Source: Candidatus Omnitrophota bacterium (GTDB taxonomy: Bacteria > Omnitrophota > Gorgyraeia > Gygaellales > Profunditerraquicolaceae). Taken from it: 35,497 bases of DNA. Location of the stretch: positions 1 to 35,497 of the forward strand of contig JBFZAQ010000203.1 in the NCBI GenBank assembly GCA_041308885.1, in the 5' to 3' direction. Of the stretch, positions 1 through 35,497 are shown piece by piece; position 1 is the first letter of the stretch; every line of letters starts with the position of its first letter. The position numbers and the translations under genes are program-made. The notes under the pieces were generated by a model. That model was not told the DNA's origin. It searched no databases and saw only the letters and a list, made by a program, of their open reading frames with translations.

Positions 1-313
1 AAAACTTATCATCATCAAGAGTAACTCCTATAAGAAAATACTTCAGCAGATTCTTAGTTTCATTTTGGACTTGTGCTGGCGGAAGGTCTTTTTGGCTACC
101 CTTATCTAAAAGAACCCTAAACTCATTGGTAAAATTATCGTAAGAAAAGTAACGCAGGTGGGGCGGACGGAAGGATTCGGACAGGCGCAGGCCCTGGCCC
201 ATCTGTGCCAGATGCGCGCTAAGATTCAGCTCAACCGCGGCAACTTGGGCAAAACTGGATTGCTGCGCCAAAAAGCAAAGACATAAAAAAATTGAGATTA
301 TGCGACGGGCCAT
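1..313 (-). CDS. hypothetical secreted protein, 5' fragment (gene runs off the left edge of the window)
   Basis: ATG at 313-311 has AAGGAGG 7 nt upstream. The N-terminus MARRIISIFLCLCFLAQQSSFAQ looks like a signal peptide. My manual translation stays open to nt 2. It is absent from the ORF track because no stop lies in the window. No family recognised. Confidence 0.45.
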   Translation of the reverse strand, partial: MARRIISIFLCLCFLAQQSSFAQVAAVELNLSAHLAQMGQGLRLSESFRPPHLRYFSYDNFTNEFRVLLDKGSQKDLPPAQVQNETKNLLKYFLIGVTLDDDKF

Positions 314-445
314 CTTAATGCCTCCTTGGTTAAAAAAGTTAAGGGGTAATTTAGTTTATCAGCCATTGTGTTTACGTTGACAGAAGTATACCCTGCGCGT
401 AAACACTTTGCAATGCCAAATGAGGTATTTCAGGAAAGCGGTTTC

Positions 446-1012
446 TTACTTCCACAGCCCTCGCCGGTTTTCCTGGGCTTCCTGGTGAAGCTTCCGGAAG
501 GTTTCAGCGTACTTGACGTTAGGCGGGTAGGTCATAAGAGATGCATAGCCTTGTTTGACTATCTCGGCATTAATAAAGGTCCCGTCTTGAAGGTAGGCGT
601 AGGCGAGGAGCCGGTCGTAACGGTCGCGTCTTTCTATATCAAATTCCAGGCTCACCCGCTTGCCTTCAACCAACTGACGGGTAAACTCATAGGAGCGCCG
701 GCCAAGAGCCTGAATCGCGCTCTTATCCGTCTTGGAACGATTACCATCCCGGTCAAGCTTGCTGGATTCATGCATCTCGGGGGTATCTATCCCGATGAGG
801 CGCACGCGCTCGCCGGTTTCTAAGACCAGCGTATCCCCGTCTACCGCGCGGGTCACCAGGATATCGGAATAATTCTGGGATTGCCCCAGCGGCACCGATG
901 CTTTCCAGTTTTGCGTATTCTGAATAGTACCAATACTATCGTCGCAAGAGGCAGCGCCGAGCGCCATAATCACACCCGCCATAATCACAACTGACTTAAT
1001 AACTTGTCTCAT
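446..1012 (-). CDS. thermonuclease (staphylococcal-nuclease-like) family protein, exported, possibly a lipoprotein
   Basis: VTRAVDGDTLVLETGERVRLIGIDTPE ... DRYDRLLAYAYL ... NAEIVKQGYA ... RGLW is the classic SNase/thermonuclease pattern. A hydrophobic leader ends ...ALGAASC. Confidence 0.85.
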   Translation of the reverse strand: MRQVIKSVVIMAGVIMALGAASCDDSIGTIQNTQNWKASVPLGQSQNYSDILVTRAVDGDTLVLETGERVRLIGIDTPEMHESSKLDRDGNRSKTDKSAIQALGRRSYEFTRQLVEGKRVSLEFDIERRDRYDRLLAYAYLQDGTFINAEIVKQGYASLMTYPPNVKYAETFRKLHQEAQENRRGLWK

Positions 1013-1075
1013 CTCTAGCCCTCATAATTGGAGTTCCGTGGGATGTCCTACATCCTACGGAACTTGCTATAACCT

Positions 1076-1627
1076 TCACACCGCCCCCGCCACCATCTGC
1101 GCCAAGACCATAATATCCTCGGTACAGAAAATCCGGGTTATGCTACGGTCAAAGAGTATATTCGCGTCCGGGCCGAATTCATCATCCCCGGCCCAGACCG
1201 TAATTAGCGCCGGAACATCGGCAAAAACTTCCACAATTATCCCAACATCACCCTGTTGCGCCTTTTTGGCCGGCAACCTAGCCAAAACCGTTAACAGACT
1301 CTCGGGATGTTTACCGTATTTTCTTATGATTGGCTCAATTGCCCGCTTACGAAAAGCCTCATAATAGCCTTCAACTCCGGAAAGTTCCTTGAAAGAAACC
1401 CACTCGCCATCTGGCTGAATTTTTCCCTTGAGCACATGGGCAGCATAGTGCAGAATAATAACCGCGGTAAAATCCTTAGCCGGAACATTACAGGCCAGCG
1501 AAAAAACTTTCCTGCTCACCGTATCCAACCCATATTCATCGGCCAGAAACTTAACGGTTAACGTTTGAGCCGATTTCAATTCTGCTAATTGTTCCCAGGC
1601 TTTAGTTAATGCTGTTTCGTAACCCAT
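1076..1627 (-). CDS. DUF3786 domain protein
   Basis: The C-terminal block VPALITVWAGDDEFGPDANILFDRSI...TEDI matches my memory of DUF3786. I moved the start to the internal ATG at 1627 (MGYETALTKAW...). The track start (TTG at 1684, MVIHWDLEIGIWSF) lies inside repeat copy A1. Confidence 0.65.
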   Translation of the reverse strand: MGYETALTKAWEQLAELKSAQTLTVKFLADEYGLDTVSRKVFSLACNVPAKDFTAVIILHYAAHVLKGKIQPDGEWVSFKELSGVEGYYEAFRKRAIEPIIRKYGKHPESLLTVLARLPAKKAQQGDVGIIVEVFADVPALITVWAGDDEFGPDANILFDRSITRIFCTEDIMVLAQMVAGAV

Positions 1628-1643
1628 AGATTCATTGATATAA

Positions 1644-1753
1644 AATGACCAAATTCCAATTTCCAAATCCCAATGAATGACCAATTGCCAATGACCAATT
1701 GGAATTTGGGGTTTGGGATTTCATTGGGGTTTGGAATTTGGTCATTGGGATTT
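1644..1753. repeat. family-A palindromic heptamer element, copy A1
   Basis: An imperfect palindrome of about 110 nt. In register it reads TTCCAAT/TTCCAAA/TCCCAAT/GAATGAC/CAATTGC/CAATGAC/CAATTGG, followed by the inverted arm CATTGGGGTTTGGAATTTGGTCATT. It lies between the divergent DUF3786 and helicase starts. Confidence 0.9.
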
Positions 1754-1797
1754 ACTGACTAACATTCTACCTTTTTATCATAGCTAATGCAACAATT

Positions 1798-3693
1798 TTG
1801 GTTTATACTATGTTTATGATCTACGATCCTTTCCAACAACAATCTATCGACTATATCACCCAGGGCTTTTCGGTTATCGTCTCCGCTCCCACCGGGGCCG
1901 GAAAAACCGTAATCGCCGAACATGTTATTGAAACTTGCCTTCAGAGCAACGTCGGGGCAATTTATACCGCACCGATCAAAGCCCTCTCCAATCAAAAATT
2001 CCGCGACTTCCAAAAGGAATATAGCGACCATATCGGGATCCTTACCGGAGATGTATCCCTGAATGCCACAGCCCCCATCCTGATCATGACCACCGAGATC
2101 TTACGCAATAAGATTCTCGATGAGCCGCAAAGCCTGCAGCGCTATTCCTGGGTCATCTTTGATGAGATCCATTATATTGATAACCCCGAACGCGGCACAG
2201 TTTGGGAAGAATCGCTAATCTTTCTGCCCGAGCACATGAAGCTCTTAGCGCTTTCGGCGACTATCCCGAACATAAAAGAACTGGCGGCCTGGATTGAGTC
2301 CATCCATAAGAAACCGATCAAAACAGTCATTGAGGAAAAACGCCCGGTCCCGCTGCATTTCCTCTTTCAGTGCCAGAATGATATCCTGCGCCACATCCAG
2401 GAATTAAAACGCACCCGCCACGGCCGGCCGAATAAACTAAGCACCCTGATCAATTATCTGCGCCAGAACGAAGGCCTGCCGTGCATCTACTTTGTTTTCG
2501 GGCGCCGGCGGGCCGAAGAACTTGCTATGGACCTCTACGGATTTAACTTTCTCAATCAGAAAGAACGCGAAGAAATCACAGCGCTCTACAATGCCCTCCT
2601 TAAACGCTTTGATTTAACTGCCGATCGCACCGCCCAAGGGCTTTACCCGTTGGTACAGCGAGGGGTAGCCTTCCATCACGCCGGGATGCTGCCTACCCTG
2701 AAAGAAGTAATCGAACGGCTCTTTACCAGCCGGCTGCTTAAGGTGATCTTCACCACGGAAACCTTTGCTTTAGGGATCAATATGCCCAGCCGCTCAGTTA
2801 TCTTCGACGACCTGCGCAAATTTTACGGCCGGTACGTCCGAACGCTAAAAACCCGGGATTTTTATCAGATGGCCGGACGCGCCGGCCGGCGGGGTATCGA
2901 CAGCGAAGGCTTTGTCTACAGCCGGATTAATCCCCACCGGATTAACGTTGAAGAGGTCAAGCGGATCATCTACGGACAACCGGAAGAAGTGCACAGCCAG
3001 CTGAACGCCTCTTACGCTACGATCCTTAATCTTTACGAGCGCTATAAAGACCGGCTTTATCAGGTCTACCCGCGCTCTCTGCACTTTTTTCAATCCAAAA
3101 AACACGAGCAACAGCAAGCCCTAAGACTCCTAGAAGCCAAAGTCAAGATCTTAAAAGAATGGGATTATATTCAGGGAGAAACGTTAACCACTAAAGGGTC
3201 TTTTGCTAAGAGCGTGCACGGATATGAACTGATCCTGGCGGAATTATACCAGGATAATATTCTGGAACAGCTGGATGAGTTTGAACTGGGAATTCTAGCG
3301 GCGGCGATCGTCTTTGAGCCGCGCAAAAACCAGCATCTGTTTAGCCTGACTAAAAGCGCCAAGCGGATCAAACGGGTCTGCGAAGAGATCCATGAGCAGA
3401 TTGAACATAAAGAGCGCAAGAACCGGGTTTTTCCGATCAGTAAATTGCCCTACTTTCATTTAAGCCAATGTATGGAAGCTTGGCTGCGGGGAACAAGTTT
3501 TGATAAGATCTTGCGGGTGACAGATACTGATGAGGGCGAGATAGTCCGCTATTTTCGGATGAGCGTGCAGATCCTGCGGGAAATCAATGAAGCCAAAGTG
3601 GCTTCGCCGATTCTTAAAGAAAAAATCAAAGAAACTATCCGCGTGATTAACCGCGACGTGGTGGATGCGGAAAAACAACTGAGGGAAGGTTAA
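1798..3693 (+). CDS. superfamily-2 DEAD/DEAH-box helicase, Ski2/HelY-like with a DSHCT-like C-terminus
   Basis: Motif I SAPTGAGKT, motif II FDEIH, motif III SAT, HHAGMLP, motif VI QMAGRAGRRG. The C-terminal WLRGTSFDKILRVTDTDEGEIVRYFRM resembles the DSHCT domain. The track start is TTG at 1798; ATG at 1810 or 1816 are alternatives. Confidence 0.85.
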   Translation: MVYTMFMIYDPFQQQSIDYITQGFSVIVSAPTGAGKTVIAEHVIETCLQSNVGAIYTAPIKALSNQKFRDFQKEYSDHIGILTGDVSLNATAPILIMTTEILRNKILDEPQSLQRYSWVIFDEIHYIDNPERGTVWEESLIFLPEHMKLLALSATIPNIKELAAWIESIHKKPIKTVIEEKRPVPLHFLFQCQNDILRHIQELKRTRHGRPNKLSTLINYLRQNEGLPCIYFVFGRRRAEELAMDLYGFNFLNQKEREEITALYNALLKRFDLTADRTAQGLYPLVQRGVAFHHAGMLPTLKEVIERLFTSRLLKVIFTTETFALGINMPSRSVIFDDLRKFYGRYVRTLKTRDFYQMAGRAGRRGIDSEGFVYSRINPHRINVEEVKRIIYGQPEEVHSQLNASYATILNLYERYKDRLYQVYPRSLHFFQSKKHEQQQALRLLEAKVKILKEWDYIQGETLTTKGSFAKSVHGYELILAELYQDNILEQLDEFELGILAAAIVFEPRKNQHLFSLTKSAKRIKRVCEEIHEQIEHKERKNRVFPISKLPYFHLSQCMEAWLRGTSFDKILRVTDTDEGEIVRYFRMSVQILREINEAKVASPILKEKIKETIRVINRDVVDAEKQLREG

Positions 3694-3694
3694 A

Positions 3695-3874
3695 AAGGTT
3701 AACCGAGGTTATTCAAAGTTAAACCAGGTTAACCGATGTTGCAGGTTACAAAAAATGTTATAAAAAGGTTGCTAGATAAACTCTCCTTTATTATTAATGA
3801 ATTTCTTTTAACATCTTTTTTAACCTGCAACCTAGATTAACCTCGGTTAACCTTGAATAACCTGGATTAACCTT
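3695..3874. repeat. long imperfect inverted repeat (arms 3695-3748 and 3821-3874) between convergent genes; likely bidirectional terminator or REP-like element
   Basis: The left arm is AAGGTTAACCGAGGTTATTCAAAGTTAAACCAGGTTAACCGATGTTGCAGGTTA. The reverse complement of the right arm is AAGGTTAATCCAGGTTATTCAAGGTTAACCGAGGTTAATCTAGGTTGCAGGTTA. An AT-rich loop of about 72 nt separates them. The repeat begins 2 nt after the helicase stop and ends 13 nt before the macro-Nudix stop. Confidence 0.85.
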
Positions 3875-3886
3875 CTTAGTCGCGGG

Positions 3887-4834
3887 TTAAAACGGGGTTT
3901 TTCCTTGCCTACAGGCCAGATAATCTTCAATGATCGAGCGGTGGTCAAAAGCAAAATTTACGCCGGCTAGTTGATCAAGCTTAACCACGCGCACACCCTT
4001 AGCATCGTCTCCGGCTAATGGCGTGCCCGCAGCCTTAGCGATAAAAACGGTATTAATAGTATGAAAGCGCGGATCACGCTCCGGAGCCGAATAAGTATGC
4101 ATCTGACGAACATCAATGATGTCCAACCCGGTCTCTTCTTTAGCCTCGCGGATAACTGCGCTTTCTAAACTCTCACCATAATCCACAAATCCGCCGGGCA
4201 AGGCCCAACCAAATGGCGGATTACTGCGTTCAATCAACACGATCCCGCCGTCGAGTTCAATAATAGCATCCACGGTAATATAAGGGCCGAAACCCAACTT
4301 CTCGGTAACATAAGTTAAATAACCGATAACCCCCTTGTTGAAGGCGACCAACGCCTCTTGGCCATTCAGGCAGAAAATAATCTCTTTCAGGCTGCGCGCA
4401 TCCCGGCGCGAATACTTATATACTTCCTGCGCCATTATTTTTGCCGAGGCCAATAAGGGGAATCCCCCGGTACCGCAGCCCAGAGCCGGAAAAACAATAG
4501 ACTTAAGTTGCAAGTCTTGCGCGACATTTAAGGCGCTAGCTGCTGCTTGCCGTATTTTATACTCATCGGTTTTAAAATCAAGGCCCATAGTCACAGCATG
4601 GATCACATATCTTGCCGGCAAACTTCCCGCCCCCGACGCCACCGCCGCGCCGATAGCAATCGGGCCTTTATGCACAGCTTCCTCCTCAATAACCGCGCCG
4701 CCAATTCTTTTGATCGCGCCGGCTACGCCGCCGCCCATAACCAACTTATCATTGGCAGCATTGACAATAGCATCGGCTTTTAATTCCGTAATATCCGCTT
4801 TGACTAGCGTAATCTTAATCCCTTTAATTTCCAT
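3887..4834 (-). CDS. macro domain (ADP-ribose binding/hydrolase) fused to a Nudix hydrolase
   Basis: The N-terminal half has [34 protein letters not shown] (macro/Appr-1-p signature). The C-terminal half has the Nudix box [24 protein letters not shown]. The start overlaps the upstream gene by 11 nt. Confidence 0.85.
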
Positions 4835-5540
4835 AATTCTTACGCGGTTCCAAAATGAGCCTATTCTTCTGCCCGTCGATACTAAAGTTATACCGCCCCA
4901 AAAAAGACATCCCTAATAAACCGTCTATGCTCGATTCGCTGGCGACTTCATCTAAAATAACCACCGCCTGAACATCTTTGGCTTCGACATCCTCGATCTT
5001 AACGCTGCTTAAGGTAACCGCGCAAGCCTCGTGTTCCCGGCCATCGGCCGTGATCATCTTAGCCAGATTTTCTTTAGCCGGGTTGGTATTTAATCCTAAT
5101 TCTTTAGCAATCTTCTTGGAAAGCACGATAACCGAAGCGCCGGTATCCATCATCAGGCGCGCCGTCGCCTTCTTATTAATCAAAGTAGGTAGAATTATAT
5201 GGCCCTGCTCAGTTAATACGTCAATTTGTTTAGGGGCCTGCTCGGCAAGCTGTCGCCGGGCAAGATCCTGCTGTTCGTCCAATCGCTTCTTTTCATCCCA
5301 TTCTAAGCGAATCTCGGTTGCCTGCGCGGGAGTCGAACGATCTATCCTTGCAATCTGCTGCTGCGTGAATTTGATTATGCCAAATCCCAACTCTAACTCT
5401 ACACCGCTATCATCTTCGGACTTAATTAATCCATCGAGGCTGCGGCCGTTCTTAAGATAAAGTATATCCGCCTGCGCCTGGCCAAAAAACATACCGATAA
5501 TCACCGCCGCGGATAAAACGACTACGCGCATTTTTTGCAT
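4824..5540 (-). CDS. secreted retropepsin-like (clan AA) aspartic protease
   Basis: Signal peptide [24 protein letters not shown]. Active-site block [13 protein letters not shown] and a C-terminal [13 protein letters not shown] typical of bacterial retropepsin-like proteases. Confidence 0.75.
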
Positions 5541-6103
5541 GGCCTACTCTTATGTTGATCGTGCTGATAAATACCTTGATATCCTTGGCTAACCTTTTGC
5601 GCTTTCAGGAAAATAAGCTGGGCCACGCGGGCGTTTTCTTTCAGGCGTAAACCCGCGGGATTATGCACGGTTAAAAGAAATTCGCTTTGGCCGCAGAACC
5701 CGGCATCCCAAACCGCCGTATGCACGCAAGCCCCCATGCGCAAAAGCGAACTGCGCGAGCGGGCGATCCCGATAAGATCATTGGGAAAGCGGCAAGTTTC
5801 ATTAGACTCCAGCTTATAAACACCCGGCTTAAGCATCCACCACCCGTAAGCGTCCGCCGGATCATCTTTAAGCGGGGCAAGCGGGCTGGACTCCGGCAGC
5901 TGGCGCTGTTTATTCGAAAAATCCAAGCTCCCCTGTCCGGATAATGTACCCACCCGGCAGACGGTTAAATCAAATCCGTGAGGAGTCAATTGAGTATCCA
6001 GATCAATATAACCCTCAATCAACTTCTCGGTCGTAATCAACCGGAGCAAAGTGTCGCGGTTGATGACAACGGCGCCTAATTCAACATCTTCCGGTTCAAG
6101 CAT
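5522..6103 (-). CDS. dCTP deaminase/dUTPase-superfamily protein (archaeal-type dUTP diphosphatase-like)
   Basis: GFDLTV ... IARSRSSLLRMGACVHTAVWDAGFCGQSEFLLTVHNP ... ARVAQLIF matches the trimeric Dcd/Dut fold signature as I remember it. It overlaps the downstream protease gene by 19 nt. Confidence 0.75.
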   Translation of the reverse strand: MLEPEDVELGAVVINRDTLLRLITTEKLIEGYIDLDTQLTPHGFDLTVCRVGTLSGQGSLDFSNKQRQLPESSPLAPLKDDPADAYGWWMLKPGVYKLESNETCRFPNDLIGIARSRSSLLRMGACVHTAVWDAGFCGQSEFLLTVHNPAGLRLKENARVAQLIFLKAQKVSQGYQGIYQHDQHKSRPCKKCA

Positions 6104-6143
6104 CTAACAACTCCCCAATCTATAACTTAACTATTCCTCTCGC

Positions 6144-6187
6144 TACTCACTACTCACTACTCACAACTCTTAACTCTTAACTACAAC
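6144..6187. repeat. heptamer tandem tract TACTCAC x3, AACTCTT x2, AACTACA
   Basis: Direct reading in 7-nt register. It runs across the stop codon (6181-6183) of the 216-aa ORF. It is related to the tract at 29343-29375. Confidence 0.85.
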
Positions 6188-6831
6188 TCTTCCTCGATCT
6201 TGCGAATCAACTCCGCCGCTTCTTTGAGTAATCCGGGAGGCAGCAACTTGGCCACTGCCGCCTCGTCTTTGAGCGAACGCAGCGTGCCGATAAAACGCTT
6301 GAGAGTAACCTGCCGCTTCTGTTCTCGGGCCTCATCCGGATCAAGCTCATTACGCTGCCGGATAAGCGCGGTTAAGTCTTTTTTGACTTCACTGGCCTCT
6401 TTACCTTTTTCGAAAACATCAGCCTTTAGCCGCTCGTATTCGCTTTTTTCCAGGCCCTTCTTACTCTTGGCCCGTCTCAAAACGTCCACCGACTCGAAAG
6501 TAGGCACTGACTTGGCGTCGGCCGAATCGGTATACTCCTGCTGTAAATAACCGGGTTCTTCTTTTTCGAGAAAATAGTAAGACCGCAGTAATTTAAGCGC
6601 CGTGGCTTTACGGATGCCTATTTCCTTGGCGGTATAAACGTCAAACTGAGAATATCCCCAGGTCTTATACAACTTATCTTTCCAGGCCGTATACAAGGCC
6701 CGGCCCAACTCGATCCAGGAAGTTTTAAAATCCTTGGCGCTGCGTAAAATCTGATAGCGCAAAGAATTCTGATCCATATCCTGCATCTTCTCTTCGAGAT
6801 TCCTGACACTCTTTGGCTGTGTTTCAGGCAT
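6181..6831 (-). CDS. hypothetical protein with a putative HTH and a charged, coiled-coil-like C-terminus
   Basis: ORF with ATG at 6831. The segment FDVYTAKEIGIRKATALKLLRSY looks like a helix-turn-helix. The C-terminal half is a K/E-rich helix. No family recognised. Confidence 0.6.
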   Translation of the reverse strand: MPETQPKSVRNLEEKMQDMDQNSLRYQILRSAKDFKTSWIELGRALYTAWKDKLYKTWGYSQFDVYTAKEIGIRKATALKLLRSYYFLEKEEPGYLQQEYTDSADAKSVPTFESVDVLRRAKSKKGLEKSEYERLKADVFEKGKEASEVKKDLTALIRQRNELDPDEAREQKRQVTLKRFIGTLRSLKDEAAVAKLLPPGLLKEAAELIRKIEEEL

Positions 6832-6855
6832 ATGCCATCAGCTCCTTTATCGCTC

Positions 6856-7446
6856 TTACTTAATTTGCCAATCGTAATTTCCGGTTTGCGCATTCAAAAC
6901 TTCTATCGGCGTTCCGGCTGAGGCATTATCCTGCAGCTTTTTAGTGTACATCTTCTGAACCTCGGCAACAGTAATTCCGTTCTTCTGGGAAATCCCCTGA
7001 TAAATAATCATCCGGTCATCATTCTCCTCATTGACTAACTGCTCAACGGCTGCGCTGGCCGCGATCTTATCACGGATCTCAACTAATCCCAATTTATTTT
7101 CACCCACGACACCCTTTTGTTCCCATTCGTTAAGCGCGGCCAATCGGTCACGGCGGCGAAAGGCGGCCTGTTCGATTAGCGGGCTCAATCCGTCTTCGGC
7201 ATAAGCAATGCCTATGATCCCGCGCAAGAAGCTCTGACTGCCTTTAGCGGCCGGGTTATCCCCACCCGAGACTATCGATTCGATATCGTCAATATCCTTA
7301 GCCACATGCTGATAAATATCCAGGCGCATGGAAATATCCACCTTAATCGGATCTTTGGGCGCTTCCACCCGGACCCGGGCGCAACCGATACTAGGTAATG
7401 TCATGATCAGAATAGCGTATAACGTATAGCGGATAGCAGATTTCAT
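6856..7446 (-). CDS. YnbE-like lipoprotein fused to a YdbL-like (DUF1318) domain
   Basis: The leader ends ...LPSIGC. VRVEAPKDPIKVDISMRLDIYQHVAKDIDDIE resembles E. coli YnbE (...VAAPKEPITINMNVKIEHE...). The C-terminal GVVGENKLGLVE...NEENDDRMIIYQGISQKNGITVAEVQKMY...AGTPIEV...G.WQIK resembles YdbL/DUF1318. GGAG lies 6 nt before the ATG. Confidence 0.65.
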   Translation of the reverse strand: MKSAIRYTLYAILIMTLPSIGCARVRVEAPKDPIKVDISMRLDIYQHVAKDIDDIESIVSGGDNPAAKGSQSFLRGIIGIAYAEDGLSPLIEQAAFRRRDRLAALNEWEQKGVVGENKLGLVEIRDKIAASAAVEQLVNEENDDRMIIYQGISQKNGITVAEVQKMYTKKLQDNASAGTPIEVLNAQTGNYDWQIK

Positions 7447-7483
7447 GGTTTACTCCTTTCATTCGTTAAAACTCGAACATACT

Positions 7484-7520
7484 CGTCATTCTGAGGCGCC
7501 ACAGGCGCCGAAGAATGACG
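7484..7520. repeat. family-B GC-rich hairpin CGTCATTCTGAGGCGCC-ACAG-GCGCCGAAGAATGACG
   Basis: Inverted repeat read directly. It lies between the ydbH-like stop (7559) and the ynbE-ydbL start (7446). Related units occur at 11741-11797 and 24346-24422. Confidence 0.85.
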
Positions 7521-7558
7521 GCGCTCGCCCTCTGTGCTCGCCCAGAATTACAAACCCA

Positions 7559-8692
7559 TCACTTTTGAAAATCATGCAGAGCGATATTCAAACTGAACTT
7601 GCCTTGCAAGCCATCTAACACAATATCTAACATAAGCTGATCATTTTGTAAATATAATTTCGCATTCCCAAGTGTATAACGATAATTTTGAAACCCGGCG
7701 ATGATAACCTCTAACGGCTGGTGCGTGCTATTGGCAATATACTCAAAAAAATTCTGGTCTTTGATCACCAGGGCTCCACCCGGCTCAACCACTGAGAAAA
7801 CGCCATTAAGCAGTTTGAAGAATCGGCTTTTTCCCCCCAGGGCCAATTCACCGTTAACCCGGCCGGTCATATCCACCTTTTCCCCAAGATCCAATTCCTG
7901 CTGGAGCACAGCCAGGTCAATACCCTCAGCCGATAGAGCAGCCGCGTACTCCGAAGGCAGGCTTAAGCCCACTCGGCCGCTGCCTTGAATCGTCCCGCCA
8001 AAGACGCGCGCGGACAGAGAATCAACAAATACCTGCGGGTTATCAAGACGCACGGCCGCGGCTATATCTTTAACCCGAATTTTATTATACCCGGCTTCCG
8101 CCACACTAATGGCTACTGTATTCGATCCGGTAATTTCAGCTTGCGCCCCGGTTAATTCTATGCCCTGACTGCGTCCGCGAGGCAAGCTTATTTTCCCAGA
8201 TAAAAACCTTTGAGTAAGCGGATCAACTACTATATCCGCGCCTATTACCCCTTCGATATCGCTAGCCTTAATGTCCAACTCTACGGCCTTAGCTAAGAGC
8301 CGCCCGATTTTCAAGCCGCCGCCTTTTTTCAACGCCAGATAATCTACTGCCCGCGCCAACGGCTGAGCAGGCGTATGCAGGCGTAACCTTACGCCCTCGA
8401 TAACCACCGCTTTCAATCCAAACCGCAGCAAAGACGATAAGCTATATTCAATACTTACATCATCCAGAGAGAGGCGATATGCGCCGTCCCTTTGAACGCT
8501 AACCCCTTGAAAGCTGATCCGGGAAAACGGATGAATACCACACCGGCTGACCTGTACCCGGCTATCAATAAACACCTGCGCTAGCTGGCGTGTCACGACA
8601 CGCAATAAGAGCGGCTTGGCCAACGCGGCCAGCGACGCCAAAACTACGCCGACAGACAACATAATCACCACTAAACGTCGTACGCGCCTCAT
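7559..8692 (-). CDS. YdbH-like / AsmA-like membrane-anchored protein (short form)
   Basis: A single N-terminal TM segment (LVVIMLSVGVVLASLAALA) is followed by beta-rich repetitive sequence. The C-terminal ...FQNYRYTLGNAKLYLQNDQLMLDIVLDGLQGKFSLNIALHDF is reminiscent of the YdbH C-terminal domain. The gene order ydbH, ynbE, ydbL matches the E. coli operon. Confidence 0.55.
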   Translation of the reverse strand: MRRVRRLVVIMLSVGVVLASLAALAKPLLLRVVTRQLAQVFIDSRVQVSRCGIHPFSRISFQGVSVQRDGAYRLSLDDVSIEYSLSSLLRFGLKAVVIEGVRLRLHTPAQPLARAVDYLALKKGGGLKIGRLLAKAVELDIKASDIEGVIGADIVVDPLTQRFLSGKISLPRGRSQGIELTGAQAEITGSNTVAISVAEAGYNKIRVKDIAAAVRLDNPQVFVDSLSARVFGGTIQGSGRVGLSLPSEYAAALSAEGIDLAVLQQELDLGEKVDMTGRVNGELALGGKSRFFKLLNGVFSVVEPGGALVIKDQNFFEYIANSTHQPLEVIIAGFQNYRYTLGNAKLYLQNDQLMLDIVLDGLQGKFSLNIALHDFQK

Positions 8693-8696
8693 CCGA

Positions 8697-10151
8697 TTAT
8701 TTAAATAGCAATTTCTTGGCCGCGGTCAAAGCCTGCTGTCGAGTTTTAATCTTGCCGATTGCCCGGAGCTCTTCAATTTCCCTAAGCATCTTGCCGATCA
8801 GGGGCGATGGCCCCAGCTTAAAAGCGCCCATCAGATCATCTCCGGTAACCAACCGAGGGGCCGCTTCTTCTTTTTCCTTTAAAAAATAAGACTTGAGTAA
8901 TTTAAGCGCCACTTTCTCATGATGCTTACGGCTGGCTGCTTTGTTTAACGGCCCGCGAGTGGCCCGCTGATCGGCGATAGACAATAAGAGGATGCTGGGA
9001 GCCTCAAGCTTAGCATCCCGAAAGAAACGAAATGCCGCCCGCGCCGTAACCATAACGCAATCCGCCAGATATCCCGGACGCAGATGCCACATCACCATCC
9101 GAGCCAAGGCATCAACCTCATCATTGGCCAGTTTTAAACGCCTGGCAATGGCACAGGCCATCTCCCGGCCGACCCGTTCATGTCCATGAAAAGTAGTCCT
9201 CTTCTTTTCCTTGCGCAGGGTCTTCGGCTTACCCACATCATGCAGTAAAAGCCCTAATTTGATTAAACTGTTGCGGCTGCGTTGGCCGGAAAGCTGCTGT
9301 TTTAAATACTCCTGCACGCCGCTATTCTTCTTAAGCTGAAAAATCAACTTTTCATAATCTCCCAAGGATTCCAAAGTGTGGGTCCAAACATCCAAATGAT
9401 GATAAGGCCCCTGCCCGATTCCGCGCATAGGATCGATCTCCGGAATAATCAAAGACAACAGCCCGCAGGCATCCAACTGCAGCATACACTCATAAGCTTT
9501 CCCGGTTTCGAATATCTTAAACAGCTCATCCCTGATCCGCTCGGCCGAAACTTTGACAATCAAGCGCTTCTGGGAAGCGATTGCCGCGCGGGTCTTAGGA
9601 CAAATAGTAAAATCGAAGATACAACTTAAGCTAAAAGCCCGCAGCATCCTTAAGGGATCATCCTTAAAGGCCCGCTTATCTACCATCCGGACAACTTTAG
9701 CCTTAATGTCAACTCGGCCGTTATGCGGATCAAAACAACTACTCTGCCAGCTATCCGGGTGATCGACAAAAGCCTCTAACGGCACAGCCAGCGTATTCAT
9801 GGTAAAATCACGCAGACCCAAATCCTTCTCAATAGTCGGGGCGCGAAAATCAGCGATATCCAAAGTATAGATTACCGACCCCCGGATCTTGACCATCCGG
9901 CAGCAACCGTGCTCTTTATCCAACACCACAAACCCGGCGCCGATTTTCTTGGCCAGGTCCCGGCCAAAGGCTAGGGCATTATGCTTTAAGCAAAAATCAA
10001 TGTCGGGATTGACTTTACGCCTGGCTACCAACAGATCACGCAGATACCCGCCGACAATAAATAGGCCGGCTTTCCGGGATTCGGCGAAGGAAAAAACTGC
10101 GCTGAGAATTTCACGGTCGTATCTAGACGGGAAAATGGGCATAGGGATCAA
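8697..10151 (-). CDS. cca: CCA-adding tRNA nucleotidyltransferase / poly(A) polymerase family protein with HD domain
   Basis: Head-domain GGYLRDLL...NPDIDF, RDFTMN, and HD motif LLLHDVGKP. Confidence 0.85.
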   Translation of the reverse strand: MIPMPIFPSRYDREILSAVFSFAESRKAGLFIVGGYLRDLLVARRKVNPDIDFCLKHNALAFGRDLAKKIGAGFVVLDKEHGCCRMVKIRGSVIYTLDIADFRAPTIEKDLGLRDFTMNTLAVPLEAFVDHPDSWQSSCFDPHNGRVDIKAKVVRMVDKRAFKDDPLRMLRAFSLSCIFDFTICPKTRAAIASQKRLIVKVSAERIRDELFKIFETGKAYECMLQLDACGLLSLIIPEIDPMRGIGQGPYHHLDVWTHTLESLGDYEKLIFQLKKNSGVQEYLKQQLSGQRSRNSLIKLGLLLHDVGKPKTLRKEKKRTTFHGHERVGREMACAIARRLKLANDEVDALARMVMWHLRPGYLADCVMVTARAAFRFFRDAKLEAPSILLLSIADQRATRGPLNKAASRKHHEKVALKLLKSYFLKEKEEAAPRLVTGDDLMGAFKLGPSPLIGKMLREIEELRAIGKIKTRQQALTAAKKLLFK

Positions 10152-10171
10152 ATTACGCGAGGTAGATAAAG

Positions 10172-10585
10172 CTACTGCTTATCTTTATTGAACATCGTAG
10201 ATTGCTGCAAGACCGAATCTTCGACAAATATCGGGGCATGGGCCCGCACGGATAAGGCGATACTATCGGAAGGCCGGGCATCAACGGTCTTAGTCTGGCC
10301 GCCCTGAGTCTTAATAACTATTTTGGCGTGGAAAGTGTTCTCTTCCAATTTATCGATAATTATTTTCTCAATCTGAGCCTCTAAATTTGATATGGTTGAA
10401 ACTAATAAATCGTGAGTTAGCGGCCGGGGCGGCTGGAAACCGCTGATTTTAAGCTTAATAGCCGAGGCTTCGCTTAAGCCGATAACAATAGGCAATATCC
10501 GGGTGCCGCCTTTTTCTTTTAAGACAATCAACTGATCATGGCGTTTCTCATCAATAACAATTTTATTTAATTCCATTTCCACCAT
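10172..10585 (-). CDS. bifunctional nuclease (DUF151/BFN) family protein
   Basis: ILPIVIGLSEASAI...RPLTHDLL...IIDKLEENTFHAKIVI...VDARPSDSIALSVRAHAPIFV is the DUF151 pattern. Confidence 0.8.
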   Translation of the reverse strand: MVEMELNKIVIDEKRHDQLIVLKEKGGTRILPIVIGLSEASAIKLKISGFQPPRPLTHDLLVSTISNLEAQIEKIIIDKLEENTFHAKIVIKTQGGQTKTVDARPSDSIALSVRAHAPIFVEDSVLQQSTMFNKDKQ

Positions 10586-10603
10586 CTATATCCTCCAGGC
10601 CCG

Positions 10604-11077
10604 CTAGCGCTTACGGCGCGGTTTTTGATTCTCCAGCATCCCTTTAAGTTCCTGCATAAACTGGCTGACGTCTTTAAATTGCCGGTATACCGAAGCAAAC
10701 CGCACATAGGCGACATCGTCGACGGATTTCAGTTTAAGCATCAATAATTCCCCAATCTTGGTCGTGGGGACTTCCCGGTCCGGCTTTTTCTGGATTGCCC
10801 GCTCAACTTGAGTGGCTATATCTTCCATCTTTTCCACTCCGATCGGCCGCTTTTCGCAGGCCTTCATAATTCCCGAGAGCATCTTCTTGCGGTCAAAGGG
10901 CTCGCGCCGGCCGTCTTTCTTGACCACCATCAGCGAAACATCCTCCACATATTCATAGGTAGTAAAGCGCTTGCCGCACTTTAGGCATTCGCGCCGGCGC
11001 CGAACCGCTGACTGCTCGGCGGTCGCCCGCGAATCGACGACTTTGTCTTCTTTGTGGTTACAGAAAGGACAACGCAT
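10604..11077 (-). CDS. nrdR: transcriptional repressor NrdR
   Basis: N-terminal zinc ribbon MRCPFCNH...DSR...RRRRECLKCGKRFTTYE followed by an ATP-cone. Confidence 0.95.
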   Translation of the reverse strand: MRCPFCNHKEDKVVDSRATAEQSAVRRRRECLKCGKRFTTYEYVEDVSLMVVKKDGRREPFDRKKMLSGIMKACEKRPIGVEKMEDIATQVERAIQKKPDREVPTTKIGELLMLKLKSVDDVAYVRFASVYRQFKDVSQFMQELKGMLENQKPRRKR

Positions 11078-11083
11078 ACTTTA

Positions 11084-11218
11084 ATGTTTTGTGTAATGTG
11101 TTATGTTTAATGTGTAATGCTGGTGTAATGGTTTAATGTGTAATGGAAAAGAATAAATTCCATTACACATTATTTTGCATTAAACCCACATTACACATTA
11201 CACTTTACACATTACACA
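11084..11218. repeat. imperfect palindrome built from TGTGTAA-type heptamers
   Basis: TGTGTAA/TGTGTTA/TGTTTAA/TGTGTAA from 11090. The central perfect 12-bp stem is AATGTGTAATGG (11135-11146) pairing with CCATTACACATT (11160-11171). The right arm repeats CACATTACAC and overlaps the dCMP deaminase stop codon (11212-11214). Confidence 0.85.
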
Positions 11219-11688
11219 GAACGACCATTTAGTCTTCGAACTTTAATACCCGCTTCCTTCAAAAACTTTGCCGCCAGCTTATCCGGATAACCATCGGAAA
11301 CTACAATCTCTTTGATCCCGGCATTGATCAGCATCTTTGCGCAGATAACGCACGGCTGAATAGTGGCATAGAGAACCGCCCCCCGCACGCTGATACCGTA
11401 AAGAGAAGCTTGAATAAGCGCGTTTTGCTCAGCGTGCAAACCCCGGCATAGTTCGTGTCTTTGTCCGGAGGGTATTTTAAGCTTCTCACGCAGGCAACCG
11501 ATATCCAAACAATGCTCCAACCCGCTGGGGGCGCCGTTGTAGCCGGTGGCCAATATCCGCTTATCCTTGACTAAAATTGCCCCCACTCTCCGGCGCAAAC
11601 AAGTTGCCCGGCGCGAGACTAATTTGGCTACTTCTAAAAAATACTCATCCCAACTGGGCCGGTGAAACGATGTTTTAATTTTTTTCAT
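11212..11688 (-). CDS. dCMP (deoxycytidylate) deaminase, ComEB-like
   Basis: Zinc motifs HAEQNAL and [10 protein letters not shown] moved the start to ATG 11688 ([21 protein letters not shown]). The track start (TTG at 11760) lies in family-B repeat sequence. Confidence 0.85.
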
Positions 11689-11706
11689 ATCTTCATTCCC
11701 GTTAAT

Positions 11707-11936
11707 CTGAAGCGCCGCAGGCGCTGAAGAATTCAACTCGCCGTCATTCTGAGGCCGCAAGGCTTTCTTCGCGCGGGCGGCCGAAGAAACTGACGGCAGC
11801 CTAGATCCCTCGTCGCGCTTCCTGCCTGCCGGCAGGCAGGCGCGCTCCTCGGGATGAGGGAAACGTTAGCGGCGCCTCGGGATGACATAATATCGCTGCA
11901 CTCAGGACGACGCAATATCGCTGCGCAGGATAACAT
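11707..11936. repeat. composite GC-rich repeat block (family-B units plus the perfect 20-bp palindrome CCTGCCTGCCGGCAGGCAGG at 11821-11840)
   Basis: AGCGCCGCAGGCGCT hairpin at 11711-11725. CCGTCATTCTGAGGCCGCAAGG...GGCCGAAGAAACTGACGG at 11741-11797. The palindrome at 11821-11840 is flanked by CGCGCTT/GCGCGCT. It fills the glyA to dCMP-deaminase spacer. Confidence 0.85.
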
Positions 11937-13196
11937 CTATATTTTTAGCAACTCCGGATACAAAGGAAACTTCTTAGTCAGCTTAATTACTTCCTTCTTA
12001 ATCTCAACCAGCCGGCTAGCGCTGTCTCTAGTTACCAGCGCCCGGTCGATCAATTCGGCAATCAGGCGCATTTCAGCTTCTTTCATCCCGCGCGTAGTAA
12101 CTGCAGGAGTGCCAAGACGAATACCGCTGGTAATTGCCGGGGCCTTAGCGTCAAAAGGAATAAGGTTCTTATTTACGGTAATCCCGGCCTCTCCCAAAAT
12201 CGCCGAAGCGTCTTTCCCTGTAATGTCCTTAGAAGTCAAATCCACTAATGACAGATGCGTATCTGTTCCGCCGGAAACAATCCGATATCCCTTATCGGCC
12301 ATGGCGCCGGCCAACTCCCGCGAATTCTTGACTACCTGCCGCTGATAGGCTTGGAATTCCGGGGTCATGGCCTGGCGGAAAGCTACGGCCTTAGCCGCGA
12401 TCACGTGCATTAACGGCCCGCCTTGGATCCCGGGGAAGATCTCGCTGTCCAGTTTCTTGCCGTATTCTTTACGGCATAAAACGAAACCCCCGCGCGGCCC
12501 CCGCAGCGTTTTATGAGTAGTGGAGCTAACGAATTCGGAAAAAGGCACCGGCGTAGGATGAACTCCGGCCGCGACTAACCCGGCAATGTGGGCCATATCG
12601 GTGAACAATATGGCCCCCACCTCATCGCAAATAGAGCGCAAGGCTTTAAAATCAATGATCCGGGGGTACGCCGACGCCCCGGCGATGATCATCTTGGGTC
12701 TATGCTGCTTGGCCAGGGCGGCTATTTGGGGGTAATCCAGAAGCTCGGTCTTGCGATCCACGCCATAAGGGATGATTTTATACAACATCCCGGAAAAATT
12801 ATGCGGGTGCCCATGGGTTAGATGACCGCCGCAAGCTAGATCCAAAGCCAAAACACAATCTCCGGGTTTCAACGCGGCAAAATACACCGCCATATTAGCC
12901 TGGCTTCCGGAATGCGCCTGGACATTGGCATGCTCGGCTGAGAACAGCTCCTTAACTCGCTCAATGGCCAGCCGTTCCGCCTCATCCACATGCTCGCACC
13001 CTCCGTACCAACGCGCGCGCGGATATCCCTCGGCGTATTTATTGGTCAGAACTGAACCTTGAGCCTGGAGCACCGCCAAAGAAGTGAAATTCTCGGACGC
13101 GATCAACTCTAAATTATCTTCCTGGCGCAGGATCTCTTGTTTTATGACGGCGTATATTTCCGGATCGGCTTTTTTTAAATGCTCCATCTCTTTCAT
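11937..13196 (-). CDS. glyA: serine hydroxymethyltransferase
   Basis: Full-length GlyA-like sequence (…LIASENFTS…, …[11 protein letters not shown]…). ATG at 13196 overlaps the rpiB stop as ATGA. The track start at 13202 is a TTG. Confidence 0.95.
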
Positions 13197-13648
13197 CGGC
13201 AAATTTCCTCTTCTATTTTCTTCAGCAGATTGAGCCTGCGGGCGTGGCGGCCTCCGGCAAATTCAGCAGCCAGCCAAAGATCGGCGATCTTGCGCGCAAT
13301 CTTCCCGCTGACAAAACCAGCCCCCAACACCAGAACATTACTATTATTATGCTCCCGGGATAACTGCGCCGCTTGCGGATTACAGCATAAGGCTGCCCGC
13401 ACTCCGGGAAAACGGTTGGCAACAATGGAATTGCCGATCCCGGATTTACAGATCAGGATCCCGCGGCTGTATTTCTTTTGGGAAATCAACTTAGCCAAAG
13501 CAGCCGCATATAGAGGATAATCACAACGATCAACCGAATACGGCCCTAAATCTTTGATTTTGAAGGACTTCTTACTCTGAATATAAGCTTTAAGCTCTTC
13601 TTTTAAGACGTATCCCGCATGGTCCGAAGCTATTAAAATTGGCTTCAT
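13193..13648 (-). CDS. rpiB: ribose-5-phosphate isomerase B
   Basis: [22 protein letters not shown]... and ...[22 protein letters not shown]... fit the RpiB/LacA/LacB family. Confidence 0.9.
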
Positions 13649-13690
13649 CTATGATTCCCCTTATAACTTTAGAGCCGTGTTGACAGTTTG

Positions 13691-13805
13691 GCTACGGTTA
13701 CGTCTTACGGTAACGAAGCCCGTTTCGTTTAACGGTAACGGTTACGGCATTTATTGTTTAGACGATAGACGTAACCAAAAACCGATACGGGCCTCGTTAC
13801 CGTTG
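13691..13805. repeat. palindromic element rich in GGTAACG/CGTTACC
   Basis: ACGGTAACGAAGCCCGTTTCG (13707-13726) matches the reverse complement of CGATACGGGCCTCGTTACCGT (13783-13803) at 19 of 21 positions. Additional TACGGT/GGTAACG/GGTTACG units lie between the arms. Confidence 0.75.
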
Positions 13806-13889
13806 CCTAGAACCGTTTCCGGGTTAATTAACCCAGGTGTAAATACATCCTTTACGTGGACACCAAAACCTAAAACCCTAATCTATTTA

Positions 13890-14948
13890 CTAAACAATCT
13901 CAACCACCCTCTCTACCGCCTCTTTAATCACTGCCAGCGTCTGCTGATAATACTCGAAGGGTTTAGCGATAGGATCGGGAATATCCAAATTATTCCCCCC
14001 TATTCTAGCAAATTCTTTTAATAAAAACACTCTATTTTTTACCTCCGGAAGCATCTGGATGATCTTTTGCTCGTGGGTTGACTCCATGACCAAGATTACA
14101 TCAGATCTCCTCAACCCGAGCGGCGTTACTTGAGTTGAAAGATGCCCGGAAACATCAATGCCTTCTTGACTTAAGACATCCTTGGTCTGCGCAGTTGCCC
14201 CCATTGAGCCGGCCAGAATACCGGCTGAAAAAACCTCAACATCGCTGCGCTTTCTCTGCGCTAAAACCTTTTGCAGCAAAGCTTGGGCCATAACCGACCG
14301 GCAGGAATTACCCGTGCAAATAAATAAAACAGTCTTGCGGCCGGCAACGCGCAGCAGATCTTCGGTTTTGACGGGACCTTCCCGAAGCACGGTAACAGCA
14401 GAGTTGACCGCGCTGGCTACCGTTGACTCTTTGGCCAGCGGGGTTTTACCCGCATCAATGGCCAAATCAACCTTACCATCCAAATCCGCCAGCGCCTCGG
14501 GTAAAGTGATCGACGCAAGTTTTCCGGAGATATTTGCCGAAGGACAGGCTACCGGAACCTGGGCTCGGGCAATGATCCCCCGGGCCACCGCGCTATCCGG
14601 CAGGCGCAGGCCGACTGTACCCGCGGAAACGGAAGGCAAGATCAGCGTCAACGGACCCGGCCAATAAACAGCCATTAATTTATAGGCCGCGATAGGGATA
14701 TCCCGAGCCAGCTTTTCCACCTGCTCAACATTATCAATAGCCACCGGAAAAGGCTTATTATCCGGCCGCCCCTTAATCTCGGCGAGTTTCGCAATCGCTC
14801 CCGCATCGCGCATATTCGCGGCAAGGCCATAGACCGTTTCCGTCGGTATGATCACTAACCCGCCGTTACGAATAATATTGCCCGCTTGCGCCAAATATTC
14901 GGCTTGCGGATTTAGAGGATCGATCTTTATAACTTTTGTATTCGACAT
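13890..14948 (-). CDS. tsaC: L-threonylcarbamoyladenylate synthase (TsaC/Sua5/YwlC family) fused to a low-molecular-weight phosphatase (YwlE-like)
   Basis: The N-terminal half has VIIPTETVYGLAANM...IKGRPDNKPFPV (YrdC/Sua5 domain). From about aa 205, VLFICTGNSCRSVMAQALL (CX5R P-loop) and ...DIPDPI are the LMW-PTP/arsenate-reductase fold signature. Confidence 0.8.
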   Translation of the reverse strand: MSNTKVIKIDPLNPQAEYLAQAGNIIRNGGLVIIPTETVYGLAANMRDAGAIAKLAEIKGRPDNKPFPVAIDNVEQVEKLARDIPIAAYKLMAVYWPGPLTLILPSVSAGTVGLRLPDSAVARGIIARAQVPVACPSANISGKLASITLPEALADLDGKVDLAIDAGKTPLAKESTVASAVNSAVTVLREGPVKTEDLLRVAGRKTVLFICTGNSCRSVMAQALLQKVLAQRKRSDVEVFSAGILAGSMGATAQTKDVLSQEGIDVSGHLSTQVTPLGLRRSDVILVMESTHEQKIIQMLPEVKNRVFLLKEFARIGGNNLDIPDPIAKPFEYYQQTLAVIKEAVERVVEIV

Positions 14949-14962
14949 CAGATCAACCAGTT

Positions 14963-15094
14963 AAATTACCAATGAGCCAAATCCCAATATCCAATGAATG
15001 GCCAATTTCCAAATCCCAATTGGACATTCCTGCCTGCCTGCCGGCAGGGGTTATTGGAATTTCATTGGGATTTGGAGTTTGAGATTTGGTCATT
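14963..15094. repeat. family-A element, copy A2, with internal CCTGCCGGCAGG palindrome (15037-15048)
   Basis: AAATTACCAATGAGCCAAATCCCAATATCCAATGAATGGCCAATTTCCAAATCCCAATTGGACATTCCTGCCTGCCTGCCGGCAGG, then the inverted arm TTCATTGGGATTTGGAGTTTGAGATTTGGTCATT. It overlaps the purE stop codon (15093-15095). Confidence 0.9.
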
Positions 15095-15569
15095 AACATC
15101 TAATTCTTGTCTTCTTGATCTTGGCCGCCATATCCTTCTTATAGTCTATCAACTTCGCCTGAATTGACCGGTTGGTAATACCTAGAATCGCCAGGGCGAA
15201 CAAGGCGGCATTCTTGGCTCCTGCCTTGCCGATCGCCATGCCCGCCACCGGTATTCCGCCGGGCATCTGAACCGTTGATAACAAGGAATCCAAGCCCTTT
15301 AAACTCGCAGTTTCTATAGGGATACCGATAACCGGTAACGTCGTATGCGCGGCAATTACTCCGGCCAGCGCGGCCGCCCCGCCCGCGGCGGCAATAAAGA
15401 CTTTAGTCCCCTTTTTCGATGCAATCTCTACGTATTTGGCTAATTCTTTCGGCGTGCGGTGCGCGGATAAAACTTTGGCCGTATAAGCAACCTTAAATTC
15501 CTTCAAGACATTAATTGCTTCTTGAACAGTATCTAAATCTGATTGACTACCCATGATGATGCTGATCAT
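15093..15569 (-). CDS. purE: 5-(carboxyamino)imidazole ribonucleotide mutase
   Basis: ISIIMGSQSDL...VLSAHRTPKEL...AAGGAAALAGVIAAHTTLPVIGIP. ATG 15569 has GGAGG 5 nt upstream. The track start at 15581 is a GTG, 4 codons further up. Confidence 0.95.
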   Translation of the reverse strand: MISIIMGSQSDLDTVQEAINVLKEFKVAYTAKVLSAHRTPKELAKYVEIASKKGTKVFIAAAGGAAALAGVIAAHTTLPVIGIPIETASLKGLDSLLSTVQMPGGIPVAGMAIGKAGAKNAALFALAILGITNRSIQAKLIDYKKDMAAKIKKTRIRC

Positions 15570-15583
15570 AACGCCCTCCACTT

Positions 15584-15796
15584 AAATGACCAATGACTAA
15601 ATCCCAATATCCAATGAATGACCAATTTCCAAATCCCAATTGGACATTCCTGCCTGCCGGCAGGCGAAACAAATCCGAATTACGATAATGTCAAATGACA
15701 AAATTCAAATACCAAAATAAATTCCAAATTCAAATTACCAATTTTTGTCATTTGGCATTTGTGCTTATTTTGGAATTTGTGCTTTGTCATTTGAAT
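15584..15796. repeat. family-A element, copy A3 (left module about 94% identical to A2 by eye), followed by a CAAATGACAAA-type palindromic variant
   Basis: 15584-15664 aligns with 14963-15048 apart from a few substitutions and a 4-nt gap. 15688-15796 carries TGTCAAATGACAAAATTCAAATACCAAAATAA and its approximate inverse TTATTTTGGAATTTGTGCTTTGTCATTTGAATTT. It fills the purD to purE spacer. Confidence 0.9.
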
Positions 15797-17158
15797 TTAA
15801 CTATCGAGCGTTCTTCTCCCAATATCCCTACGAAACTGCATCCCCTCAAAACTTAGCGCACCCACTGCCTTATACGTTGTATCTATGGCTTCTTGAATAG
15901 TATTACCTAATCCCGTAACCCCCAACACCCGCCCGCCATTAGTTACGTAATCTGCGTCCTGCGACCGAGCGCCAGCGAGGGAGTCCCGAGCCTCTATCGT
16001 CAACCCGCCTGAAGCGAGGGACGTCATGCGTCCTGCGTCTTTCCTTGTTCCGGCATGAAACACCACCACATCTTTCATCTTCGCGGCAGTATCCAGTCCG
16101 GCTATTACTTTACCCTTTGCATACTCTCCCGGATACCCTTTTGCGGCGCAAACCACGCATACGCAAGCGCGGCTATCCCAATTTAATCCTCCGCTCTTCA
16201 TAAATTTACTCACCCGGCCATCACTTACCGCCAACAGCGCTTCCACAATATCGGATTTAACCCGCGGCATAATGACTTCGGTTTCCGGATCGCCAAAGCG
16301 GGCGTTAAATTCCAAAGTTTTTGGGCCATCCTTAGTCAACATAATCCCCGCATACAAAGCCCCCTTAAATTCTATACCTTCCCGGCTCAAGCCATCAATA
16401 GTCCGATAAATCACTGTATCTAATATCTCTTTGAACAAAATCTCGGTTACTATAGGTGCAGGCGAATAAGCGCCCATGCCGCCGGTATTCGGCCCTTGAT
16501 CGTGGTCAAAAATACGCTTATGGTCCTGGCTAGCTACCAGTGGAATGACTCCTTTAGAATCAGTTAACACAATAATCGAGGCTTCCTGCCCGATAAGACA
16601 CTCCTCAATGATCACCTTATTGCCGGCGCTGCCGAATACCTTATCCTGCATTATCGTAACTACTGCCTGGCGGGCTTCGTCCACGGTTCTGGCCACTATT
16701 ACACCCTTGCCCGCGGCCAAACCATCAGCCTTAACAACACACGGTGCACCAGTTTGCTCAATATATTTTATGGCCCCGGGGGCAGTATCAAAAATCGCGC
16801 AGCGCGCGGTCGGAACTTTATATTTCAGCATCAGCTCCTTAGCAAATACCTTGCTCGCCTCCAGCTGCGCCGCTTTACGATTCGGTCCAAAAACTCTTAA
16901 GCCCTGCTTGCCAAACTCATCCACGATACCCAAAGCCAGCGGCCCTTCCGGCCCGACCACAGTTAAATCTATATGCTCGCGCCGCGCAAATTCCGCAAGC
17001 GCGGCAACATCATCCGCCTTAATATCCACGCACTCGGCCTGCTGAGATATCCCGCCATTCCCCGGCGCGCAGAATATCTTATCCACCAACTTAGACTGCG
17101 CAATCTTCCACACCAGCGCATGCTCCCTACCGCCTGAACCGACAACGAATATACGCAT
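15797..17158 (-). CDS. purD: phosphoribosylamine-glycine ligase (GAR synthetase)
   Basis: MRIFVVGSGGREHALVWKI..., ATP-grasp core, and C-terminal FHAGT...VTNGGRVLGVTG. It carries an in-frame insert of about 30 codons (see 15951-16040). Confidence 0.95.
   Translation of the reverse strand: MRIFVVGSGGREHALVWKIAQSKLVDKIFCAPGNGGISQQAECVDIKADDVAALAEFARREHIDLTVVGPEGPLALGIVDEFGKQGLRVFGPNRKAAQLEASKVFAKELMLKYKVPTARCAIFDTAPGAIKYIEQTGAPCVVKADGLAAGKGVIVARTVDEARQAVVTIMQDKVFGSAGNKVIIEECLIGQEASIIVLTDSKGVIPLVASQDHKRIFDHDQGPNTGGMGAYSPAPIVTEILFKEILDTVIYRTIDGLSREGIEFKGALYAGIMLTKDGPKTLEFNARFGDPETEVIMPRVKSDIVEALLAVSDGRVSKFMKSGGLNWDSRACVCVVCAAKGYPGEYAKGKVIAGLDTAAKMKDVVVFHAGTRKDAGRMTSLASGGLTIEARDSLAGARSQDADYVTNGGRVLGVTGLGNTIQEAIDTTYKAVGALSFEGMQFRRDIGRRTLDS
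15951..16040. repeat. intragenic in-frame repeat insert in purD bounded by TGCGTCCTGCG motifs
   Basis: TCTGCGTCCTGCGACC...GTCATGCGTCCTGCGTCT on the plus strand. It encodes DAGRMTSLASGGLTIEARDSLAGARSQDAD between the conserved HAGT and VTNGGRVLG blocks. Confidence 0.75.
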
Positions 17159-17198
17159 TAATTACCCTTAATACTTTGGATGCCCTTAATTCTTTTTA

Positions 17199-17669
17199 TT
17201 ATTTCCTGAAGTTAAATTCTTTTTGCGGCAATCTTTCTCTAATCAACTCTGAAATCTTATGCACAAACTCCTCAGCAATCTTCAAGGCGTCTTTAGCCTC
17301 TTTCATAGAACAAGGAATTTCAGGCTCGTAGATAAACCTGTTTCTTTTCTTCCTCATAAAATCATAATCATTAATAAGCTGCTTAAAGCTATCTCCTAAG
17401 ATTAAACTCGCGAATCTCACAACCGTCGCATGCTTATCCTTTATATCCGGACGGTAACCTTCAATAAACATAAGCGCCAGCCCGGAACGCAACATCGCAT
17501 TATACGCATAATTAAACGCGCATTCTTCGTCCTGGCCTAAGTTTCTTTTGGCAGTCTTAAGATCGACGTAAGCGCGCTTCAACAAATTAAGGATAGATCT
17601 ATCATCAGCAGGGCACTTCTTGATCAAACCATCCTTAAAAAGGGCTTCTTTTGATTCCTTATAAGCCAT
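17199..17669 (-). CDS. HEPN domain protein (putative toxin of a HEPN-MNT pair)
   Basis: A helical protein of about 156 aa with an ...MRKKRNRFIYEPE... block typical of HEPN-family proteins. It overlaps the upstream nucleotidyltransferase gene by 11 nt. Confidence 0.7.
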   Translation of the reverse strand: MAYKESKEALFKDGLIKKCPADDRSILNLLKRAYVDLKTAKRNLGQDEECAFNYAYNAMLRSGLALMFIEGYRPDIKDKHATVVRFASLILGDSFKQLINDYDFMRKKRNRFIYEPEIPCSMKEAKDALKIAEEFVHKISELIRERLPQKEFNFRK

Positions 17670-18234
17670 CTTCTTTACCGACCAGCATTATTTTGGGTCT
17701 CTTTAATAAATCCAAAATGAATCCGCTTCTTGCTGCCTTTTTCGCTTTGTATTCCTGCCAGGAATAAATTGTGGGGTTTATCTCTCTTTTTAGCTTCTTC
17801 TCCAAAATAGAAATCCTTTCATTCACGCAAGAGCTATCCTGATCACCGATAACCATAAGATCGATATCGCTGGCCGAATTTTCTTTTTTTGAGGCAAACG
17901 AACCATAGATGAAAGCGGTTTTTAAACCCTGAATCGATACCAAAGAATTCCTGAGGCTCGCCTCTACCCCGACCGTCTTGGAAACAATACTTTTTAATTC
18001 ATCAAACAAAGGATGGCTTCGGTTAAGGGAATAATAAAGAAGATTACCGACTCTCCGGGTCTTGAATAAATTATCCTTCTGGAATCTCAATAGTTCCCTG
18101 CGGATATTACCGGCAGAATATCCTAATACGCGCTGAAGCTCCCTTAAGTAATATTCCTGAAGCGCATTAGTAAAGAATAAGGCGAGCAGCCCCTGCCTGA
18201 TTTTCGATTTTGCAATATAAAGGCTATCCAGCAT
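17659..18234 (-). CDS. winged-HTH plus minimal nucleotidyltransferase (MNT) domain protein (putative antitoxin)
   Basis: YGSFASKKENSASDIDLMVIGD is the GS-X9-10-D-X-D minimal NTase signature. The N-terminal YYLRELQRVLGYSAGNIRRELLRF is wHTH-like. Confidence 0.8.
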   Translation of the reverse strand: MLDSLYIAKSKIRQGLLALFFTNALQEYYLRELQRVLGYSAGNIRRELLRFQKDNLFKTRRVGNLLYYSLNRSHPLFDELKSIVSKTVGVEASLRNSLVSIQGLKTAFIYGSFASKKENSASDIDLMVIGDQDSSCVNERISILEKKLKREINPTIYSWQEYKAKKAARSGFILDLLKRPKIMLVGKEDGL

Positions 18235-18249
18235 ACATACTCCGTTTTA

Positions 18250-18284
18250 AGTACAATTGTACTCAAAATAGGATACAGTGTCAA
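18250..18284 (-). promoter_or_regulatory. sigma70-type promoter with overlapping palindromic operator for the MNT-HEPN cassette
   Basis: On the minus strand: TTGACA (18284-18279), 17 nt, TACAAT (18261-18256). The perfect 14-bp palindrome AGTACAATTGTACT (18250-18263) overlaps the -10 box. GGAG lies 5 nt before ATG 18234. Confidence 0.6.
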
Positions 18285-18320
18285 TATTTACTATTTCTTG
18301 CGCATCTGTAGTTTTTTGTG

Positions 18321-18417
18321 CCCGGCGCGCGATATCTTATCCACTAACGGCGGCTCAGTAATCTTCCAAAAACAGCCCATGCTCCCGACCGCCGGAACCA
18401 ACGACTAATATTCGCAT
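18321..18417 (-). pseudogene. decayed duplicate of the first ~32 codons of purD
   Basis: It aligns with 17061-17158 at roughly four-fifths identity by eye, with a 1-nt insertion and a 2-nt deletion. It reads [20 protein letters not shown] then a stop, versus [33 protein letters not shown] in the intact gene. Confidence 0.8.
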
Positions 18418-18541
18418 AATTTAACCGTCTTTAATTATTCAACTACGCCCCAAAGCCTTTCGCTGCGCACGGAAAAAATTTTAGTACGCAAAGTAAGGCC
18501 CGGAGCAAGATTTATGCGCGAATGGTGTTTGGTATAAATAC

Positions 18542-19411
18542 CTACTTATCCTTACTATCCTGCTTCAACGGCAGCAGACCCGCCATTTCTCCGATGACGT
18601 TAACCAGCTCCGTATTCGAGGGGACCACAATCTTAGCGTTGTTGGAGATAGCCTTCTCGACGGCTTCGAGTTTTCTTAAAACCTGGGCGTTGCCGACAAA
18701 AAACTTCTCGGCCGCTTCGTTAACCAGCTTGATCGCTTCGGCCTCACCCTCAGCCTGGAGAATCCGCGCCTGTTTGATACCTTCAGCCTTCTTGATTTCG
18801 GCCCGTTTCTGGCCGTCGGCTGCGGTTTCCGTAGCGGTAGCATAATCTATCGCGGCGATCTTTTCATTTTCGGCTTTAACGACTTTATTCATCGTCTCCT
18901 GCACATCCTTAGGAGGGTCAATTTCTTTAAGTTCAGTGCGCACAATCTCAATGCCCCAGTGCGCCGTCTCATTCATCAGAGTCTTATGCAGCTCATCATT
19001 GATCTTGCCGCGCTCGCTATTGGCCGACTTAAGAGTAAGCGTGCCGATAATATTACGCAGAGTAGTGCGGGCAAGATTAACGATCTGATATTGATAATTA
19101 AATACGTTATAGATGCAGTTTTTTACTGTCGTCTCGCTGGGCGTAACCTTGAAATAAACCTGGGCATCCACCTTGGCATTAAGATTATCAAAAGTGATGA
19201 TCTCCTGCGGCTCGGCGTCCACCATCTGCTCGGTTACGTTAACCAGATAGATATGTTCAATCACCGGAAAAACCCAGTTAAAACCGGGATTGGCGAAACG
19301 GTTGTATTTACCAAACCTCTCAACCAGCCCGCGATGGGTAGGCCGAACAATCCGAATCCCCATAAAGAATAAAACCACTAGAACTGCAACCAGCCATCCG
19401 ACGATATTCAT
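18542..19411 (-). CDS. SPFH/Band-7 (stomatin-like) membrane protein
   Basis: N-terminal TM, then IRIVRPTHRGLVERFGKYNRFANPGFNWVFPVIE...VDAQVYFKV... and an A/E-rich C-terminal helix. Confidence 0.85.
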   Translation of the reverse strand: MNIVGWLVAVLVVLFFMGIRIVRPTHRGLVERFGKYNRFANPGFNWVFPVIEHIYLVNVTEQMVDAEPQEIITFDNLNAKVDAQVYFKVTPSETTVKNCIYNVFNYQYQIVNLARTTLRNIIGTLTLKSANSERGKINDELHKTLMNETAHWGIEIVRTELKEIDPPKDVQETMNKVVKAENEKIAAIDYATATETAADGQKRAEIKKAEGIKQARILQAEGEAEAIKLVNEAAEKFFVGNAQVLRKLEAVEKAISNNAKIVVPSNTELVNVIGEMAGLLPLKQDSKDK

Positions 19412-19437
19412 TTTATCCCCTCCCGTAGAATAAACTC

Positions 19438-20451
19438 CTAAATCAACTGTACTTTCCTTGACCCCTTGACTACAGTGCCGATAATACCGGACTTTAAGCG
19501 TAAACTGGCTAATTTGCGCACTACCGCCTCAGCCGCGCCAACCCGCACAATAAGCACCATCCCTATCCCCATATTCAAAGTATGATACATCTCGTAATCG
19601 GCAATCGCGCCCTTCTCCTGGATCATGCGAAATATTTCCGGCACCGGCCAAGAACCTTTGCGGATAACCACATCCAGGTTATCCGGCAGGATACGAGCAA
19701 TCTTGTCGTAGAAGGCTCCGCCGGTGATGTGGGAGATTCCTTTAATGGTCGATAGTCGATAGTCTATAGTCGATAGTAAAGATAGAATTGGCTTGACGTA
19801 AATTCTAGTGGGTTTAAGTAATTCGGCGCTGTGATTTTTGAGTTCCCTTTCAGATAAAACCTTCCTCACTAAAGAAAATCCGTTGGAATGCAAGCCATTA
19901 GACTCCAGGCCGATCACGACATCACCGGGTTTGATGCCTGAGCCGTCGATAATCCTATCTTTCTCAACTGCCCCGACGCAAAATCCGGCGACGTCGTATT
20001 CGCCGTCACGATAGATATCCGGCATTTGGGCAGTCTCTCCGCCAATTAAAGCGCAGCCTGATTGCACGCACCCTTCGGTTATCCCGCCCACTACCTGAGA
20101 TAATACTCGCGGGGCGACTTTACTAAAAGCAATATAATCCAGGAAAAACAAAGGAACGGCCCCCACGCACAAAATATCATTAACATTCATGGCTACCGCG
20201 TCAATACCGATAGTATCGTGCTTGTTAGCCAGGGCAGCGATTTTCAACTTAGTCCCCACCCCGTCGGCCGAAGAGACCAGAATCGGATTCTTATAGGCGT
20301 TTTTATTAAAGGCAAAAAAAGATCCGAAACCGCCGATATTCTTCAGTACCTCCGGCCGGAACGACTTCTTGACCACGGATCTTAACCCGCGCTTAAACTG
20401 CTCCATCGCCGCAATATCCACCCCTGATTTTTTATAAGTTATACCGGCCAT
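19438..20451 (-). CDS. purM: phosphoribosylformylglycinamidine cyclo-ligase (AIR synthetase)
   Basis: ITYKKSGVDI..., VSSADGVGTKLKIA, GGETAQMP, HITGGAF. It carries an in-frame heptamer tract (19749-19785). Confidence 0.95.
   Translation of the reverse strand: MAGITYKKSGVDIAAMEQFKRGLRSVVKKSFRPEVLKNIGGFGSFFAFNKNAYKNPILVSSADGVGTKLKIAALANKHDTIGIDAVAMNVNDILCVGAVPLFFLDYIAFSKVAPRVLSQVVGGITEGCVQSGCALIGGETAQMPDIYRDGEYDVAGFCVGAVEKDRIIDGSGIKPGDVVIGLESNGLHSNGFSLVRKVLSERELKNHSAELLKPTRIYVKPILSLLSTIDYRLSTIKGISHITGGAFYDKIARILPDNLDVVIRKGSWPVPEIFRMIQEKGAIADYEMYHTLNMGIGMVLIVRVGAAEAVVRKLASLRLKSGIIGTVVKGSRKVQLI
19749..19785. repeat. intragenic heptamer tract TCGATAG x2, TCTATAG, TCGATAG, TAAAGAT in purM
   Basis: Read in 7-nt register. 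It encodes LSLLSTIDYRLSTIKG just upstream of the conserved HITGG block. Confidence 0.85.
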
Positions 20452-20485
20452 AAAATTATCCTTCTCTTAACTATCCTAACTGGCT

Positions 20486-20595
20486 AAATGACCAATAACC
20501 AAATCCCAAGCCCCAATGAATAACCAAATCCCAAGCCCAATTGGTAATTGGTATTGATGATTCATTGGGATTTGGAAATTGGAATTTGATCATTT
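20486..20595. repeat. family-A element, copy A4
   Basis: AAATGACCAATAACCAAATCCCAAGCCCCAATGAATAACCAAATCCCAAGCCCAATTGG, then the inverted arm TTCATTGGGATTTGGAAATTGGAATTTGATCATTT. It ends 1 nt before the purF stop codon. Confidence 0.9.
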
Positions 20596-20596
20596 A

Positions 20597-22060
20597 CTAC
20601 TGAAGATCCCCCTGTCCGCAACAGCGCGCTTCCAACGCGCACTTGCCTTGTTTCTTCTCCGGGGTAACCGGATATTTACCCGACCAACAAGCCGTGCAAT
20701 AATGCGAGGCCGGATGCTTAAAACAGGCTAACATCCCCTCAAGGCTCAAATACCCCAGCGTATCCACGTCCAGATACTGGCGGATCTTATCCAGCGATTC
20801 ATATTTATTGGCGATCAATTCCGAAGAACGGTTAAAATCAATGCCATAGAAGCAGGGAAATCGATGCGGCGGGCAAGAAATCATCAGATGCACTTCTCTA
20901 ACTCCGGCCTTACGCAAATTGCGCACCCTGATCTGCGAGGTGGTCCCGCGCACGATAGAATCATCCACTACCACAATTCTTTTTCCTTTGAGGACATCGG
21001 GCAACAAATTAAATTTAACCCTGACGCTTAGATCCCGGGTATCCTGAGCCGGCTGAATGAATGTCCTACCTACATAGTGATTGCGGATTATCCCCATCTC
21101 CAGCGGAATTCCCGATGCCGCGGAATACCCCAAGGCCGCGGAAAATCCGGAATCAGGCACCGGCACTACCAAATCTGCCTTGATCGGATGCTCCTTAGCC
21201 AGCTGCTCGCCGAGCCGGCGCCTTACCGTATGCACCGTCTGGCCGAAGACAATGGAATCGGGACGGGAAAAATAAACATGCTCAAAGATACAGGAAGCCC
21301 GGCGGTTATGCGGTCGCAACGCTTTAGGCTTGAGGCTGCGTAAGCCGTCATTAGTGATAATCACGGTTTCTCCCGGCTCTACTTCCCGCACATACCGCGC
21401 CCCGATCAGATCAAAAGCGCAGGTTTCCGAAGCTAAACAATAAGCCTTGCCTAATTTACCTAATGCCAAAGGACGAAAACCCAGCGGGTCGCGCACGCCG
21501 ATCAGCTGGTCGGTAGTCATGAACAACAAAGAATAAGCCCCTTTGATCCGCTTCAAGGCATAGAGTAAGCTCTGTTCAAAATTATAAGTCTTAGCCCGGG
21601 CCATCAGATGAATGATGATCTCGGAATCCGTAGTGGTTTGAAAGATCGATCCGCTGGCCTCAAGCGACTGGCGCAATTCTAAAGAATTCACCAAATTGCC
21701 GTTGTGGGCGATACAAATAGAGCCCTTGGCGTAATCAATCAATAGCGGCTGGGCATTTTTTAAAACGCTTGATCCGGTGGTCGAGTAGCGCACGTGCCCG
21801 ACTGCCTTGTCCCCTTTCATCTTATTTAAAAGGGCTTCATCAAAAACTTCGCTGACTAAACCGGTGGCTTTATGAACAGTCAGAACGCCCTTGTGGTTGG
21901 CCACAATTCCGCAGGCCTCCTGGCCGCGGTGCTGCAACGAATACAACCCCAGATACGTCAGCCAACTGGCTTGAGCATGGTTGCTGATCCCGAATAACCC
22001 GCAATATTCCCGCGGCTGAACACCCGGACTACTTCGCACATAGCGCGCTTTTCTCATCAT
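20597..22060 (-). CDS. purF: amidophosphoribosyltransferase (glutamine-PRPP amidotransferase) with propeptide and Fe-S cysteines
   Basis: ...EYCGLFGIS (Cys nucleophile after a leader of about 19 aa), LQHRGQE, HVRYSTTG, AHNGNL, TTDSE, PRTase loop VVVDDSIVRGTT, and C-terminal CTACWSGKYP. The 5' end overlaps the upstream paralogue by 32 nt. Confidence 0.95.
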   Translation of the reverse strand: MMRKARYVRSSPGVQPREYCGLFGISNHAQASWLTYLGLYSLQHRGQEACGIVANHKGVLTVHKATGLVSEVFDEALLNKMKGDKAVGHVRYSTTGSSVLKNAQPLLIDYAKGSICIAHNGNLVNSLELRQSLEASGSIFQTTTDSEIIIHLMARAKTYNFEQSLLYALKRIKGAYSLLFMTTDQLIGVRDPLGFRPLALGKLGKAYCLASETCAFDLIGARYVREVEPGETVIITNDGLRSLKPKALRPHNRRASCIFEHVYFSRPDSIVFGQTVHTVRRRLGEQLAKEHPIKADLVVPVPDSGFSAALGYSAASGIPLEMGIIRNHYVGRTFIQPAQDTRDLSVRVKFNLLPDVLKGKRIVVVDDSIVRGTTSQIRVRNLRKAGVREVHLMISCPPHRFPCFYGIDFNRSSELIANKYESLDKIRQYLDVDTLGYLSLEGMLACFKHPASHYCTACWSGKYPVTPEKKQGKCALEARCCGQGDLQ

Positions 22061-23468
22061 ATACTCCGCTCTTATCCGGCTCTCTGCCGGTCCAGCAATA
22101 GGTGCATAATTTTTCTCCCGGCAAACCGATTGCCGCGATCATGTCGGAAAGCTTCTGATATCGCAGGGTAGTTACCCCCAGATCCTTAGCGATCCAATCC
22201 ACCATCTTTTTATGCTGCGGGGAATCTTCGTCAAGATAAGGCGAAATATCCGTAGCATCTTTACCCTCAATGGCCCGAATAGCCCGTCGGGCTGCCAACT
22301 CGGCCAAGGTCCGGGTAGAACAATTGAATTTACACGGGTACATGAGCGGCGGACAGGCGATCCGCAAATGGATTTGTTTTGCCCCGCATTCCTTAAGCTT
22401 CTGAATGGTATAGTTCTTAAGCTGGGTCCCCCGGACAATGGAATCATCGCAAAAGACGATCATCTTATCTTTAATAATCTCCGGGACGGGGATCAATTTC
22501 ATCTTGGCGATTAGATCGCGCCGCTCCTGAGAGGCAGGGGTATAACTGCGATCAAATCCGGGAGTATATTTTACCAGGGGCCGGCGAAGCGGCACCCCCG
22601 ATTCCATCGCGTAACCTATCGCGTGGGCGGTACCCGAATCGGGTATCCCGGCAACCATATCCGCCGCGGCAGTATCATTCTTAGCCAACATCGCCCCGCT
22701 GCGCTCCCGGGCGACTTCAACATTAATTCCCTCATACGCGGAAGCCGGGACACCGGTATAGATCCATAAAAAAGAGCAGATCTGGTTAGTCTTATTCTCT
22801 TTGCGCCTTTGCTGAACGCCTTTTCCATCAATGAAGATAATCTCGCCCGGGGCAAGAAATTTCCGGATCTTAAAACCCAGATTATGAAACGCTGCCGACT
22901 CGCTGGCCACCGCCCAATCACCGCTTCTTTCCCCAACCACCAACGAAAAATACCCCAACCTATCCCGGGCGGCATATAGGCCTTCTTGAGTGAGTATCAA
23001 CAAGGAACAAGAACCCTCTATCCGGGAAAATAAATACTCTACCCCCTCAACAATGGACTTCCCCTTCAAGATAAGCTTGGCGGCCAACTCCGTCGGGTTT
23101 ACCCGGCCGTCAGCCATCTCGCTGAAAGACTTTCCGTCTTGATATAATTCTTCGGTCAGCTCCCGGGCGTTATCAATAAAACCGTCGGTAACTATGGCAA
23201 AGGAGCCGAATTTGGAATGCATGCACACCGGCTGCTCGTCGTTAGCGCTGATAACGCCGATCCCTTTATTCCCCGGCAAAGATCTGTAATCGCCGTAGAA
23301 TTTGGATTTAAACTGGCTGCCGCGGATATCATGGATCTTGCGTCTTAACTCGGCGCCCCACACGGCCATCCCGGCAAACTGCGTGCCTAAATGCGAATGA
23401 TAATCCGTGCCGTAATAGACATCTTCACCGCAATCTTTTTTTGCCACCACGCCGAATAATCCGCTCAT
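22029..23468 (-). CDS. PurF-like amidophosphoribosyltransferase paralogue with degenerate glutaminase domain (Ser in place of Cys1)
   Basis: MSGLFGVV aligns with (M)CGxxG. HRGQ is replaced by HLGTQ, the VRY(S/P)T Arg is missing (GVISAND), and HNGN is replaced by TDGF. The PRTase loop IVFCDDSIVRGTQ and the CTYCWTG Fe-S-type cysteines are retained. GGAG lies 7 nt before the ATG. Confidence 0.8.
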   Translation of the reverse strand: MSGLFGVVAKKDCGEDVYYGTDYHSHLGTQFAGMAVWGAELRRKIHDIRGSQFKSKFYGDYRSLPGNKGIGVISANDEQPVCMHSKFGSFAIVTDGFIDNARELTEELYQDGKSFSEMADGRVNPTELAAKLILKGKSIVEGVEYLFSRIEGSCSLLILTQEGLYAARDRLGYFSLVVGERSGDWAVASESAAFHNLGFKIRKFLAPGEIIFIDGKGVQQRRKENKTNQICSFLWIYTGVPASAYEGINVEVARERSGAMLAKNDTAAADMVAGIPDSGTAHAIGYAMESGVPLRRPLVKYTPGFDRSYTPASQERRDLIAKMKLIPVPEIIKDKMIVFCDDSIVRGTQLKNYTIQKLKECGAKQIHLRIACPPLMYPCKFNCSTRTLAELAARRAIRAIEGKDATDISPYLDEDSPQHKKMVDWIAKDLGVTTLRYQKLSDMIAAIGLPGEKLCTYCWTGREPDKSGVYDEKSALCAK

Positions 23469-23481
23469 TTAAATACTCCTC

Positions 23482-24306
23482 TTATAATAATTCCCGAGCG
23501 TAAGCTACGCCGTTCTTAAAAATTAATGACCCGTCGGGTGCCCACCGGCATTTTTTACCCGTCCACCGGGGATGCTGGTTCGGTTGGATATGCCGCTCGG
23601 GATGAGGCATCAGCCCAAGGATCCTGCCGGTTTCATCGCAGATCCCGGCGATATGCTCAATAGCGCCGTTAGGATTAATGGGGTAAGAACCAGCCTGGCC
23701 ATGCTCATCGCAATACCGGAACACAATCTGCCCATTTTCCTTAAGCCGTTTTAAAACGAGCGCATCTTGAACCACAAACTTCCCTTCCCCGTGCGCCACC
23801 GGCAAATAGACAACTTCCGGCAAATCCTTTACCCACACGCATTTTACTTGCGTCTTGCGTCTTGCCTGCCTGCCGGTCAGGCAGGCGTCTTGCGTCTTCA
23901 AATAAACCCACCGATCCTCGAATTTCCCCGAATCATTGATAATCAGGCTGGCTTCCTGCCGAAGCTCCGGGTTACCCGGCAGTAATCCGCTTTTAACCAA
24001 TACCTGAAAACCATTGCAGATCCCGATGATCAGCTTGCCATCGGCAATAAAGCGTTTAAGCGGGCCCAAAAGCTTGCCCTTAAGCTCATTGGCCAGAATC
24101 TTACCCGCCCCCAGATCATCACCGTAACTAAAACCACCGGGAAATGCCAAAATTTGGAATTCATCCAGCTCGCGCGCTCCGGAAACCAGGGCATTAACAT
24201 GCACCAGATCGGAATCAGCGCCCGCCTGCTCAAAGGCAAACGCCGTTTCTTGGTCGCAGTTAGTCCCCGCGGCGCGCAATACGCAAACTTGAGGTTTTCT
24301 CGCCAT
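23482..24306 (-). CDS. purQ: phosphoribosylformylglycinamidine synthase I (glutaminase subunit)
   Basis: MARKPQVCVLRAAGTNCDQE..., nucleophile elbow GICNGFQ, and C-terminal MPHPER. I moved the start to ATG 24306; the track extension (to 24384) runs into family-B repeat sequence. It carries an in-frame palindromic insert (23847-23898). Confidence 0.9.
   Translation of the reverse strand: MARKPQVCVLRAAGTNCDQETAFAFEQAGADSDLVHVNALVSGARELDEFQILAFPGGFSYGDDLGAGKILANELKGKLLGPLKRFIADGKLIIGICNGFQVLVKSGLLPGNPELRQEASLIINDSGKFEDRWVYLKTQDACLTGRQARRKTQVKCVWVKDLPEVVYLPVAHGEGKFVVQDALVLKRLKENGQIVFRYCDEHGQAGSYPINPNGAIEHIAGICDETGRILGLMPHPERHIQPNQHPRWTGKKCRWAPDGSLIFKNGVAYARELL
23847..23898. repeat. intragenic in-frame element in purQ: CTTGCGT heptamers flanking a GCCTGCCTGCC/GG(T)CAGGCAGGC palindrome
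   Basis: In 7-nt register it reads CTTGCGT CTTGCGT CTTGCCT GCCTGCC GGTCAGG CAGGCGT CTTGCGT. It encodes KTQDACLTGRQARRKTQVK. The core matches the intergenic palindrome at 11821-11840, 15037-15048 and 15653-15664. Confidence 0.85.
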
Positions 24307-24345
24307 GTTAATATCTCGCCGCCATTCTAAGCAACACTCCCAATT

Positions 24346-24422
24346 CGTCATGCTGAGGCCGCAGGCCGAAGCATCCAACGCCATTCTGGATCCTTCGGCG
24401 CCTGCGGCGCCTCAGGATGACC
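24346..24422. repeat. family-B GC-rich hairpin pair
   Basis: CGTCATGCTGAGGCCGCAGGCCGAAGCATC followed by an oppositely oriented unit TCCTTCGGCGCCTGCGGCGCCTCAGGATGACC. It lies in the LOG to purQ spacer. Confidence 0.85.
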
Positions 24423-24438
24423 AGACAGAACTTTCAAC

Positions 24439-25122
24439 CTACATACCCTGCGGAATCCCTCTGTGATGATGCGCATAAAAACTCTTAATAATCTGCACCA
24501 CTTCCTTAGGATTGTCGGTAACGGTAAATATCTGCAAATCTTCCTGACTGATGTTACCGTTTTTTAACACCGTGGATTTTATCCATTCAATCATCCCTTT
24601 CCAATACTCTTTTCCCATGAGAATTACGGGAAAACGGGGTATACGTTTGGTCTGAATAAGATTGATAGCTTCGGTAAATTCATCCAGGGTGCCGTAACCG
24701 CCAGGCATGATCACAAAGGCTTTGGCGTATTTGACAAACATTACTTTACGGACGAAAAAATATTTAAACTCCAATAACAAGCCAACGAATTTATTCGACT
24801 TCTGTTCCATCGGCAGTTCAATATTCAAACCTATCGACTGCCCGCCGGCGCGCCGGGCCCCGCGATTGGCCGCCTCCATCATCCCCGGTCCGCTGCCGGT
24901 AATGATCGCGTAGCCTTCCCTGGCTAAAAGAAATGCGGTTTCTTCGGCTAACTTATAGTATTTCTCATTCGGCGCTTTCTGACGGCTGGAACCAAAAAAA
25001 GATACGGCCTTGCCGACCTTCGAAAGGATCTCAAACCCTTCCACGAATTCCGACATAATTCGGAATATCCGCCAGGTGTCTTCGGTGGTAAAATCATCCT
25101 TGAGCATCCTATGCTTAGCCAT
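24439..25122 (-). CDS. LOG-family (TIGR00730-type) nucleotide 5'-monophosphate nucleosidase / cytokinin riboside 5'-monophosphate phosphoribohydrolase-like protein
   Basis: GSGPGMMEAANRGA and PGGYGTLDEF signature motifs. ATG 25122 has GGAGG 5 nt upstream. The track start (25167) lies inside repeat copy A5. Confidence 0.85.
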   Translation of the reverse strand: MAKHRMLKDDFTTEDTWRIFRIMSEFVEGFEILSKVGKAVSFFGSSRQKAPNEKYYKLAEETAFLLAREGYAIITGSGPGMMEAANRGARRAGGQSIGLNIELPMEQKSNKFVGLLLEFKYFFVRKVMFVKYAKAFVIMPGGYGTLDEFTEAINLIQTKRIPRFPVILMGKEYWKGMIEWIKSTVLKNGNISQEDLQIFTVTDNPKEVVQIIKSFYAHHHRGIPQGM

Positions 25123-25135
25123 AAATACCTCCGGT

Positions 25136-25250
25136 AAAATTTCCAATGACCAAGTCCCAAATCCCAATGAATGACCAATTACTAAATCCCAATTGAATAT
25201 TGGTCATTGGGATTTCATTGGGATTTGGGGCTTGGAATTTGGTCATTAAA
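25136..25250. repeat. family-A element, copy A5
   Basis: AAAATTTCCAATGACCAAGTCCCAAATCCCAATGAATGACCAATTACTAAATCCCAATTG, then the inverted arm ATTGGTCATTGGGATTTCATTGGGATTTGGGGCTTGGAATTTGGTCATT. It begins 20 nt downstream of the purSL stop. Confidence 0.9.
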
Positions 25251-25270
25251 TTACTATAATTTTTTTCCGC

Positions 25271-28213
25271 TTACCAGCGTAACGGTCTCTGCCAGGCTTC
25301 TTTTAACTGCGCGATATCGGCTTTTACGCACACTTTGCCGTTCAAACCATGGACGGTAAAATATTCCTTATCGGACAGGCAGCCGATTAACCCCAGCGGC
25401 ACGCCGGTTAACGCGCGCTCAAATTCTTTCTGCTTGCTCTTTTCCACTTCCACGATAAATCGCGAATTAGACTCCGAGAACAACAAAACATCATTTCTTA
25501 CGTCCTGCGTCTTGCGTCCTGCGTCTTGCGTCCGGTATGGGATTTCTCCGGCAAACATCTCCATCCCCAGCCCTCCGGCAAACGCCATCTCCGCGGCGGC
25601 CACGGCAATGCCGCCCTCCGAACAATCATGCAGGGAGCTGACCAACCCTAAGGCTGTAGCCCGGTTTAAGGCGGCAAAAATCTTAATCGCCACGCTACAA
25701 TCAACCCGCGGCACGCTGTTGCCCAGCGCCCCAAGCAAAGCATAATACTGCGAACCGCCTAATTCTTCTTTCGTCTCTCCGACGGCATAAATCAGGCCGC
25801 CGGGGCGCTTAGCGTACATGGAAACTGCCTTACGCGCGTCCTCCATCACCGCTATGGCGCTGATCAAGAGCGTCCCCGGGATGGCTAAGGATTTCCCGTG
25901 CTCGGTATATTCATTATATAAACTGTCTTTGCCGGATATAAAAGGCACGCCAAAACCCTTGGCAATATCATAACAGCCATAGGCCGCCCGCACCAAGGAA
26001 CCCAACCGGTCCGGTTTATCCGGATTTCCCCAACAGAAATTATCCAGTATCGCCGCCCGCTCCAGGGAACCGCCTACGGCAATAACCTGCCTCAAGGCCT
26101 CGTCAATACAAGATGCGGCCATCCAATACGGATCTATGCCCCCGAAACGAAAATTTATACCGCAGGAAATAACCAAGCCTTTTACCGATCCAAGTATAGG
26201 CTTAACCACCGCAGCGTCGGAAGGCCCGTCATTGACGATGCCCACTAACGGCTTGATCACCGATTGACCCTGCACTTCATGATCATATTGGCGGATAACC
26301 CACTCTTTGGAACAAATATCATAGCTAGACAACAGCTTCAACAGATACAAGGTCAAATCTTTTTTTAATGGTAATTTTGGCTGTGGATGCCGCTTTTGGG
26401 TAAAGACCGCGATTTTTTTAATATCCGGCAGGCCAGCGTGCAAGAAATCCATATCCAGATCGCCCACCTTGCGACCGGAATAAAATAACTCCAGGCGCTT
26501 GCTCCCGGTAAACTCCCCGATCACTGCGGCCTCAACGTTCTCGCCGGCGAACAAATCCAACAATTCGGCGAGGTTTTCCTTGGGCACGGATAAGATCATC
26601 CGCTCCTGCGACTCGGATATCCAAATTTCGGTATAAGAAAGCCCGCTGTATTTTAAAGGCGCCTTTTCTAGATCAACCCGCACTCCTAAATCCCGGCCCA
26701 TTTCGCCCACGGCGCTGGAGAATCCTCCCGCGCCACAATCAGTAATGGCGTCATATAAATCGCGGTCGCGGGCCTGCAGGATAGCATCCACCATCTTCTT
26801 TTCCTGAATCGGATTGCCGATCTGCACCGCGGAGCTGGAAATAGTTTCGGATTCGTGGGTCAACTCTCCCGACGAGAATGTAGCCCCGTGTATTCCGTCG
26901 CGCCCGGTCCGGCCGCCGACGGCCACGACTAAATCGCCGACCTTGGCGCGCTTAAAAGATTTATCCTTAGGCATGATCCCCACAGTGCCGCAATACACCA
27001 AAGGATTACCCACGAACCGCTCATCAAAAAGTATAGCCCCATTGACCGTGGGTATGCCCATTTTATTTCCGTAATCCCGCACTCCCGACACTACCCCTTT
27101 CATCACCCGCTTAGGATGCAGCGTGCCCTTAGGTAACTTACTAAAGGGATAATCCGGCGGCGCAAAACAAAAGACGTCGGTATTCAAGATCGGCTTAGCC
27201 CCCAAACCCGTGCCTAAGGGATCCCGGATAACCCCGCCTACTCCGGTATTAGCCCCGCCGAATGGCTCCAAGGCCGACGGATGATTATGGGTCTCTACCT
27301 TGAAACAGACATTATTCTCTTTATCGAACTCGATCACCCCGGAATTATCATGGAACACCGAAACGCACCAGGACTTATTCAGATCTTGAGTAACCTTCAT
27401 GATCGTGGATTTTAGAAGATTATCGATTAATCTAGGTTTTAGGTTATAGGTTATAGGTTTTAGCTTACTTAATAACTTTTCCCGATATTCTATTTTTCCG
27501 CGAAAGGTCTTATGCGCGCAATGCTCCGACCAGGTCTGGGCAATAGTTTCCAACTCGCAATCGGTGGGATTGCGCTTTATTTTCTGGAAGTATTTCTTAA
27601 TCATGCGCATTTCCGCTAGATTCAAAAACAACTGCCCAGTCTTACTAATTTCCTGCAGTTTCTTATCCGAGGCACCGATTAAATCTACGGTAATCAATTT
27701 GAATTTAGGCTCGCTTTTTTCTTTTTCCTGTCCCCTGTCCCCTGACCCCTGTCCCCTGACCACATGCTGTATCAATTTATTATACAGCAGCTTCTCCGTA
27801 ATCATCTTAAACTGCGCATCCGTAAGCTTGCCCTCAATTATATATTTCTTCGCCGTCTTAAAAGCAGCAACTCCGTCAATGCCGAGATCGCGAATTCCCT
27901 TAAGCGCTGATTCTTCCACCGGGTCCATGACCCCGGGGTTATAGGCTACCTCCACCACGCGGTCAGCGTTAATTCCGGAAGTTAAAATGGTAGGCCGATT
28001 GATATAGCAGTCTTGAGAAACGGGGTCAACTAACAGCTGGCTGCAGATTGTTGCAACTTGATTTTGGGCAAGCGTTCCGTCTAGAGTATAAACCTGGATG
28101 AACCGGACACCCTTAACCGCCTTTACGCCTAGATCAATAATGTCTTTTTTAACCCCCGCGCCAACCGCGTCAAAAATACCCGGCTTATCGGCAATTTCTA
28201 TTTTCCAAGACAT
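25271..28213 (-). CDS. purL: phosphoribosylformylglycinamidine synthase, PurS-PurS-PurL fusion (PurSL)
   Basis: Two N-terminal PurS-like repeats (IADKPGIFDAVGAGVKKDIIDLG...VRFIQVY and VAYNPGVMDPVEESALKGIRDLG...). The PurL core follows (SEHCAHKTF, VETHNHPS, GNPLVYCGTVG, two AIR-synthase-like halves). It carries three in-frame heptamer tracts. Confidence 0.9.
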   Translation of the reverse strand: MSWKIEIADKPGIFDAVGAGVKKDIIDLGVKAVKGVRFIQVYTLDGTLAQNQVATICSQLLVDPVSQDCYINRPTILTSGINADRVVEVAYNPGVMDPVEESALKGIRDLGIDGVAAFKTAKKYIIEGKLTDAQFKMITEKLLYNKLIQHVVRGQGSGDRGQEKEKSEPKFKLITVDLIGASDKKLQEISKTGQLFLNLAEMRMIKKYFQKIKRNPTDCELETIAQTWSEHCAHKTFRGKIEYREKLLSKLKPITYNLKPRLIDNLLKSTIMKVTQDLNKSWCVSVFHDNSGVIEFDKENNVCFKVETHNHPSALEPFGGANTGVGGVIRDPLGTGLGAKPILNTDVFCFAPPDYPFSKLPKGTLHPKRVMKGVVSGVRDYGNKMGIPTVNGAILFDERFVGNPLVYCGTVGIMPKDKSFKRAKVGDLVVAVGGRTGRDGIHGATFSSGELTHESETISSSAVQIGNPIQEKKMVDAILQARDRDLYDAITDCGAGGFSSAVGEMGRDLGVRVDLEKAPLKYSGLSYTEIWISESQERMILSVPKENLAELLDLFAGENVEAAVIGEFTGSKRLELFYSGRKVGDLDMDFLHAGLPDIKKIAVFTQKRHPQPKLPLKKDLTLYLLKLLSSYDICSKEWVIRQYDHEVQGQSVIKPLVGIVNDGPSDAAVVKPILGSVKGLVISCGINFRFGGIDPYWMAASCIDEALRQVIAVGGSLERAAILDNFCWGNPDKPDRLGSLVRAAYGCYDIAKGFGVPFISGKDSLYNEYTEHGKSLAIPGTLLISAIAVMEDARKAVSMYAKRPGGLIYAVGETKEELGGSQYYALLGALGNSVPRVDCSVAIKIFAALNRATALGLVSSLHDCSEGGIAVAAAEMAFAGGLGMEMFAGEIPYRTQDAGRKTQDVRNDVLLFSESNSRFIVEVEKSKQKEFERALTGVPLGLIGCLSDKEYFTVHGLNGKVCVKADIAQLKEAWQRPLRW
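25497..25533. repeat. intragenic heptamer tract CTTACGT, CCTGCGT, CTTGCGT, CCTGCGT, CTTGCGT in purSL
   Basis: Read in register. It encodes RTQDAGRKTQDV shortly before the conserved LLFSESNSRF block. It uses the same heptamer as the purQ and purD inserts. Confidence 0.85.
27434..27468. repeat. intragenic heptamer tract AGGTTTT, AGGTTAT x2, AGGTTTT, AGCTTAC in purSL
   Basis: Read in register. It encodes (S)KLKPITYNLKPR about 12 residues after the AHKTF motif. Confidence 0.85.
27727..27761. repeat. intragenic heptamer tract CCTGTCC x2, CCTGACC, CCTGTCC, CCTGACC in purSL
   Basis: Read in register. It encodes RGQGSGDRGQ at the boundary between the second PurS-like repeat and the PurL core. Confidence 0.85.
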
Positions 28214-28231
28214 GGAGGCTCCGAGGGAAGT

Positions 28232-29137
28232 TTAATTCTTTGGGTCGCTTGCTGAAGAAACGCTGGGTTTCTTACGCAATAATTGGTCATCGGGATTCAC
28301 CGCGCGGAACATCGGCATATTGGCTTCCGTAGCCACATAGATAACATTCGGGTTTTGATTCAGGGTGTTGATCCACAAATAATGCAGATACTGCTCGGTC
28401 AAACTTTCGGCGATAATCTCCTGGGCGTCCCGGATGCCTTTAGCCTCTACTCGTTTGCGCTCGGCTTCCTGCGTTTCTTTCTGCAAAATAAATTTCATCC
28501 GTTCGGCATCCTGCTCGGCGCGCAGCTTCTGTTCAATGGCTTGGCCGAGAGTCGCGGGGAGCTTCATGCCGCGCAGAAGCACGCTCTCTAAAATAATGCC
28601 CCGTTCGGCTAAAATCGCCTTTAAAGAGCTAAGAATGGCCTGGGCCAGCATTTCCCTTTCCGAAGTATACAAAGCCTTGGCTTCGTTTAAAACCGTGATA
28701 CCCCTGGCCGCCGCGCGGAACTGGGGGATAACGACGATATCTTTATAGTATGGCCCGATAGTCTTATAAATTTGCACTGCCCGGTCAGGATCAATGCGAT
28801 AAAGTATGGAAAGATCAAGGTTGATAGTCAGGCCTTCTTTGGAAGGCACCGGCATTATCTCCATGGTTTCCTGCGTGCGCACCGAGATCTTGGCTACTTT
28901 AGCTAACGGGTTAACCAGATTAAGGCCACTGGAAAGCGGCCGCGGAGAAACTCGCCCGAAGAAATCCACAACTCCGACATATCCGGCCGGGACTACGCGT
29001 GCGGAGCTGAATAATATGCCCGCGGCTAAGCCGATAATCGTGGTCACTAAAATCGGCCGAGCCGATCCGGTCTTAGTCACTTGGATAAATACGATACCGA
29101 TAATGAATCCGAAAGCCAAGATTATCAGCAAACCCAT
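28232..29137 (-). CDS. SPFH/prohibitin-family membrane protein
   Basis: TM segments, then VVPAGYVGVVDFFGRV...NLDLSILYRIDP..., and a coiled-coil EQKLRAEQDAERMKF. ATG 29137 has GGAGG 5 nt upstream. The track start at 29209 is a GTG in another ORF's territory. Confidence 0.85.
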   Translation of the reverse strand: MGLLIILAFGFIIGIVFIQVTKTGSARPILVTTIIGLAAGILFSSARVVPAGYVGVVDFFGRVSPRPLSSGLNLVNPLAKVAKISVRTQETMEIMPVPSKEGLTINLDLSILYRIDPDRAVQIYKTIGPYYKDIVVIPQFRAAARGITVLNEAKALYTSEREMLAQAILSSLKAILAERGIILESVLLRGMKLPATLGQAIEQKLRAEQDAERMKFILQKETQEAERKRVEAKGIRDAQEIIAESLTEQYLHYLWINTLNQNPNVIYVATEANMPMFRAVNPDDQLLRKKPSVSSASDPKN

Positions 29138-29160
29138 ATTATCCTCCTCGGTTAAAAAAA

Positions 29161-29337
29161 TTACCGCCGCGGCCTGCGTGACTTGCCGTATCCTTGAAAC
29201 GCTTTCCACAACGATGCCGACACCAACCCCACCAGCGCGGCCGCTATCAGCGCCCCCGGTTTAATCCGGCGCTTAATAATTACATAGACCAACCCAATCA
29301 GAAAACCAATTATTGTACCCAGAACTATTATAACCAT
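29161..29337 (-). CDS. small (58 aa) two-helix membrane protein, not in ORF track
   Basis: My translation from ATG 29337 to TAA 29161-29163 gives MVIIVLGTIIGFLIGLVYVIIKRRIKPGALIAAALVGLVSASLWKAFQGYGKSRRPRR. This is two hydrophobic stretches separated by KRRIK. It ends 23 nt before the SPFH start. No clear SD. Confidence 0.45.
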   Translation of the reverse strand: MVIIVLGTIIGFLIGLVYVIIKRRIKPGALIAAALVGLVSASLWKAFQGYGKSRRPRR

Positions 29338-29342
29338 TTTTT

Positions 29343-29375
29343 ACTCACAACTCACAACTCATAACTACTAACTAC
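29343..29375. repeat. heptamer tandem tract ACTCACA x2, ACTCATA, ACTACTA, ACTACAG
   Basis: Read in register. It overlaps the purB stop codon (29372-29374) and resembles the tract at 6144-6187. Confidence 0.85.
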
Positions 29376-30664
29376 AGTCCCAGCCGCTTATAAATCTTAT
29401 CCACATTACGCAAATAGTACTCCAGGGTAAAAATCTCCTCAATCTGCCTTTGGTTAAGGTGTTTGCGCGCCTGCGGTTCATCCAGCAGCAATTGCTTGAA
29501 ATCTGCCCCTTCCTTCCAGGAGCGCATAGCCAACCGCTGCACAATATCGTAGGCCTGAGTACGCGGCAACCCTTGCTGCATAAGCCTAATTAACACTCGC
29601 TGTGAAAAAATCAGCCCCTTGGTCTTAACTAAATTCTCCAGCATTGCCTCGGGATAAACTAATAGCCCGTCGACAACCTGGATAAGCTTCCGCAGCATAT
29701 AATCCAAGGCAATGGTTGAATCCGGCAAAATAACCCGCTCGCAGGAAGAATGGCTGATATCCCGCTCATGCCATAAAGCGACATCCTCTAAACCCACCAG
29801 CGCATTAGCCCGCACGATACGCGCTAATCCGCAGATCCGCTCGCAAACCACCGGATTACGCTTATGCGGCATGGCCGATGAGCCTTTCTGGCCTCGGGCA
29901 AACGGCTCCTCGACTTCCCGCACCTCGGTCTTTTGTAAATGCCTGATCTCGGTAGCGAACTTTTCCAATGACGCAGCCACTACCGCCAAAATACATAGAT
30001 ATTCGGCGTAGACGTCGCGCTGAATGACCTGCGTAGATATCGGCGCTGGGCGCAGACCAAGCCGGCGGCAAATGAACTCCTCGGCGCGCGGATCGATATT
30101 GGCAAAAGTCCCCACTGCTCCGGACATCTTTCCCACCGATACCGCTTCTTGGGCTTGCTTAAGCCTGGCGATATTACGCTTGGTTTCCTCGTACCACAGC
30201 GCCAACTTCAAACCAAAAGTCATCGGCTCAGCGTGAACGCCGTGCGTCCGGCCGATACAAACCATATCTTTATATTTACGGGCTTTCCGGGCTAACACCT
30301 CGCGCAGCTGCGAAAGATCCCTTAATAATATATCCGAAGCTTTTGCCAGCTGAACGCCCAATGTTGTGTCCAAAAGATCCGAAGAGGTAAGCCCGCGGTG
30401 AAAATATTGCGCGTCAGTTCCTATATATTGCGTGACATTAGTTACAAAAGCCACTATATCATGGTGGGTTTTAGCTTCAATCTTGCGAATCCGGCTGACA
30501 TTAAAGCGGGCCCGTTTGCGAATGCGGGATAAAGCCGAAGCGGGGATAATACGGCGGCCGACATAATATTCAATAACCAATAACTCTATGTCAAGCATGG
30601 TTTTAAACTTAAATTCATCCTGCCAAATGCGGGATATCTCGGGAAAGCTGTAGCGGTCAATCAT
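29372..30664 (-). CDS. purB: adenylosuccinate lyase
   Basis: A full-length fumarate-lyase-superfamily protein with the GSSAMPHKRNP signature. GGAGAGGAG lies upstream of the ATG. Confidence 0.95.
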   Translation of the reverse strand: MIDRYSFPEISRIWQDEFKFKTMLDIELLVIEYYVGRRIIPASALSRIRKRARFNVSRIRKIEAKTHHDIVAFVTNVTQYIGTDAQYFHRGLTSSDLLDTTLGVQLAKASDILLRDLSQLREVLARKARKYKDMVCIGRTHGVHAEPMTFGLKLALWYEETKRNIARLKQAQEAVSVGKMSGAVGTFANIDPRAEEFICRRLGLRPAPISTQVIQRDVYAEYLCILAVVAASLEKFATEIRHLQKTEVREVEEPFARGQKGSSAMPHKRNPVVCERICGLARIVRANALVGLEDVALWHERDISHSSCERVILPDSTIALDYMLRKLIQVVDGLLVYPEAMLENLVKTKGLIFSQRVLIRLMQQGLPRTQAYDIVQRLAMRSWKEGADFKQLLLDEPQARKHLNQRQIEEIFTLEYYLRNVDKIYKRLGL

Positions 30665-30694
30665 GACAACTCCTCTCCTCTATTAAGAGTCCTT

Positions 30695-30722
30695 ATTATA
30701 CCAGGAAAAGAGGGGTTTTCAA
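30695..30722 (-). promoter_or_regulatory. candidate sigma70-type promoter for purB
   Basis: On the minus strand: TTGAAA (30722-30717), 16 nt, TATAAT (30700-30695), about 30 nt upstream of the purB ATG. Confidence 0.4.
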
Positions 30723-30780
30723 TAGAATAATGGATAAGGGTGGGAATAAGGGTGGGAATGGGACAGCGGGATAAGGATAA

Positions 30781-31035
30781 CTAAGGAGAGTGCGGCAAGA
30801 CTAAGGCAATCATCTCTTCCTGTCCAGAACAGACTGAATCATCGGCGATCTTTTTATATTCTTTAGGTTTATGGATAGTCAACCAAATATGGCCGTAAGA
30901 ACGGATCCATTCCAACGCCGCCCGCTCCGGACCGATATCCCTGCCCACCTTGCTGCTCTCAATCCACTTATACCGCTCAATCTCCTCGGCTACCCGAGGA
31001 TCATCAAGCAGCCGCAAATATGCAAAAGTGTCCAT
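30781..31035 (-). CDS. small conserved hypothetical protein (DUF4032-like motif)
   Basis: EEIERYKWIESSKVGRDIGPERAALEWIRSYG resembles the H/YKWxxSEKxGxDxG...A..W motif I associate with DUF4032. AAGGAG lies upstream of the ATG. Confidence 0.55.
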   Translation of the reverse strand: MDTFAYLRLLDDPRVAEEIERYKWIESSKVGRDIGPERAALEWIRSYGHIWLTIHKPKEYKKIADDSVCSGQEEMIALVLPHSP

Positions 31036-31322
31036 GGTTTTCTCCTTACCCTAGTTCATTCTGAACCCGTCATTAATTTACCGGCAGGTCTGCGCTCGGA
31101 ATAACGAAAGGAAACGCTTCGCTATCAACCCGCCACATTGCCGTAAGACAAAAAGCGGGCGAATGCTAAGAAATGATAATTCCGGATTTTTCTGGGATAA
31201 CCGCAACTTTAGTTGTGATCACTACTGGAGGGTAAGAGCTTTGTTCGCGGAAAATACTGCTTTATAAATATATGAAGACGCTTTATTGCTTTATAGTATC
31301 TTACCCGAAAAATTGTTGCCTA

Positions 31323-31350
31323 AATATACCAGAGTTACGCTGCTTGTCAA
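31323..31350 (-). promoter_or_regulatory. near-consensus sigma70-type promoter downstream of phoU
   Basis: On the minus strand: TTGACA (31350-31345), 16 nt, TATATT (31328-31323). It starts 29 nt after the phoU stop and points into about 280 nt of non-coding sequence before the 84-aa ORF. Confidence 0.45.
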
Positions 31351-31378
31351 GCTATTTCCGGATTTCACCGACGATGAA

Positions 31379-32050
31379 CTATGGCTGCAGCTTTTCGGGA
31401 TGGTGTTTGACTACATCGGCCTTGACCATATAAATGACGTCTTCGGCGATATTGGTGGCATGATCACAGATCCGTTCCAGATGGCGGGCCACCAGCAGTA
31501 ACGGCACCGCCCGCGAGGCGGCGGTAATATCTTTGTTCAAATAATCATCAATGAGCTCGCGCTGGACCGAATTGCGCAACAAGTCAGCCTGAGGATCGGA
31601 CAAAATCACCTGCTCGGCCAAAACGACGTCCTTATTCACAAAGGCATCCAGCGACTCTTTAGTCATCTGCTGGGCCAAGCCGGCCAGTTTGGGGATATCA
31701 ATCAGGGGTTTAAGCAAAGGCTTACCGGCCAGTTCCAGGGCCCTCTGAGCGATATCCACCGCCAGGTCAGCCATTCTCTCTAAATCAGTGGCAATCTTCA
31801 TCGACGCGGTAATGAACCGTAAATCCACGGCCATCGGCTGTTGGAGGGCCAGCAAATCCAAACATCGCTCATCAAGGTCATTCTCCAGTCCGTCAATAAT
31901 CCGGTCTTCTTTAATGACTTCTAGGGCCTGCGCAGCGTTAAGCCCCTTAAGCGCTTCTACCGACTTAGATATGGCCGCTTCCACCGCCGCACCCATCTTC
32001 AATATTAGATTCTTCAAATCCGCGAGTTCCTGGTCGAAATGCCTCTCCAT
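31379..32050 (-). CDS. phoU: phosphate signalling complex protein PhoU
   Basis: Two PhoU repeats: MERHFDQELADLKN..., and ...ATDLERMADLAVDIA... / ...ARHLERICDHATNIAEDV... Confidence 0.95.
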   Translation of the reverse strand: MERHFDQELADLKNLILKMGAAVEAAISKSVEALKGLNAAQALEVIKEDRIIDGLENDLDERCLDLLALQQPMAVDLRFITASMKIATDLERMADLAVDIAQRALELAGKPLLKPLIDIPKLAGLAQQMTKESLDAFVNKDVVLAEQVILSDPQADLLRNSVQRELIDDYLNKDITAASRAVPLLLVARHLERICDHATNIAEDVIYMVKADVVKHHPEKLQP

Positions 32051-32101
32051 GCTTTAGCTCTCTTTCTCCAATAAAGCGACGACTTGGTTTTTTCTCATCC
32101 G

Positions 32102-32863
32102 TCATCCGAATCTCCCGGTAATATAAGCTTCAGTCCGGCTGTCTTTAGGAGCAGTAAAGATATCCTGGGTCCGGGCATATTCAATCAATTCGCCCAATAG
32201 AAAGAAGGCCGTGTAGTCGGAAACCCGGGCCGCCTGCTGCATATTATGGGTAACAATAATGATAGTATAATCTTTCTTTAACTCAAGGATAAGCTCCTCA
32301 ATCTTAGCCGTAGAAATCGGATCCAAGCTGGCGCAGGGCTCATCAAAAAGGATAACTTTAGATTCTACCGCCAGCGACCGGGCAATGCACAAACGCTGCT
32401 GCTGGCCTCCGGAAAGCCCCAAAGCGCTATCGGTAAGCCGGTCCTTGACCTCCGGCCAAAGCGCGGCCTTTCTTAAGGCCTGCTCCACTTTAGCCTGAAT
32501 AAGCGAGCGGTCTTTTTCGCCGTTGACCTTTAAGCCATAACTAATATTATCAAAGATGCTTTTGGGAAACGGATTGGGCTTCTGAAAGACCATGCCGATG
32601 CGCCTTCTGACCTCCACCGCGTCAATATTCGTATCCAGAATGTCCCAACCGCTGTACAGGATCTTCCCGGTTACGCGGGTATTCGGGACCAACTCATGCA
32701 TGCGATTCAACAGCCGGATGAACGTGGACTTGCCGCAGCCCGAAGGCCCGATAATGGCTGTGACTTTATGCTTGCCGATATCCAGCGTGATATCTTTAAG
32801 GGCTTGCGTCTTGCCGTAATAAAAAAATACATTCCTGGCCTTAATCTCAATAGTATTATCCAT
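32102..32863 (-). CDS. pstB: phosphate ABC transporter ATP-binding protein
   Basis: Walker [10 protein letters not shown], signature LSGGQQQR, Walker B ILFDEP, and the PstB-typical N- and C-termini. Confidence 0.95.
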
Positions 32864-33725
32864 TGACCCCTCTTTGTCGTTGGCGAATTACGATGGCTAT
32901 CCCGGAAATCAATAAAACCATAACTAAAAGGATGAAGCTGCACCCATAGGCAATCGCCGTCTGTTTATCGGGATGAGTGCCTTCAGTCATCAGCGCGTAG
33001 ATATGATAAGGAAGGGCCATGACTTCGGAAAAGATTGAGCGCGGATACCCGCGCAGGTAAAATGCCGCCGCGGTAAAAAGTATAGGCGCGGTTTCTCCGG
33101 CGACTCTACCGATGCTTAATATCACTCCGGTTAATATCCCCGGGAGCGCCGTCGGCAAAACGATATTCTTGATCGTCCCCCATTTGGTAGCCCCCAAAGA
33201 CAATGAAGCTTCCCGGATCGACTGCGGGACAGCCAACAAGGCCTCCTGGGCCGAAGAAATTATCAAGGGCAAAATCAAAATACCCAAAGTAAGGCTCCCG
33301 GAAAGAATGGAAACCCTAAACCCCAGATATTTGACAAAAAAAGCCAGGCCGAAAAGCCCGAAGACTACCGACGGCACCCCGGCCAAGTTATTGATGCTGA
33401 TCCGGATAATATTCACGATTATCCCCGGCGGAGAATACTCAGACAAATAAATGGCGCAGGCCAACCCTAACGGCAAGGCAAAAATAACCGATCCTAAAGT
33501 AAGATACAAAGTCCCCACAATAGCCGGGGCCACTCCGCCTTCGGTCATCCCTAAACGCGGGCCTTGGGTCAAAAACTCCCAGGAGATAATCTTGAGCCCC
33601 CGGGAAGCGATGAAAAAAATTATCAATCCGAGAAAAAAAATGGTTGCGGCGATACATAAGAACAACAGCAAGAACCCTGTGTTTTGCACAATATTTTTGG
33701 CGTGACGACTACGATAATTCATCAT
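32856..33725 (-). CDS. pstA: phosphate ABC transporter permease PstA
   Basis: A polytopic permease with the EAA-like loop [21 protein letters not shown]. It is third in the pstSCAB order. Confidence 0.9.
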
Positions 33726-33734
33726 AATTTCCGC

Positions 33735-34610
33735 CTAACGGCTTAATCCCAACTTAATCCGGAAACGCCGGCTGATCAGTTCGGCCGCGATATTAAAAAC
33801 AAATGTAGTAAGAAACAGAATCAGGGCAATAGCGAATAAGGCATGATAATGGTCGCCGCCCATAGGAGCCTCGCCCATCTCTGCGGCAACGGCCGCGGTC
33901 ATCGGCCGCACCGGGACCAGAAGAGAGTGGGGAATAACCGCCGCCCCGCCGGCGACCATCAGCACGGTCATGGTTTCACCGATAGCCCGGCTCATCCCCA
34001 GGATAACCGCGGTGGATATCCCGGAGCCGGCCGCGGGGATGATGACCTGGGTCAAAGTCTGCCAACGGTTGGCCCCCACGGCATAAGAAGCCTCGCGAAA
34101 TGAGCGGGGGACATAATTCAGCGCATCATCAGCAATGCTGCAAACCGTAGGAGTAGCCATAATACCCAAGACCAGGCTGGCGTTCAATCCGCATAGTCCG
34201 GTAGGCAGATGAAATGTTTCCTGTAAAAAAGGAGTCAAGACAACCAGCCCGAAGAAGCCATAGACCACTGAAGGTATACTGGCTAATATCTCAATCGCCG
34301 GCTTCAAAATGGCTCTTTGCTTATAACCGGCTAATTCGTGCAGATAAAGAGCGCTGCCTACTCCCAGGGGGACGCAAACCAAAACCGCCCCGGCCGTAAC
34401 CCACGCTGAAGCTAATATTAAAGGCAGGATACCAAATTCAGGAGGCTCAAAAGTAGGATACCAGGCCTGCCCGGACACAAACTTCAGCACCGATATTTTT
34501 TTGAAGATCGGCAGGCCTTCTTTAAACAGCACGGTAATGATACCCACCAAAAAAACTAAAGAAGAAAAAGCCAAAACCGTAAATATCCACTTATATAATT
34601 TTTCTTTCAT
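33735..34610 (-). CDS. pstC: phosphate ABC transporter permease PstC
   Basis: A polytopic permease with FREASYAVGANRWQTLTQVIIP. It is second in the pstSCAB order. Confidence 0.9.
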   Translation of the reverse strand: MKEKLYKWIFTVLAFSSLVFLVGIITVLFKEGLPIFKKISVLKFVSGQAWYPTFEPPEFGILPLILASAWVTAGAVLVCVPLGVGSALYLHELAGYKQRAILKPAIEILASIPSVVYGFFGLVVLTPFLQETFHLPTGLCGLNASLVLGIMATPTVCSIADDALNYVPRSFREASYAVGANRWQTLTQVIIPAAGSGISTAVILGMSRAIGETMTVLMVAGGAAVIPHSLLVPVRPMTAAVAAEMGEAPMGGDHYHALFAIALILFLTTFVFNIAAELISRRFRIKLGLSR

Positions 34611-34625
34611 CTGGCGATTATAAAT

Positions 34626-34660
34626 AGCGTACCTCGACGCAATAAGCGACGAGGTACGCT
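34626..34660 (-). promoter_or_regulatory. intercistronic stem-loop between pstS and pstC
   Basis: AGCGTACCTCG (34626-34636) pairs perfectly with CGAGGTACGCT (34650-34660). Three further CGC/GCG pairs lie inside, and the loop is AATAA. On the mRNA it is followed by AUUUAUAAU. Confidence 0.6.
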
Positions 34661-34681
34661 TAACCGATTCGACCTGTAATT

Positions 34682-35494
34682 TTACTTTAGAGCCACAAAC
34701 CCTTCTTCTTCAACAATATTTTGGCCCTGCGCGCTTAAGATAAAATCCATATACTGCTTGGCAACTCCTTGAGGAACGCCATTGGTATACATAAACAAAG
34801 GGCGCCCCACCGGATAAGCGCCGGAGAGAACCGTTTCTTTGGTGGCTACCGCCCCATCAACAGTCAAGGCTTTTACCGCATCAGTTAAATAGCCCAGCCC
34901 GATGTATCCGATCGCGCCGGGAGTCTTGGCCACGATAGAAGCCACAGCCTGATTAGACGCCTGCAAAAGAGCATCAGGCCTGACCTTGGCCCCGTTAAGC
35001 ACGAGAACCCCGAAAGCCTCAAAGGTCCCGCTGGATGAATCACGCGAGATAACCACGATTTTCTCATTTGACCCGCCGACCTGGCTCCAATTAGAGATCG
35101 AACCGGTAAAAATACCGGCGATCTGCTTTTTGGTCATATTATTTATCCGGTTAGACGGATGCACCACCACACAGATGCCGTCCATCGCCACGACATGGGC
35201 TTTGGGAGACCGGCCGTTAGCCACTGCTTTCTCCAATTCGGTATCTTTAATCGCCCGCGAAGCGTCAGCGATGTCGCAGGTACCGTCAATCAATGAAGCG
35301 ATACCGACGCTGGAACCCCCTCCGCGCACCGATATGTCAGCTTCAGGATTGCTGTTCATGAACACTTCGGCTGTTTTCTGGGCAATAGGTAAAACCGTAG
35401 TTGAGCCCTCGACTACGATTTTTTCAGCGTAACCGGGCCCAACCAGCCCGAATATTACCAACGCCGCTGCAGAAAATATTTTTACCCCTTTCAT
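34682..35494 (-). CDS. pstS: phosphate ABC transporter substrate-binding protein PstS
   Basis: Signal peptide, then IVVEGSTTVLPIAQK..., ISRDSSSGTFEAF, and GAIGYIGLGY, as in the PstS/PBP family. The ATG lies 3 nt from the window end, so the promoter and Pho box lie outside the window. Confidence 0.9.
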   Translation of the reverse strand: MKGVKIFSAAALVIFGLVGPGYAEKIVVEGSTTVLPIAQKTAEVFMNSNPEADISVRGGGSSVGIASLIDGTCDIADASRAIKDTELEKAVANGRSPKAHVVAMDGICVVVHPSNRINNMTKKQIAGIFTGSISNWSQVGGSNEKIVVISRDSSSGTFEAFGVLVLNGAKVRPDALLQASNQAVASIVAKTPGAIGYIGLGYLTDAVKALTVDGAVATKETVLSGAYPVGRPLFMYTNGVPQGVAKQYMDFILSAQGQNIVEEEGFVALK

Positions 35495-35497
35495 CTG

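Follow-up and report, generated by a model that had tools for sequence, protein, structure and literature searches.

The window, by which we mean the whole 35,497-nt stretch analysed, contains purB, purD, purE, purF, purL, purM and purQ, together with nrdR and genes for a dCMP deaminase, a dCTP-deaminase-like protein, a Ski2-like helicase, and DUF1318 and DUF3786 proteins. The initial annotation doubted from gene content that the host is a cyanobacterium, and rightly so: the closest relatives of its PurL come from Omnitrophota metagenome-assembled genomes (MAGs), at 59 to 74% identity. The heptanucleotide arrays, the hairpins and a short palindrome, P, are as follows (strand is given where assigned; z refers to predicted RNA folding).

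1644–1753: family-A hairpin of degenerate AANNNCC heptamers, arms 1649–1698 and 1699–1748; TRF period 7 at 1649–1673 and 1699–1753; fold -40.9 kcal/mol, z=-3.7; between the divergent DUF3786 and Ski2-like helicase genes
6139–6191: intergenic arrays CTCACTA x4.4 and AACTCTT x2.6 (TRF); overlap the stop codon of ORF 6181–6831, upstream of the dCTP-deaminase-like gene
7412–7441, minus strand: ATAGCGG x4.3 array, 82% matches; within codons 1-12 of the DUF1318 gene (6856–7446)
11086–11222: hairpin with TGTGTAA/TTACACA arms; fold -62.9 kcal/mol, z=-10.6; overlaps the dCMP deaminase stop codon, its other end lying 9 nt away from the start of nrdR
11821–11840: palindrome P (CCTGCCTGCCGGCAGGCAGG); apex of a longer GC-rich hairpin, z=-4.0
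14978–15081: family-A hairpin with P (15029–15048) at its apex; z=-4.5; between purE and the Sua5/LMW-PTP gene
15585–15664: family-A arm followed by P (15649–15664)
15686–15799: hairpin made up of short-period units rich in A/T, TTTGTCA x2.7 among them; adjoins the purD stop codon; z=-5.1
15952–16042, minus strand: array in a purD loop, A[AG]GACGC family; its left units (16021–16042) and right units (15952–15964) are separated by a 56-nt nested insert (15965–16020)
19748–19785, minus strand: purM loop array CTATCGA x4; peptide LSTIDYRLSTI, 5 aa longer than solved PurM 2z01
20485–20596: family-A hairpin adjoining the purF stop codon; z=-7.2
23847–23898, minus strand: purQ loop array; AAGACGC x2, 21-nt P (23865–23885), AAGACGC x2.4; an insertion compared with solved FGAM synthase structures
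25138–25247: family-A hairpin, 24 nt beyond the purL stop codon; z=-5.9
25496–25533, minus strand: purL site c array ACGCAAG/ACGCAGG x5.3; peptide RTQDAGRKTQDV
27433–27468, minus strand: purL site b array AACCTAW x5
27727–27761, minus strand: GGWCAGG x4.6 array at purL site a, within the linker that follows the PurS domain
29343–29375: ACTCACA-type array overlapping the purB stop codon

Period-7 arrays and hairpins in the window

The initial annotation had read a 7-nt periodicity into the repeats of this DNA, and a repeat finder and a period scan set against shuffled sequence both found period 7 strongly enriched. TRF returned 15 period-7 rows (mean 0.63 and maximum 3 over 100 dinucleotide shuffles) and 5 period-14 rows (mean 0.18 over 100 such shuffles), and period-7 arrays stand ~20-40x above dinucleotide shuffles. 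Counts of exact 8-nt self-matches are likewise raised at lags 7, 14 and 21, namely 39 (0.79 on average in shuffles), 41 and 18, with z-scores of 33, 37 and 14; lags 5, 6 and 8 gave none in the window. For 50 kb of E. coli used as a control, the identical pipeline gave a single chance-level row. We thus confirm that the period-7 excess is real. It is extremely improbable that the signal reflects chance, given that shuffle counts never came near those observed and that the E. coli control was clean, or faulty assembly. The arrays, which span 18 to 60 nt, are not assembly artefacts because they are shorter than reads, lie in frame within conserved genes, and recur at orthologous sites across many public MAG and metagenome assemblies, including many of the 160 related loci that we fetched.

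All tracts listed previously were recovered, with coordinates exact or off by 1-2 nt: 6144–6187 (now 6139–6191), 19749–19785 (19748–19785, GTCGATA x4.3), 27434–27468 (27433–27468, TAGGTTA x5), 27727–27761 (CCTGWCC x4.6), 25497–25533 (25496–25533, TCTTGCG x5.3), 29343–29375 (ACTCACA-type), the tract from 11090 (11090–11145 and 11187–11218, TGTGTAA and its complement) and 23847–23898, where a 21-nt palindrome, previously unremarked, splits the CTTGCGT units. The broader statement that all repeats resolve into heptamers holds for ~14 of the 26 distinct TRF loci, which take in nearly all high scorers; it fails for the hairpin at 3691–3878, with its 10-nt period, and for 13707–13803, made of ~9-nt units. 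A typical array has 4-5 units (~31 nt), equally in coding and intergenic DNA, and lengths peak at this value instead of decaying monotonically.

Intergenic arrays are often inverted pairs that form ~100-nt hairpins beginning at stop codons, and all seven intergenic hairpins tested are predicted to fold stably as RNA (z from -3.7 to -10.6). The ~6 copies of family A in the window are inverted repeats over their entire length with TAAATGACC termini, and we saw no clear target-site duplication around them. Their arms are degenerate heptamer arrays (unit AANNNCC), which bears out part of the earlier in-register reading of 1654–1702. A 4-nt hiccup (AATG) breaks the register and produces a 25-nt super-period, so that reading is only partly right; accordingly, TRF reports period 25 at 25145–25198 and period 7 with 60% matches at 1699–1753.

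In-frame arrays and their units across Omnitrophota

For comparison we used 160 related loci, 2.46 Mb in all, taken from public MAG and metagenome assemblies. Among short periods, 7 predominates in them as well, with 110 arrays at a TRF score of at least 40 and none in shuffled sequence; periods 6, 8 and 9 gave 1, 26 and 12 arrays (0, 0 and 2 in shuffles). Arrays are patchily distributed among Omnitrophota lineages, and the window is an extreme case. Sister MAGs have arrays in common at orthologous sites, a point raised at the outset. Many near relatives carry arrays decayed into non-periodic inserts, and the pur genes of ~50 more distant Omnitrophota have none. Within the sample, 98 of 148 arrays lie inside ORFs, with array density ~6x higher between genes.

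The in-frame arrays are strongly concentrated. Among 161 PurL sequences, period-7 runs occur in four loop regions only, and PurQ, PurM and PurD have one array site each; distant relatives and solved structures have no inserts at these sites. In all, purL, purQ and purM, which account for 29% of the sequence, hold 90 of the 98 in-ORF arrays, and 3 more are in purD, where 53 of 69 relatives have a base loop of 8 aa. Note that the 90 arrays stem from only 6 inherited sites, and the count therefore overstates the number of independent events. Units at an orthologous site differ from lineage to lineage, many arrays have stayed near perfect in spite of the great evolutionary depth, and the last partial unit often merges into conserved flank. 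At purL sites 0 and a, arrays match the length of relatives' non-periodic loops, indicating replacement, not addition. The hot-spot loops, the turnover of units among lineages and the nested palindrome are the most unusual features here, and the initial annotation had missed them.

Units are also shared within genomes. Comparing arrays at different sites over 23-35 kb per genome, we found identical units in 8 of 186 pairs from one genome and in 1 of 1981 non-orthologous pairs between GC-matched genomes (OR 89, p=2e-8); with one mismatch allowed, sharing was 18.8% within and 2.4% between genomes. The purL and purM genes of L084 carry one identical 29-nt array, down to the order of variant units, and A[AG]GACGC arrays recur in window purL-c, purQ and purD. 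The earlier idea that tracts are seeded or copied across the genome fits such unit families.

This concentration and sharing could be taken to mean that arrays are selected motifs whose units co-evolve with a genome-specific trans-acting factor, either as tandem 7-nt mRNA or single-stranded DNA sites for an OB-fold or cold-shock-type protein, or as 7-aa-period peptides serving as matched tags on PurL, PurQ, PurM and PurD. The predominance of pur genes, one unit recurring in several of them per genome and differing among genomes, and near-perfect arrays at great depth are in keeping with this, as is the binding of heptamer repeats by cold-shock proteins, one protein per unit (PMC4679880). We nevertheless consider selected motifs quite improbable: the ~50 more distant Omnitrophota do without pur-gene arrays, many near relatives have let theirs decay, the five window purL/purQ/purM sites hold four different units, a search of the window for complementary (antisense-capable) arrays found none, and the pur-gene count traces to the six inherited sites.

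Alternatively, every array could have arisen independently by local polymerase slippage with an intrinsic 7-nt preference and no transfer between sites. The preference is indeed narrow, favouring period 7 above all and period 8 to a minor extent; the purL of L059 has a frameshift exactly at its site-a array, of a size equal to one unit in excess; terminal partial units run into conserved flank; and slippage is the published account of heptanucleotide excess, as relayed from Mrazek 2007 in passages of PMC4679880 and PMC4692102. Slippage alone is very doubtful, however, in view of unit sharing within genomes, the array duplicated with its variant order kept, equal-length loop replacement, and a length mode at 4-5 units.

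Array formation and palindrome P

We give about an even chance to the explanation that the window carries STRR-like dispersed heptanucleotide arrays made by slippage together with short-range copying. Strand misalignment in 7-nt steps would give birth to arrays of ~4-5 units (~30 nt) and keep them homogeneous, and arrays would be copied or converted among nearby existing array sites of one genome, yielding genome-specific unit families. Selection would spare them in two settings only, intergenic spacers and a few tolerant surface loops of PurL, PurQ, PurM and PurD. In spacers, inverted duplication would convert arrays into the ~100-nt hairpins that start at stop codons. In pur loops, arrays would have to stay free of stop codons and vary in length by multiples of 21 nt, and all three frames would be translated, giving peptides with a 7-aa period. 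The centres of arrays and the tips of hairpins may then act as landing sites for the conserved 20-21-nt P and other small inserts. What we observed are the enrichment, the hot spots, the lineage turnover of units, their sharing within genomes and the nesting of P; we infer the slippage, the copying step and the lack of a dedicated function. The frameshift at the site-a array of L059 purL, whose size matches one surplus unit, speaks for slippage, and the unit sharing within genomes, with the array common to L084 purL and purM, speaks for copying. Several observations sit uneasily with this explanation. Slippage by one unit (7 nt) frameshifts essential genes, which makes a stepwise origin of in-frame arrays difficult to account for; the sampled loci showed no difference in array copy number between strains; equal-length replacement at purL sites 0 and a counts against it; the 4-5-unit mode is also found in intergenic arrays and is therefore not explained by reading frame; and the window holds many different units, so homogenisation must be weak.

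Palindrome P is GC-rich, 20-21 nt long and found repeatedly at array centres and hairpin tips. There are 4 sites in the window and 42 occurrences in 30 of 161 sequences, spread over deep Omnitrophota lineages. It stands mid-array in window purQ, L001 purM, the purL of L049, L087 and L122, and a second L037 site, and in all six array cases it follows exactly two units. This regularity hints at a process more specific than slippage and copying.

One such process would be a dedicated element or enzyme that writes ready-made ~30-nt heptamer cassettes into preferred targets. Candidates are a transposase, an HUH-type enzyme, or RNA- or DNA-templated synthesis, with arrays, P and family-A hairpins as substrates or footprints. 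The uniform ~31-nt length in coding and intergenic DNA, loops swapped at equal length, entire arrays copied from gene to gene, the constant position of P and its conservation across deep lineages, and repeated use of identical codon positions would all follow. No transposase, integrase or reverse transcriptase turned up, however, when 20 window proteins were scanned against Pfam, and no terminal inverted repeats or target-site duplications are seen at the arrays. Dozens of the units are unrelated (120 arrays yield 97 canonical units), which argues against one template, and the sites are few and old instead of continually new, with most in-ORF arrays in three genes. We therefore regard a dedicated writer as unlikely. 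A more far-reaching version, in which a directed trans-acting process writes or converts ~30-nt arrays into fixed PurL, PurQ, PurM and PurD loops, with its own unit per genome and P targeted to the array centre, is distinctly improbable. If true, it would constitute a new, ultra-small system of templated or mobile repeats, or a coordinated mRNA or protein tag, and might also account for the origin of cyanobacterial STRRs.

Arrays of 7-nt units, in which each gain or loss of a unit shifts the frame, are tolerated within essential genes. At the same few codon positions of universally conserved enzymes, units turn over among lineages yet agree within a genome. States that are empty, decayed or invaded by the palindrome can be compared, which makes array birth, renewal, copying and decay directly measurable. 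Anyone annotating Omnitrophota MAGs should be prepared for insertions derived from arrays in pur genes, and for occasional frameshifts there.

Relation to known repeat systems

REP elements are dispersed extragenic palindromes positioned after stop codons, and family A and P resemble them as short dispersed extragenic palindromes; the 20 window proteins scanned, from 35 kb of the genome, include no RAYT (Y1 transposase-like) gene. Rickettsia palindromic elements (RPEs) are 100-150 bp palindromic repeats inserted in frame in protein-coding genes. P and the arrays likewise lie in frame within genes, but RPEs are longer and are not tandem heptamers. In Nostoc, Elhai and colleagues reportedly described in 2008 small dispersed repeats (SDRs), hairpin-forming elements of 21-27 nt nested in heptamer repeats and other small elements. 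By that description P is similar, being 20-21 nt long and nested in array centres and hairpin tips; it differs in its conservation across a phylum-level sample and in its in-frame 21-nt copies inside enzymes.

STRR (short tandemly repeated repetitive) sequences are said to have been described in heterocystous cyanobacteria by Mazel and colleagues in 1990, with CCCCAGT, TTGGTCA and CAACAGT as the reported STRR1-3 units. The analogy with them, drawn in the initial annotation, stands in that both are short tandem heptanucleotide arrays, dispersed within a genome as families common to several sites and enriched between genes. Its sequence link, drawn from one occurrence each of ATTGGGG and TTGGTCA, is not supported: no exact tandem doublet of CCCCAGT, TTGGTCA, CAACAGT, GGGGATT, GGGAATC or TAACTGA occurs in the window, with only one, of TAACTGA, in 2.5 Mb of relatives. 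AATGACC, a cyclic form of the reverse complement of STRR2 TTGGTCA, does recur in degenerate family-A arrays, and TTGGTCA has 17 occurrences where ~4 are expected. The STRR host is a heterocystous cyanobacterium and ours belongs to Omnitrophota, most units here are lineage-specific and unrelated, and two thirds of the sampled Omnitrophota arrays lie inside ORFs. To our knowledge, no mechanism for heptanucleotide repeats (STRRs) has been established since their first description, and the Omnitrophota data provide a comparative handle on that question.

The suggestion that this might be an independent or unreported instance was overstated. Heptanucleotide repeats are over-represented in many bacterial phyla, according to the passages of PMC4679880 and PMC4692102 that cite Mrazek 2007, and because of this a non-cyanobacterial instance is unsurprising in itself. 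As summarised there, those long simple sequence repeats share with ours a period-7 excess among units of 5-11 nt, a patchy phylogeny and slippage as the proposed origin. Intragenic repeats in that survey mostly have multiple-of-3 units, whereas the 7-nt arrays here occupy conserved hot spots of essential genes, where they lie in frame, and, in a further difference from the summarised survey, are related between sites. Among the papers available to our search, none pairs Omnitroph* with heptanucleotide. Heptamer arrays are also formed by TAACTGA (Beggiatoaceae, cyanobacteria, Bacteroidetes; PMC4679880) and by GGGAATC/GGGGAYT (Xanthomonas, Nostoc; PMC4692102). These have 2-6+ units, are mainly intergenic and sometimes inverted pairs, and are occasionally translated, giving LSVISYQ peptides (PMC4679880, PMC4692102); the purM peptide of L027 is LSAISYQ, and its unit is one base off TAACTGA. 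Those systems have a single dominant unit per genome, whereas Omnitrophota have many, none common across lineages. Judged by their units, the Omnitrophota arrays are best described as STRR-like without being members of the STRRs. Their apparent novelty lies in the in-frame hot-spot arrays, the sharing of units within genomes and the nesting of the palindrome.

Period-7 repeats in the window and its relatives

The window is strongly enriched in heptamer repeats, as the initial annotation had expected of a comparison with dinucleotide shuffles. TRF reported 36 rows, of which 15 had period 7 and five had period 14, whereas 100 dinucleotide-preserving shuffles gave means of 0.63 (maximum 3) and 0.18. 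We observed the same period in an alignment-free scan that counted exact 8-nt self-matches per lag: 39 at lag 7 (shuffle mean, 0.79; z = 33), 41 at lag 14, 18 at lag 21 and 11 at lag 28, with none at lags 5, 6 or 8. A 50-kb control from Escherichia coli K-12 that includes purL and glyA yielded a single, chance-level period-7 row. Every tract listed in the initial annotation was recovered, and we add to that list an array in purD (15952-16042). Two qualifications concern the family-A arms (see below) and the presence of non-heptameric repeats: 3691-3878 has a 10-nt period, and 13707-13803 is built of ~9-nt units.

Period 7 was also the commonest TRF period among 160 related loci (2.46 Mb), with 247 rows versus ~62 in shuffles at a score of at least 30. 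At a score of at least 40, there were 110 period-7 arrays (short runs of tandem 7-nt units) and none in shuffles; periods 6, 8 and 9 gave 1, 26 and 12. Exact period-7 repeats comprised 22 arrays with 3-4 copies and 29 with at least 4, against none in shuffles. Density is patchy, at 1.8 arrays per 100 kb in the distant clade and 5.8 in the nearer clade; the window holds 8 arrays in 35.5 kb (score at least 40), or ~22 per 100 kb. Unit diversity is high, as 120 arrays hold 97 canonical units.

Pfam scans and translations identified nrdR, a dCMP deaminase gene, glyA, rpiB, a fusion of Sua5/YrdC with a low-molecular-weight phosphotyrosine phosphatase (13890-14948), purE, purD, purM, purF, a second purF-like amidotransferase gene, purQ, a LOG-family gene, purL with PurS fused at the N-terminus of its product (25271-28213), purB, phoU and pstBACS, nearly all on the minus strand. 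Searched against genome and metagenome collections, PurL had its nearest relatives in Omnitrophota MAGs (59-74% identity), consistent with the earlier impression that the host is not cyanobacterial. With 74% as the top PurL identity, these scans returned no same-species contigs; exact look-up of window proteins against the contig collection gave no match, and neither did searches of the window for Rfam families and tRNAs.

The helicase at 1798-3693 is a DEAD/DEAH protein with a C-terminal DSHCT (NUC185) domain, a Ski2/Mtr4-type architecture typical of eukaryotes and archaea; a Macro-NUDIX fusion protein is encoded at 3887-4834. Overlapping HEPN and nucleotidyltransferase (MNT-type) genes (17199-18234), which look like a toxin-antitoxin module, lie within the purine cluster and have purD on one side and an SPFH gene on the other. 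The tandem overlapping amidophosphoribosyltransferase-like genes at 20597-23468, purF and a second GATase_7 paralogue, carry no heptamer arrays, though they are flanked by array-bearing genes.

Arrays within and between genes

Arrays, hairpins and palindromes in the window (family A, hairpins of degenerate heptamers; P, a GC-rich palindrome)
PurL residues 152-163: array
PurL residues 249-261: array
PurL residues 894-906: array
PurQ residues 163-180: array
PurM residues 224-236: array
15952-16042: purD array of A[AG]GACGC, split by a 56-nt insert that holds TCCCTCGCT twice
6139-6191: single intergenic array
29343-29375: single intergenic array
11086-11222: TGTGTAA/TTACACA hairpin
1644-1753: family-A hairpin
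14978-15081: family-A hairpin
20485-20596: family-A hairpin
25138-25247: family-A hairpin
15686-15799: further hairpin
11821-11840: P
15029-15048: P
15649-15664: P
23865-23885: P

Coding arrays occupy a small set of loops. In an alignment of 161 PurL sequences (980 residues), period-7 runs are confined to four loop regions (sites 0, a, b and c), and the alignments of PurQ, PurM and PurD show one array site each. The window inserts face gaps in solved FGAM synthase and PurM structures. Loops are short and free of arrays at all sites in about 50 more distant Omnitrophota, and the purD loop, from HAGT to NGGRV, measures 8 residues in 53 of 69 relatives. Among 98 in-ORF arrays, 59 lie in purL, 22 in purQ and 9 in purM, genes that make up 29% of the sequence, and the purD loop holds 3 of the remaining 8; these counts stem from only about seven inherited sites. 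Functional selection of the arrays is, in our judgment, an improbable explanation.

The initial annotation had asked whether relatives share tracts at orthologous sites. Sister MAGs do have arrays in common, but the units at a given site differ between lineages, usually in 4-5 copies; those at the purQ site include AAGTCAC, AGGCCGC, AGTCGTC, ACCAGAC, CGAAAGA, CAACGAC, CGGTCTA and CGAGTAT. Many near relatives carry inserts of equal length without periodicity, which we infer to be decayed arrays. At purL sites 0 and a, array length equals the non-periodic loop length of relatives, so arrays there substitute for sequence rather than extend it. Orientation bias was rejected, since 65 of the 98 coding arrays are free of stop codons when reverse-complemented, against 69% expected; antisense partners of coding arrays were absent from the window.

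Between genes, inverted array pairs form ~100-nt hairpins, and folding far surpassed that of shuffles in all seven tested (z from -3.7 to -10.6). Most have co-directional genes on both sides and start 0-25 nt past the upstream stop codon; the exception is the family-A hairpin at 1644-1753, which is flanked by divergent genes. The distant clade has inverted pairs as well (loci L126, L145, L045 and L160 are examples). Family-A arms, initially read as heptamers, do consist of degenerate AANNNCC heptamers but include a 4-nt hiccup (AATG) that gives a 25-nt super-period. The long hairpin at 3691-3878, flanked by the helicase and Macro-NUDIX genes, which converge on it, is array-built like the others but non-heptameric, its 76-nt arms (83% complementary) being composed of 10-nt units, AGGTTAACCG / AACCTNGATT. 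The intergenic hairpin at 13707-13803 (I8), between rpiB and the Sua5 gene, has units of ACGGTAACG type.

Coding and intergenic arrays alike have a mode of 4-5 units and a median of 31 nt. The reading frame, which would call for one native unit and three further ones, was therefore rejected as the cause of this mode, since intergenic arrays share it. Growth by 14-nt block doubling was also rejected, because identity at lag 14 was not higher than at lag 7 (40 versus 41; 82 imperfect arrays); an abab pattern is visible in a few arrays. At a related locus, L059 (MAG JAUYCX010000067, 10440-10520), purL is frameshifted exactly at its site-a array (ACAGACC-type) by one extra unit, and the frame is regained if one 7-nt unit is removed. 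This could be genuine, as a slippage allele or a pseudogene, or it could come from an assembly error; that the arrays themselves are an artefact is extremely improbable.

Unit sharing, the nested palindrome and array origin

Arrays within a genome resemble one another. Taking arrays from different sites separated by more than 400 nt, all within spans of at most 35 kb, we found identical units in 8 of 186 within-genome pairs, against 1 of 1981 pairs from non-orthologous sites of GC-matched genomes (OR 89, p = 2e-8). When one mismatch was allowed, the proportions were 18.8% and 2.4% (p = 1e-17). In locus L084, one 29-nt sequence, the order of variant units included, makes up both the site-a array of purL and the array of purM; L001 has AACGACC in purQ, purM and purD, L017 has GGTCTAC in both purL and purQ, and in the window A[AG]GACGC recurs in purL (site c), purQ and purD. 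Over these distances, such sharing indicates that arrays are not independent local events, which makes local slippage alone quite improbable, even with the one-unit frameshift of L059. A pair with ~95% identical PurL (L112 and L113) was checked for empty-site alleles; its synteny ends before the arrays.

The GC-rich palindrome P (20-21 nt), CCTGCC(TGCC)..GGCAGG(CAGG), also written CCTGCCTGCCGGCAGGCAGG, is conserved and dispersed across Omnitrophota. It occurs in four places in the window against none in 100 shuffles, and 30 of 161 sequences, some from the distant clade, hold 42 matches in all (for example, L001 17950-17966, L049 12688-12704, L087 1745-1761 and L122 2967-2983). Intergenic copies top longer hairpins, as at 15029-15048, the tip of a family-A hairpin. 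In-gene copies lie at the array center and are exactly 21 nt, so that reading frame and array phase are both kept, and exactly two units precede P in all six cases (window purQ, L001 purM, L049 purL-c, L087 purL-b, L122 purL-b, and L037 at 8170). The purD arrays of the window and of L032 are likewise interrupted, by inserts other than P. A dedicated enzyme or element, which the initial annotation had raised beside slippage, is an unlikely source of the arrays.

The likeliest mechanism, to which we give about an even chance, combines three steps: slippage would proceed in 7-nt steps, short-range copying or conversion would occur between arrays, and selection would filter the resulting arrays. 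It leaves the preference for 7, the ~30-nt length, the equal-length loop replacement and the central P unaccounted for.

Comparison with known heptanucleotide repeats

Bacterial heptanucleotide over-representation is already known, and polymerase slippage is its proposed cause (PMC4679880, PMC4692102). Our literature search found no paper linking Omnitrophota with heptanucleotide repeats; the elements that appear new are the in-frame hot-spot arrays, within-genome unit matching and the nested palindrome. The purM array of L027 (16907-16940) has the unit CTATCAG and encodes LSAISYQ. The TAACTGA repeat, known from Beggiatoaceae and cyanobacteria and translated as LSVISYQ (PMC4679880), has a reverse complement one base away from this unit.

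The suggested tie to the units of STRRs, the heptanucleotide repeats of heterocystous cyanobacteria, is not supported: canonical STRR, TAACTGA and GGGAATC units are absent as tandem repeats from the window and relatives, save one TAACTGA doublet. Like STRRs, the Omnitrophota arrays are dispersed families of tandem heptamers, but they fall outside the STRR families where these are defined by unit and host. Nesting of STRRs with SDRs is described in Nostoc, and the Omnitrophota system resembles it.

What the first reader, a model, noticed from the sequence alone, without database searches (positions are those of the whole stretch)
15951..16040. 90-nt in-frame insert in purD bounded by the same TGCGTCCTGCG motif
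E. coli PurD has only about ten residues between the conserved HAGT and VTNGGRVLG blocks, as I recall. This gene has about 37: RKDAGRMTSLASGGLTIEARDSLAGARSQDADY. The nucleotide segment begins TCTGCGTCCTGCG and ends ATGCGTCCTGCGTCT. These are direct terminal copies of the heptamer family that also flanks the purQ palindrome and forms the purSL tract at 25497-25533. Between them lies a GC-rich core with two GCGAGGGA(G/C) copies. Three different pur genes therefore carry members of one element family, giving recurrent (K/R)TQDA / RSQDA peptide motifs.
Basis: partly seen in the sequence, partly recalled or inferred. Interest (0 to 1): 0.65.

Follow-up and report, generated by a model that had tools for sequence, protein, structure and literature searches.

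The report
Repeat-built loop insert in purD
The extra 26 amino acids in this purine-synthesis enzyme come from selfish repeat DNA: a run of 7-base repeats later split by tiny hairpin elements, all sitting in frame in a floppy surface loop, a pattern that recurs across this uncultured bacterial phylum.

Summary
purD (15797-17158, minus strand) is intact and carries about 26 extra residues between HAGT and VTNGGRVLG. The organism is an Omnitrophota relative, with best PurD identity about 70%.

The insert has layers and is not one 90-nt element with terminal repeats.
1. **Heptamer array.** The two TGCGTCCTGCG copies are halves of a (GACGCAR)n array. Removing exactly 60 nt (15962-16021) leaves four heptamers in register. 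The same unit forms in-frame arrays in purQ and purL.
2. **60-nt core.** It holds one decayed copy (15958-15981) of a 24-nt hairpin mini-element, consensus CCCTCGRCTGCGCTCGGGGCAGGC, a possible truncated copy, and about 25 nt I could not explain.

The 24-nt element has sharp borders. Removing it restores the register of the surrounding heptamer array. Its stem shows compensatory changes around a conserved 12-nt loop. It occurs in more than 120 unrelated metagenome contigs, including in frame in a Patescibacteria secA.

At this same PurD loop, nine other Omnitrophota loci examined carry heptamer arrays with different units. Seven of them also carry nested hairpin elements. AlphaFold2 gives residues 377-400 pLDDT below 50, at the tip of a beta-hairpin.

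My best reading is tolerated selfish DNA, analogous to the cyanobacterial SDR elements found in heptamer repeats. How the elements move is unknown.

The parts
15797..17158 (-). purD (phosphoribosylamine-glycine ligase), intact 453-aa ORF that carries the insert
   Evidence: ORF. Pfam GARS_N/A/C. PDB PurD alignments on both sides of the insert.
16022..16039 (-). 5' half (coding sense) of the heptamer array: GACGCAG GACGCAT GACG. It encodes DAGRMT in the frame used.
   Evidence: Sequence. 95% identical over 20 nt to the purL array.
15962..16021 (-). 60-nt GC-rich core (68% GC against 51% for the gene). Removing it restores the heptamer register and the reading frame. The boundary is ambiguous by 2 nt because of CG microhomology.
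   Evidence: Read directly from the sequence. No stable fold: RNA z-score +1.7. No other copy in the window.
15958..15981 (-). Copy B: decayed copy of the 24-nt hairpin mini-element, CCCTCGCTGGCGCTCGGTCGCAGG. Its last 4 nt overlap the heptamer tract.
   Evidence: It is the only match within 4 edits of the canonical element in 123 kb of Omnitrophota DNA, apart from L001's own copy. Background is 1 such match in 2.6 Mb of control DNA. It is 2 edits from the natural variant CCCTCGCTTGCGCTCGGCGCAGG seen in L160 and L193. A tight HMM gives it only 4.8 bits.
15982..16006 (-). 25-nt unexplained spacer, GGGTTGACGATAGAGGCTCGGGACT. It contains GCTCGGGAC, which resembles the element's 3' half.
   Evidence: Sequence only. 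No match found elsewhere.
16007..16020 (-). Copy A: possible truncated copy, CCCTCGCTT|CAGGC. This equals the CGCTT variant minus its internal 10 nt. It shares TCCCTCGCT with copy B.
   Evidence: Direct repeat AGCGAGGGA at 15974-15982 and 16013-16021. Comparison with the L160/L193 variant. Inference, with weaker support than copy B.
15952..15961 (-). 3' half of the heptamer array: CAG GACGCAG. It encodes (S)QDA.
23847..23900 (-). purQ composite: (GACGCAA)2, then the 21-nt palindrome CTGCCTGACCGGCAGGCAGGC (23866-23886), then (GACGCAA)2. It is in frame and encodes LKTQDACLTGRQARRKTQV.
   Evidence: excising 21 nt restores the register. It is an insertion relative to PDB homologues and to L004-L006.
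25496..25533 (-). purL in-frame heptamer array (GACGCAR) x5 without any hairpin. It encodes RTQDAGRKTQDVRN.
   Evidence: It is an insertion relative to Thermus PurL and to L004/L005.

Best explanation
The purD insert is a layered deposit of selfish repeat DNA in a structurally permissive loop.

**Step 1, shown by comparison.** A short tandem array of a genome-specific heptamer (GACGCAR, 4 units, net +21 nt or 7 aa) occupies the tip of a beta-hairpin in the PurD C domain. Arrays of other heptamers occupy the same tip in most related Omnitrophota.

**Step 2, inferred.** Tiny GC-rich hairpin elements landed inside the array. They belong to a widespread family with the canonical form CCCTCGRCTGCGCTCGGGGCAGGC: 24 nt, a 4-bp stem around a conserved 12-nt loop, and a CAGGC tail. 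Canonical copies sit directly 3' of a C, usually G(A/T)C, and their removal restores the array register, so no target duplication is seen.

**What remains in purD.** There is one recognisable but mutated copy, one possible truncated copy, and about 25 nt of unexplained sequence, 60 nt in all.

**Step 3, inferred.** Only insertions that keep the frame, lack stop codons and sit in tolerant loops survive in an essential gene. The result is therefore translated as a disordered 26-residue extension with no function of its own.

**How the hairpin elements move is not shown.** My preferred guess is trans-mobilisation of a single-stranded DNA hairpin by an HUH/Y1 transposase of the REP-RAYT or IS200/IS605 kind. 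Those elements also insert 3' of a short target without duplication. I put this at about 35%. An RNA-mediated route, as proposed for cyanobacterial SDR elements, is the main alternative.
For: **The insert and its loop**
- The insert is absent from PDB PurDs.
- The window's loop is the longest of 120 Omnitrophota PurDs: 43 have the short loop and 77 are extended.
- The AlphaFold2 model has residues 377-400 below pLDDT 50, between confident strands 371-374 and 403-406.

**Heptamer arrays**
- Removing 60 nt restores a 4-unit heptamer register.
- Exact period-7 arrays run at 22.5 per 100 kb in the window (0.02 arrays expected from shuffles, about 0.06 per 100 kb), 10.2 in other Omnitrophota loci and 0.4 in 1.3 Mb of other phyla. 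No other period between 5 and 12 is enriched.
- The same loop in relatives holds arrays of AGGGGAC, CAAACAC, GTCACAR, AACGACC, AGTTCAG, GGTCAAG, AGTGTCA and AGACACA. L006 has two AAGGATA-like units (my reading of its sequence).
- L001, L002, L003, L006, L204, L205 and L206 also carry nested hairpins there.

**The 24-nt element**
- Unspecified pattern positions are 88-93% conserved at four positions, with A or G at the fifth, and conservation stops abruptly at both ends.
- Compensatory stems include CCCC/GGGG, CCCT/AGGG, TCCC/GGGA, TCCT/AGGA, TGGT/ACCA and GCCT/AGGC. None of 19 loop motifs in control DNA has 4 or more pairs.
- Excising exactly 24 nt (or 21 nt for the palindrome) restores the heptamer register.
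- The canonical form is stop-free in all six frames.
- It sits in frame in secA of a Patescibacteria contig and is absent from the 120 closest SecA homologues.

**Copy B in purD**
- Unique match within 4 edits in 123 kb.
- Background of 1 such match per 2.6 Mb of control DNA.
- 2 edits from a natural variant.

**Indels between orthologues**
- About 15 of the 23 indels of 5 aa or more between the window's proteins and Omnitrophota orthologues are heptamer arrays or hairpins (my classification of the rows).
Against: - Copy B scores only 4.8 bits (E = 6.7) against an HMM built from canonical copies. Five of its matching bases (GCAGG) are also supplied by the heptamer tract.
- Copy A and the 25-nt spacer are not convincingly explained. 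A 39-nt local duplication bounded by TCCCTCGCT fits equally well.
- The core has stop codons in two of six frames and no significant fold. As it stands it is not an intact element.
- No other copy of the core exists in the window. No second contig of this genome was available, so copy number in the host is unknown.
- No relative closer than about 70% identity exists in the databases, so there is no strain-level presence/absence test.
- No transposase or reverse transcriptase was found among 22 window genes scanned. Mobility is inferred only from distribution.
Confidence: 0.7

Rival explanations
1. One reading: a single mobile element of about 90 nt whose ends are direct copies of the heptamer motif. 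The same family would have inserted into purD, purQ and purL.
For: The same heptamer flanks the purQ palindrome and the purD core. In L003, two nearly identical 52-nt composites of (CAAACAC)2, palindrome and (CAAACAC)2 sit in purM and purD. This suggests that an array plus a hairpin can be copied together.
Against: - Arrays occur without any core, in purL and in L004, L005 and L207.
- The two flanks join into a register-perfect array once 60 nt are removed.
- The heptamer unit differs between genomes while the hairpins stay the same.
- The purD core and the purQ palindrome are unrelated sequences.
- In GC-rich hosts the 24-nt element occurs with no heptamers at all.
Confidence: 0.12
2. A purely local origin. 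The core arose inside the heptamer tract by replication slippage, template switching and a 39-nt duplication. No imported element was involved, and the resemblance to the 24-nt element is chance.
For: The core has an internal direct repeat of TCCCTCGCT spaced 39 nt apart. It has no other copy in the window. The HMM score for copy B is weak. Part of the match overlaps the heptamer.
Against: A match within 4 edits of the canonical element is expected about 7e-5 times in a stretch of this size, from 1 hit per 2.6 Mb. It lies at the very loop where L001, L002 and L006 carry clear copies of the same family. The core is 68% GC and bears no resemblance to GACGCAR units.
Confidence: 0.1
3. The extension is an adaptive feature of this PurD, for example a new interaction or regulatory loop. 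It would be maintained by selection on the peptide.
For: The frame is open and the gene is intact. The loop is extended in 77 of 120 orthologues.
Against: Loop sequences are unrelated between lineages and are simply heptamer translations. The segment is predicted to be disordered. Inserts of the same kind occur in purL, purQ, purM, secA and carA, in either orientation.
Confidence: 0.05
4. The insert is an assembly artefact: a repeat-induced chimera in a metagenome contig.
For: The window is a single metagenome contig, and short repeats can mislead assemblers.
Against: The insert is exactly in frame and the heptamer register is kept. Analogous inserts occur at the same loop in independent assemblies from JGI, ENA, NCBI and Logan.
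Confidence: 0.03

Closest known systems
Small dispersed repeats (SDR1-8) of heterocyst-forming cyanobacteria (Elhai et al. 2008, Genome Res 18:1484). The paper itself could not be read here; its abstract is recalled from memory. PMC4390886 confirms the precise insertion of SDR5 into HIP1.
   Same: - Elements of 21-27 nt with a hairpin supported by compensatory changes.
- Sharply bounded insertions.
- Often embedded in tandem heptamer repeats.
- Copies nested inside copies. Here, CCTTCGACTTCGCTC|CCCTCGACTGCGCTCGGGGCAGGC|AGGGCAGG in five contigs, and a nested pair in L006.
   Different: - Different phyla: Omnitrophota, Patescibacteria and GC-rich soil or sediment bacteria rather than Nostocales.
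- No sequence comparison with the SDRs was possible.
- Here many copies lie in frame inside housekeeping genes.
- One canonical 24-mer is shared by hosts with 36% to 68% GC.
STRR short tandemly repeated heptanucleotides of cyanobacteria
   Same: Short tandem arrays with a 7-nt unit, strongly over-represented in the genome, with several unit sequences per genome.
   Different: The host phylum and the unit sequences differ. In this window at least five arrays lie in frame within coding sequence (purD, purQ, three in purL, and purM), and each adds a multiple of 3 nt.
REP / REPIN elements and intragenic REPs (Di Nocera et al. 2013, PMC3733652; Bertels and Rainey 2011, PMC3116915)
   Same: GC-rich hairpin repeats of 20-40 nt. 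Some copies lie inside ORFs of known proteins and are translated. Mobilisation in trans by an HUH tyrosine transposase is proposed for them.
   Different: There is no GTAG or CGTC tag on the 24-nt element. No inverted doublets were seen. No RAYT gene is in view. The association with heptamer arrays is not a REP feature.
Rickettsia palindromic elements (RPE; Ogata et al. 2000, from memory; mentioned in PMC3733652)
   Same: Selfish repeats inserted in frame into conserved protein genes, tolerated in surface regions and translated.
   Different: RPEs are 100-150 nt and restricted to Rickettsia. The elements here are 21-24 nt and occur across phyla.
IS200/IS605 family and their gene-less derivatives (PATEs)
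   Same: Hairpin-dependent elements that insert 3' of a short specific sequence without target-site duplication.
   Different: Those elements have two distinct end hairpins and are 100 nt or longer. No TnpA is linked to the elements here. The comparison concerns mechanism only.

Membership tests
Cyanobacterial SDR elements | Length 21-27 nt with sharp boundaries | tested here: met
   The canonical element is 24 nt and the palindrome 21 nt. Column conservation collapses at positions -2 and +24. Excising 24 or 21 nt restores the heptamer register.
Cyanobacterial SDR elements | Hairpin supported by compensatory changes | tested here: met
   Six complementary stem variants surround a conserved 12-nt loop. 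No such hairpins occur in 1.3 Mb of control DNA. The purD copies themselves have lost most of the stem.
Cyanobacterial SDR elements | Frequently embedded in tandem heptamer repeats and nested in copies of themselves | tested here: met
   Embedded in heptamer arrays in window purD and purQ, L001, L003, L006, L204-L206, L095, L118 and L157. Nested doublets in L120, L128, L129, L185 and L194.
Cyanobacterial SDR elements | Sequence belongs to SDR1-8 and host is a heterocystous cyanobacterium | tested here: not met
   Hosts are Omnitrophota and Patescibacteria.
REP / REPIN (RAYT-associated) | Conserved GTAG or CGTC tetranucleotide at one end of the palindrome | tested here: not met
   The consensus CCCTCGRCTGCGCTCGGGGCAGGC and its flanks contain neither tag.
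REP / REPIN (RAYT-associated) | A RAYT (Y1 transposase) gene in the genome | not testable with these tools
   Only a 35-kb window of the host is available. None of the 22 genes scanned encodes a transposase.
STRR-type heptamer arrays | Tandem 7-nt units strongly over-represented relative to other periods | tested here: met
   Eight exact arrays of 17 nt or more in the window against 0.02 in shuffles. Periods 5, 6 and 8-12 give 0. The rate is about 50 times that in other phyla.
Phase-variable contingency locus (simple sequence repeat) | A long repeat tract in a surface or host-interaction gene, with unit number varying between strains to switch the frame | tested here: not met
   The tracts have 2-5 units and lie in purine-synthesis genes, with total length fixed to keep the frame. 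Strain polymorphism could not be tested.
Intein or self-splicing intron | Splicing domains or catalytic RNA structure in the insert | tested here: not met
   The insert is 26 aa or 60-90 nt. There is no Rfam hit in the window and no stable fold.
IS200/IS605-like single-strand transposition | Insertion 3' of a short specific sequence with no target duplication | tested here: inconclusive
   Met for canonical copies: C at position -1 in 110 of 118, G(A/T)C preferred, and the register is restored with no duplication. In purD the junctions are ambiguous. No transposase is linked to the elements.

The most novel reading that the evidence does not exclude
Hairpin elements of 21-24 nt form an undescribed family of possibly the smallest mobile DNAs, shared across phyla.

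- **Hosts:** Omnitrophota, Patescibacteria and GC-rich soil or sediment bacteria. The 21-nt palindrome is also found in viral contigs.
- **Insertion:** they sit 3' of G(A/T)C without target duplication, and they use Omnitrophota heptamer arrays as landing pads.
- **Fit to coding sequence:** their length is a multiple of 3 and the canonical form has no stop codon in any of the six frames. They therefore survive inside essential genes and keep remodelling surface loops of housekeeping enzymes in uncultured bacteria.
Probability: 0.35. Interest if true: 0.8.

Novelty: new variant of a known kind. Interest (0 to 1): 0.6.

Why it matters
- **Genome evolution.** A large share of protein length differences in an uncultured phylum would come from non-coding-type repeats written into genes rather than from selection on the proteins. 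About 15 of the 23 indels of 5 aa or more seen here are of this kind.
- **Annotation.** Peptides such as PSTALGAG, LRLRSGQ, LPDRQAG and KTQDA inside conserved enzymes would be recognised as repeat scars. They would no longer be mistaken for lineage-specific motifs.
- **Mobile DNA.** A 24-nt sequence that is identical in hosts from 36% to 68% GC needs a carrier or a mobilising enzyme. The compact, conserved hairpin makes the search for that enzyme concrete.

Tried and rejected
- **Core as hairpin or MITE: rejected.** The insert shows no significant fold as RNA or DNA (z = +1.7 and +0.9) and no inverted repeats.
- **Core as degenerate heptamers: rejected.** The two flanks are 74 nt apart, which is out of register, and the core is unrelated to GACGCAR.
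- **Second copy of the core in the window: none**.
- **Rfam: no hit** in the window.
- **Six-frame translation of the core against 5.8 billion proteins: nothing found.** The window's own PurD was not recovered either, so the search is uninformative.
- **Tight HMM of the 24-nt element.** It gives copy B only a non-significant score. Support rests on edit distance and controls.
- **Genome-contig scan with PurD.** It returned only 4 Omnitrophota loci. The other 76 were used as controls.
- **Plasmids of cultured bacteria:** no significant match to the 24-nt element.
- **IMG/VR viral contigs:** no match to the 24-nt element, but the 21-nt palindrome is found in 30 stretches.
- **Orientation relative to ORFs in metagenome hits: uninformative.** GC-rich contigs have long spurious ORFs on both strands.
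- **Literature.** No paper holds the element sequence, its peptides, or heptamer repeats in Omnitrophota. Elhai 2008 is not held.
- **Orthology of the window and L001 copies: rejected.** They are read in different frames and sit in different heptamer arrays.
Full report
**1. The observation**

purD is the 453-aa ORF at 15797-17158 on the minus strand. It has all three GARS domains. It aligns end to end with solved PurD structures except for one break: query 1-375 and 405-449 match Aquifex PurD 1-369 and 373-417. So 29 residues stand where Aquifex has three.

The loop between HAGT and VTNGG holds 33 residues, RKDAGRMTSLASGGLTIEARDSLAGARSQDADY.

The 11-mer TGCGTCCTGCG occurs exactly at 15953-15963 and 16027-16037. 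With one mismatch allowed there are seven hits in the window against 0.57 expected. The other five lie in purQ and purL.

The two AGCGAGGGA copies are at 15974-15982 and 16013-16021.

**2. Host and context**

The best PurD relatives are about 70% identical and are named Candidatus Omnitrophota/Omnitrophica where a name exists. No closer relative exists among 5.8 billion protein clusters, so strain-level comparison is impossible.

The neighbourhood is ordinary housekeeping:
- pst/phoU, purB, a Band7 gene, purL, a LOG-like gene and purQ;
- two purF-like genes, purM, a second Band7 gene and an NTase/HEPN pair;
- purD, purE, Sua5-LMWPc, rpiB, SHMT, dCMP deaminase and NrdR.

Synteny is shared with relatives. 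I found no transposase.

**3. The flanks are a split heptamer array**

On the coding strand the region reads:

AAA GACGCAG GACGCAT GACG | 60 nt | CAG GACGCAG AT

Removing exactly 60 nt (15962-16021, ambiguous by 2 nt) gives GACGCAG GACGCAT GACGCAG GACGCAG. That is four units in register and in frame.

The two 11-mers are 74 nt apart (74 mod 7 = 4, 74 mod 3 = 2). They are read in different frames, KDAGR and SQDAD.

The same unit forms two other in-frame features:
- a five-unit array in purL (25496-25533, RTQDAGRKTQDVRN);
- flanks to a palindrome in purQ (23847-23900, LKTQDACLTGRQARRKTQV).

Both are insertions relative to PDB homologues and to Omnitrophota orthologues.

**4. Heptamer arrays mark these genomes**

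| Sequence set | Exact period-7 arrays of 17 nt or more |
|---|---|
| Window | 8 arrays, 22.5 per 100 kb |
| Window, shuffled | 0.02 arrays |
| Seven other Omnitrophota loci | 10.2 per 100 kb |
| 76 PurD loci from other phyla (1.3 Mb) | 0.4 per 100 kb |

Periods 5, 6 and 8-12 are not enriched.

Other in-frame arrays in the window:
- (GGGGACA)n in purL;
- (AACCTAT)n in purL;
- (CTATCGA)n in purM.

**5. The PurD loop is a recurrent deposit site**

Of 120 Omnitrophota PurDs, 43 have the short loop (HAGTKKSGEKILTNGG type). The other 77 are extended, most often by 6-7 residues, which equals three heptamers. The window's loop is the longest.

| Locus | Heptamer unit at the loop | Nested hairpin element |
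|---|---|---|
| L004 | GTCACAR | none |
| L005 | AACGACC | none |
| L207 | AGACACA | none |
| L001 | AGGGGAC | canonical CCCTCGACTGCGCTCGGGGCAGGC |
| L002 | none evident | two degenerate copies of the same family |
| L006 | two AAGGATA-like units (by eye) | T/A-type copy interrupted by GTGGT-TCGACTTCGCTC-ACCAC |
| L003 | CAAACAC | 21-nt palindrome CTGCCTG(A)CCGGCAGGCAGGC |
| L204 | AGTTCAG | the same 21-nt palindrome |
| L205 | GGTCAAG | the same 21-nt palindrome |
| L206 | AGTGTCA | a third hairpin, CCCCGC...GCGGGG |

The L204 palindrome is identical to the one in the window's purQ.

The heptamer unit is genome-specific. The hairpins are shared between genomes.

**6. The 24-nt element**

I scanned metagenome contigs with CCCTCGNNNGCGCTCGGN{1,2}GCAGG. 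This pattern was built from the positions where the purD core and L001 agree. The flanks of the hits are unrelated to one another.

*Conservation and borders.*
- Positions left free in the pattern are strongly conserved: C at -1 in 110 of 118, C at 7 in 108, T at 8 in 104, G at 17 in 110, C at 23 in 104.
- Position 6 is A or G.
- Conservation stops abruptly at -2 and +24.

*Hosts and copy number.*
- Host contigs range from 36% to 68% GC.
- Contigs that carry one copy hold further variant copies. The 618 kb of hit contigs hold 21 extra variants, and 1.3 Mb of control DNA holds none.

*Hairpin structure.*
- Variants change in a Watson-Crick-compensating way around a conserved 12-nt loop, TCGRCNNNGCTC.
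- The stems seen are CCCC/GGGG, CCCT/AGGG, TCCC/GGGA, TCCT/AGGA, TGGT/ACCA and GCCT/AGGC.
- None of the 19 loop motifs in control DNA has four flanking pairs.

*Insertion geometry.*
- Where a copy lies in a heptamer array, excising exactly 24 nt restores the register. For the palindrome the figure is 21 nt. So no target duplication is seen.
- Doubled forms such as GCCTTCGACTTCGCTC|CCCTCGACTGCGCTCGGGGCAGGC|AGGGCAGG look like one copy inserted after the GCTC of another.

*Fit to coding sequence.*
- The canonical form has no stop codon in any of the six frames.
- It lies in frame, in either orientation, in recognisable genes: SecA (L203), CarA (L118) and a terminase-like ORF (L139).
- L203 is a Patescibacteria contig by its SecA relatives. 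None of the 120 closest SecA homologues (up to 83% identity) has the eight extra residues.

*Where it was not found.*
- No significant match among plasmids of cultured bacteria.
- No match in IMG/VR viral contigs. The 21-nt palindrome is present in 30 viral stretches.

**7. The 60-nt core of purD**

On the coding strand the core, shown with its first flanking base, reads:

T CCCTCGCTTCAGGC GGGTTGACGATAGAGGCTCGGGACT CCCTCGCTGGCGCTCGGTCGCAGG

*Copy B (15958-15981).*
- It is the only match within four edits of the canonical element in 123 kb of Omnitrophota sequence, apart from L001's own copy.
- Such matches occur once in 2.6 Mb of control DNA.
- It is two edits from the natural variant CCCTCGCTTGCGCTCGGCGCAGG found in L160 and L193.
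- Its stem has mostly decayed.
- A tight HMM built from canonical copies gives it only 4.8 bits.
- Its last bases overlap the heptamer tract.
- I rate its membership as likely but not proven.

*Copy A (16007-16020).* It equals the same variant with its internal 10 nt missing. It shares TCCCTCGCT with copy B.

*The remaining 25 nt* are unexplained.

*Alternative parse.* The core could be a single copy that suffered a 39-nt duplication or insertion bounded by TCCCTCGCT. I cannot tell the two parses apart.

*Present state.* The core is 68% GC against 51% for the gene. It has stop codons in two unused frames and no significant fold. It is a decayed relic rather than an active element.

**8. Structure**

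An AlphaFold2 model built with 40 homologues has mean pLDDT 83 and pTM 0.83. Residues 377-400 fall below pLDDT 50, between confident strands 371-374 and 403-406. The insert extends the tip of a beta-hairpin in the C domain.

**9. Mechanism**

*Shown:* the layered anatomy, the recurrence of such deposits at this loop, and the properties of the element family.

*Inferred:* the order of events (array first, hairpins later), selection as the filter that leaves only in-frame, stop-free loop insertions, and the neutrality of the peptide.

*Not shown:* how the hairpins move. Three features recall REP/RAYT and IS200/IS605 single-strand transposition:
- the absence of target duplication;
- insertion after a short G(A/T)C-like sequence;
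- dependence on a hairpin with a conserved loop.

An RNA-mediated route, as proposed for SDR elements, is the alternative. How heptamer arrays arise and why their unit is genome-specific is also open.

Most units here contain GAC, GTC or TTC. This would make arrays multi-copy targets and could explain the association.

**10. Comparison and novelty**

The closest known system is the SDR elements of Nostocales. These are 21-27 nt hairpin repeats, often inside tandem heptamer repeats and nested in themselves (Elhai 2008, recalled from memory). SDR5's precise insertion into HIP1 is confirmed in PMC4390886.

Intragenic REPs (PMC3733652) and Rickettsia RPEs are precedents for translated repeat insertions.

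The case here differs in four ways:
- the host phyla;
- the routine in-frame residence in housekeeping genes;
- the lack of REP tags;
- the cross-phylum identity of the 24-mer.

I found no description of these elements, or of heptamer arrays in Omnitrophota, in the searchable literature. That search is limited.

**Verdict.** The feature is real. I class it as a new variant of a known kind, of moderate to high interest mainly because of the wider element family it exposes.

Noticed in passing
window 11800-11860: An intergenic GC-rich imperfect hairpin lies between the dCMP deaminase and SHMT genes. The 20-nt palindrome CCTGCCTGCCGGCAGGCAGG is embedded in outer arms CCCTCGTCGCGC...GCGCTCCTCGGGATG. 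RNA fold is -36.2 kcal/mol, z = -1.9. A second CCTCGGGATGAC half-site follows at about 11876. It looks like a composite of the two hairpin families.
   Followed up: partly
window 14975-15051 and 15585-15669: A repeated intergenic module of about 70 nt (aatcccaatatccaatgaatgRccaatttccaaatcccaattggacattcctgcctgcc...) lies in the spacers on either side of purE: between the Sua5-LMWPc gene and purE, and between purE and purD. It consists of degenerate heptamers ending in the CCTGCC...GGCAGG palindrome. It may act as a terminator-like unit.
   Followed up: partly
window 27727-27761, 27433-27467, 19748-19777, 7412-7441: Further in-frame heptamer arrays with other units: (GGGGACA)n and (AACCTAT)n in purL, (CTATCGA)n in purM, and (ATAGCGG)n at the N-terminus of ORF 6856-7446. 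Several are indels relative to orthologues.
   Followed up: partly
L203 5879-5902; L118 about 1337-1360; L139 about 13404-13427: The canonical 24-nt element lies in frame in SecA of a Patescibacteria contig (36% GC), in CarA, and in a terminase-like ORF. The SecA insert is absent from the 120 closest homologues.
   Followed up: partly
L006 about 11100-11170 (PurD loop): Nested hairpins: CCCTTCGAC[GTGGTTCGACTTCGCTCACCACGAGT]CGCTCAGGTCAGGC. One element sits inside another, and they share the same 12-nt loop with different stems.
   Followed up: no
L003 994-1018 (purM) and 4130-4152 (purD): Two nearly identical 52-nt composites of (CAAACAC)2, palindrome and (CAAACAC)2 lie in two genes of one genome. 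Both share the rare CCTCGCCGG variant. This suggests that an array and a hairpin can be copied together.
   Followed up: partly
window 17199-18234: An NTase/HEPN gene pair (a toxin-antitoxin-like module) is inserted between the Band7 gene and purD. It is present here and in L001 but absent at that position in L002, L003 and L207.
   Followed up: no
window 20597-23468: Two adjacent purF-like genes. The second (22029-23468) has the glutamine amidotransferase domain but no phosphoribosyltransferase Pfam hit at E <= 1e-5.
   Followed up: no
L208-L237 (IMG/VR): The 21-nt palindrome CCTGCCTGNCCGGCAGGCAGG occurs with sharp borders in 30 stretches of viral contigs of 39-69% GC. Some contigs hold two or three copies.
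   Followed up: no
P0118 residues about 125-133; P0146 and P0155 (SecA): Other short low-complexity inserts appear in relatives: TEGGSASGG in the N domain of one PurD, NPEGVLLSAPSHGAR at the same SecA site as in L203, and PPTSALVGG elsewhere in another SecA. They may be further repeat scars.
   Followed up: no

What the first reader, a model, noticed from the sequence alone, without database searches (positions are those of the whole stretch)
22029..23468. Tandem purF paralogue with a dead-looking glutaminase domain but an intact PRTase/Fe-S part
Immediately upstream of the canonical purF, and overlapping it by 32 nt, lies a 479-aa PurF-like gene. Its N-terminus is MSGLFGVV, with AGC Ser where the Ntn nucleophile Cys should be. 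The other glutaminase residues I remember from PurF are also replaced: HRGQ to HLGTQ, the Arg of VRY(S/P)T is missing, and HNGN becomes TDGF. This is therefore not a single sequencing error. The PRPP loop (IVFCDDSIVRGTQ) and cysteines in Fe-S-ligand-like positions (…CPPLMYPC…, CTYCWTG) are retained. Possible roles are an ammonia-dependent PRA synthase, a regulatory or scaffolding partner of PurF, or a PRTase with a different acceptor. I do not know of a characterised function for such a paralogue.
Basis: partly seen in the sequence, partly recalled or inferred. Interest (0 to 1): 0.65.

Follow-up and report, generated by a model that had tools for sequence, protein, structure and literature searches.

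The report
Cysteine-less PurF-type enzyme in purine operon
The gene is real and belongs to an old, widespread, uncharacterised branch of the PurF family that has lost its glutamine-splitting site but kept its sugar-phosphate transferase site. In many anaerobes it sits alone where purF normally sits, so it most likely starts purine synthesis from free ammonia.

Summary
A 479-aa PurF homologue (22029-23468) overlaps a canonical purF (20597-22060) by 32 nt inside an Omnitrophota purine operon. It lacks the Cys nucleophile and all glutamine-site residues. It keeps the PRPP loop, the flexible loop, channel-wall residues and four Fe-S cysteines.

It is not a recent tandem duplicate. It is 28% identical to its neighbour but 42-45% identical to homologues in Oscillospiraceae and Bacteroidales. 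It falls in a monophyletic, Cys-less clade that also has archaeal members. In 245 species-level sequences, residue 2 is Gly (163) or Ser (82), so no N-terminal nucleophile is conserved. A remodelled N-domain motif (D22 Y23 S25 H26 G28 T29, S74, N124, E127) is nearly invariant.

In most related operons the gene occupies the purF slot alone. One example is purE-purC-X-purM-purN-IMP cyclohydrolase-purH-purD-purL.

Best reading (about 0.55): an ammonia-dependent phosphoribosylamine synthase, an isozyme or replacement of PurF. Rivals are a PurF partner subunit, or a new nitrogen donor or ligand site.

Cys-less "PurF′" proteins were noted in Crenarchaeota in 2011. I found no biochemical characterisation. 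Whole-genome co-occurrence with canonical purF could not be tested.

The parts
22029..23468 (-). Cys-less PurF-family gene (479 aa), the feature in question
   Evidence: ORF. TIGR01134 scores 201.5 bits, below the cut-off of 350. 28% identical to the neighbouring PurF. The best solved relative is B. subtilis PurF.
22785..23468 (-). N-terminal Ntn-amidotransferase-like domain (about aa 1-228), with the glutamine site lost and remodelled
   Evidence: Pfam GATase_7 covers aa 74-195. Cys1, Arg26, Arg73/Tyr74, Asn101 and Asp127 equivalents are replaced or deleted. Identity across phyla is 41-48%.
23463..23465 (-). AGC codon for Ser2, at the position of the PurF Cys nucleophile
   Evidence: Across 245 homologues this position is Gly in 163 and Ser in 82.
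23382..23405 (-). Codons for D22-Y-H-S-H-L-G-T29, the family-specific motif that replaces (L)xxLQHRGQ
   Evidence: D22, Y23, H26 and G28 are invariant. S25 and T29 are at least 97% conserved in 245 sequences.
22032..22784 (-). C-terminal type-I phosphoribosyltransferase domain (about aa 229-479)
   Evidence: Alignment to 1AO0. D277-S-G, K300, R307-S308, P311, Q314 and R317 are invariant.
22419..22457 (-). PRPP-binding loop V338-F-C-D-D-S-I-V-R-G-T-Q-L350
   Evidence: D342, S343, R346, G347, T348 and Q349 are invariant in 245 sequences. The loop aligns with DDSIVRGTT of PurF.
22776..22778 (-). Cys231, putative [4Fe-4S] ligand (equivalent to B. subtilis Cys236; numbering from memory)
   Evidence: Invariant, 245/245. 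Alignment.
22332..22334 (-). Cys379, putative [4Fe-4S] ligand (equivalent to B. subtilis Cys382; numbering from memory)
   Evidence: Invariant, 245/245. Alignment.
22095..22106 (-). Cys455-x-x-Cys458, putative [4Fe-4S] ligands (equivalent to B. subtilis Cys437/Cys440; numbering from memory)
   Evidence: Both invariant, 245/245. The TGC codons are read directly.
23476..23481 (-). Shine-Dalgarno GAGGAG of the paralogue, followed by an in-frame TAA (23469-23471) just before the ATG
22029..22060 (-). 32-nt overlap between the 3' end of the paralogue and the 5' end of canonical purF. The purF GGAG lies at 22064-22067.
20597..22060 (-). Canonical glutamine-dependent purF (487 aa; 19-residue propeptide, then Cys20)
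   Evidence: TIGR01134 scores 516 bits, above the cut-off of 350. C, HRGQ, RYST, HNGN and DSE are all present.
23482..24384 (-). purQ (FGAM synthase glutaminase subunit), immediately upstream in the operon
   Evidence: Pfam GATase_5, 270 bits.
25271..28213 (-). purS-purL fusion, first gene of the purL-LOG-purQ-X-purF-purM block
   Evidence: Pfam PurS, FGAR-AT_linker, AIRS and AIRS_C.
19438..20451 (-). purM, downstream gene of the operon
   Evidence: Pfam AIRS and AIRS_C.

Best explanation
The gene encodes a glutaminase-dead member of the PurF family that still catalyses the first committed step of purine synthesis (PRPP + NH3 -> 5-phosphoribosylamine + PPi). It takes nitrogen as ammonia or ammonium instead of releasing it from glutamine.

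Shown:
- The type-I PRTase site is intact: PRPP loop, PDSG, and the flexible-loop Lys, Arg and Gln.
- The aromatic residues I take, from memory of the E. coli structure, to be channel-wall residues (F233/Y237, equivalent to F254/Y258) are invariant.
- The four Fe-S cysteines are invariant.
- Every residue that binds or attacks glutamine is gone.
- The gene sits in purine operons in the purF slot, usually alone.

Inferred:
- Ammonia reaches the PRPP site through the retained interdomain path.
- The remodelled, invariant pocket (D22, Y23, S25, H26, T29, S74, N124, E127) at the former glutamine site captures or admits NH4+/NH3.
- The N domain is kept because it is needed for PRTase loop closure, Fe-S binding and oligomerisation.

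In this window the enzyme is co-transcribed, and probably translationally coupled, with a normal glutamine-dependent PurF. That would give the cell an ATP-saving route when ammonium is plentiful and a glutamine route when it is scarce. In most relatives one of the two has been lost from the slot.
For: 1. Catalytic apparatus. In 245 species-level homologues from three phyla, D277-S-G, K300, R307, S308, P311, Q314, R317, D342, S343, R346, G347, T348, F233, Y237 and C231/C379/C455/C458 are invariant. The alignment to B. subtilis PurF is. The fold match to 1AO0 has TM 0.69-0.72.

2. Operon slot in Oscillospiraceae. The homologue is the only PurF-like gene in purE-purC-X-purM-purN-IMP cyclohydrolase-purH-purD-purL. 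About 50 of 80 species loci show X directly followed by purM, and 12 of 80 have a canonical purF in tandem.

3. Operon slot in close Omnitrophota relatives. The same slot in purL-LOG-purQ--purM holds X alone in 19 loci, X+purF in 6 (including the window), and purF alone in 2. This is the pattern expected of interchangeable isozymes.

4. Bacteroidales. X lies next to large purL in 19 of 80 loci, with no canonical purF within 10 kb.

5. Invariant residues are the same whether or not purF is adjacent.

6. Established biochemistry. E. coli PurF with Cys1 changed to Ala or Ser loses glutamine-dependent activity but can still use ammonia (Mei & Zalkin 1989, as summarised in PMC3261824). The same hypothesis was proposed there for archaeal PurF′.

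7. The lineages I could name (Omnitrophota, Oscillospiraceae, Bacteroidales) are, to my knowledge, anaerobes of ammonium-rich habitats. This fits an Fe-S, NH3-using enzyme (inference).
Against: - No enzyme assay exists for any member.
- I could not test whether genomes with X alone in the operon carry a canonical purF elsewhere. One MAG (JAGVOB01) does have X at one locus (L070) and purL-purF-purM at another (L085).
- The 32-nt overlap with purF here, tight spacing in some other tandems, and recurrent tandem arrangements in two phyla would also suit a hetero-oligomer.
- Simple NH3 entry does not obviously require an invariant remodelled pocket.
- The flexible loop is one residue shorter (RSYTP versus RTFIxP). 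The last Thr of the PRPP loop is an invariant Gln.
- The AlphaFold model is only moderate (pLDDT 70) and is poor exactly at residues 20-27, 226-248, 297-323 and 373-386.
- A more distant Cys-less PurF-like clade occurs in small bacterial genomes and was not next to purine genes in the two contexts examined. Cys-less PurF homologues may therefore have other roles.
Confidence: 0.55

Rival explanations
1. It is a non-catalytic or regulatory partner. The protein forms mixed oligomers with canonical PurF (PurF is a dimer or tetramer). It modulates PurF activity, stability, feedback inhibition or oxygen sensitivity and makes little phosphoribosylamine itself.
For: - The two genes overlap by 32 nt, with the purF ribosome-binding site inside the paralogue. 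This favours coupled, stoichiometric expression.
- Tandems recur in Omnitrophota (6 loci) and, in both gene orders, in Oscillospiraceae (12 loci).
- In Crenarchaeota each genome studied has one PurF and one PurF′ close together (PMC3261824).
- The N domain is strongly conserved without a glutaminase site.
Against: - Most operons contain the paralogue without purF: 19 of 27 close Omnitrophota loci, about 50 of 80 Oscillospiraceae loci, and none of 80 Bacteroidales loci has purF within 10 kb.
- A pure regulator would not need invariant PRPP-loop, flexible-loop and channel residues.
- The two gene orders in Oscillospiraceae argue for shared pathway membership rather than one co-evolved pair.
Confidence: 0.12
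2. It is a PRTase with a new nitrogen source or a new ligand site. The remodelled N domain has gained a function: hydrolysing a different amide or amine donor at a new active site, or binding an effector. Alternatively, the PRTase domain transfers phosphoribose to a nucleophile other than ammonia.
For: - A family-specific constellation at the former glutamine pocket is invariant or at least 97% conserved across three phyla (D22, Y23, S25, H26, G28, T29, S74, N124, E127).
- The N domain is as conserved as a working glutaminase domain: 41-48% versus 46%.
- In more distant Omnitrophota the gene lies outside pur operons, next to DUF1846, carAB and glmS.
- Related Cys-less clades exist in small bacterial genomes with no purine genes nearby in the two contexts examined.
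Against: - Residue 2 is Gly in 163 of 245 sequences, so an Ntn mechanism is excluded.
- To my knowledge there is no precedent for another catalytic mechanism in this fold.
- Operon context points squarely at purine step 1.
- Retention of channel-wall residues fits NH3 as the species delivered.
Confidence: 0.2
3. It is a decaying duplicate or pseudogene of purF with no function.
For: Loss of all glutaminase residues. It scores below the PurF model cut-off.
Against: - The 479-codon frame is intact and has a strong ribosome-binding site.
- It is 70-75% identical to over a hundred homologues and 42-45% identical across phyla, with about 100 invariant positions.
- The clade is ancient and monophyletic.
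Confidence: 0.01

Closest known systems
B. subtilis-type [4Fe-4S] glutamine PRPP amidotransferase (PurF; PDB 1AO0/1GPH; TIGR01134)
   Same: - Same two-domain architecture and fold (Foldseek TM 0.69-0.72; phmmer E = 4e-52).
- Same PRPP loop, PDSx motif and flexible-loop Lys/Arg/Gln.
- Same four Cys ligand positions.
- Same operon position between purQ/purL/purC and purM.
   Different: - No Cys nucleophile (Ser here, Gly in most relatives).
- HRGQ becomes HLGT.
- The Arg-Tyr glutamine loop is deleted (8 residues).
- HNGN becomes TDGF.
- The α-amino-binding Asp is not conserved.
- There is a 5-residue insertion carrying invariant N124.
- RGTT becomes RGTQ(L).
- Only 28% identity, and 201 bits against a 350-bit cut-off.
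PurF′ of Crenarchaeota (Brown et al. 2011, Biol Direct 6:63, PMC3261824)
   Same: - A PurF homologue lacking the N-terminal Cys.
- Encoded close to purF and other purine genes.
- Proposed, but untested, to be an ammonia-dependent PRPP aminotransferase.
   Different: - PurF′ was described only in Crenarchaeota, with Ala or Val at the nucleophile position and always alongside PurF.
- The clade here is bacterial plus archaea that use DNA polymerase D. It has Gly or Ser at that position and usually stands alone in the operon.
- Whether the two are the same clade was not tested, because no crenarchaeal sequences were at hand.
E. coli PurF Cys1Ala / Cys1Ser mutants (Mei & Zalkin 1989, as cited in PMC3261824)
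   Same: [quoted passage not shown] This is the biochemical precedent for the proposed activity.
   Different: Those are point mutants with an otherwise intact glutamine pocket. Here the whole pocket has been rebuilt and fixed by selection.
Mlab_0150 of Methanocorpusculum labreanum (Ser in place of Cys; PMC3261824)
   Same: A second PurF-like gene with Ser at the nucleophile position.
   Different: It was reported as a recent duplicate most similar to that organism's own purF. The window gene is far from its neighbour (28% identity) and belongs to an ancient clade.

Membership tests
Canonical glutamine-dependent PurF (EC 2.4.2.14; TIGR01134 equivalog) | N-terminal Cys nucleophile, exposed after Met or propeptide removal | tested here: not met
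   Ser2 (AGC), with an in-frame stop directly upstream of the ATG. Across 245 homologues this position is Gly in 163 and Ser in 82.
Canonical glutamine-dependent PurF (EC 2.4.2.14; TIGR01134 equivalog) | Glutamine-site residues (E. coli numbering): Arg26/Gly27, Arg73/Tyr74, Asn101/Gly102, Asp127 | tested here: not met
   Arg26 is replaced by Leu27. The Arg-Tyr loop is deleted. HNGN becomes TDGF. The position aligning with Asp127 is variable in the family: S 116, D 27, K 27, Y 21.
Canonical glutamine-dependent PurF (EC 2.4.2.14; TIGR01134 equivalog) | Score at or above the curated model cut-off | tested here: not met
   201.5 bits against a cut-off of 350. The neighbouring purF scores 516.3.
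Canonical glutamine-dependent PurF (EC 2.4.2.14; TIGR01134 equivalog) | Type-I PRTase PRPP loop, PDS(S/G) motif and flexible loop | tested here: met
   Aligned to 1AO0 and invariant in 245 sequences.
Canonical glutamine-dependent PurF (EC 2.4.2.14; TIGR01134 equivalog) | Two-domain Ntn-amidotransferase + PRTase fold | tested here: met
   The AF2 model (pLDDT 70) matches 1AO0_A best: E = 4.7e-34, TM 0.69/0.72.
Canonical glutamine-dependent PurF (EC 2.4.2.14; TIGR01134 equivalog) | Four Cys ligands of the [4Fe-4S] cluster (B. subtilis class) | tested here: met
   C231, C379, C455 and C458 align with the ligand positions and are invariant. Actual cluster binding is not testable here.
Canonical glutamine-dependent PurF (EC 2.4.2.14; TIGR01134 equivalog) | Glutamine- or ammonia-dependent formation of phosphoribosylamine | not testable with these tools
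   Needs an enzyme assay or complementation.
PurF′ (Cys-less PurF paralogue; Brown et al. 2011) | PurF homologue without the N-terminal Cys | tested here: met
PurF′ (Cys-less PurF paralogue; Brown et al. 2011) | Encoded close to purF and other purine genes | tested here: met
   The window operon is purS/L-LOG-purQ-X-purF-purM, with purB, purD and purE nearby.
PurF′ (Cys-less PurF paralogue; Brown et al. 2011) | Every genome with PurF′ also has a canonical PurF | tested here: inconclusive
   True for the window and for MAG JAGVOB01 (L070 + L085). Most related operons lack an adjacent purF, but whole genomes could not be searched.
PurF′ (Cys-less PurF paralogue; Brown et al. 2011) | Falls in the same phylogenetic cluster as the crenarchaeal PurF′ proteins | not tested
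   No crenarchaeal sequences were retrieved. Archaeal members of the present clade were seen only on contigs that carry DNA polymerase D or LonB.
Ntn hydrolases in general | Conserved N-terminal Cys, Ser or Thr nucleophile | tested here: not met
   Ser is fixed in Omnitrophota (80 of 80). Gly is fixed in Oscillospiraceae (84 of 84) and in Bacteroidales (79 of 80).

The most novel reading that the evidence does not exclude
The clade is a distinct, ancient class of phosphoribosylamine synthase. The former glutaminase domain has been rebuilt into a dedicated ammonium-capture module, or a site for another nitrogen donor or effector. This site is defined by invariant D22, Y23, S25, H26, T29, S74, N124 and E127 and feeds the retained interdomain channel. 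In this reading the enzyme, not canonical PurF, is the sole first-step enzyme of purine synthesis in large anaerobic lineages, including abundant human-gut Oscillospiraceae and Bacteroidales.
Probability: 0.25. Interest if true: 0.75.

Novelty: new variant of a known kind. Interest (0 to 1): 0.6.

Why it matters
PurF is the committed, feedback-regulated step of purine synthesis and a textbook case of ammonia channelling from glutamine. If a whole clade spread across bacteria and archaea, often the only PurF-like gene in the pur operon, works without glutamine, three things follow:

1. Purine synthesis in many anaerobes, including major gut taxa, is wired directly to free ammonium. This has consequences for nitrogen and energy budgets and for metabolic models, which currently copy the glutamine-dependent EC 2.4.2.14 reaction.
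2. Database annotation of these genes as ordinary amidophosphoribosyltransferase is mechanistically wrong.
3. The invariant rebuilt pocket offers a natural experiment in how an amidotransferase domain is repurposed after losing catalysis.

The question raised for archaeal PurF′ in 2011 becomes directly testable with this gene pair. The window supplies both enzymes from one operon.

Tried and rejected
1. Hidden upstream Cys or a wrong start codon. Rejected: an in-frame TAA lies immediately 5' of the ATG, and there is a strong Shine-Dalgarno.

2. Ser2 as an alternative Ntn nucleophile. Rejected for the family: Gly in 163 of 245 sequences.

3. Recent tandem duplication. Rejected: 28% identity to the neighbour versus 42-45% to homologues in other phyla, and a separate NJ clade. 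The tree is a simple distance tree with midpoint rooting and no support values.

4. Genome-level co-occurrence of the paralogue with canonical purF. I tried a genome-contig scan with the canonical PurF. It gave only one informative MAG (JAGVOB01). All four genome scans are now used.

5. Literature. Six searches found only Brown et al. 2011. A further search for Bacteroides purF genetics gave nothing relevant.

6. Rfam scan of the window for a riboswitch or leader. No hits.

7. AlphaFold with 30 sequences of about 70% identity gave only pLDDT 70. Coordinates are not exposed, so the conserved pocket could not be mapped in 3D.

8. Taxon names for divergent representatives through cluster look-ups were mostly empty.

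9. I examined whether the 'MAG...' Cys-less group is the archaeal PurF′. Its contigs are bacterial (SmpB, IF3, L20).


Full report
**1. The observation**

The feature is real and lies on the minus strand. ORF 22029..23468 encodes 479 aa beginning MSGLFGVV. Its ATG is preceded by GAGGAG and by an in-frame TAA, so no upstream Cys can be recruited. The next gene, 20597..22060, is a normal purF. It scores 516 bits against TIGR01134 (cut-off 350) and carries Cys20 after a 19-residue propeptide, plus HRGQ, VRYST, HNGN and DSE. It starts 32 nt inside the paralogue and has its own GGAG.

The paralogue scores 201.5 bits against TIGR01134, below the cut-off. It is 28% identical to its neighbour. Its best match among solved structures is B. 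subtilis PurF, by sequence (E = 4e-52) and by fold (AF2 pLDDT 70; Foldseek TM 0.69-0.72 to 1AO0).

- Cys1 -> Ser2
- HRGQ -> HLGT
- the Arg-Tyr glutamine loop removed by an 8-residue deletion
- HNGN -> TDGF

The PRPP loop, the PDSG motif, the flexible loop and the four Cys that align with the B. subtilis Fe-S ligands are all kept.

**2. Organism and operon**

The closest homologues (70-75% identity) come from Omnitrophota MAGs. The window is a nucleotide-metabolism supercluster on the minus strand. In order it contains:
- pstSCAB-phoU
- purB
- an SPFH protein
- purS-purL
- a LOG-family gene
- purQ
- the paralogue
- purF
- purM
- a second SPFH protein
- an MNT/HEPN pair
- purD and purE
- a Sua5/YciO-phosphatase fusion
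- rpiB, glyA, a dCMP deaminase and nrdR

No Rfam element is present.

**3. A large, old, separate family**

An exhaustive HMMER search of 1.84 billion representatives returned full-length relatives down to about 40% identity. Their N-termini read M[S/G/T/A]G[FLI]FG and they carry a conserved FYGTDYHSHLGT motif. Named or context-identifiable members occur in four groups:
- Omnitrophota
- Oscillospiraceae, including Lawsonibacter, Pseudoflavonifractor, Flavonifractor, Intestinimonas and Agathobaculum
- Bacteroidales, including Muribaculaceae, Barnesiella, Rikenellaceae and Alistipes
- archaeal contigs carrying Cdc6/Orc1 and DNA polymerase D, or LonB and Kae1

A distance tree places all of these in one clade. 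Canonical PurFs and several other divergent groups fall outside it. The tree is NJ with midpoint rooting and no support values. The window gene is therefore not a local duplicate of its neighbour.

**4. Conservation**

I extracted 245 species-level sequences from the fetched loci.
- Residue 2 is Gly in 163 and Ser in 82. All 80 Omnitrophota sequences have Ser. All 84 Oscillospiraceae and 79 of 80 Bacteroidales sequences have Gly. A conserved N-terminal nucleophile is therefore excluded.
- Invariant in the PRTase half: C231, F233, Y237, D277, G279 (S278 in 244 of 245), K300, R307, S308, P311, Q314, R317, D342, S343, R346, G347, T348, Q349, C379, C455 and C458.
- Invariant or nearly so in the N half: G3, G6, G20, D22, Y23, S25, H26, G28, T29, H46, S74, Q79, P80, N100, N124 and E127.

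Of the N-half residues, H26, H46, Q79-P80, N100 and E127 also align with conserved positions of canonical PurF. D22, Y23, S25, T29, S74 and N124 are specific to this clade, and they sit where the glutamine pocket used to be.

N-domain identity between phyla is 41-48%. This is the same as for the working glutaminase domain of canonical PurF between the same taxa (46%). The N domain is under strong selection and is not decaying.

**5. Genomic context**

In Oscillospiraceae the homologue sits in purE-purC-X-purM-purN-IMP cyclohydrolase-purH-purD-purL. It is the only candidate there for step 1. Across 80 species loci, about 50 have X directly followed by purM. Twelve have a canonical purF in tandem, on either side of X.

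In the 27 closest Omnitrophota loci plus the window, the slot in purL-LOG-(purQ)-[ ]-purM holds:
- X alone in 19
- X-purF in 6
- undetermined in 3, because the contig ends

Two further operons with the same flanking genes hold purF alone (L081, L082).

In Bacteroidales, X follows large purL in 19 of 80 loci, and no canonical purF lies within 10 kb in any locus.

In more distant Omnitrophota (60-65% identity), X lies outside pur operons. There it is often next to DUF1846, carA/carB, glmS, a pseudouridine synthase, greA or a hexokinase. One such MAG also has purL-purF-purM on another contig (L070 and L085).

**6. Interpretation**

Shown:
- The gene is intact and ancient.
- It is catalytically equipped as a PRPP-dependent transferase and probably binds an Fe-S cluster.
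- It cannot be a glutamine Ntn amidotransferase.
- It is embedded in purine operons at the purF position, more often alone than with purF.

Inference: the protein makes phosphoribosylamine from PRPP and ammonia. The three-state slot pattern (X, X+purF, purF) in closely related operons is what one expects of isofunctional enzymes, with one or the other lost from the slot.

I rate this at about 0.55. The rebuilt invariant pocket suggests something more specific than passive NH3 entry. It could be an ammonium-recruitment site, an effector site or a new donor site. I cannot decide between these, and I carry the possibility as the novel case and as a rival (0.2).

The hetero-oligomer or regulator model (0.12) is favoured by the 32-nt overlap and by recurrent tandems. 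It is disfavoured by the many purF-less operons and by the invariant catalytic residues.

**7. Main weakness**

I could not search whole genomes. "Alone" therefore means alone in the operon and within 6-10 kb, not alone in the genome. The pattern-based genome scan with canonical PurF was saturated and uninformative.

**8. Relation to what is known**

Brown et al. 2011 (PMC3261824) described Cys-less PurF′ next to purF in Crenarchaeota and a Ser-bearing duplicate in Methanocorpusculum. They proposed an ammonia-dependent role without testing it.

My other searches of the held literature found no characterisation of any Cys-less PurF and no description of the bacterial clade. Public records simply call these proteins amidophosphoribosyltransferase. 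Membership in TIGR01134-type PurF fails on the defining glutaminase features. Membership in the crenarchaeal PurF′ cluster was not tested.

I classify the finding as a new variant of a known kind, with interest 0.6.

Noticed in passing
window 24439-25167 (-); also L001-L027, L081, L082: A LOG-family gene (Pfam Lysine_decarbox / SLOG cluster 4) is inserted between purL and purQ. It keeps this place in essentially all of the closely related Omnitrophota pur operons examined. LOG-type enzymes split nucleoside monophosphates into base and ribose 5-phosphate, so a fixed place in a de novo purine operon is unexplained.
   Followed up: partly
window 25271-28213 (-): PurL is a 980-aa fusion with an N-terminal PurS domain, while purQ is separate. 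Some close relatives instead have a PurL-like gene of about 670-740 aa that is only about 30% identical and no adjacent purQ.
   Followed up: no
window 20597-22060 (-): The canonical PurF has a 19-residue leader (MMRKARYVRSSPGVQPREY) before Cys20. Relatives share a ...PKEYCGLFG junction. This implies propeptide processing as in B. subtilis.
   Followed up: no
window 18542-19411 (-) and 28232-29209 (-): Two SPFH/band-7 genes bracket the purL...purM block. The downstream one is conserved (78-86% identity) next to purM in many relatives.
   Followed up: no
window 17199-18234 (-): A nucleotidyltransferase (MNT-like) and HEPN gene pair, a typical toxin-antitoxin module, sits between the band-7 gene and purD. 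It interrupts the purine cluster.
   Followed up: no
L030, L031, L040, L052, L059, L060, L064, L072 and others (positions around 1500-9200): In Omnitrophota where the Cys-less PurF gene lies outside the pur operon, it is repeatedly adjacent to a DUF1846 protein (12 loci), carA/carB (8 loci) and sometimes glmS. This may indicate a nitrogen- or nucleotide-metabolism neighbourhood, with DUF1846 of unknown role.
   Followed up: partly
L328 3607-5007, L329 3626-5026, L330 6001-7371: A more distant Cys-less PurF-like clade (N-termini MAG[LI].GLS) lies next to a NUDIX gene, rplT/infC and smpB on bacterial contigs. A related representative is named Patescibacteria. No purine genes are nearby, which suggests a non-purine role for that clade.
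   Followed up: partly
L331 8001-9386; L332 8001-9437: Members of the same clade as the window gene (about 50% and 37% identity) occur on archaeal contigs. L331 carries Cdc6/Orc1 and DNA polymerase D subunits. L332 carries LonB, Kae1 and an intein-containing ATPase. Neither copy is in a pur operon.
   Followed up: no
window 3887-4834 (-) and 4824-5540 (-): A Macro-NUDIX fusion protein overlaps a gene with a retropepsin-like aspartyl protease domain (Pfam gag-asp_proteas / Asp_protease_2). A dCTP deaminase-like gene follows.
   Followed up: no
representatives P0165, P0179, P0186, P0217, P0228, P0242: Some PurF-like proteins keep the Cys nucleophile and HRGQ but lack the RYST loop, and they have AFSG/AYDG in place of HNGN. 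This is an intermediate state between canonical PurF and the Cys-less clades. Their taxonomy is unknown.
   Followed up: no

Follow-up and report, generated by a model that had tools for sequence, protein, structure and literature searches.

A GC palindrome nested in a heptanucleotide array lies in frame within purQ of a Candidatus Omnitrophota bacterium

The repeat tract analysed here is best compared with two described kinds of element, the SDRs of cyanobacteria and the Rickettsia palindromic elements (RPEs). The SDRs are reportedly hairpins of 21 to 27 nt, which Elhai and colleagues are said to have proposed in 2008 (Genome Res 18:1484) as the smallest mobile elements; the same work reportedly found them often embedded in tandem heptameric repeats (STRR) and nested in their own copies. 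These cyanobacterial heptamer repeats were reportedly also described by Mazel and colleagues in 1990. REPs, which RAYT transposases mobilise, are extragenic and imperfect, and have a conserved 5′ tetranucleotide. The GC clusters of yeast mitochondrial var1 are GC-rich hairpins of small size.

SDR5 inserts in HIP1, and the SDRs are restricted to the Nostocaceae (PMC5861425). The RPEs, of about 150 bp, are dispersed, hairpin-capable repeats that occur in frame in unrelated metabolic genes, being tolerated at fold-compatible positions (PMC10969869). In many bacteria, the long simple repeats of highest abundance are heptanucleotide repeats, for which polymerase slippage has been blamed (Mrazek 2007, as relayed in PMC4679880 and PMC4692102). 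They include GGGAATC and GGGGAYT in Xanthomonas and Nostoc (PMC4692102) and TAACTGA in Beggiatoaceae (PMC4679880). These repeats are mainly intergenic and under-represented in coding regions (PMC4692102), and a few of the TAACTGA arrays lie in ORFs, where they give 7-aa repeats (PMC4679880). The ORF repeats of Borgs have unit lengths divisible by three and generate perfect amino-acid repeats in disordered regions (PMC9879509). Finally, repetitive hairpin-forming elements (RHE) are described from sponge mitochondria (PMC2800124).

The window (the whole stretch of DNA analysed, 35,497 nucleotides) carries on its reverse strand purQ, the gene for the glutaminase subunit of FGAM synthase. The ORF spans 23482-24384 (−) and its likely start is MARKPQ at 24306, giving an intact gene (23482-24306) of 274 aa. 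The product matched the Pfam family GATase_5 (1.5e-80), its PDB matches were FGAM synthetases, to whose structures its fold compared with a query-normalised TM-score (TMq) of up to 0.82, and its best PurQ relatives were all Candidatus Omnitrophota. Since the catalytic residues C97, H235 and E237 occupy invariant columns of the alignment, the gene looks functional.

Inside this gene, at 23847-23898 (−), lies the 52-mer CTTGCGTCTTGCGTCTTGCCTGCCTGCCGGTCAGGCAGGCGTCTTGCGTCTT, which on the coding strand reads (AAGACGC)x2, CTGCCTGACCGGCAGGCAGGC, (AAGACGC)x2 and AAG, and encodes KTQDACLTGRQARRKTQ. As an earlier note on this DNA had claimed, the 52-mer is present and the reading frame passes straight through it with no stops and no frameshifts, the ORF translating it as KTQDACLTGRQARRKTQVK; the residues KTQDACLTGRQARRKTQ sit in the loop between the strand RWVYL and CVW. 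The two upstream units (23885-23898, −) share their phase with the two downstream units and terminal AAG (23847-23863, −) across a 21-nt insert (23864-23884), which is a derivative of the 20-mer CCTGCCTGCCGGCAGGCAGG with one additional nucleotide. The GC palindrome extends over 23864-23886, where GCCTGCCTG (23864-23872) pairs with CAGGCAGGC (23878-23886) around the loop CCGGT. In agreement with the claim that it can form a hairpin, folding gave a 9-bp stem, at −31.9 kcal/mol compared to −23.4 in shuffles (z = −2.75). CTTGCGT occurs 11 times in the window, compared to 3.75 ± 1.97 in shuffles, and GCCTGCCTGCC, with at most one mismatch, occurs 7 times compared to 0.76 expected; none of 100 shuffles reached 11 or 7, respectively. 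The tract had been taken as one element comprising both the CTTGCGT heptamers and the palindrome. It is in fact a composite, a resident heptanucleotide array with a 21-nt palindrome nested inside it, and these 21 nt alone are the palindrome.

In support of this, the loop measured from 'L' to 'C' has 19 aa in the window PurQ, compared to 11-13 aa in most Omnitrophota orthologues and about 4-9 aa in outgroup PurQ (Planctomycetota, Poribacteria, Elusimicrobiota and archaea) and a few Omnitrophota. Note that the scan of genome contigs, whose listed matches were mostly outgroups with 5 Omnitrophota, is informative for the outgroup loop and not for close relatives. In the alignment, the segment from 'YL' to 'KCVW' spans 18 aa in the window but shrinks to 4 aa in P0007 and P0059, where it is shortest, an excess of 14 aa (42 nt). 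Over the typical Omnitrophota loop of 11-13 aa, the window is longer by about 7 aa (21 nt), and this stretch is the palindrome. An insertion in purQ is thus real when unrelated taxa are the reference, but the 19 residues did not arrive as one new insertion. Among 112 orthologues, an Omnitrophota-dominated hit set, the loops clustered at about 5 aa (9 orthologues), 11-13 aa (83), 17-22 aa (14) and 25-29 aa (3). Within loops of 10-13 aa, residue identity was 43.6% at an offset of 7, compared to 5-10% at offsets 3-6 and 9 and 20% at offset 8, and arrays were seen at the DNA level in all 7 of the plain-array and palindrome-bearing relatives checked. Since loop length changes in steps of about 7 aa (21 nt) and a 7-aa period also runs through the shorter loops, the heptamers are the resident, lineage-wide array and the palindrome is the nested insertion.

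Most Omnitrophota PurQ orthologues carry a heptamer array at the codon position of the tract, each with a unit of its own, and the layout of the window recurs at the same codon site in three syntenic relatives, with the units ACGCAAA/AAAACGC, CGAGCTA and AAAAGTC. Two orthologues whose flanking DNA is about 94% identical (P0002 and P0005) carry (CCACAGG)x4 in one case and, in the other, (GCGCARG)x4 together with a nested element of 24 nt, the units changing in register. Moreover, in many orthologue pairs that are 90-95% identical outside the loop, the loops are unrelated, expanded or collapsed, and short-loop orthologues are scattered among close array-bearing relatives (for example P0036 and P0091, at 92%). 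From these comparisons, the arrays in the PurQ loop are apparently dispensable. Near-identical contigs of different samples showed no unit-number polymorphism (L081/L082 and L085/L086, with 100% and 99.98% identity and no indels, and L083/L084, essentially identical), so ongoing slippage was not directly observed. With the loop masked, the nearest-neighbour analysis of PurQ was star-like at 72-79% identity, a shape that neither cleanly separates independent from ancient shared insertion for every copy nor dates individual insertions.

The AlphaFold model of PurQ (pLDDT 85, pTM 0.88) puts the insert in coil with a pLDDT of about 49. The insert occupies a low-confidence coil loop in an otherwise confident model, in keeping with the surface loop that had been anticipated. 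It combines low pLDDT and coil with a disorder-promoting composition. In the loop, K makes up 19% of the residues, S 15%, and R and Q 11% each, with a depletion of hydrophobic residues.

The palindrome is present in four copies in the window, one in purQ and three in spacers, and the proposed identity of the purQ and spacer palindromes was borne out by the match of GCCTGCCTGCC. The copy at 11821-11840, a spacer copy upstream of the gene for dCMP deaminase, is the perfect 20-mer that had been described (CCTGCCTGCCGGCAGGCAGG). The two 12-nt ranges given for the others are better placed at 15027-15048 (TTCCTGCCTGCCTGCCGGCAGG; Sua5-purE spacer, left arm with an extra GCCT, right arm truncated), where the copy forms the apex of a long heptamer-armed hairpin, and at 15647-15666 (TTCCTGCCTGCCGGCAGGCG; purE-purD spacer), where the copy has a shortened right arm and adjoins heptamer-like repeats. 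In a scan of metagenomes, 127 copies turned up on at least 120 contigs, whose GC content ranged from 29 to 71%; 125 of the 127 have a C just before, which makes a 20-nt perfect palindrome. Viral contigs held 42 copies in 35 stretches. ORFs of 300 aa or more contain between 23 and 33 of the 127 copies, and the 21-nt form was commoner in long ORFs (10/20 vs 23/107, p = 0.012).

Embedding in heptamer arrays was seen in the window purQ and in L083, L085, L089, L091, L094, L140, L212, L220 and L235, with exact insertions inside heptamer units or arrays in L089, L091, L220 and L230; in PurSL of L209, one palindrome lies within another. Besides purQ of the window, several PurQ orthologues and the PurSL of L083 and L209 carry the palindrome in frame. 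Those PurQ orthologues that bear it are not mutual nearest relatives, two of them that are 90% identical (P0008 and P0086) hold it at different places of the array, and the peptide that it encodes varies with the reading frame (ACL..RQA, LPCRQAG, CLSGRQ). Direct flanks of at least 2 nt were not enriched among 100 perfect copies. A looser test found flanking direct repeats of 6-14 nt in 10 of 140 unique copies, compared to 0.4 expected (lengths 7, 7, 8, 8, 10, 10, 13, 14 and 14), a result that does not separate duplication from insertion into an array. Pfam scans of the 30 window ORFs revealed no transposase, RAYT (REP-associated tyrosine transposase) or reverse transcriptase. Since the copies in bulk show no clear target-site duplication, we infer mobility of the palindrome from its distribution only.

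As occurs with the RPEs, the purQ palindrome is dispersed, can form a hairpin, is in frame in several genes and lies in coil. The comparison with these elements made in the earlier note holds as a description of behaviour, a repeat tolerated as an extra peptide, because of the insertion, the spacer palindrome, the hairpin, the coil loop and the functional-looking gene; it does not extend to membership of that family. The RPEs are about 150 bp long, comprise ten families each with a conserved peptide, and occur in Rickettsia alone, whereas here 20-21 nt encoding about 7 aa are nested in a heptamer array in Omnitrophota. By size, lineage and varying reading frame the palindrome would be none of RPE-1 to RPE-10, from which it is set apart by description, with no hint of kinship in sequence. 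It resembles the SDRs as a dispersed hairpin of similar size (20 nt, with 21-nt variants) placed in heptamer arrays and, in L209, nested in itself. The SDRs, likewise compared by description, are reported only from Nostocaceae and mainly outside conserved genes, whereas the present copies are in Omnitrophota and viral contigs and are translated in core enzymes. On the best reading, the purQ tract would behave like the RPEs and the SDR/STRR pair and would be a member of neither family. REP/BIME sequences are also short, GC-rich, many-copy palindromes without obvious target duplication, but here copies lie inside purQ, PurSL and a tRNA gene, and none of the 30 window ORFs is a RAYT (Pfam). Similarly, mitochondrial GC clusters and RHE are small GC-rich hairpins invading AT-richer genomes, coding regions in frame included; they differ in belonging to organelle genomes, in being longer and in having no heptamer arrays.

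In-frame repeats are not confined to purQ. Period 7 alone was enriched among the tandem repeats of the window (7-9 arrays vs 0-3 for periods 5, 6 and 8-11), six of the nine window arrays lie within genes, and other in-frame arrays are found in PurSL (three), PurM, PurD and a DUF1318 protein. In purSL, (ACGCAAG/ACGCAGG)x5 at 25496-25535 (−) belongs to the same unit family as purQ and encodes RTQDAGRKTQDV; it is missing from L081, L003, L210, L211 and Thermus PurL. The same gene carries (CTAAAAC/CTATAAC)x4-5 at 27429-27468 (−; KLKPITYNLKPR) and the G-rich (GGGGACA/GGGGTCA)x5 at 27714-27763 (−; RGQGSGDRGQ). The purM array, (CGACTAT)x4 at 19742-19780 (−), encodes STIDYRLST, and this site holds (AGAGCTA) in L083 and an 8-nt unit in L209. 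In purD, an ACGCAGG-type array (15950-16041, −) is interrupted by a nested element of another kind, 57 nt long (15965-16021); the composite contributes about 26 extra aa, which are missing in most aligned relatives, and GARS_C of the window purD measures 118 aa against a profile of 92 positions. A TACGCTA-type array (7410-7441, −) lies in the signal-peptide region of the DUF1318 lipoprotein. Across relatives, arrays, palindromes or other elements occupy four loops of PurSL, one of PurM and one of PurD.

The unit family ACGCARG is present at purQ, purSL and purD of the window, CGAGCTA at purQ, purM and purSL in L083, and AAAAGTC at purQ and purSL in L085 and L209. The presence of one unit family at several loci of a genome needs copying between loci or a shared generator, local slippage alone being insufficient. 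As with other bacterial heptanucleotide repeats, a few 7-nt units stand in tandem, vary strongly between close relatives and sometimes form inverted pairs, and slippage is proposed as their source. The difference is that six of the nine window arrays are in genes, and that the arrays occupy loops in the interior of conserved enzymes, at sites that are orthologous in many genomes. The Borg repeats are alike in being fast-evolving ORF tandem repeats that add hydrophilic segments, disordered in the Borgs and putatively so here, at similar places in homologues, but here the units are of 7 nt (occasionally 8), the frame is held by a quantised total length and the proteins are cytoplasmic core enzymes.

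We propose, and consider probable, that slippage-prone heptamer arrays and a very small, probably mobile palindrome have been filtered by selection to in-frame, stop-free, hydrophilic states. Two layers of non-adaptive repeat DNA would thus lie in a tolerant loop at the surface of PurQ, and are predicted to be translated within the protein, as a peptide that would have no function. The first layer would be the short array, built in tandem from a 7-nt unit (AAGACGC in this purQ), which may have occupied the loop since early in this Omnitrophota clade. It would turn over fast by slipped-strand gain and loss of units, so that a mutated unit would spread through the array (concerted evolution), and units may now and then be copied between arrays of one genome. 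The second layer, the 20-nt perfect GC palindrome, would have entered the array without obvious target duplication; the copy retained in purQ is longer by one base, and its 21 nt preserve the frame. Survivors of selection would be those with a net length that is a multiple of 3, no stops and hydrophilic residues (K, S, R, Q, T), and loop length would step by about 21 nt (7 aa) because only multiple-of-3 net lengths survive. The outcome would be a disordered loop leaving the glutaminase fold and the catalytic triad undisturbed.

Another possibility could be that the arrays and palindromes act as nucleic acid, as an mRNA hairpin (affecting stability or translation pausing), as the site of a repeat-binding protein or as a DNA signal, with the peptide as a by-product. 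The stability of the hairpin would fit this, as would the preservation of a perfect 20-mer both in viral contigs and in contigs whose GC spans 29% to 71%, the sharing of one unit family by several loci per genome, and the proposal that Beggiatoaceae heptamer repeats just 5′ of start codons are regulator binding sites (PMC4679880). However, the coding copies of the palindrome in relatives have decayed, with uncompensated mismatches and bulges, the array unit varies between close relatives and between loci, and the arrays shrink to 4-6 aa in close relatives that keep the gene. Moreover, no Rfam family was found at gathering thresholds anywhere in the window, and no U run follows the hairpin. A role as nucleic acid is, in our judgement, unlikely.

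The enlarged loop is kept by about 90% of the orthologues, and a long loop could possibly be useful. It might be an adaptive, intrinsically disordered segment tuned by tandem repeats, which might modulate PurQ-PurL-PurS assembly or solubility. We think this rather improbable. Its composition is indeed heavily skewed towards K, S, R, Q and T, it is predicted to be disordered, similar loops exist in several other pur enzymes, and the Borg ORF repeats make disordered regions under selection (PMC9879509); but the loop sequence shows no constraint beyond composition, the segment is missing in close relatives, and the same loops take up unrelated, junk-like elements found also in spacers. In addition, since the units are of 7-8 nt and not multiples of 3, unit-by-unit tuning would frameshift the gene.

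A bolder proposal, which we regard as quite doubtful, is that Omnitrophota and some of their viruses host an active system in which very small palindromes are inserted and excised with a 7-8-bp stagger, or units are written by template copying, leaving tandem 7-8-nt footprints, with units copied between loci. If true, the heptamer arrays would be scars of element traffic, the core-enzyme loops and the tRNA variable loop would be its landing pads, and the long-noted excess of heptanucleotide repeats in bacteria would gain a mechanistic origin. As the explanation of the purQ tract, active mobilising or repeat-writing machinery of this kind (7-8-bp staggered-cut palindrome cycles leaving 7-8-nt footprints, or a template-directed polymerase copying a genome-specific unit to loci) seems very unlikely. 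The period is fixed at 7 (sometimes 8) with the unit sequence free, the same 1-2 units often flank palindromes symmetrically (in the window, twice in L083, and in L220, L230 and L214), and at least 5 different families of nested element all lie inside arrays. The spread of one unit family to several loci, including a purD site that is arrayless in most aligned relatives, and the excess of flanking direct repeats in the looser test point the same way. Yet about 93% of the perfect copies have no flanking direct repeat, most arrays contain no element, the flanks are equally explained by insertion into pre-existing arrays, and no candidate enzyme was found.

That the tract is an assembly artefact, chimeric or mis-joined at the palindrome, is so improbable that it can be set aside: assemblers are known to stumble on palindromes and short repeats, but the purQ ORF is intact and in frame, the heptamer-palindrome-heptamer layout stands at the same codon in independent assemblies (JGI, Logan and NCBI MAGs), and L081/L082 and L085/L086 match across samples without indels.

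If slippage-prone arrays with a nested palindrome account for the tract, then core enzymes can be colonised by very small repeats at surface loops that tolerate them, and units that are not multiples of three can persist long-term in essential, conserved enzymes, the frame being held by selection on total length in 21-nt steps. The array-bearing loops would then be natural markers of insertion-tolerant positions in a fold. The pairing of a tiny mobile element with a heptamer array, described only for Nostocaceae, would be extended to viral contigs and to a phylum that is uncultured and unrelated, and the many sites that are filled, empty or replaced would help in learning how a 20-nt element moves. 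In practice, such tracts inflate apparent divergence, mimic frameshifts or misassemblies, and mislead alignment-based annotation of Omnitrophota MAGs.

Two further sets of candidates were dropped. The pstB segment at 32792-32814 had been considered as a member of the CTTGCGT family; it holds only 1.4 units, and what it encodes is GKTQALKD, a native and conserved motif. Palindromes that seemed to lie inside tRNA genes of L172 and L181 received no call from ARAGORN and look like truncated tRNA fragments beside real tRNAs. The only called tRNA with a palindrome is the tRNA-Met of L236, in which ARAGORN places it as a long variable arm.

We found the 52-mer (23847-23898) exactly as the earlier note had described it, with the purQ reading frame continuous through it. 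On the coding strand it reads AAGACGC AAGACGC, CTGCCTGACCGGCAGGCAGGC, AAGACGC AAGACGC AAG, that is, a tandem heptamer array split by a 21-nt palindrome (CTGCCTGACCGGCAGGCAGGC) and keeping its 7-nt phase across it. The palindrome core is, as had also been proposed, the one found in spacers, being one base longer than the perfect 20-mer CCTGCCTGCCGGCAGGCAGG at 11821-11840; shortened spacer copies lie at 15027-15048 and 15647-15666. CTTGCGT occurs 11 times in the window (3.75 ± 1.97 in shuffles) and the palindrome arm 7 times (0.76 expected). We consider it rather probable that a slippage-prone heptamer array would be a long-time resident of a tolerant PurQ loop, that a very small palindromic element would have inserted into this array and become nested there, and that selection would preserve the frame, remove stops and favour hydrophilic residues. 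Note that the core, as RNA, forms a 9-bp hairpin of -31.9 kcal/mol (shuffles -23.4 ± 3.1, z = -2.75); that the arrays and the palindrome are a nucleic-acid-level signal is the leading alternative, although an unlikely one.

The gene carrying this array (purQ, 23482-24306, minus strand) encodes 274 aa with a Pfam GATase_5 match (1.5e-80), and its product aligns to the glutaminase domain of solved FGAM synthetases. Because Cys97, His235 and Glu237 are invariant in the alignment columns, the enzyme is probably functional. Its closest relatives are 65-70% identical, and all those with a named source are Omnitrophota/Omnitrophica MAGs. The loop lies between the conserved strand RWVYL and C(V/I)W, and its length depends on the lineage. 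The claim of an insertion was borne out, since the window loop has 19 residues versus about 4-9 in outgroups (Planctomycetota, Poribacteria, Elusimicrobiota and archaea). Among 112 orthologues the lengths fall into classes spaced by about 7 aa (21 nt): 4-6 residues (n=9), 11-13 (n=83), 17-22 (n=14) and 25-29 (n=3). Residue identity within the 10-13-aa loops is 43.6% at offset 7, 20% at offset 8 and 5-10% at offsets 3-6 and 9, the pattern expected from a translated 7-nt (sometimes 8-nt) tandem unit; the loop KSQKSKVKSQK, for example, is (AAAAGTC)n translated. At the same codons the DNA of relatives also carries arrays, of differing units: AAAACGC in locus L081, CGAGCTA in L083, AAAAGTC in L085 and L209, AGTCGTC in L001, GGTCACC in L210 and AAAGCTA / AAAGCGA in L211. 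In a MAG labelled Planctomycetia (L002, 7368-7560) the loop at this site reaches 40 residues, about 35 more than other outgroups have, and consists of an (AGAAACC)n array and a nested, tandemly duplicated 43-nt unit.

An AlphaFold model of PurQ, with 120 sequences as input, was confident overall (pLDDT 85.3, pTM 0.88) and matched FGAM synthetase structures with a query-normalised TM-score of up to 0.82. The insert, expected by the earlier note to be a surface loop, was placed in a coil (pLDDT ~49) between strands 132-138 and 165-170. The loops are rich in K (19%), S (15%), R (11%) and Q (11%), and depleted in hydrophobic residues. That the loop is an adaptive disordered segment ranks second among the alternatives, and we doubt it.

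The history of a resident array was followed in pairs of close PurQ orthologues. P0002 and P0005, with about 94% identity in loop-flanking DNA, carry, respectively, (CCACAGG)x4 and (GCGCARG)x4 plus a 24-nt nested element, the same positions differing in every unit. Outside the loop P0022 and P0026 are 95% identical, with KNQKSKIKNQK versus KVSKCQSVKVSKK (an 8-nt unit) within it; P0047 and P0090 are 93% identical, with loops differing by +14 aa; and P0036 and P0091 are 92% identical, with KSPVTGYRSPVK versus RKAHDK. On these comparisons the PurQ loop changes far faster than the rest of the gene. Such close pairs with unrelated loops point to turnover of the arrays, in which units are gained and lost and variant units spread, and they show that an array can be lost while the gene is kept. 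Three pairs of contigs, each pair near-identical and drawn from different samples, showed no polymorphism in unit number.

The window, which is an entire contig (35,497 bp) of an uncultured Candidatus Omnitrophota, has purQ in a minus-strand purine-biosynthesis cluster: purE, purD, a HEPN/nucleotidyltransferase pair, Band7, purM, purF, a purF paralogue and purQ, followed by a LOG-family gene, a purS-purL fusion, Band7, purB and then phoU-pstBACS. The two purF-like genes (20597-22060 and 22029-23468) stand in tandem with a 32-nt overlap; the first is of the canonical kind, and the second has no Pribosyltran Pfam match and has indels of its own. Relatives (L081/L083, L085 and L209) have either type or both. 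The toxin-antitoxin-like HEPN/nucleotidyltransferase pair (17199-18234) is inserted between purD and Band7, and none is annotated at the Band7-purD (or purM-purD) junction of the six syntenic relatives covering it.

Period-7 tandem repeats are a property of this genome: the window holds 7-9 such arrays and 0-3 for each of periods 5, 6 and 8-11, and there are three in the 344 kb of 17 outgroup loci. Six of nine clear arrays in the window lie within genes: three in purSL (25496-25535, 27429-27468 and 27714-27763), one in purM (19742-19780), that of purQ, and one in a DUF1318 gene (7410-7441), where it falls in the signal peptide. A further array, of the ACGCAGG type, is in purD (15950-16041). 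The purD array is split by a 57-nt element other than the palindrome (15965-16021), which encodes SLASGGLTIEARDSLAGARS and includes a pair of TCCCTCGC / CTCGG(G) half-sites; none of the aligned relatives has this element. Compared with Thermus PurL, the C-terminal array of purSL is inserted sequence. At 27714-27763 (minus strand) the coding strand reads (GGGGACA/GGGGTCA)x5, a G-quadruplex-type heptamer repeat within a CDS; similar GGGGAYT repeats are intergenic in Nostoc (PMC4692102).

Relatives share insert-bearing loops in PurSL (near residues 75, 155, 250 and 895), PurM (~228) and PurD (~372), filled variously by arrays, the palindrome or other spacer-type elements. One L083 PurSL insert is (AAGTCACC)2 - palindrome - (CAAGTCAC)2.6. 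Near residue 75, L083 has an in-frame tandem pair of [CAAGGACAC + palindrome], and L209 a palindrome within a palindrome, the whole 56-nt unit being tandemly duplicated in frame. Longer spacer-type palindromic elements are in frame in L001. ACGCARG units recur in purQ, purSL and purD of the window, CGAGCTA units in purQ, purM and purSL of L083, and AAAAGTC units in purQ and purSL of L085 and L209. The same unit family at several loci of a genome implies copying between arrays or a common generator, local slippage alone being insufficient.

The larger spacers are mostly long AT-rich hairpins (1626-1755, 14947-15096, 15567-15800, 20469-20596 and 25120-25250; also 3691-3878 and 11086-11222), whose arms are degenerate heptamer arrays of the CCAAATC/CAATGAC type, elsewhere of the GGTTAAC and ACATTAC types; the GC palindrome forms the apex of two of them. 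In syntenic relatives the genes at these junctions are closely packed or overlap. The dispersed spacer element GTCATYCTGAGGCGCCRCAGGCGCCGAAGRAT occurs at 7485, 11743, 11876, 24347 and 24410, in several copies and orientations, and PurSL of L001 contains a similar spacer-type element, GTCATCCTGAGGCGAAGCCGAAGGATC, as an in-frame translated stretch. Related arrays of TACTCAC / AACTCAC units (6135-6185 and 29342-29376) occupy the spacers that precede the start codons of dCTP deaminase and Band7, recalling the start-proximal TAACTGA arrays of Beggiatoaceae.

By analogy, the closest counterpart of the purQ tract is the cyanobacterial SDR/STRR system. In 2008 Elhai reportedly described SDR elements as hairpins of 21-27 nt, embedded in tandem heptamers and self-nested. 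We know of no SDR/STRR repeats translated as inserts in core enzymes. SDR elements are known only from Nostocaceae (PMC5861425). Bacterial heptanucleotide repeats are over-represented, with polymerase slippage as the proposed cause, and the published descriptions place them between genes, with under-representation in coding sequence (PMC4692102, PMC4679880). Repeats in Borg ORFs have unit lengths divisible by three (PMC9879509), unlike the units of the window and its relatives. The earlier note had likened the tract to Rickettsia palindromic elements; the likeness holds for behaviour, an in-frame, tolerated palindromic repeat, but not for size, peptide module or lineage (PMC10969869). Our literature searches turned up no publication describing repeats of this kind from Omnitrophota.

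The palindrome itself is found in the PurQ loop of about 9 of the 112 orthologues, which are not mutual nearest relatives, and is read in different frames (ACL..RQA, LPCRQAG, CLSGRQ and LPAGR); P0008 and P0086, which are 90% identical, have it at different array positions. A metagenome scan gave at least 127 copies in at least 120 contigs. Among the copies listed, the preceding base is C in 125 of 127, indicating that the unit is the perfect 20-mer. The contigs among the matches listed range from 29 to 71% GC, and contexts there include the apex of longer inverted repeats; in L089, L091, L094 and L140 the palindrome is inserted exactly into heptamer units or arrays. About a quarter of the copies listed lie within long open reading frames, and the 21-nt form is over-represented in ORFs of at least 300 aa (10/20 vs 23/107 of the copies listed, p = 0.012), which fits selection for frame. 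IMG/VR viral contigs held 42 further copies, up to 6 in one 29.5-kb contig and many again within heptamer arrays. Target-site duplication was tested at the palindrome copies and is not general; direct repeats of 6-14 nt flank 10 of 140 unique copies listed (0.4 expected). Judged by the distribution of these sequences, the palindrome is a dispersed and probably mobile element. Active machinery that leaves footprints or writes the repeats is an improbable explanation, and an assembly artefact hardly deserves credence, because independent assemblies have the same layout.

Several putative viral contigs of 60-68% GC carry 2-6 palindromes (L232/L239/L240, which are one 29.5-kb IMG/VR contig, L218, and L212/L241), some within larger repeats and some in GTGAGAG/GTTAGAG heptamer arrays. 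Three unrelated contigs have tRNA-like sequences with the palindrome where D-loop and D-stem meet (L243 515, L181 24, L172 665 and 840). ARAGORN called none of these as tRNAs, and those of L172 and L181 look like truncated copies beside real tRNAs. In the IMG/VR contig L236 (2239-2330), a tRNA-Met(CAT) carries the perfect 20-nt palindrome exactly within its variable loop. ARAGORN still calls it, as a 92-nt tRNA whose variable arm is long; this parallels, in RNA, the insertion into a tolerant protein loop.
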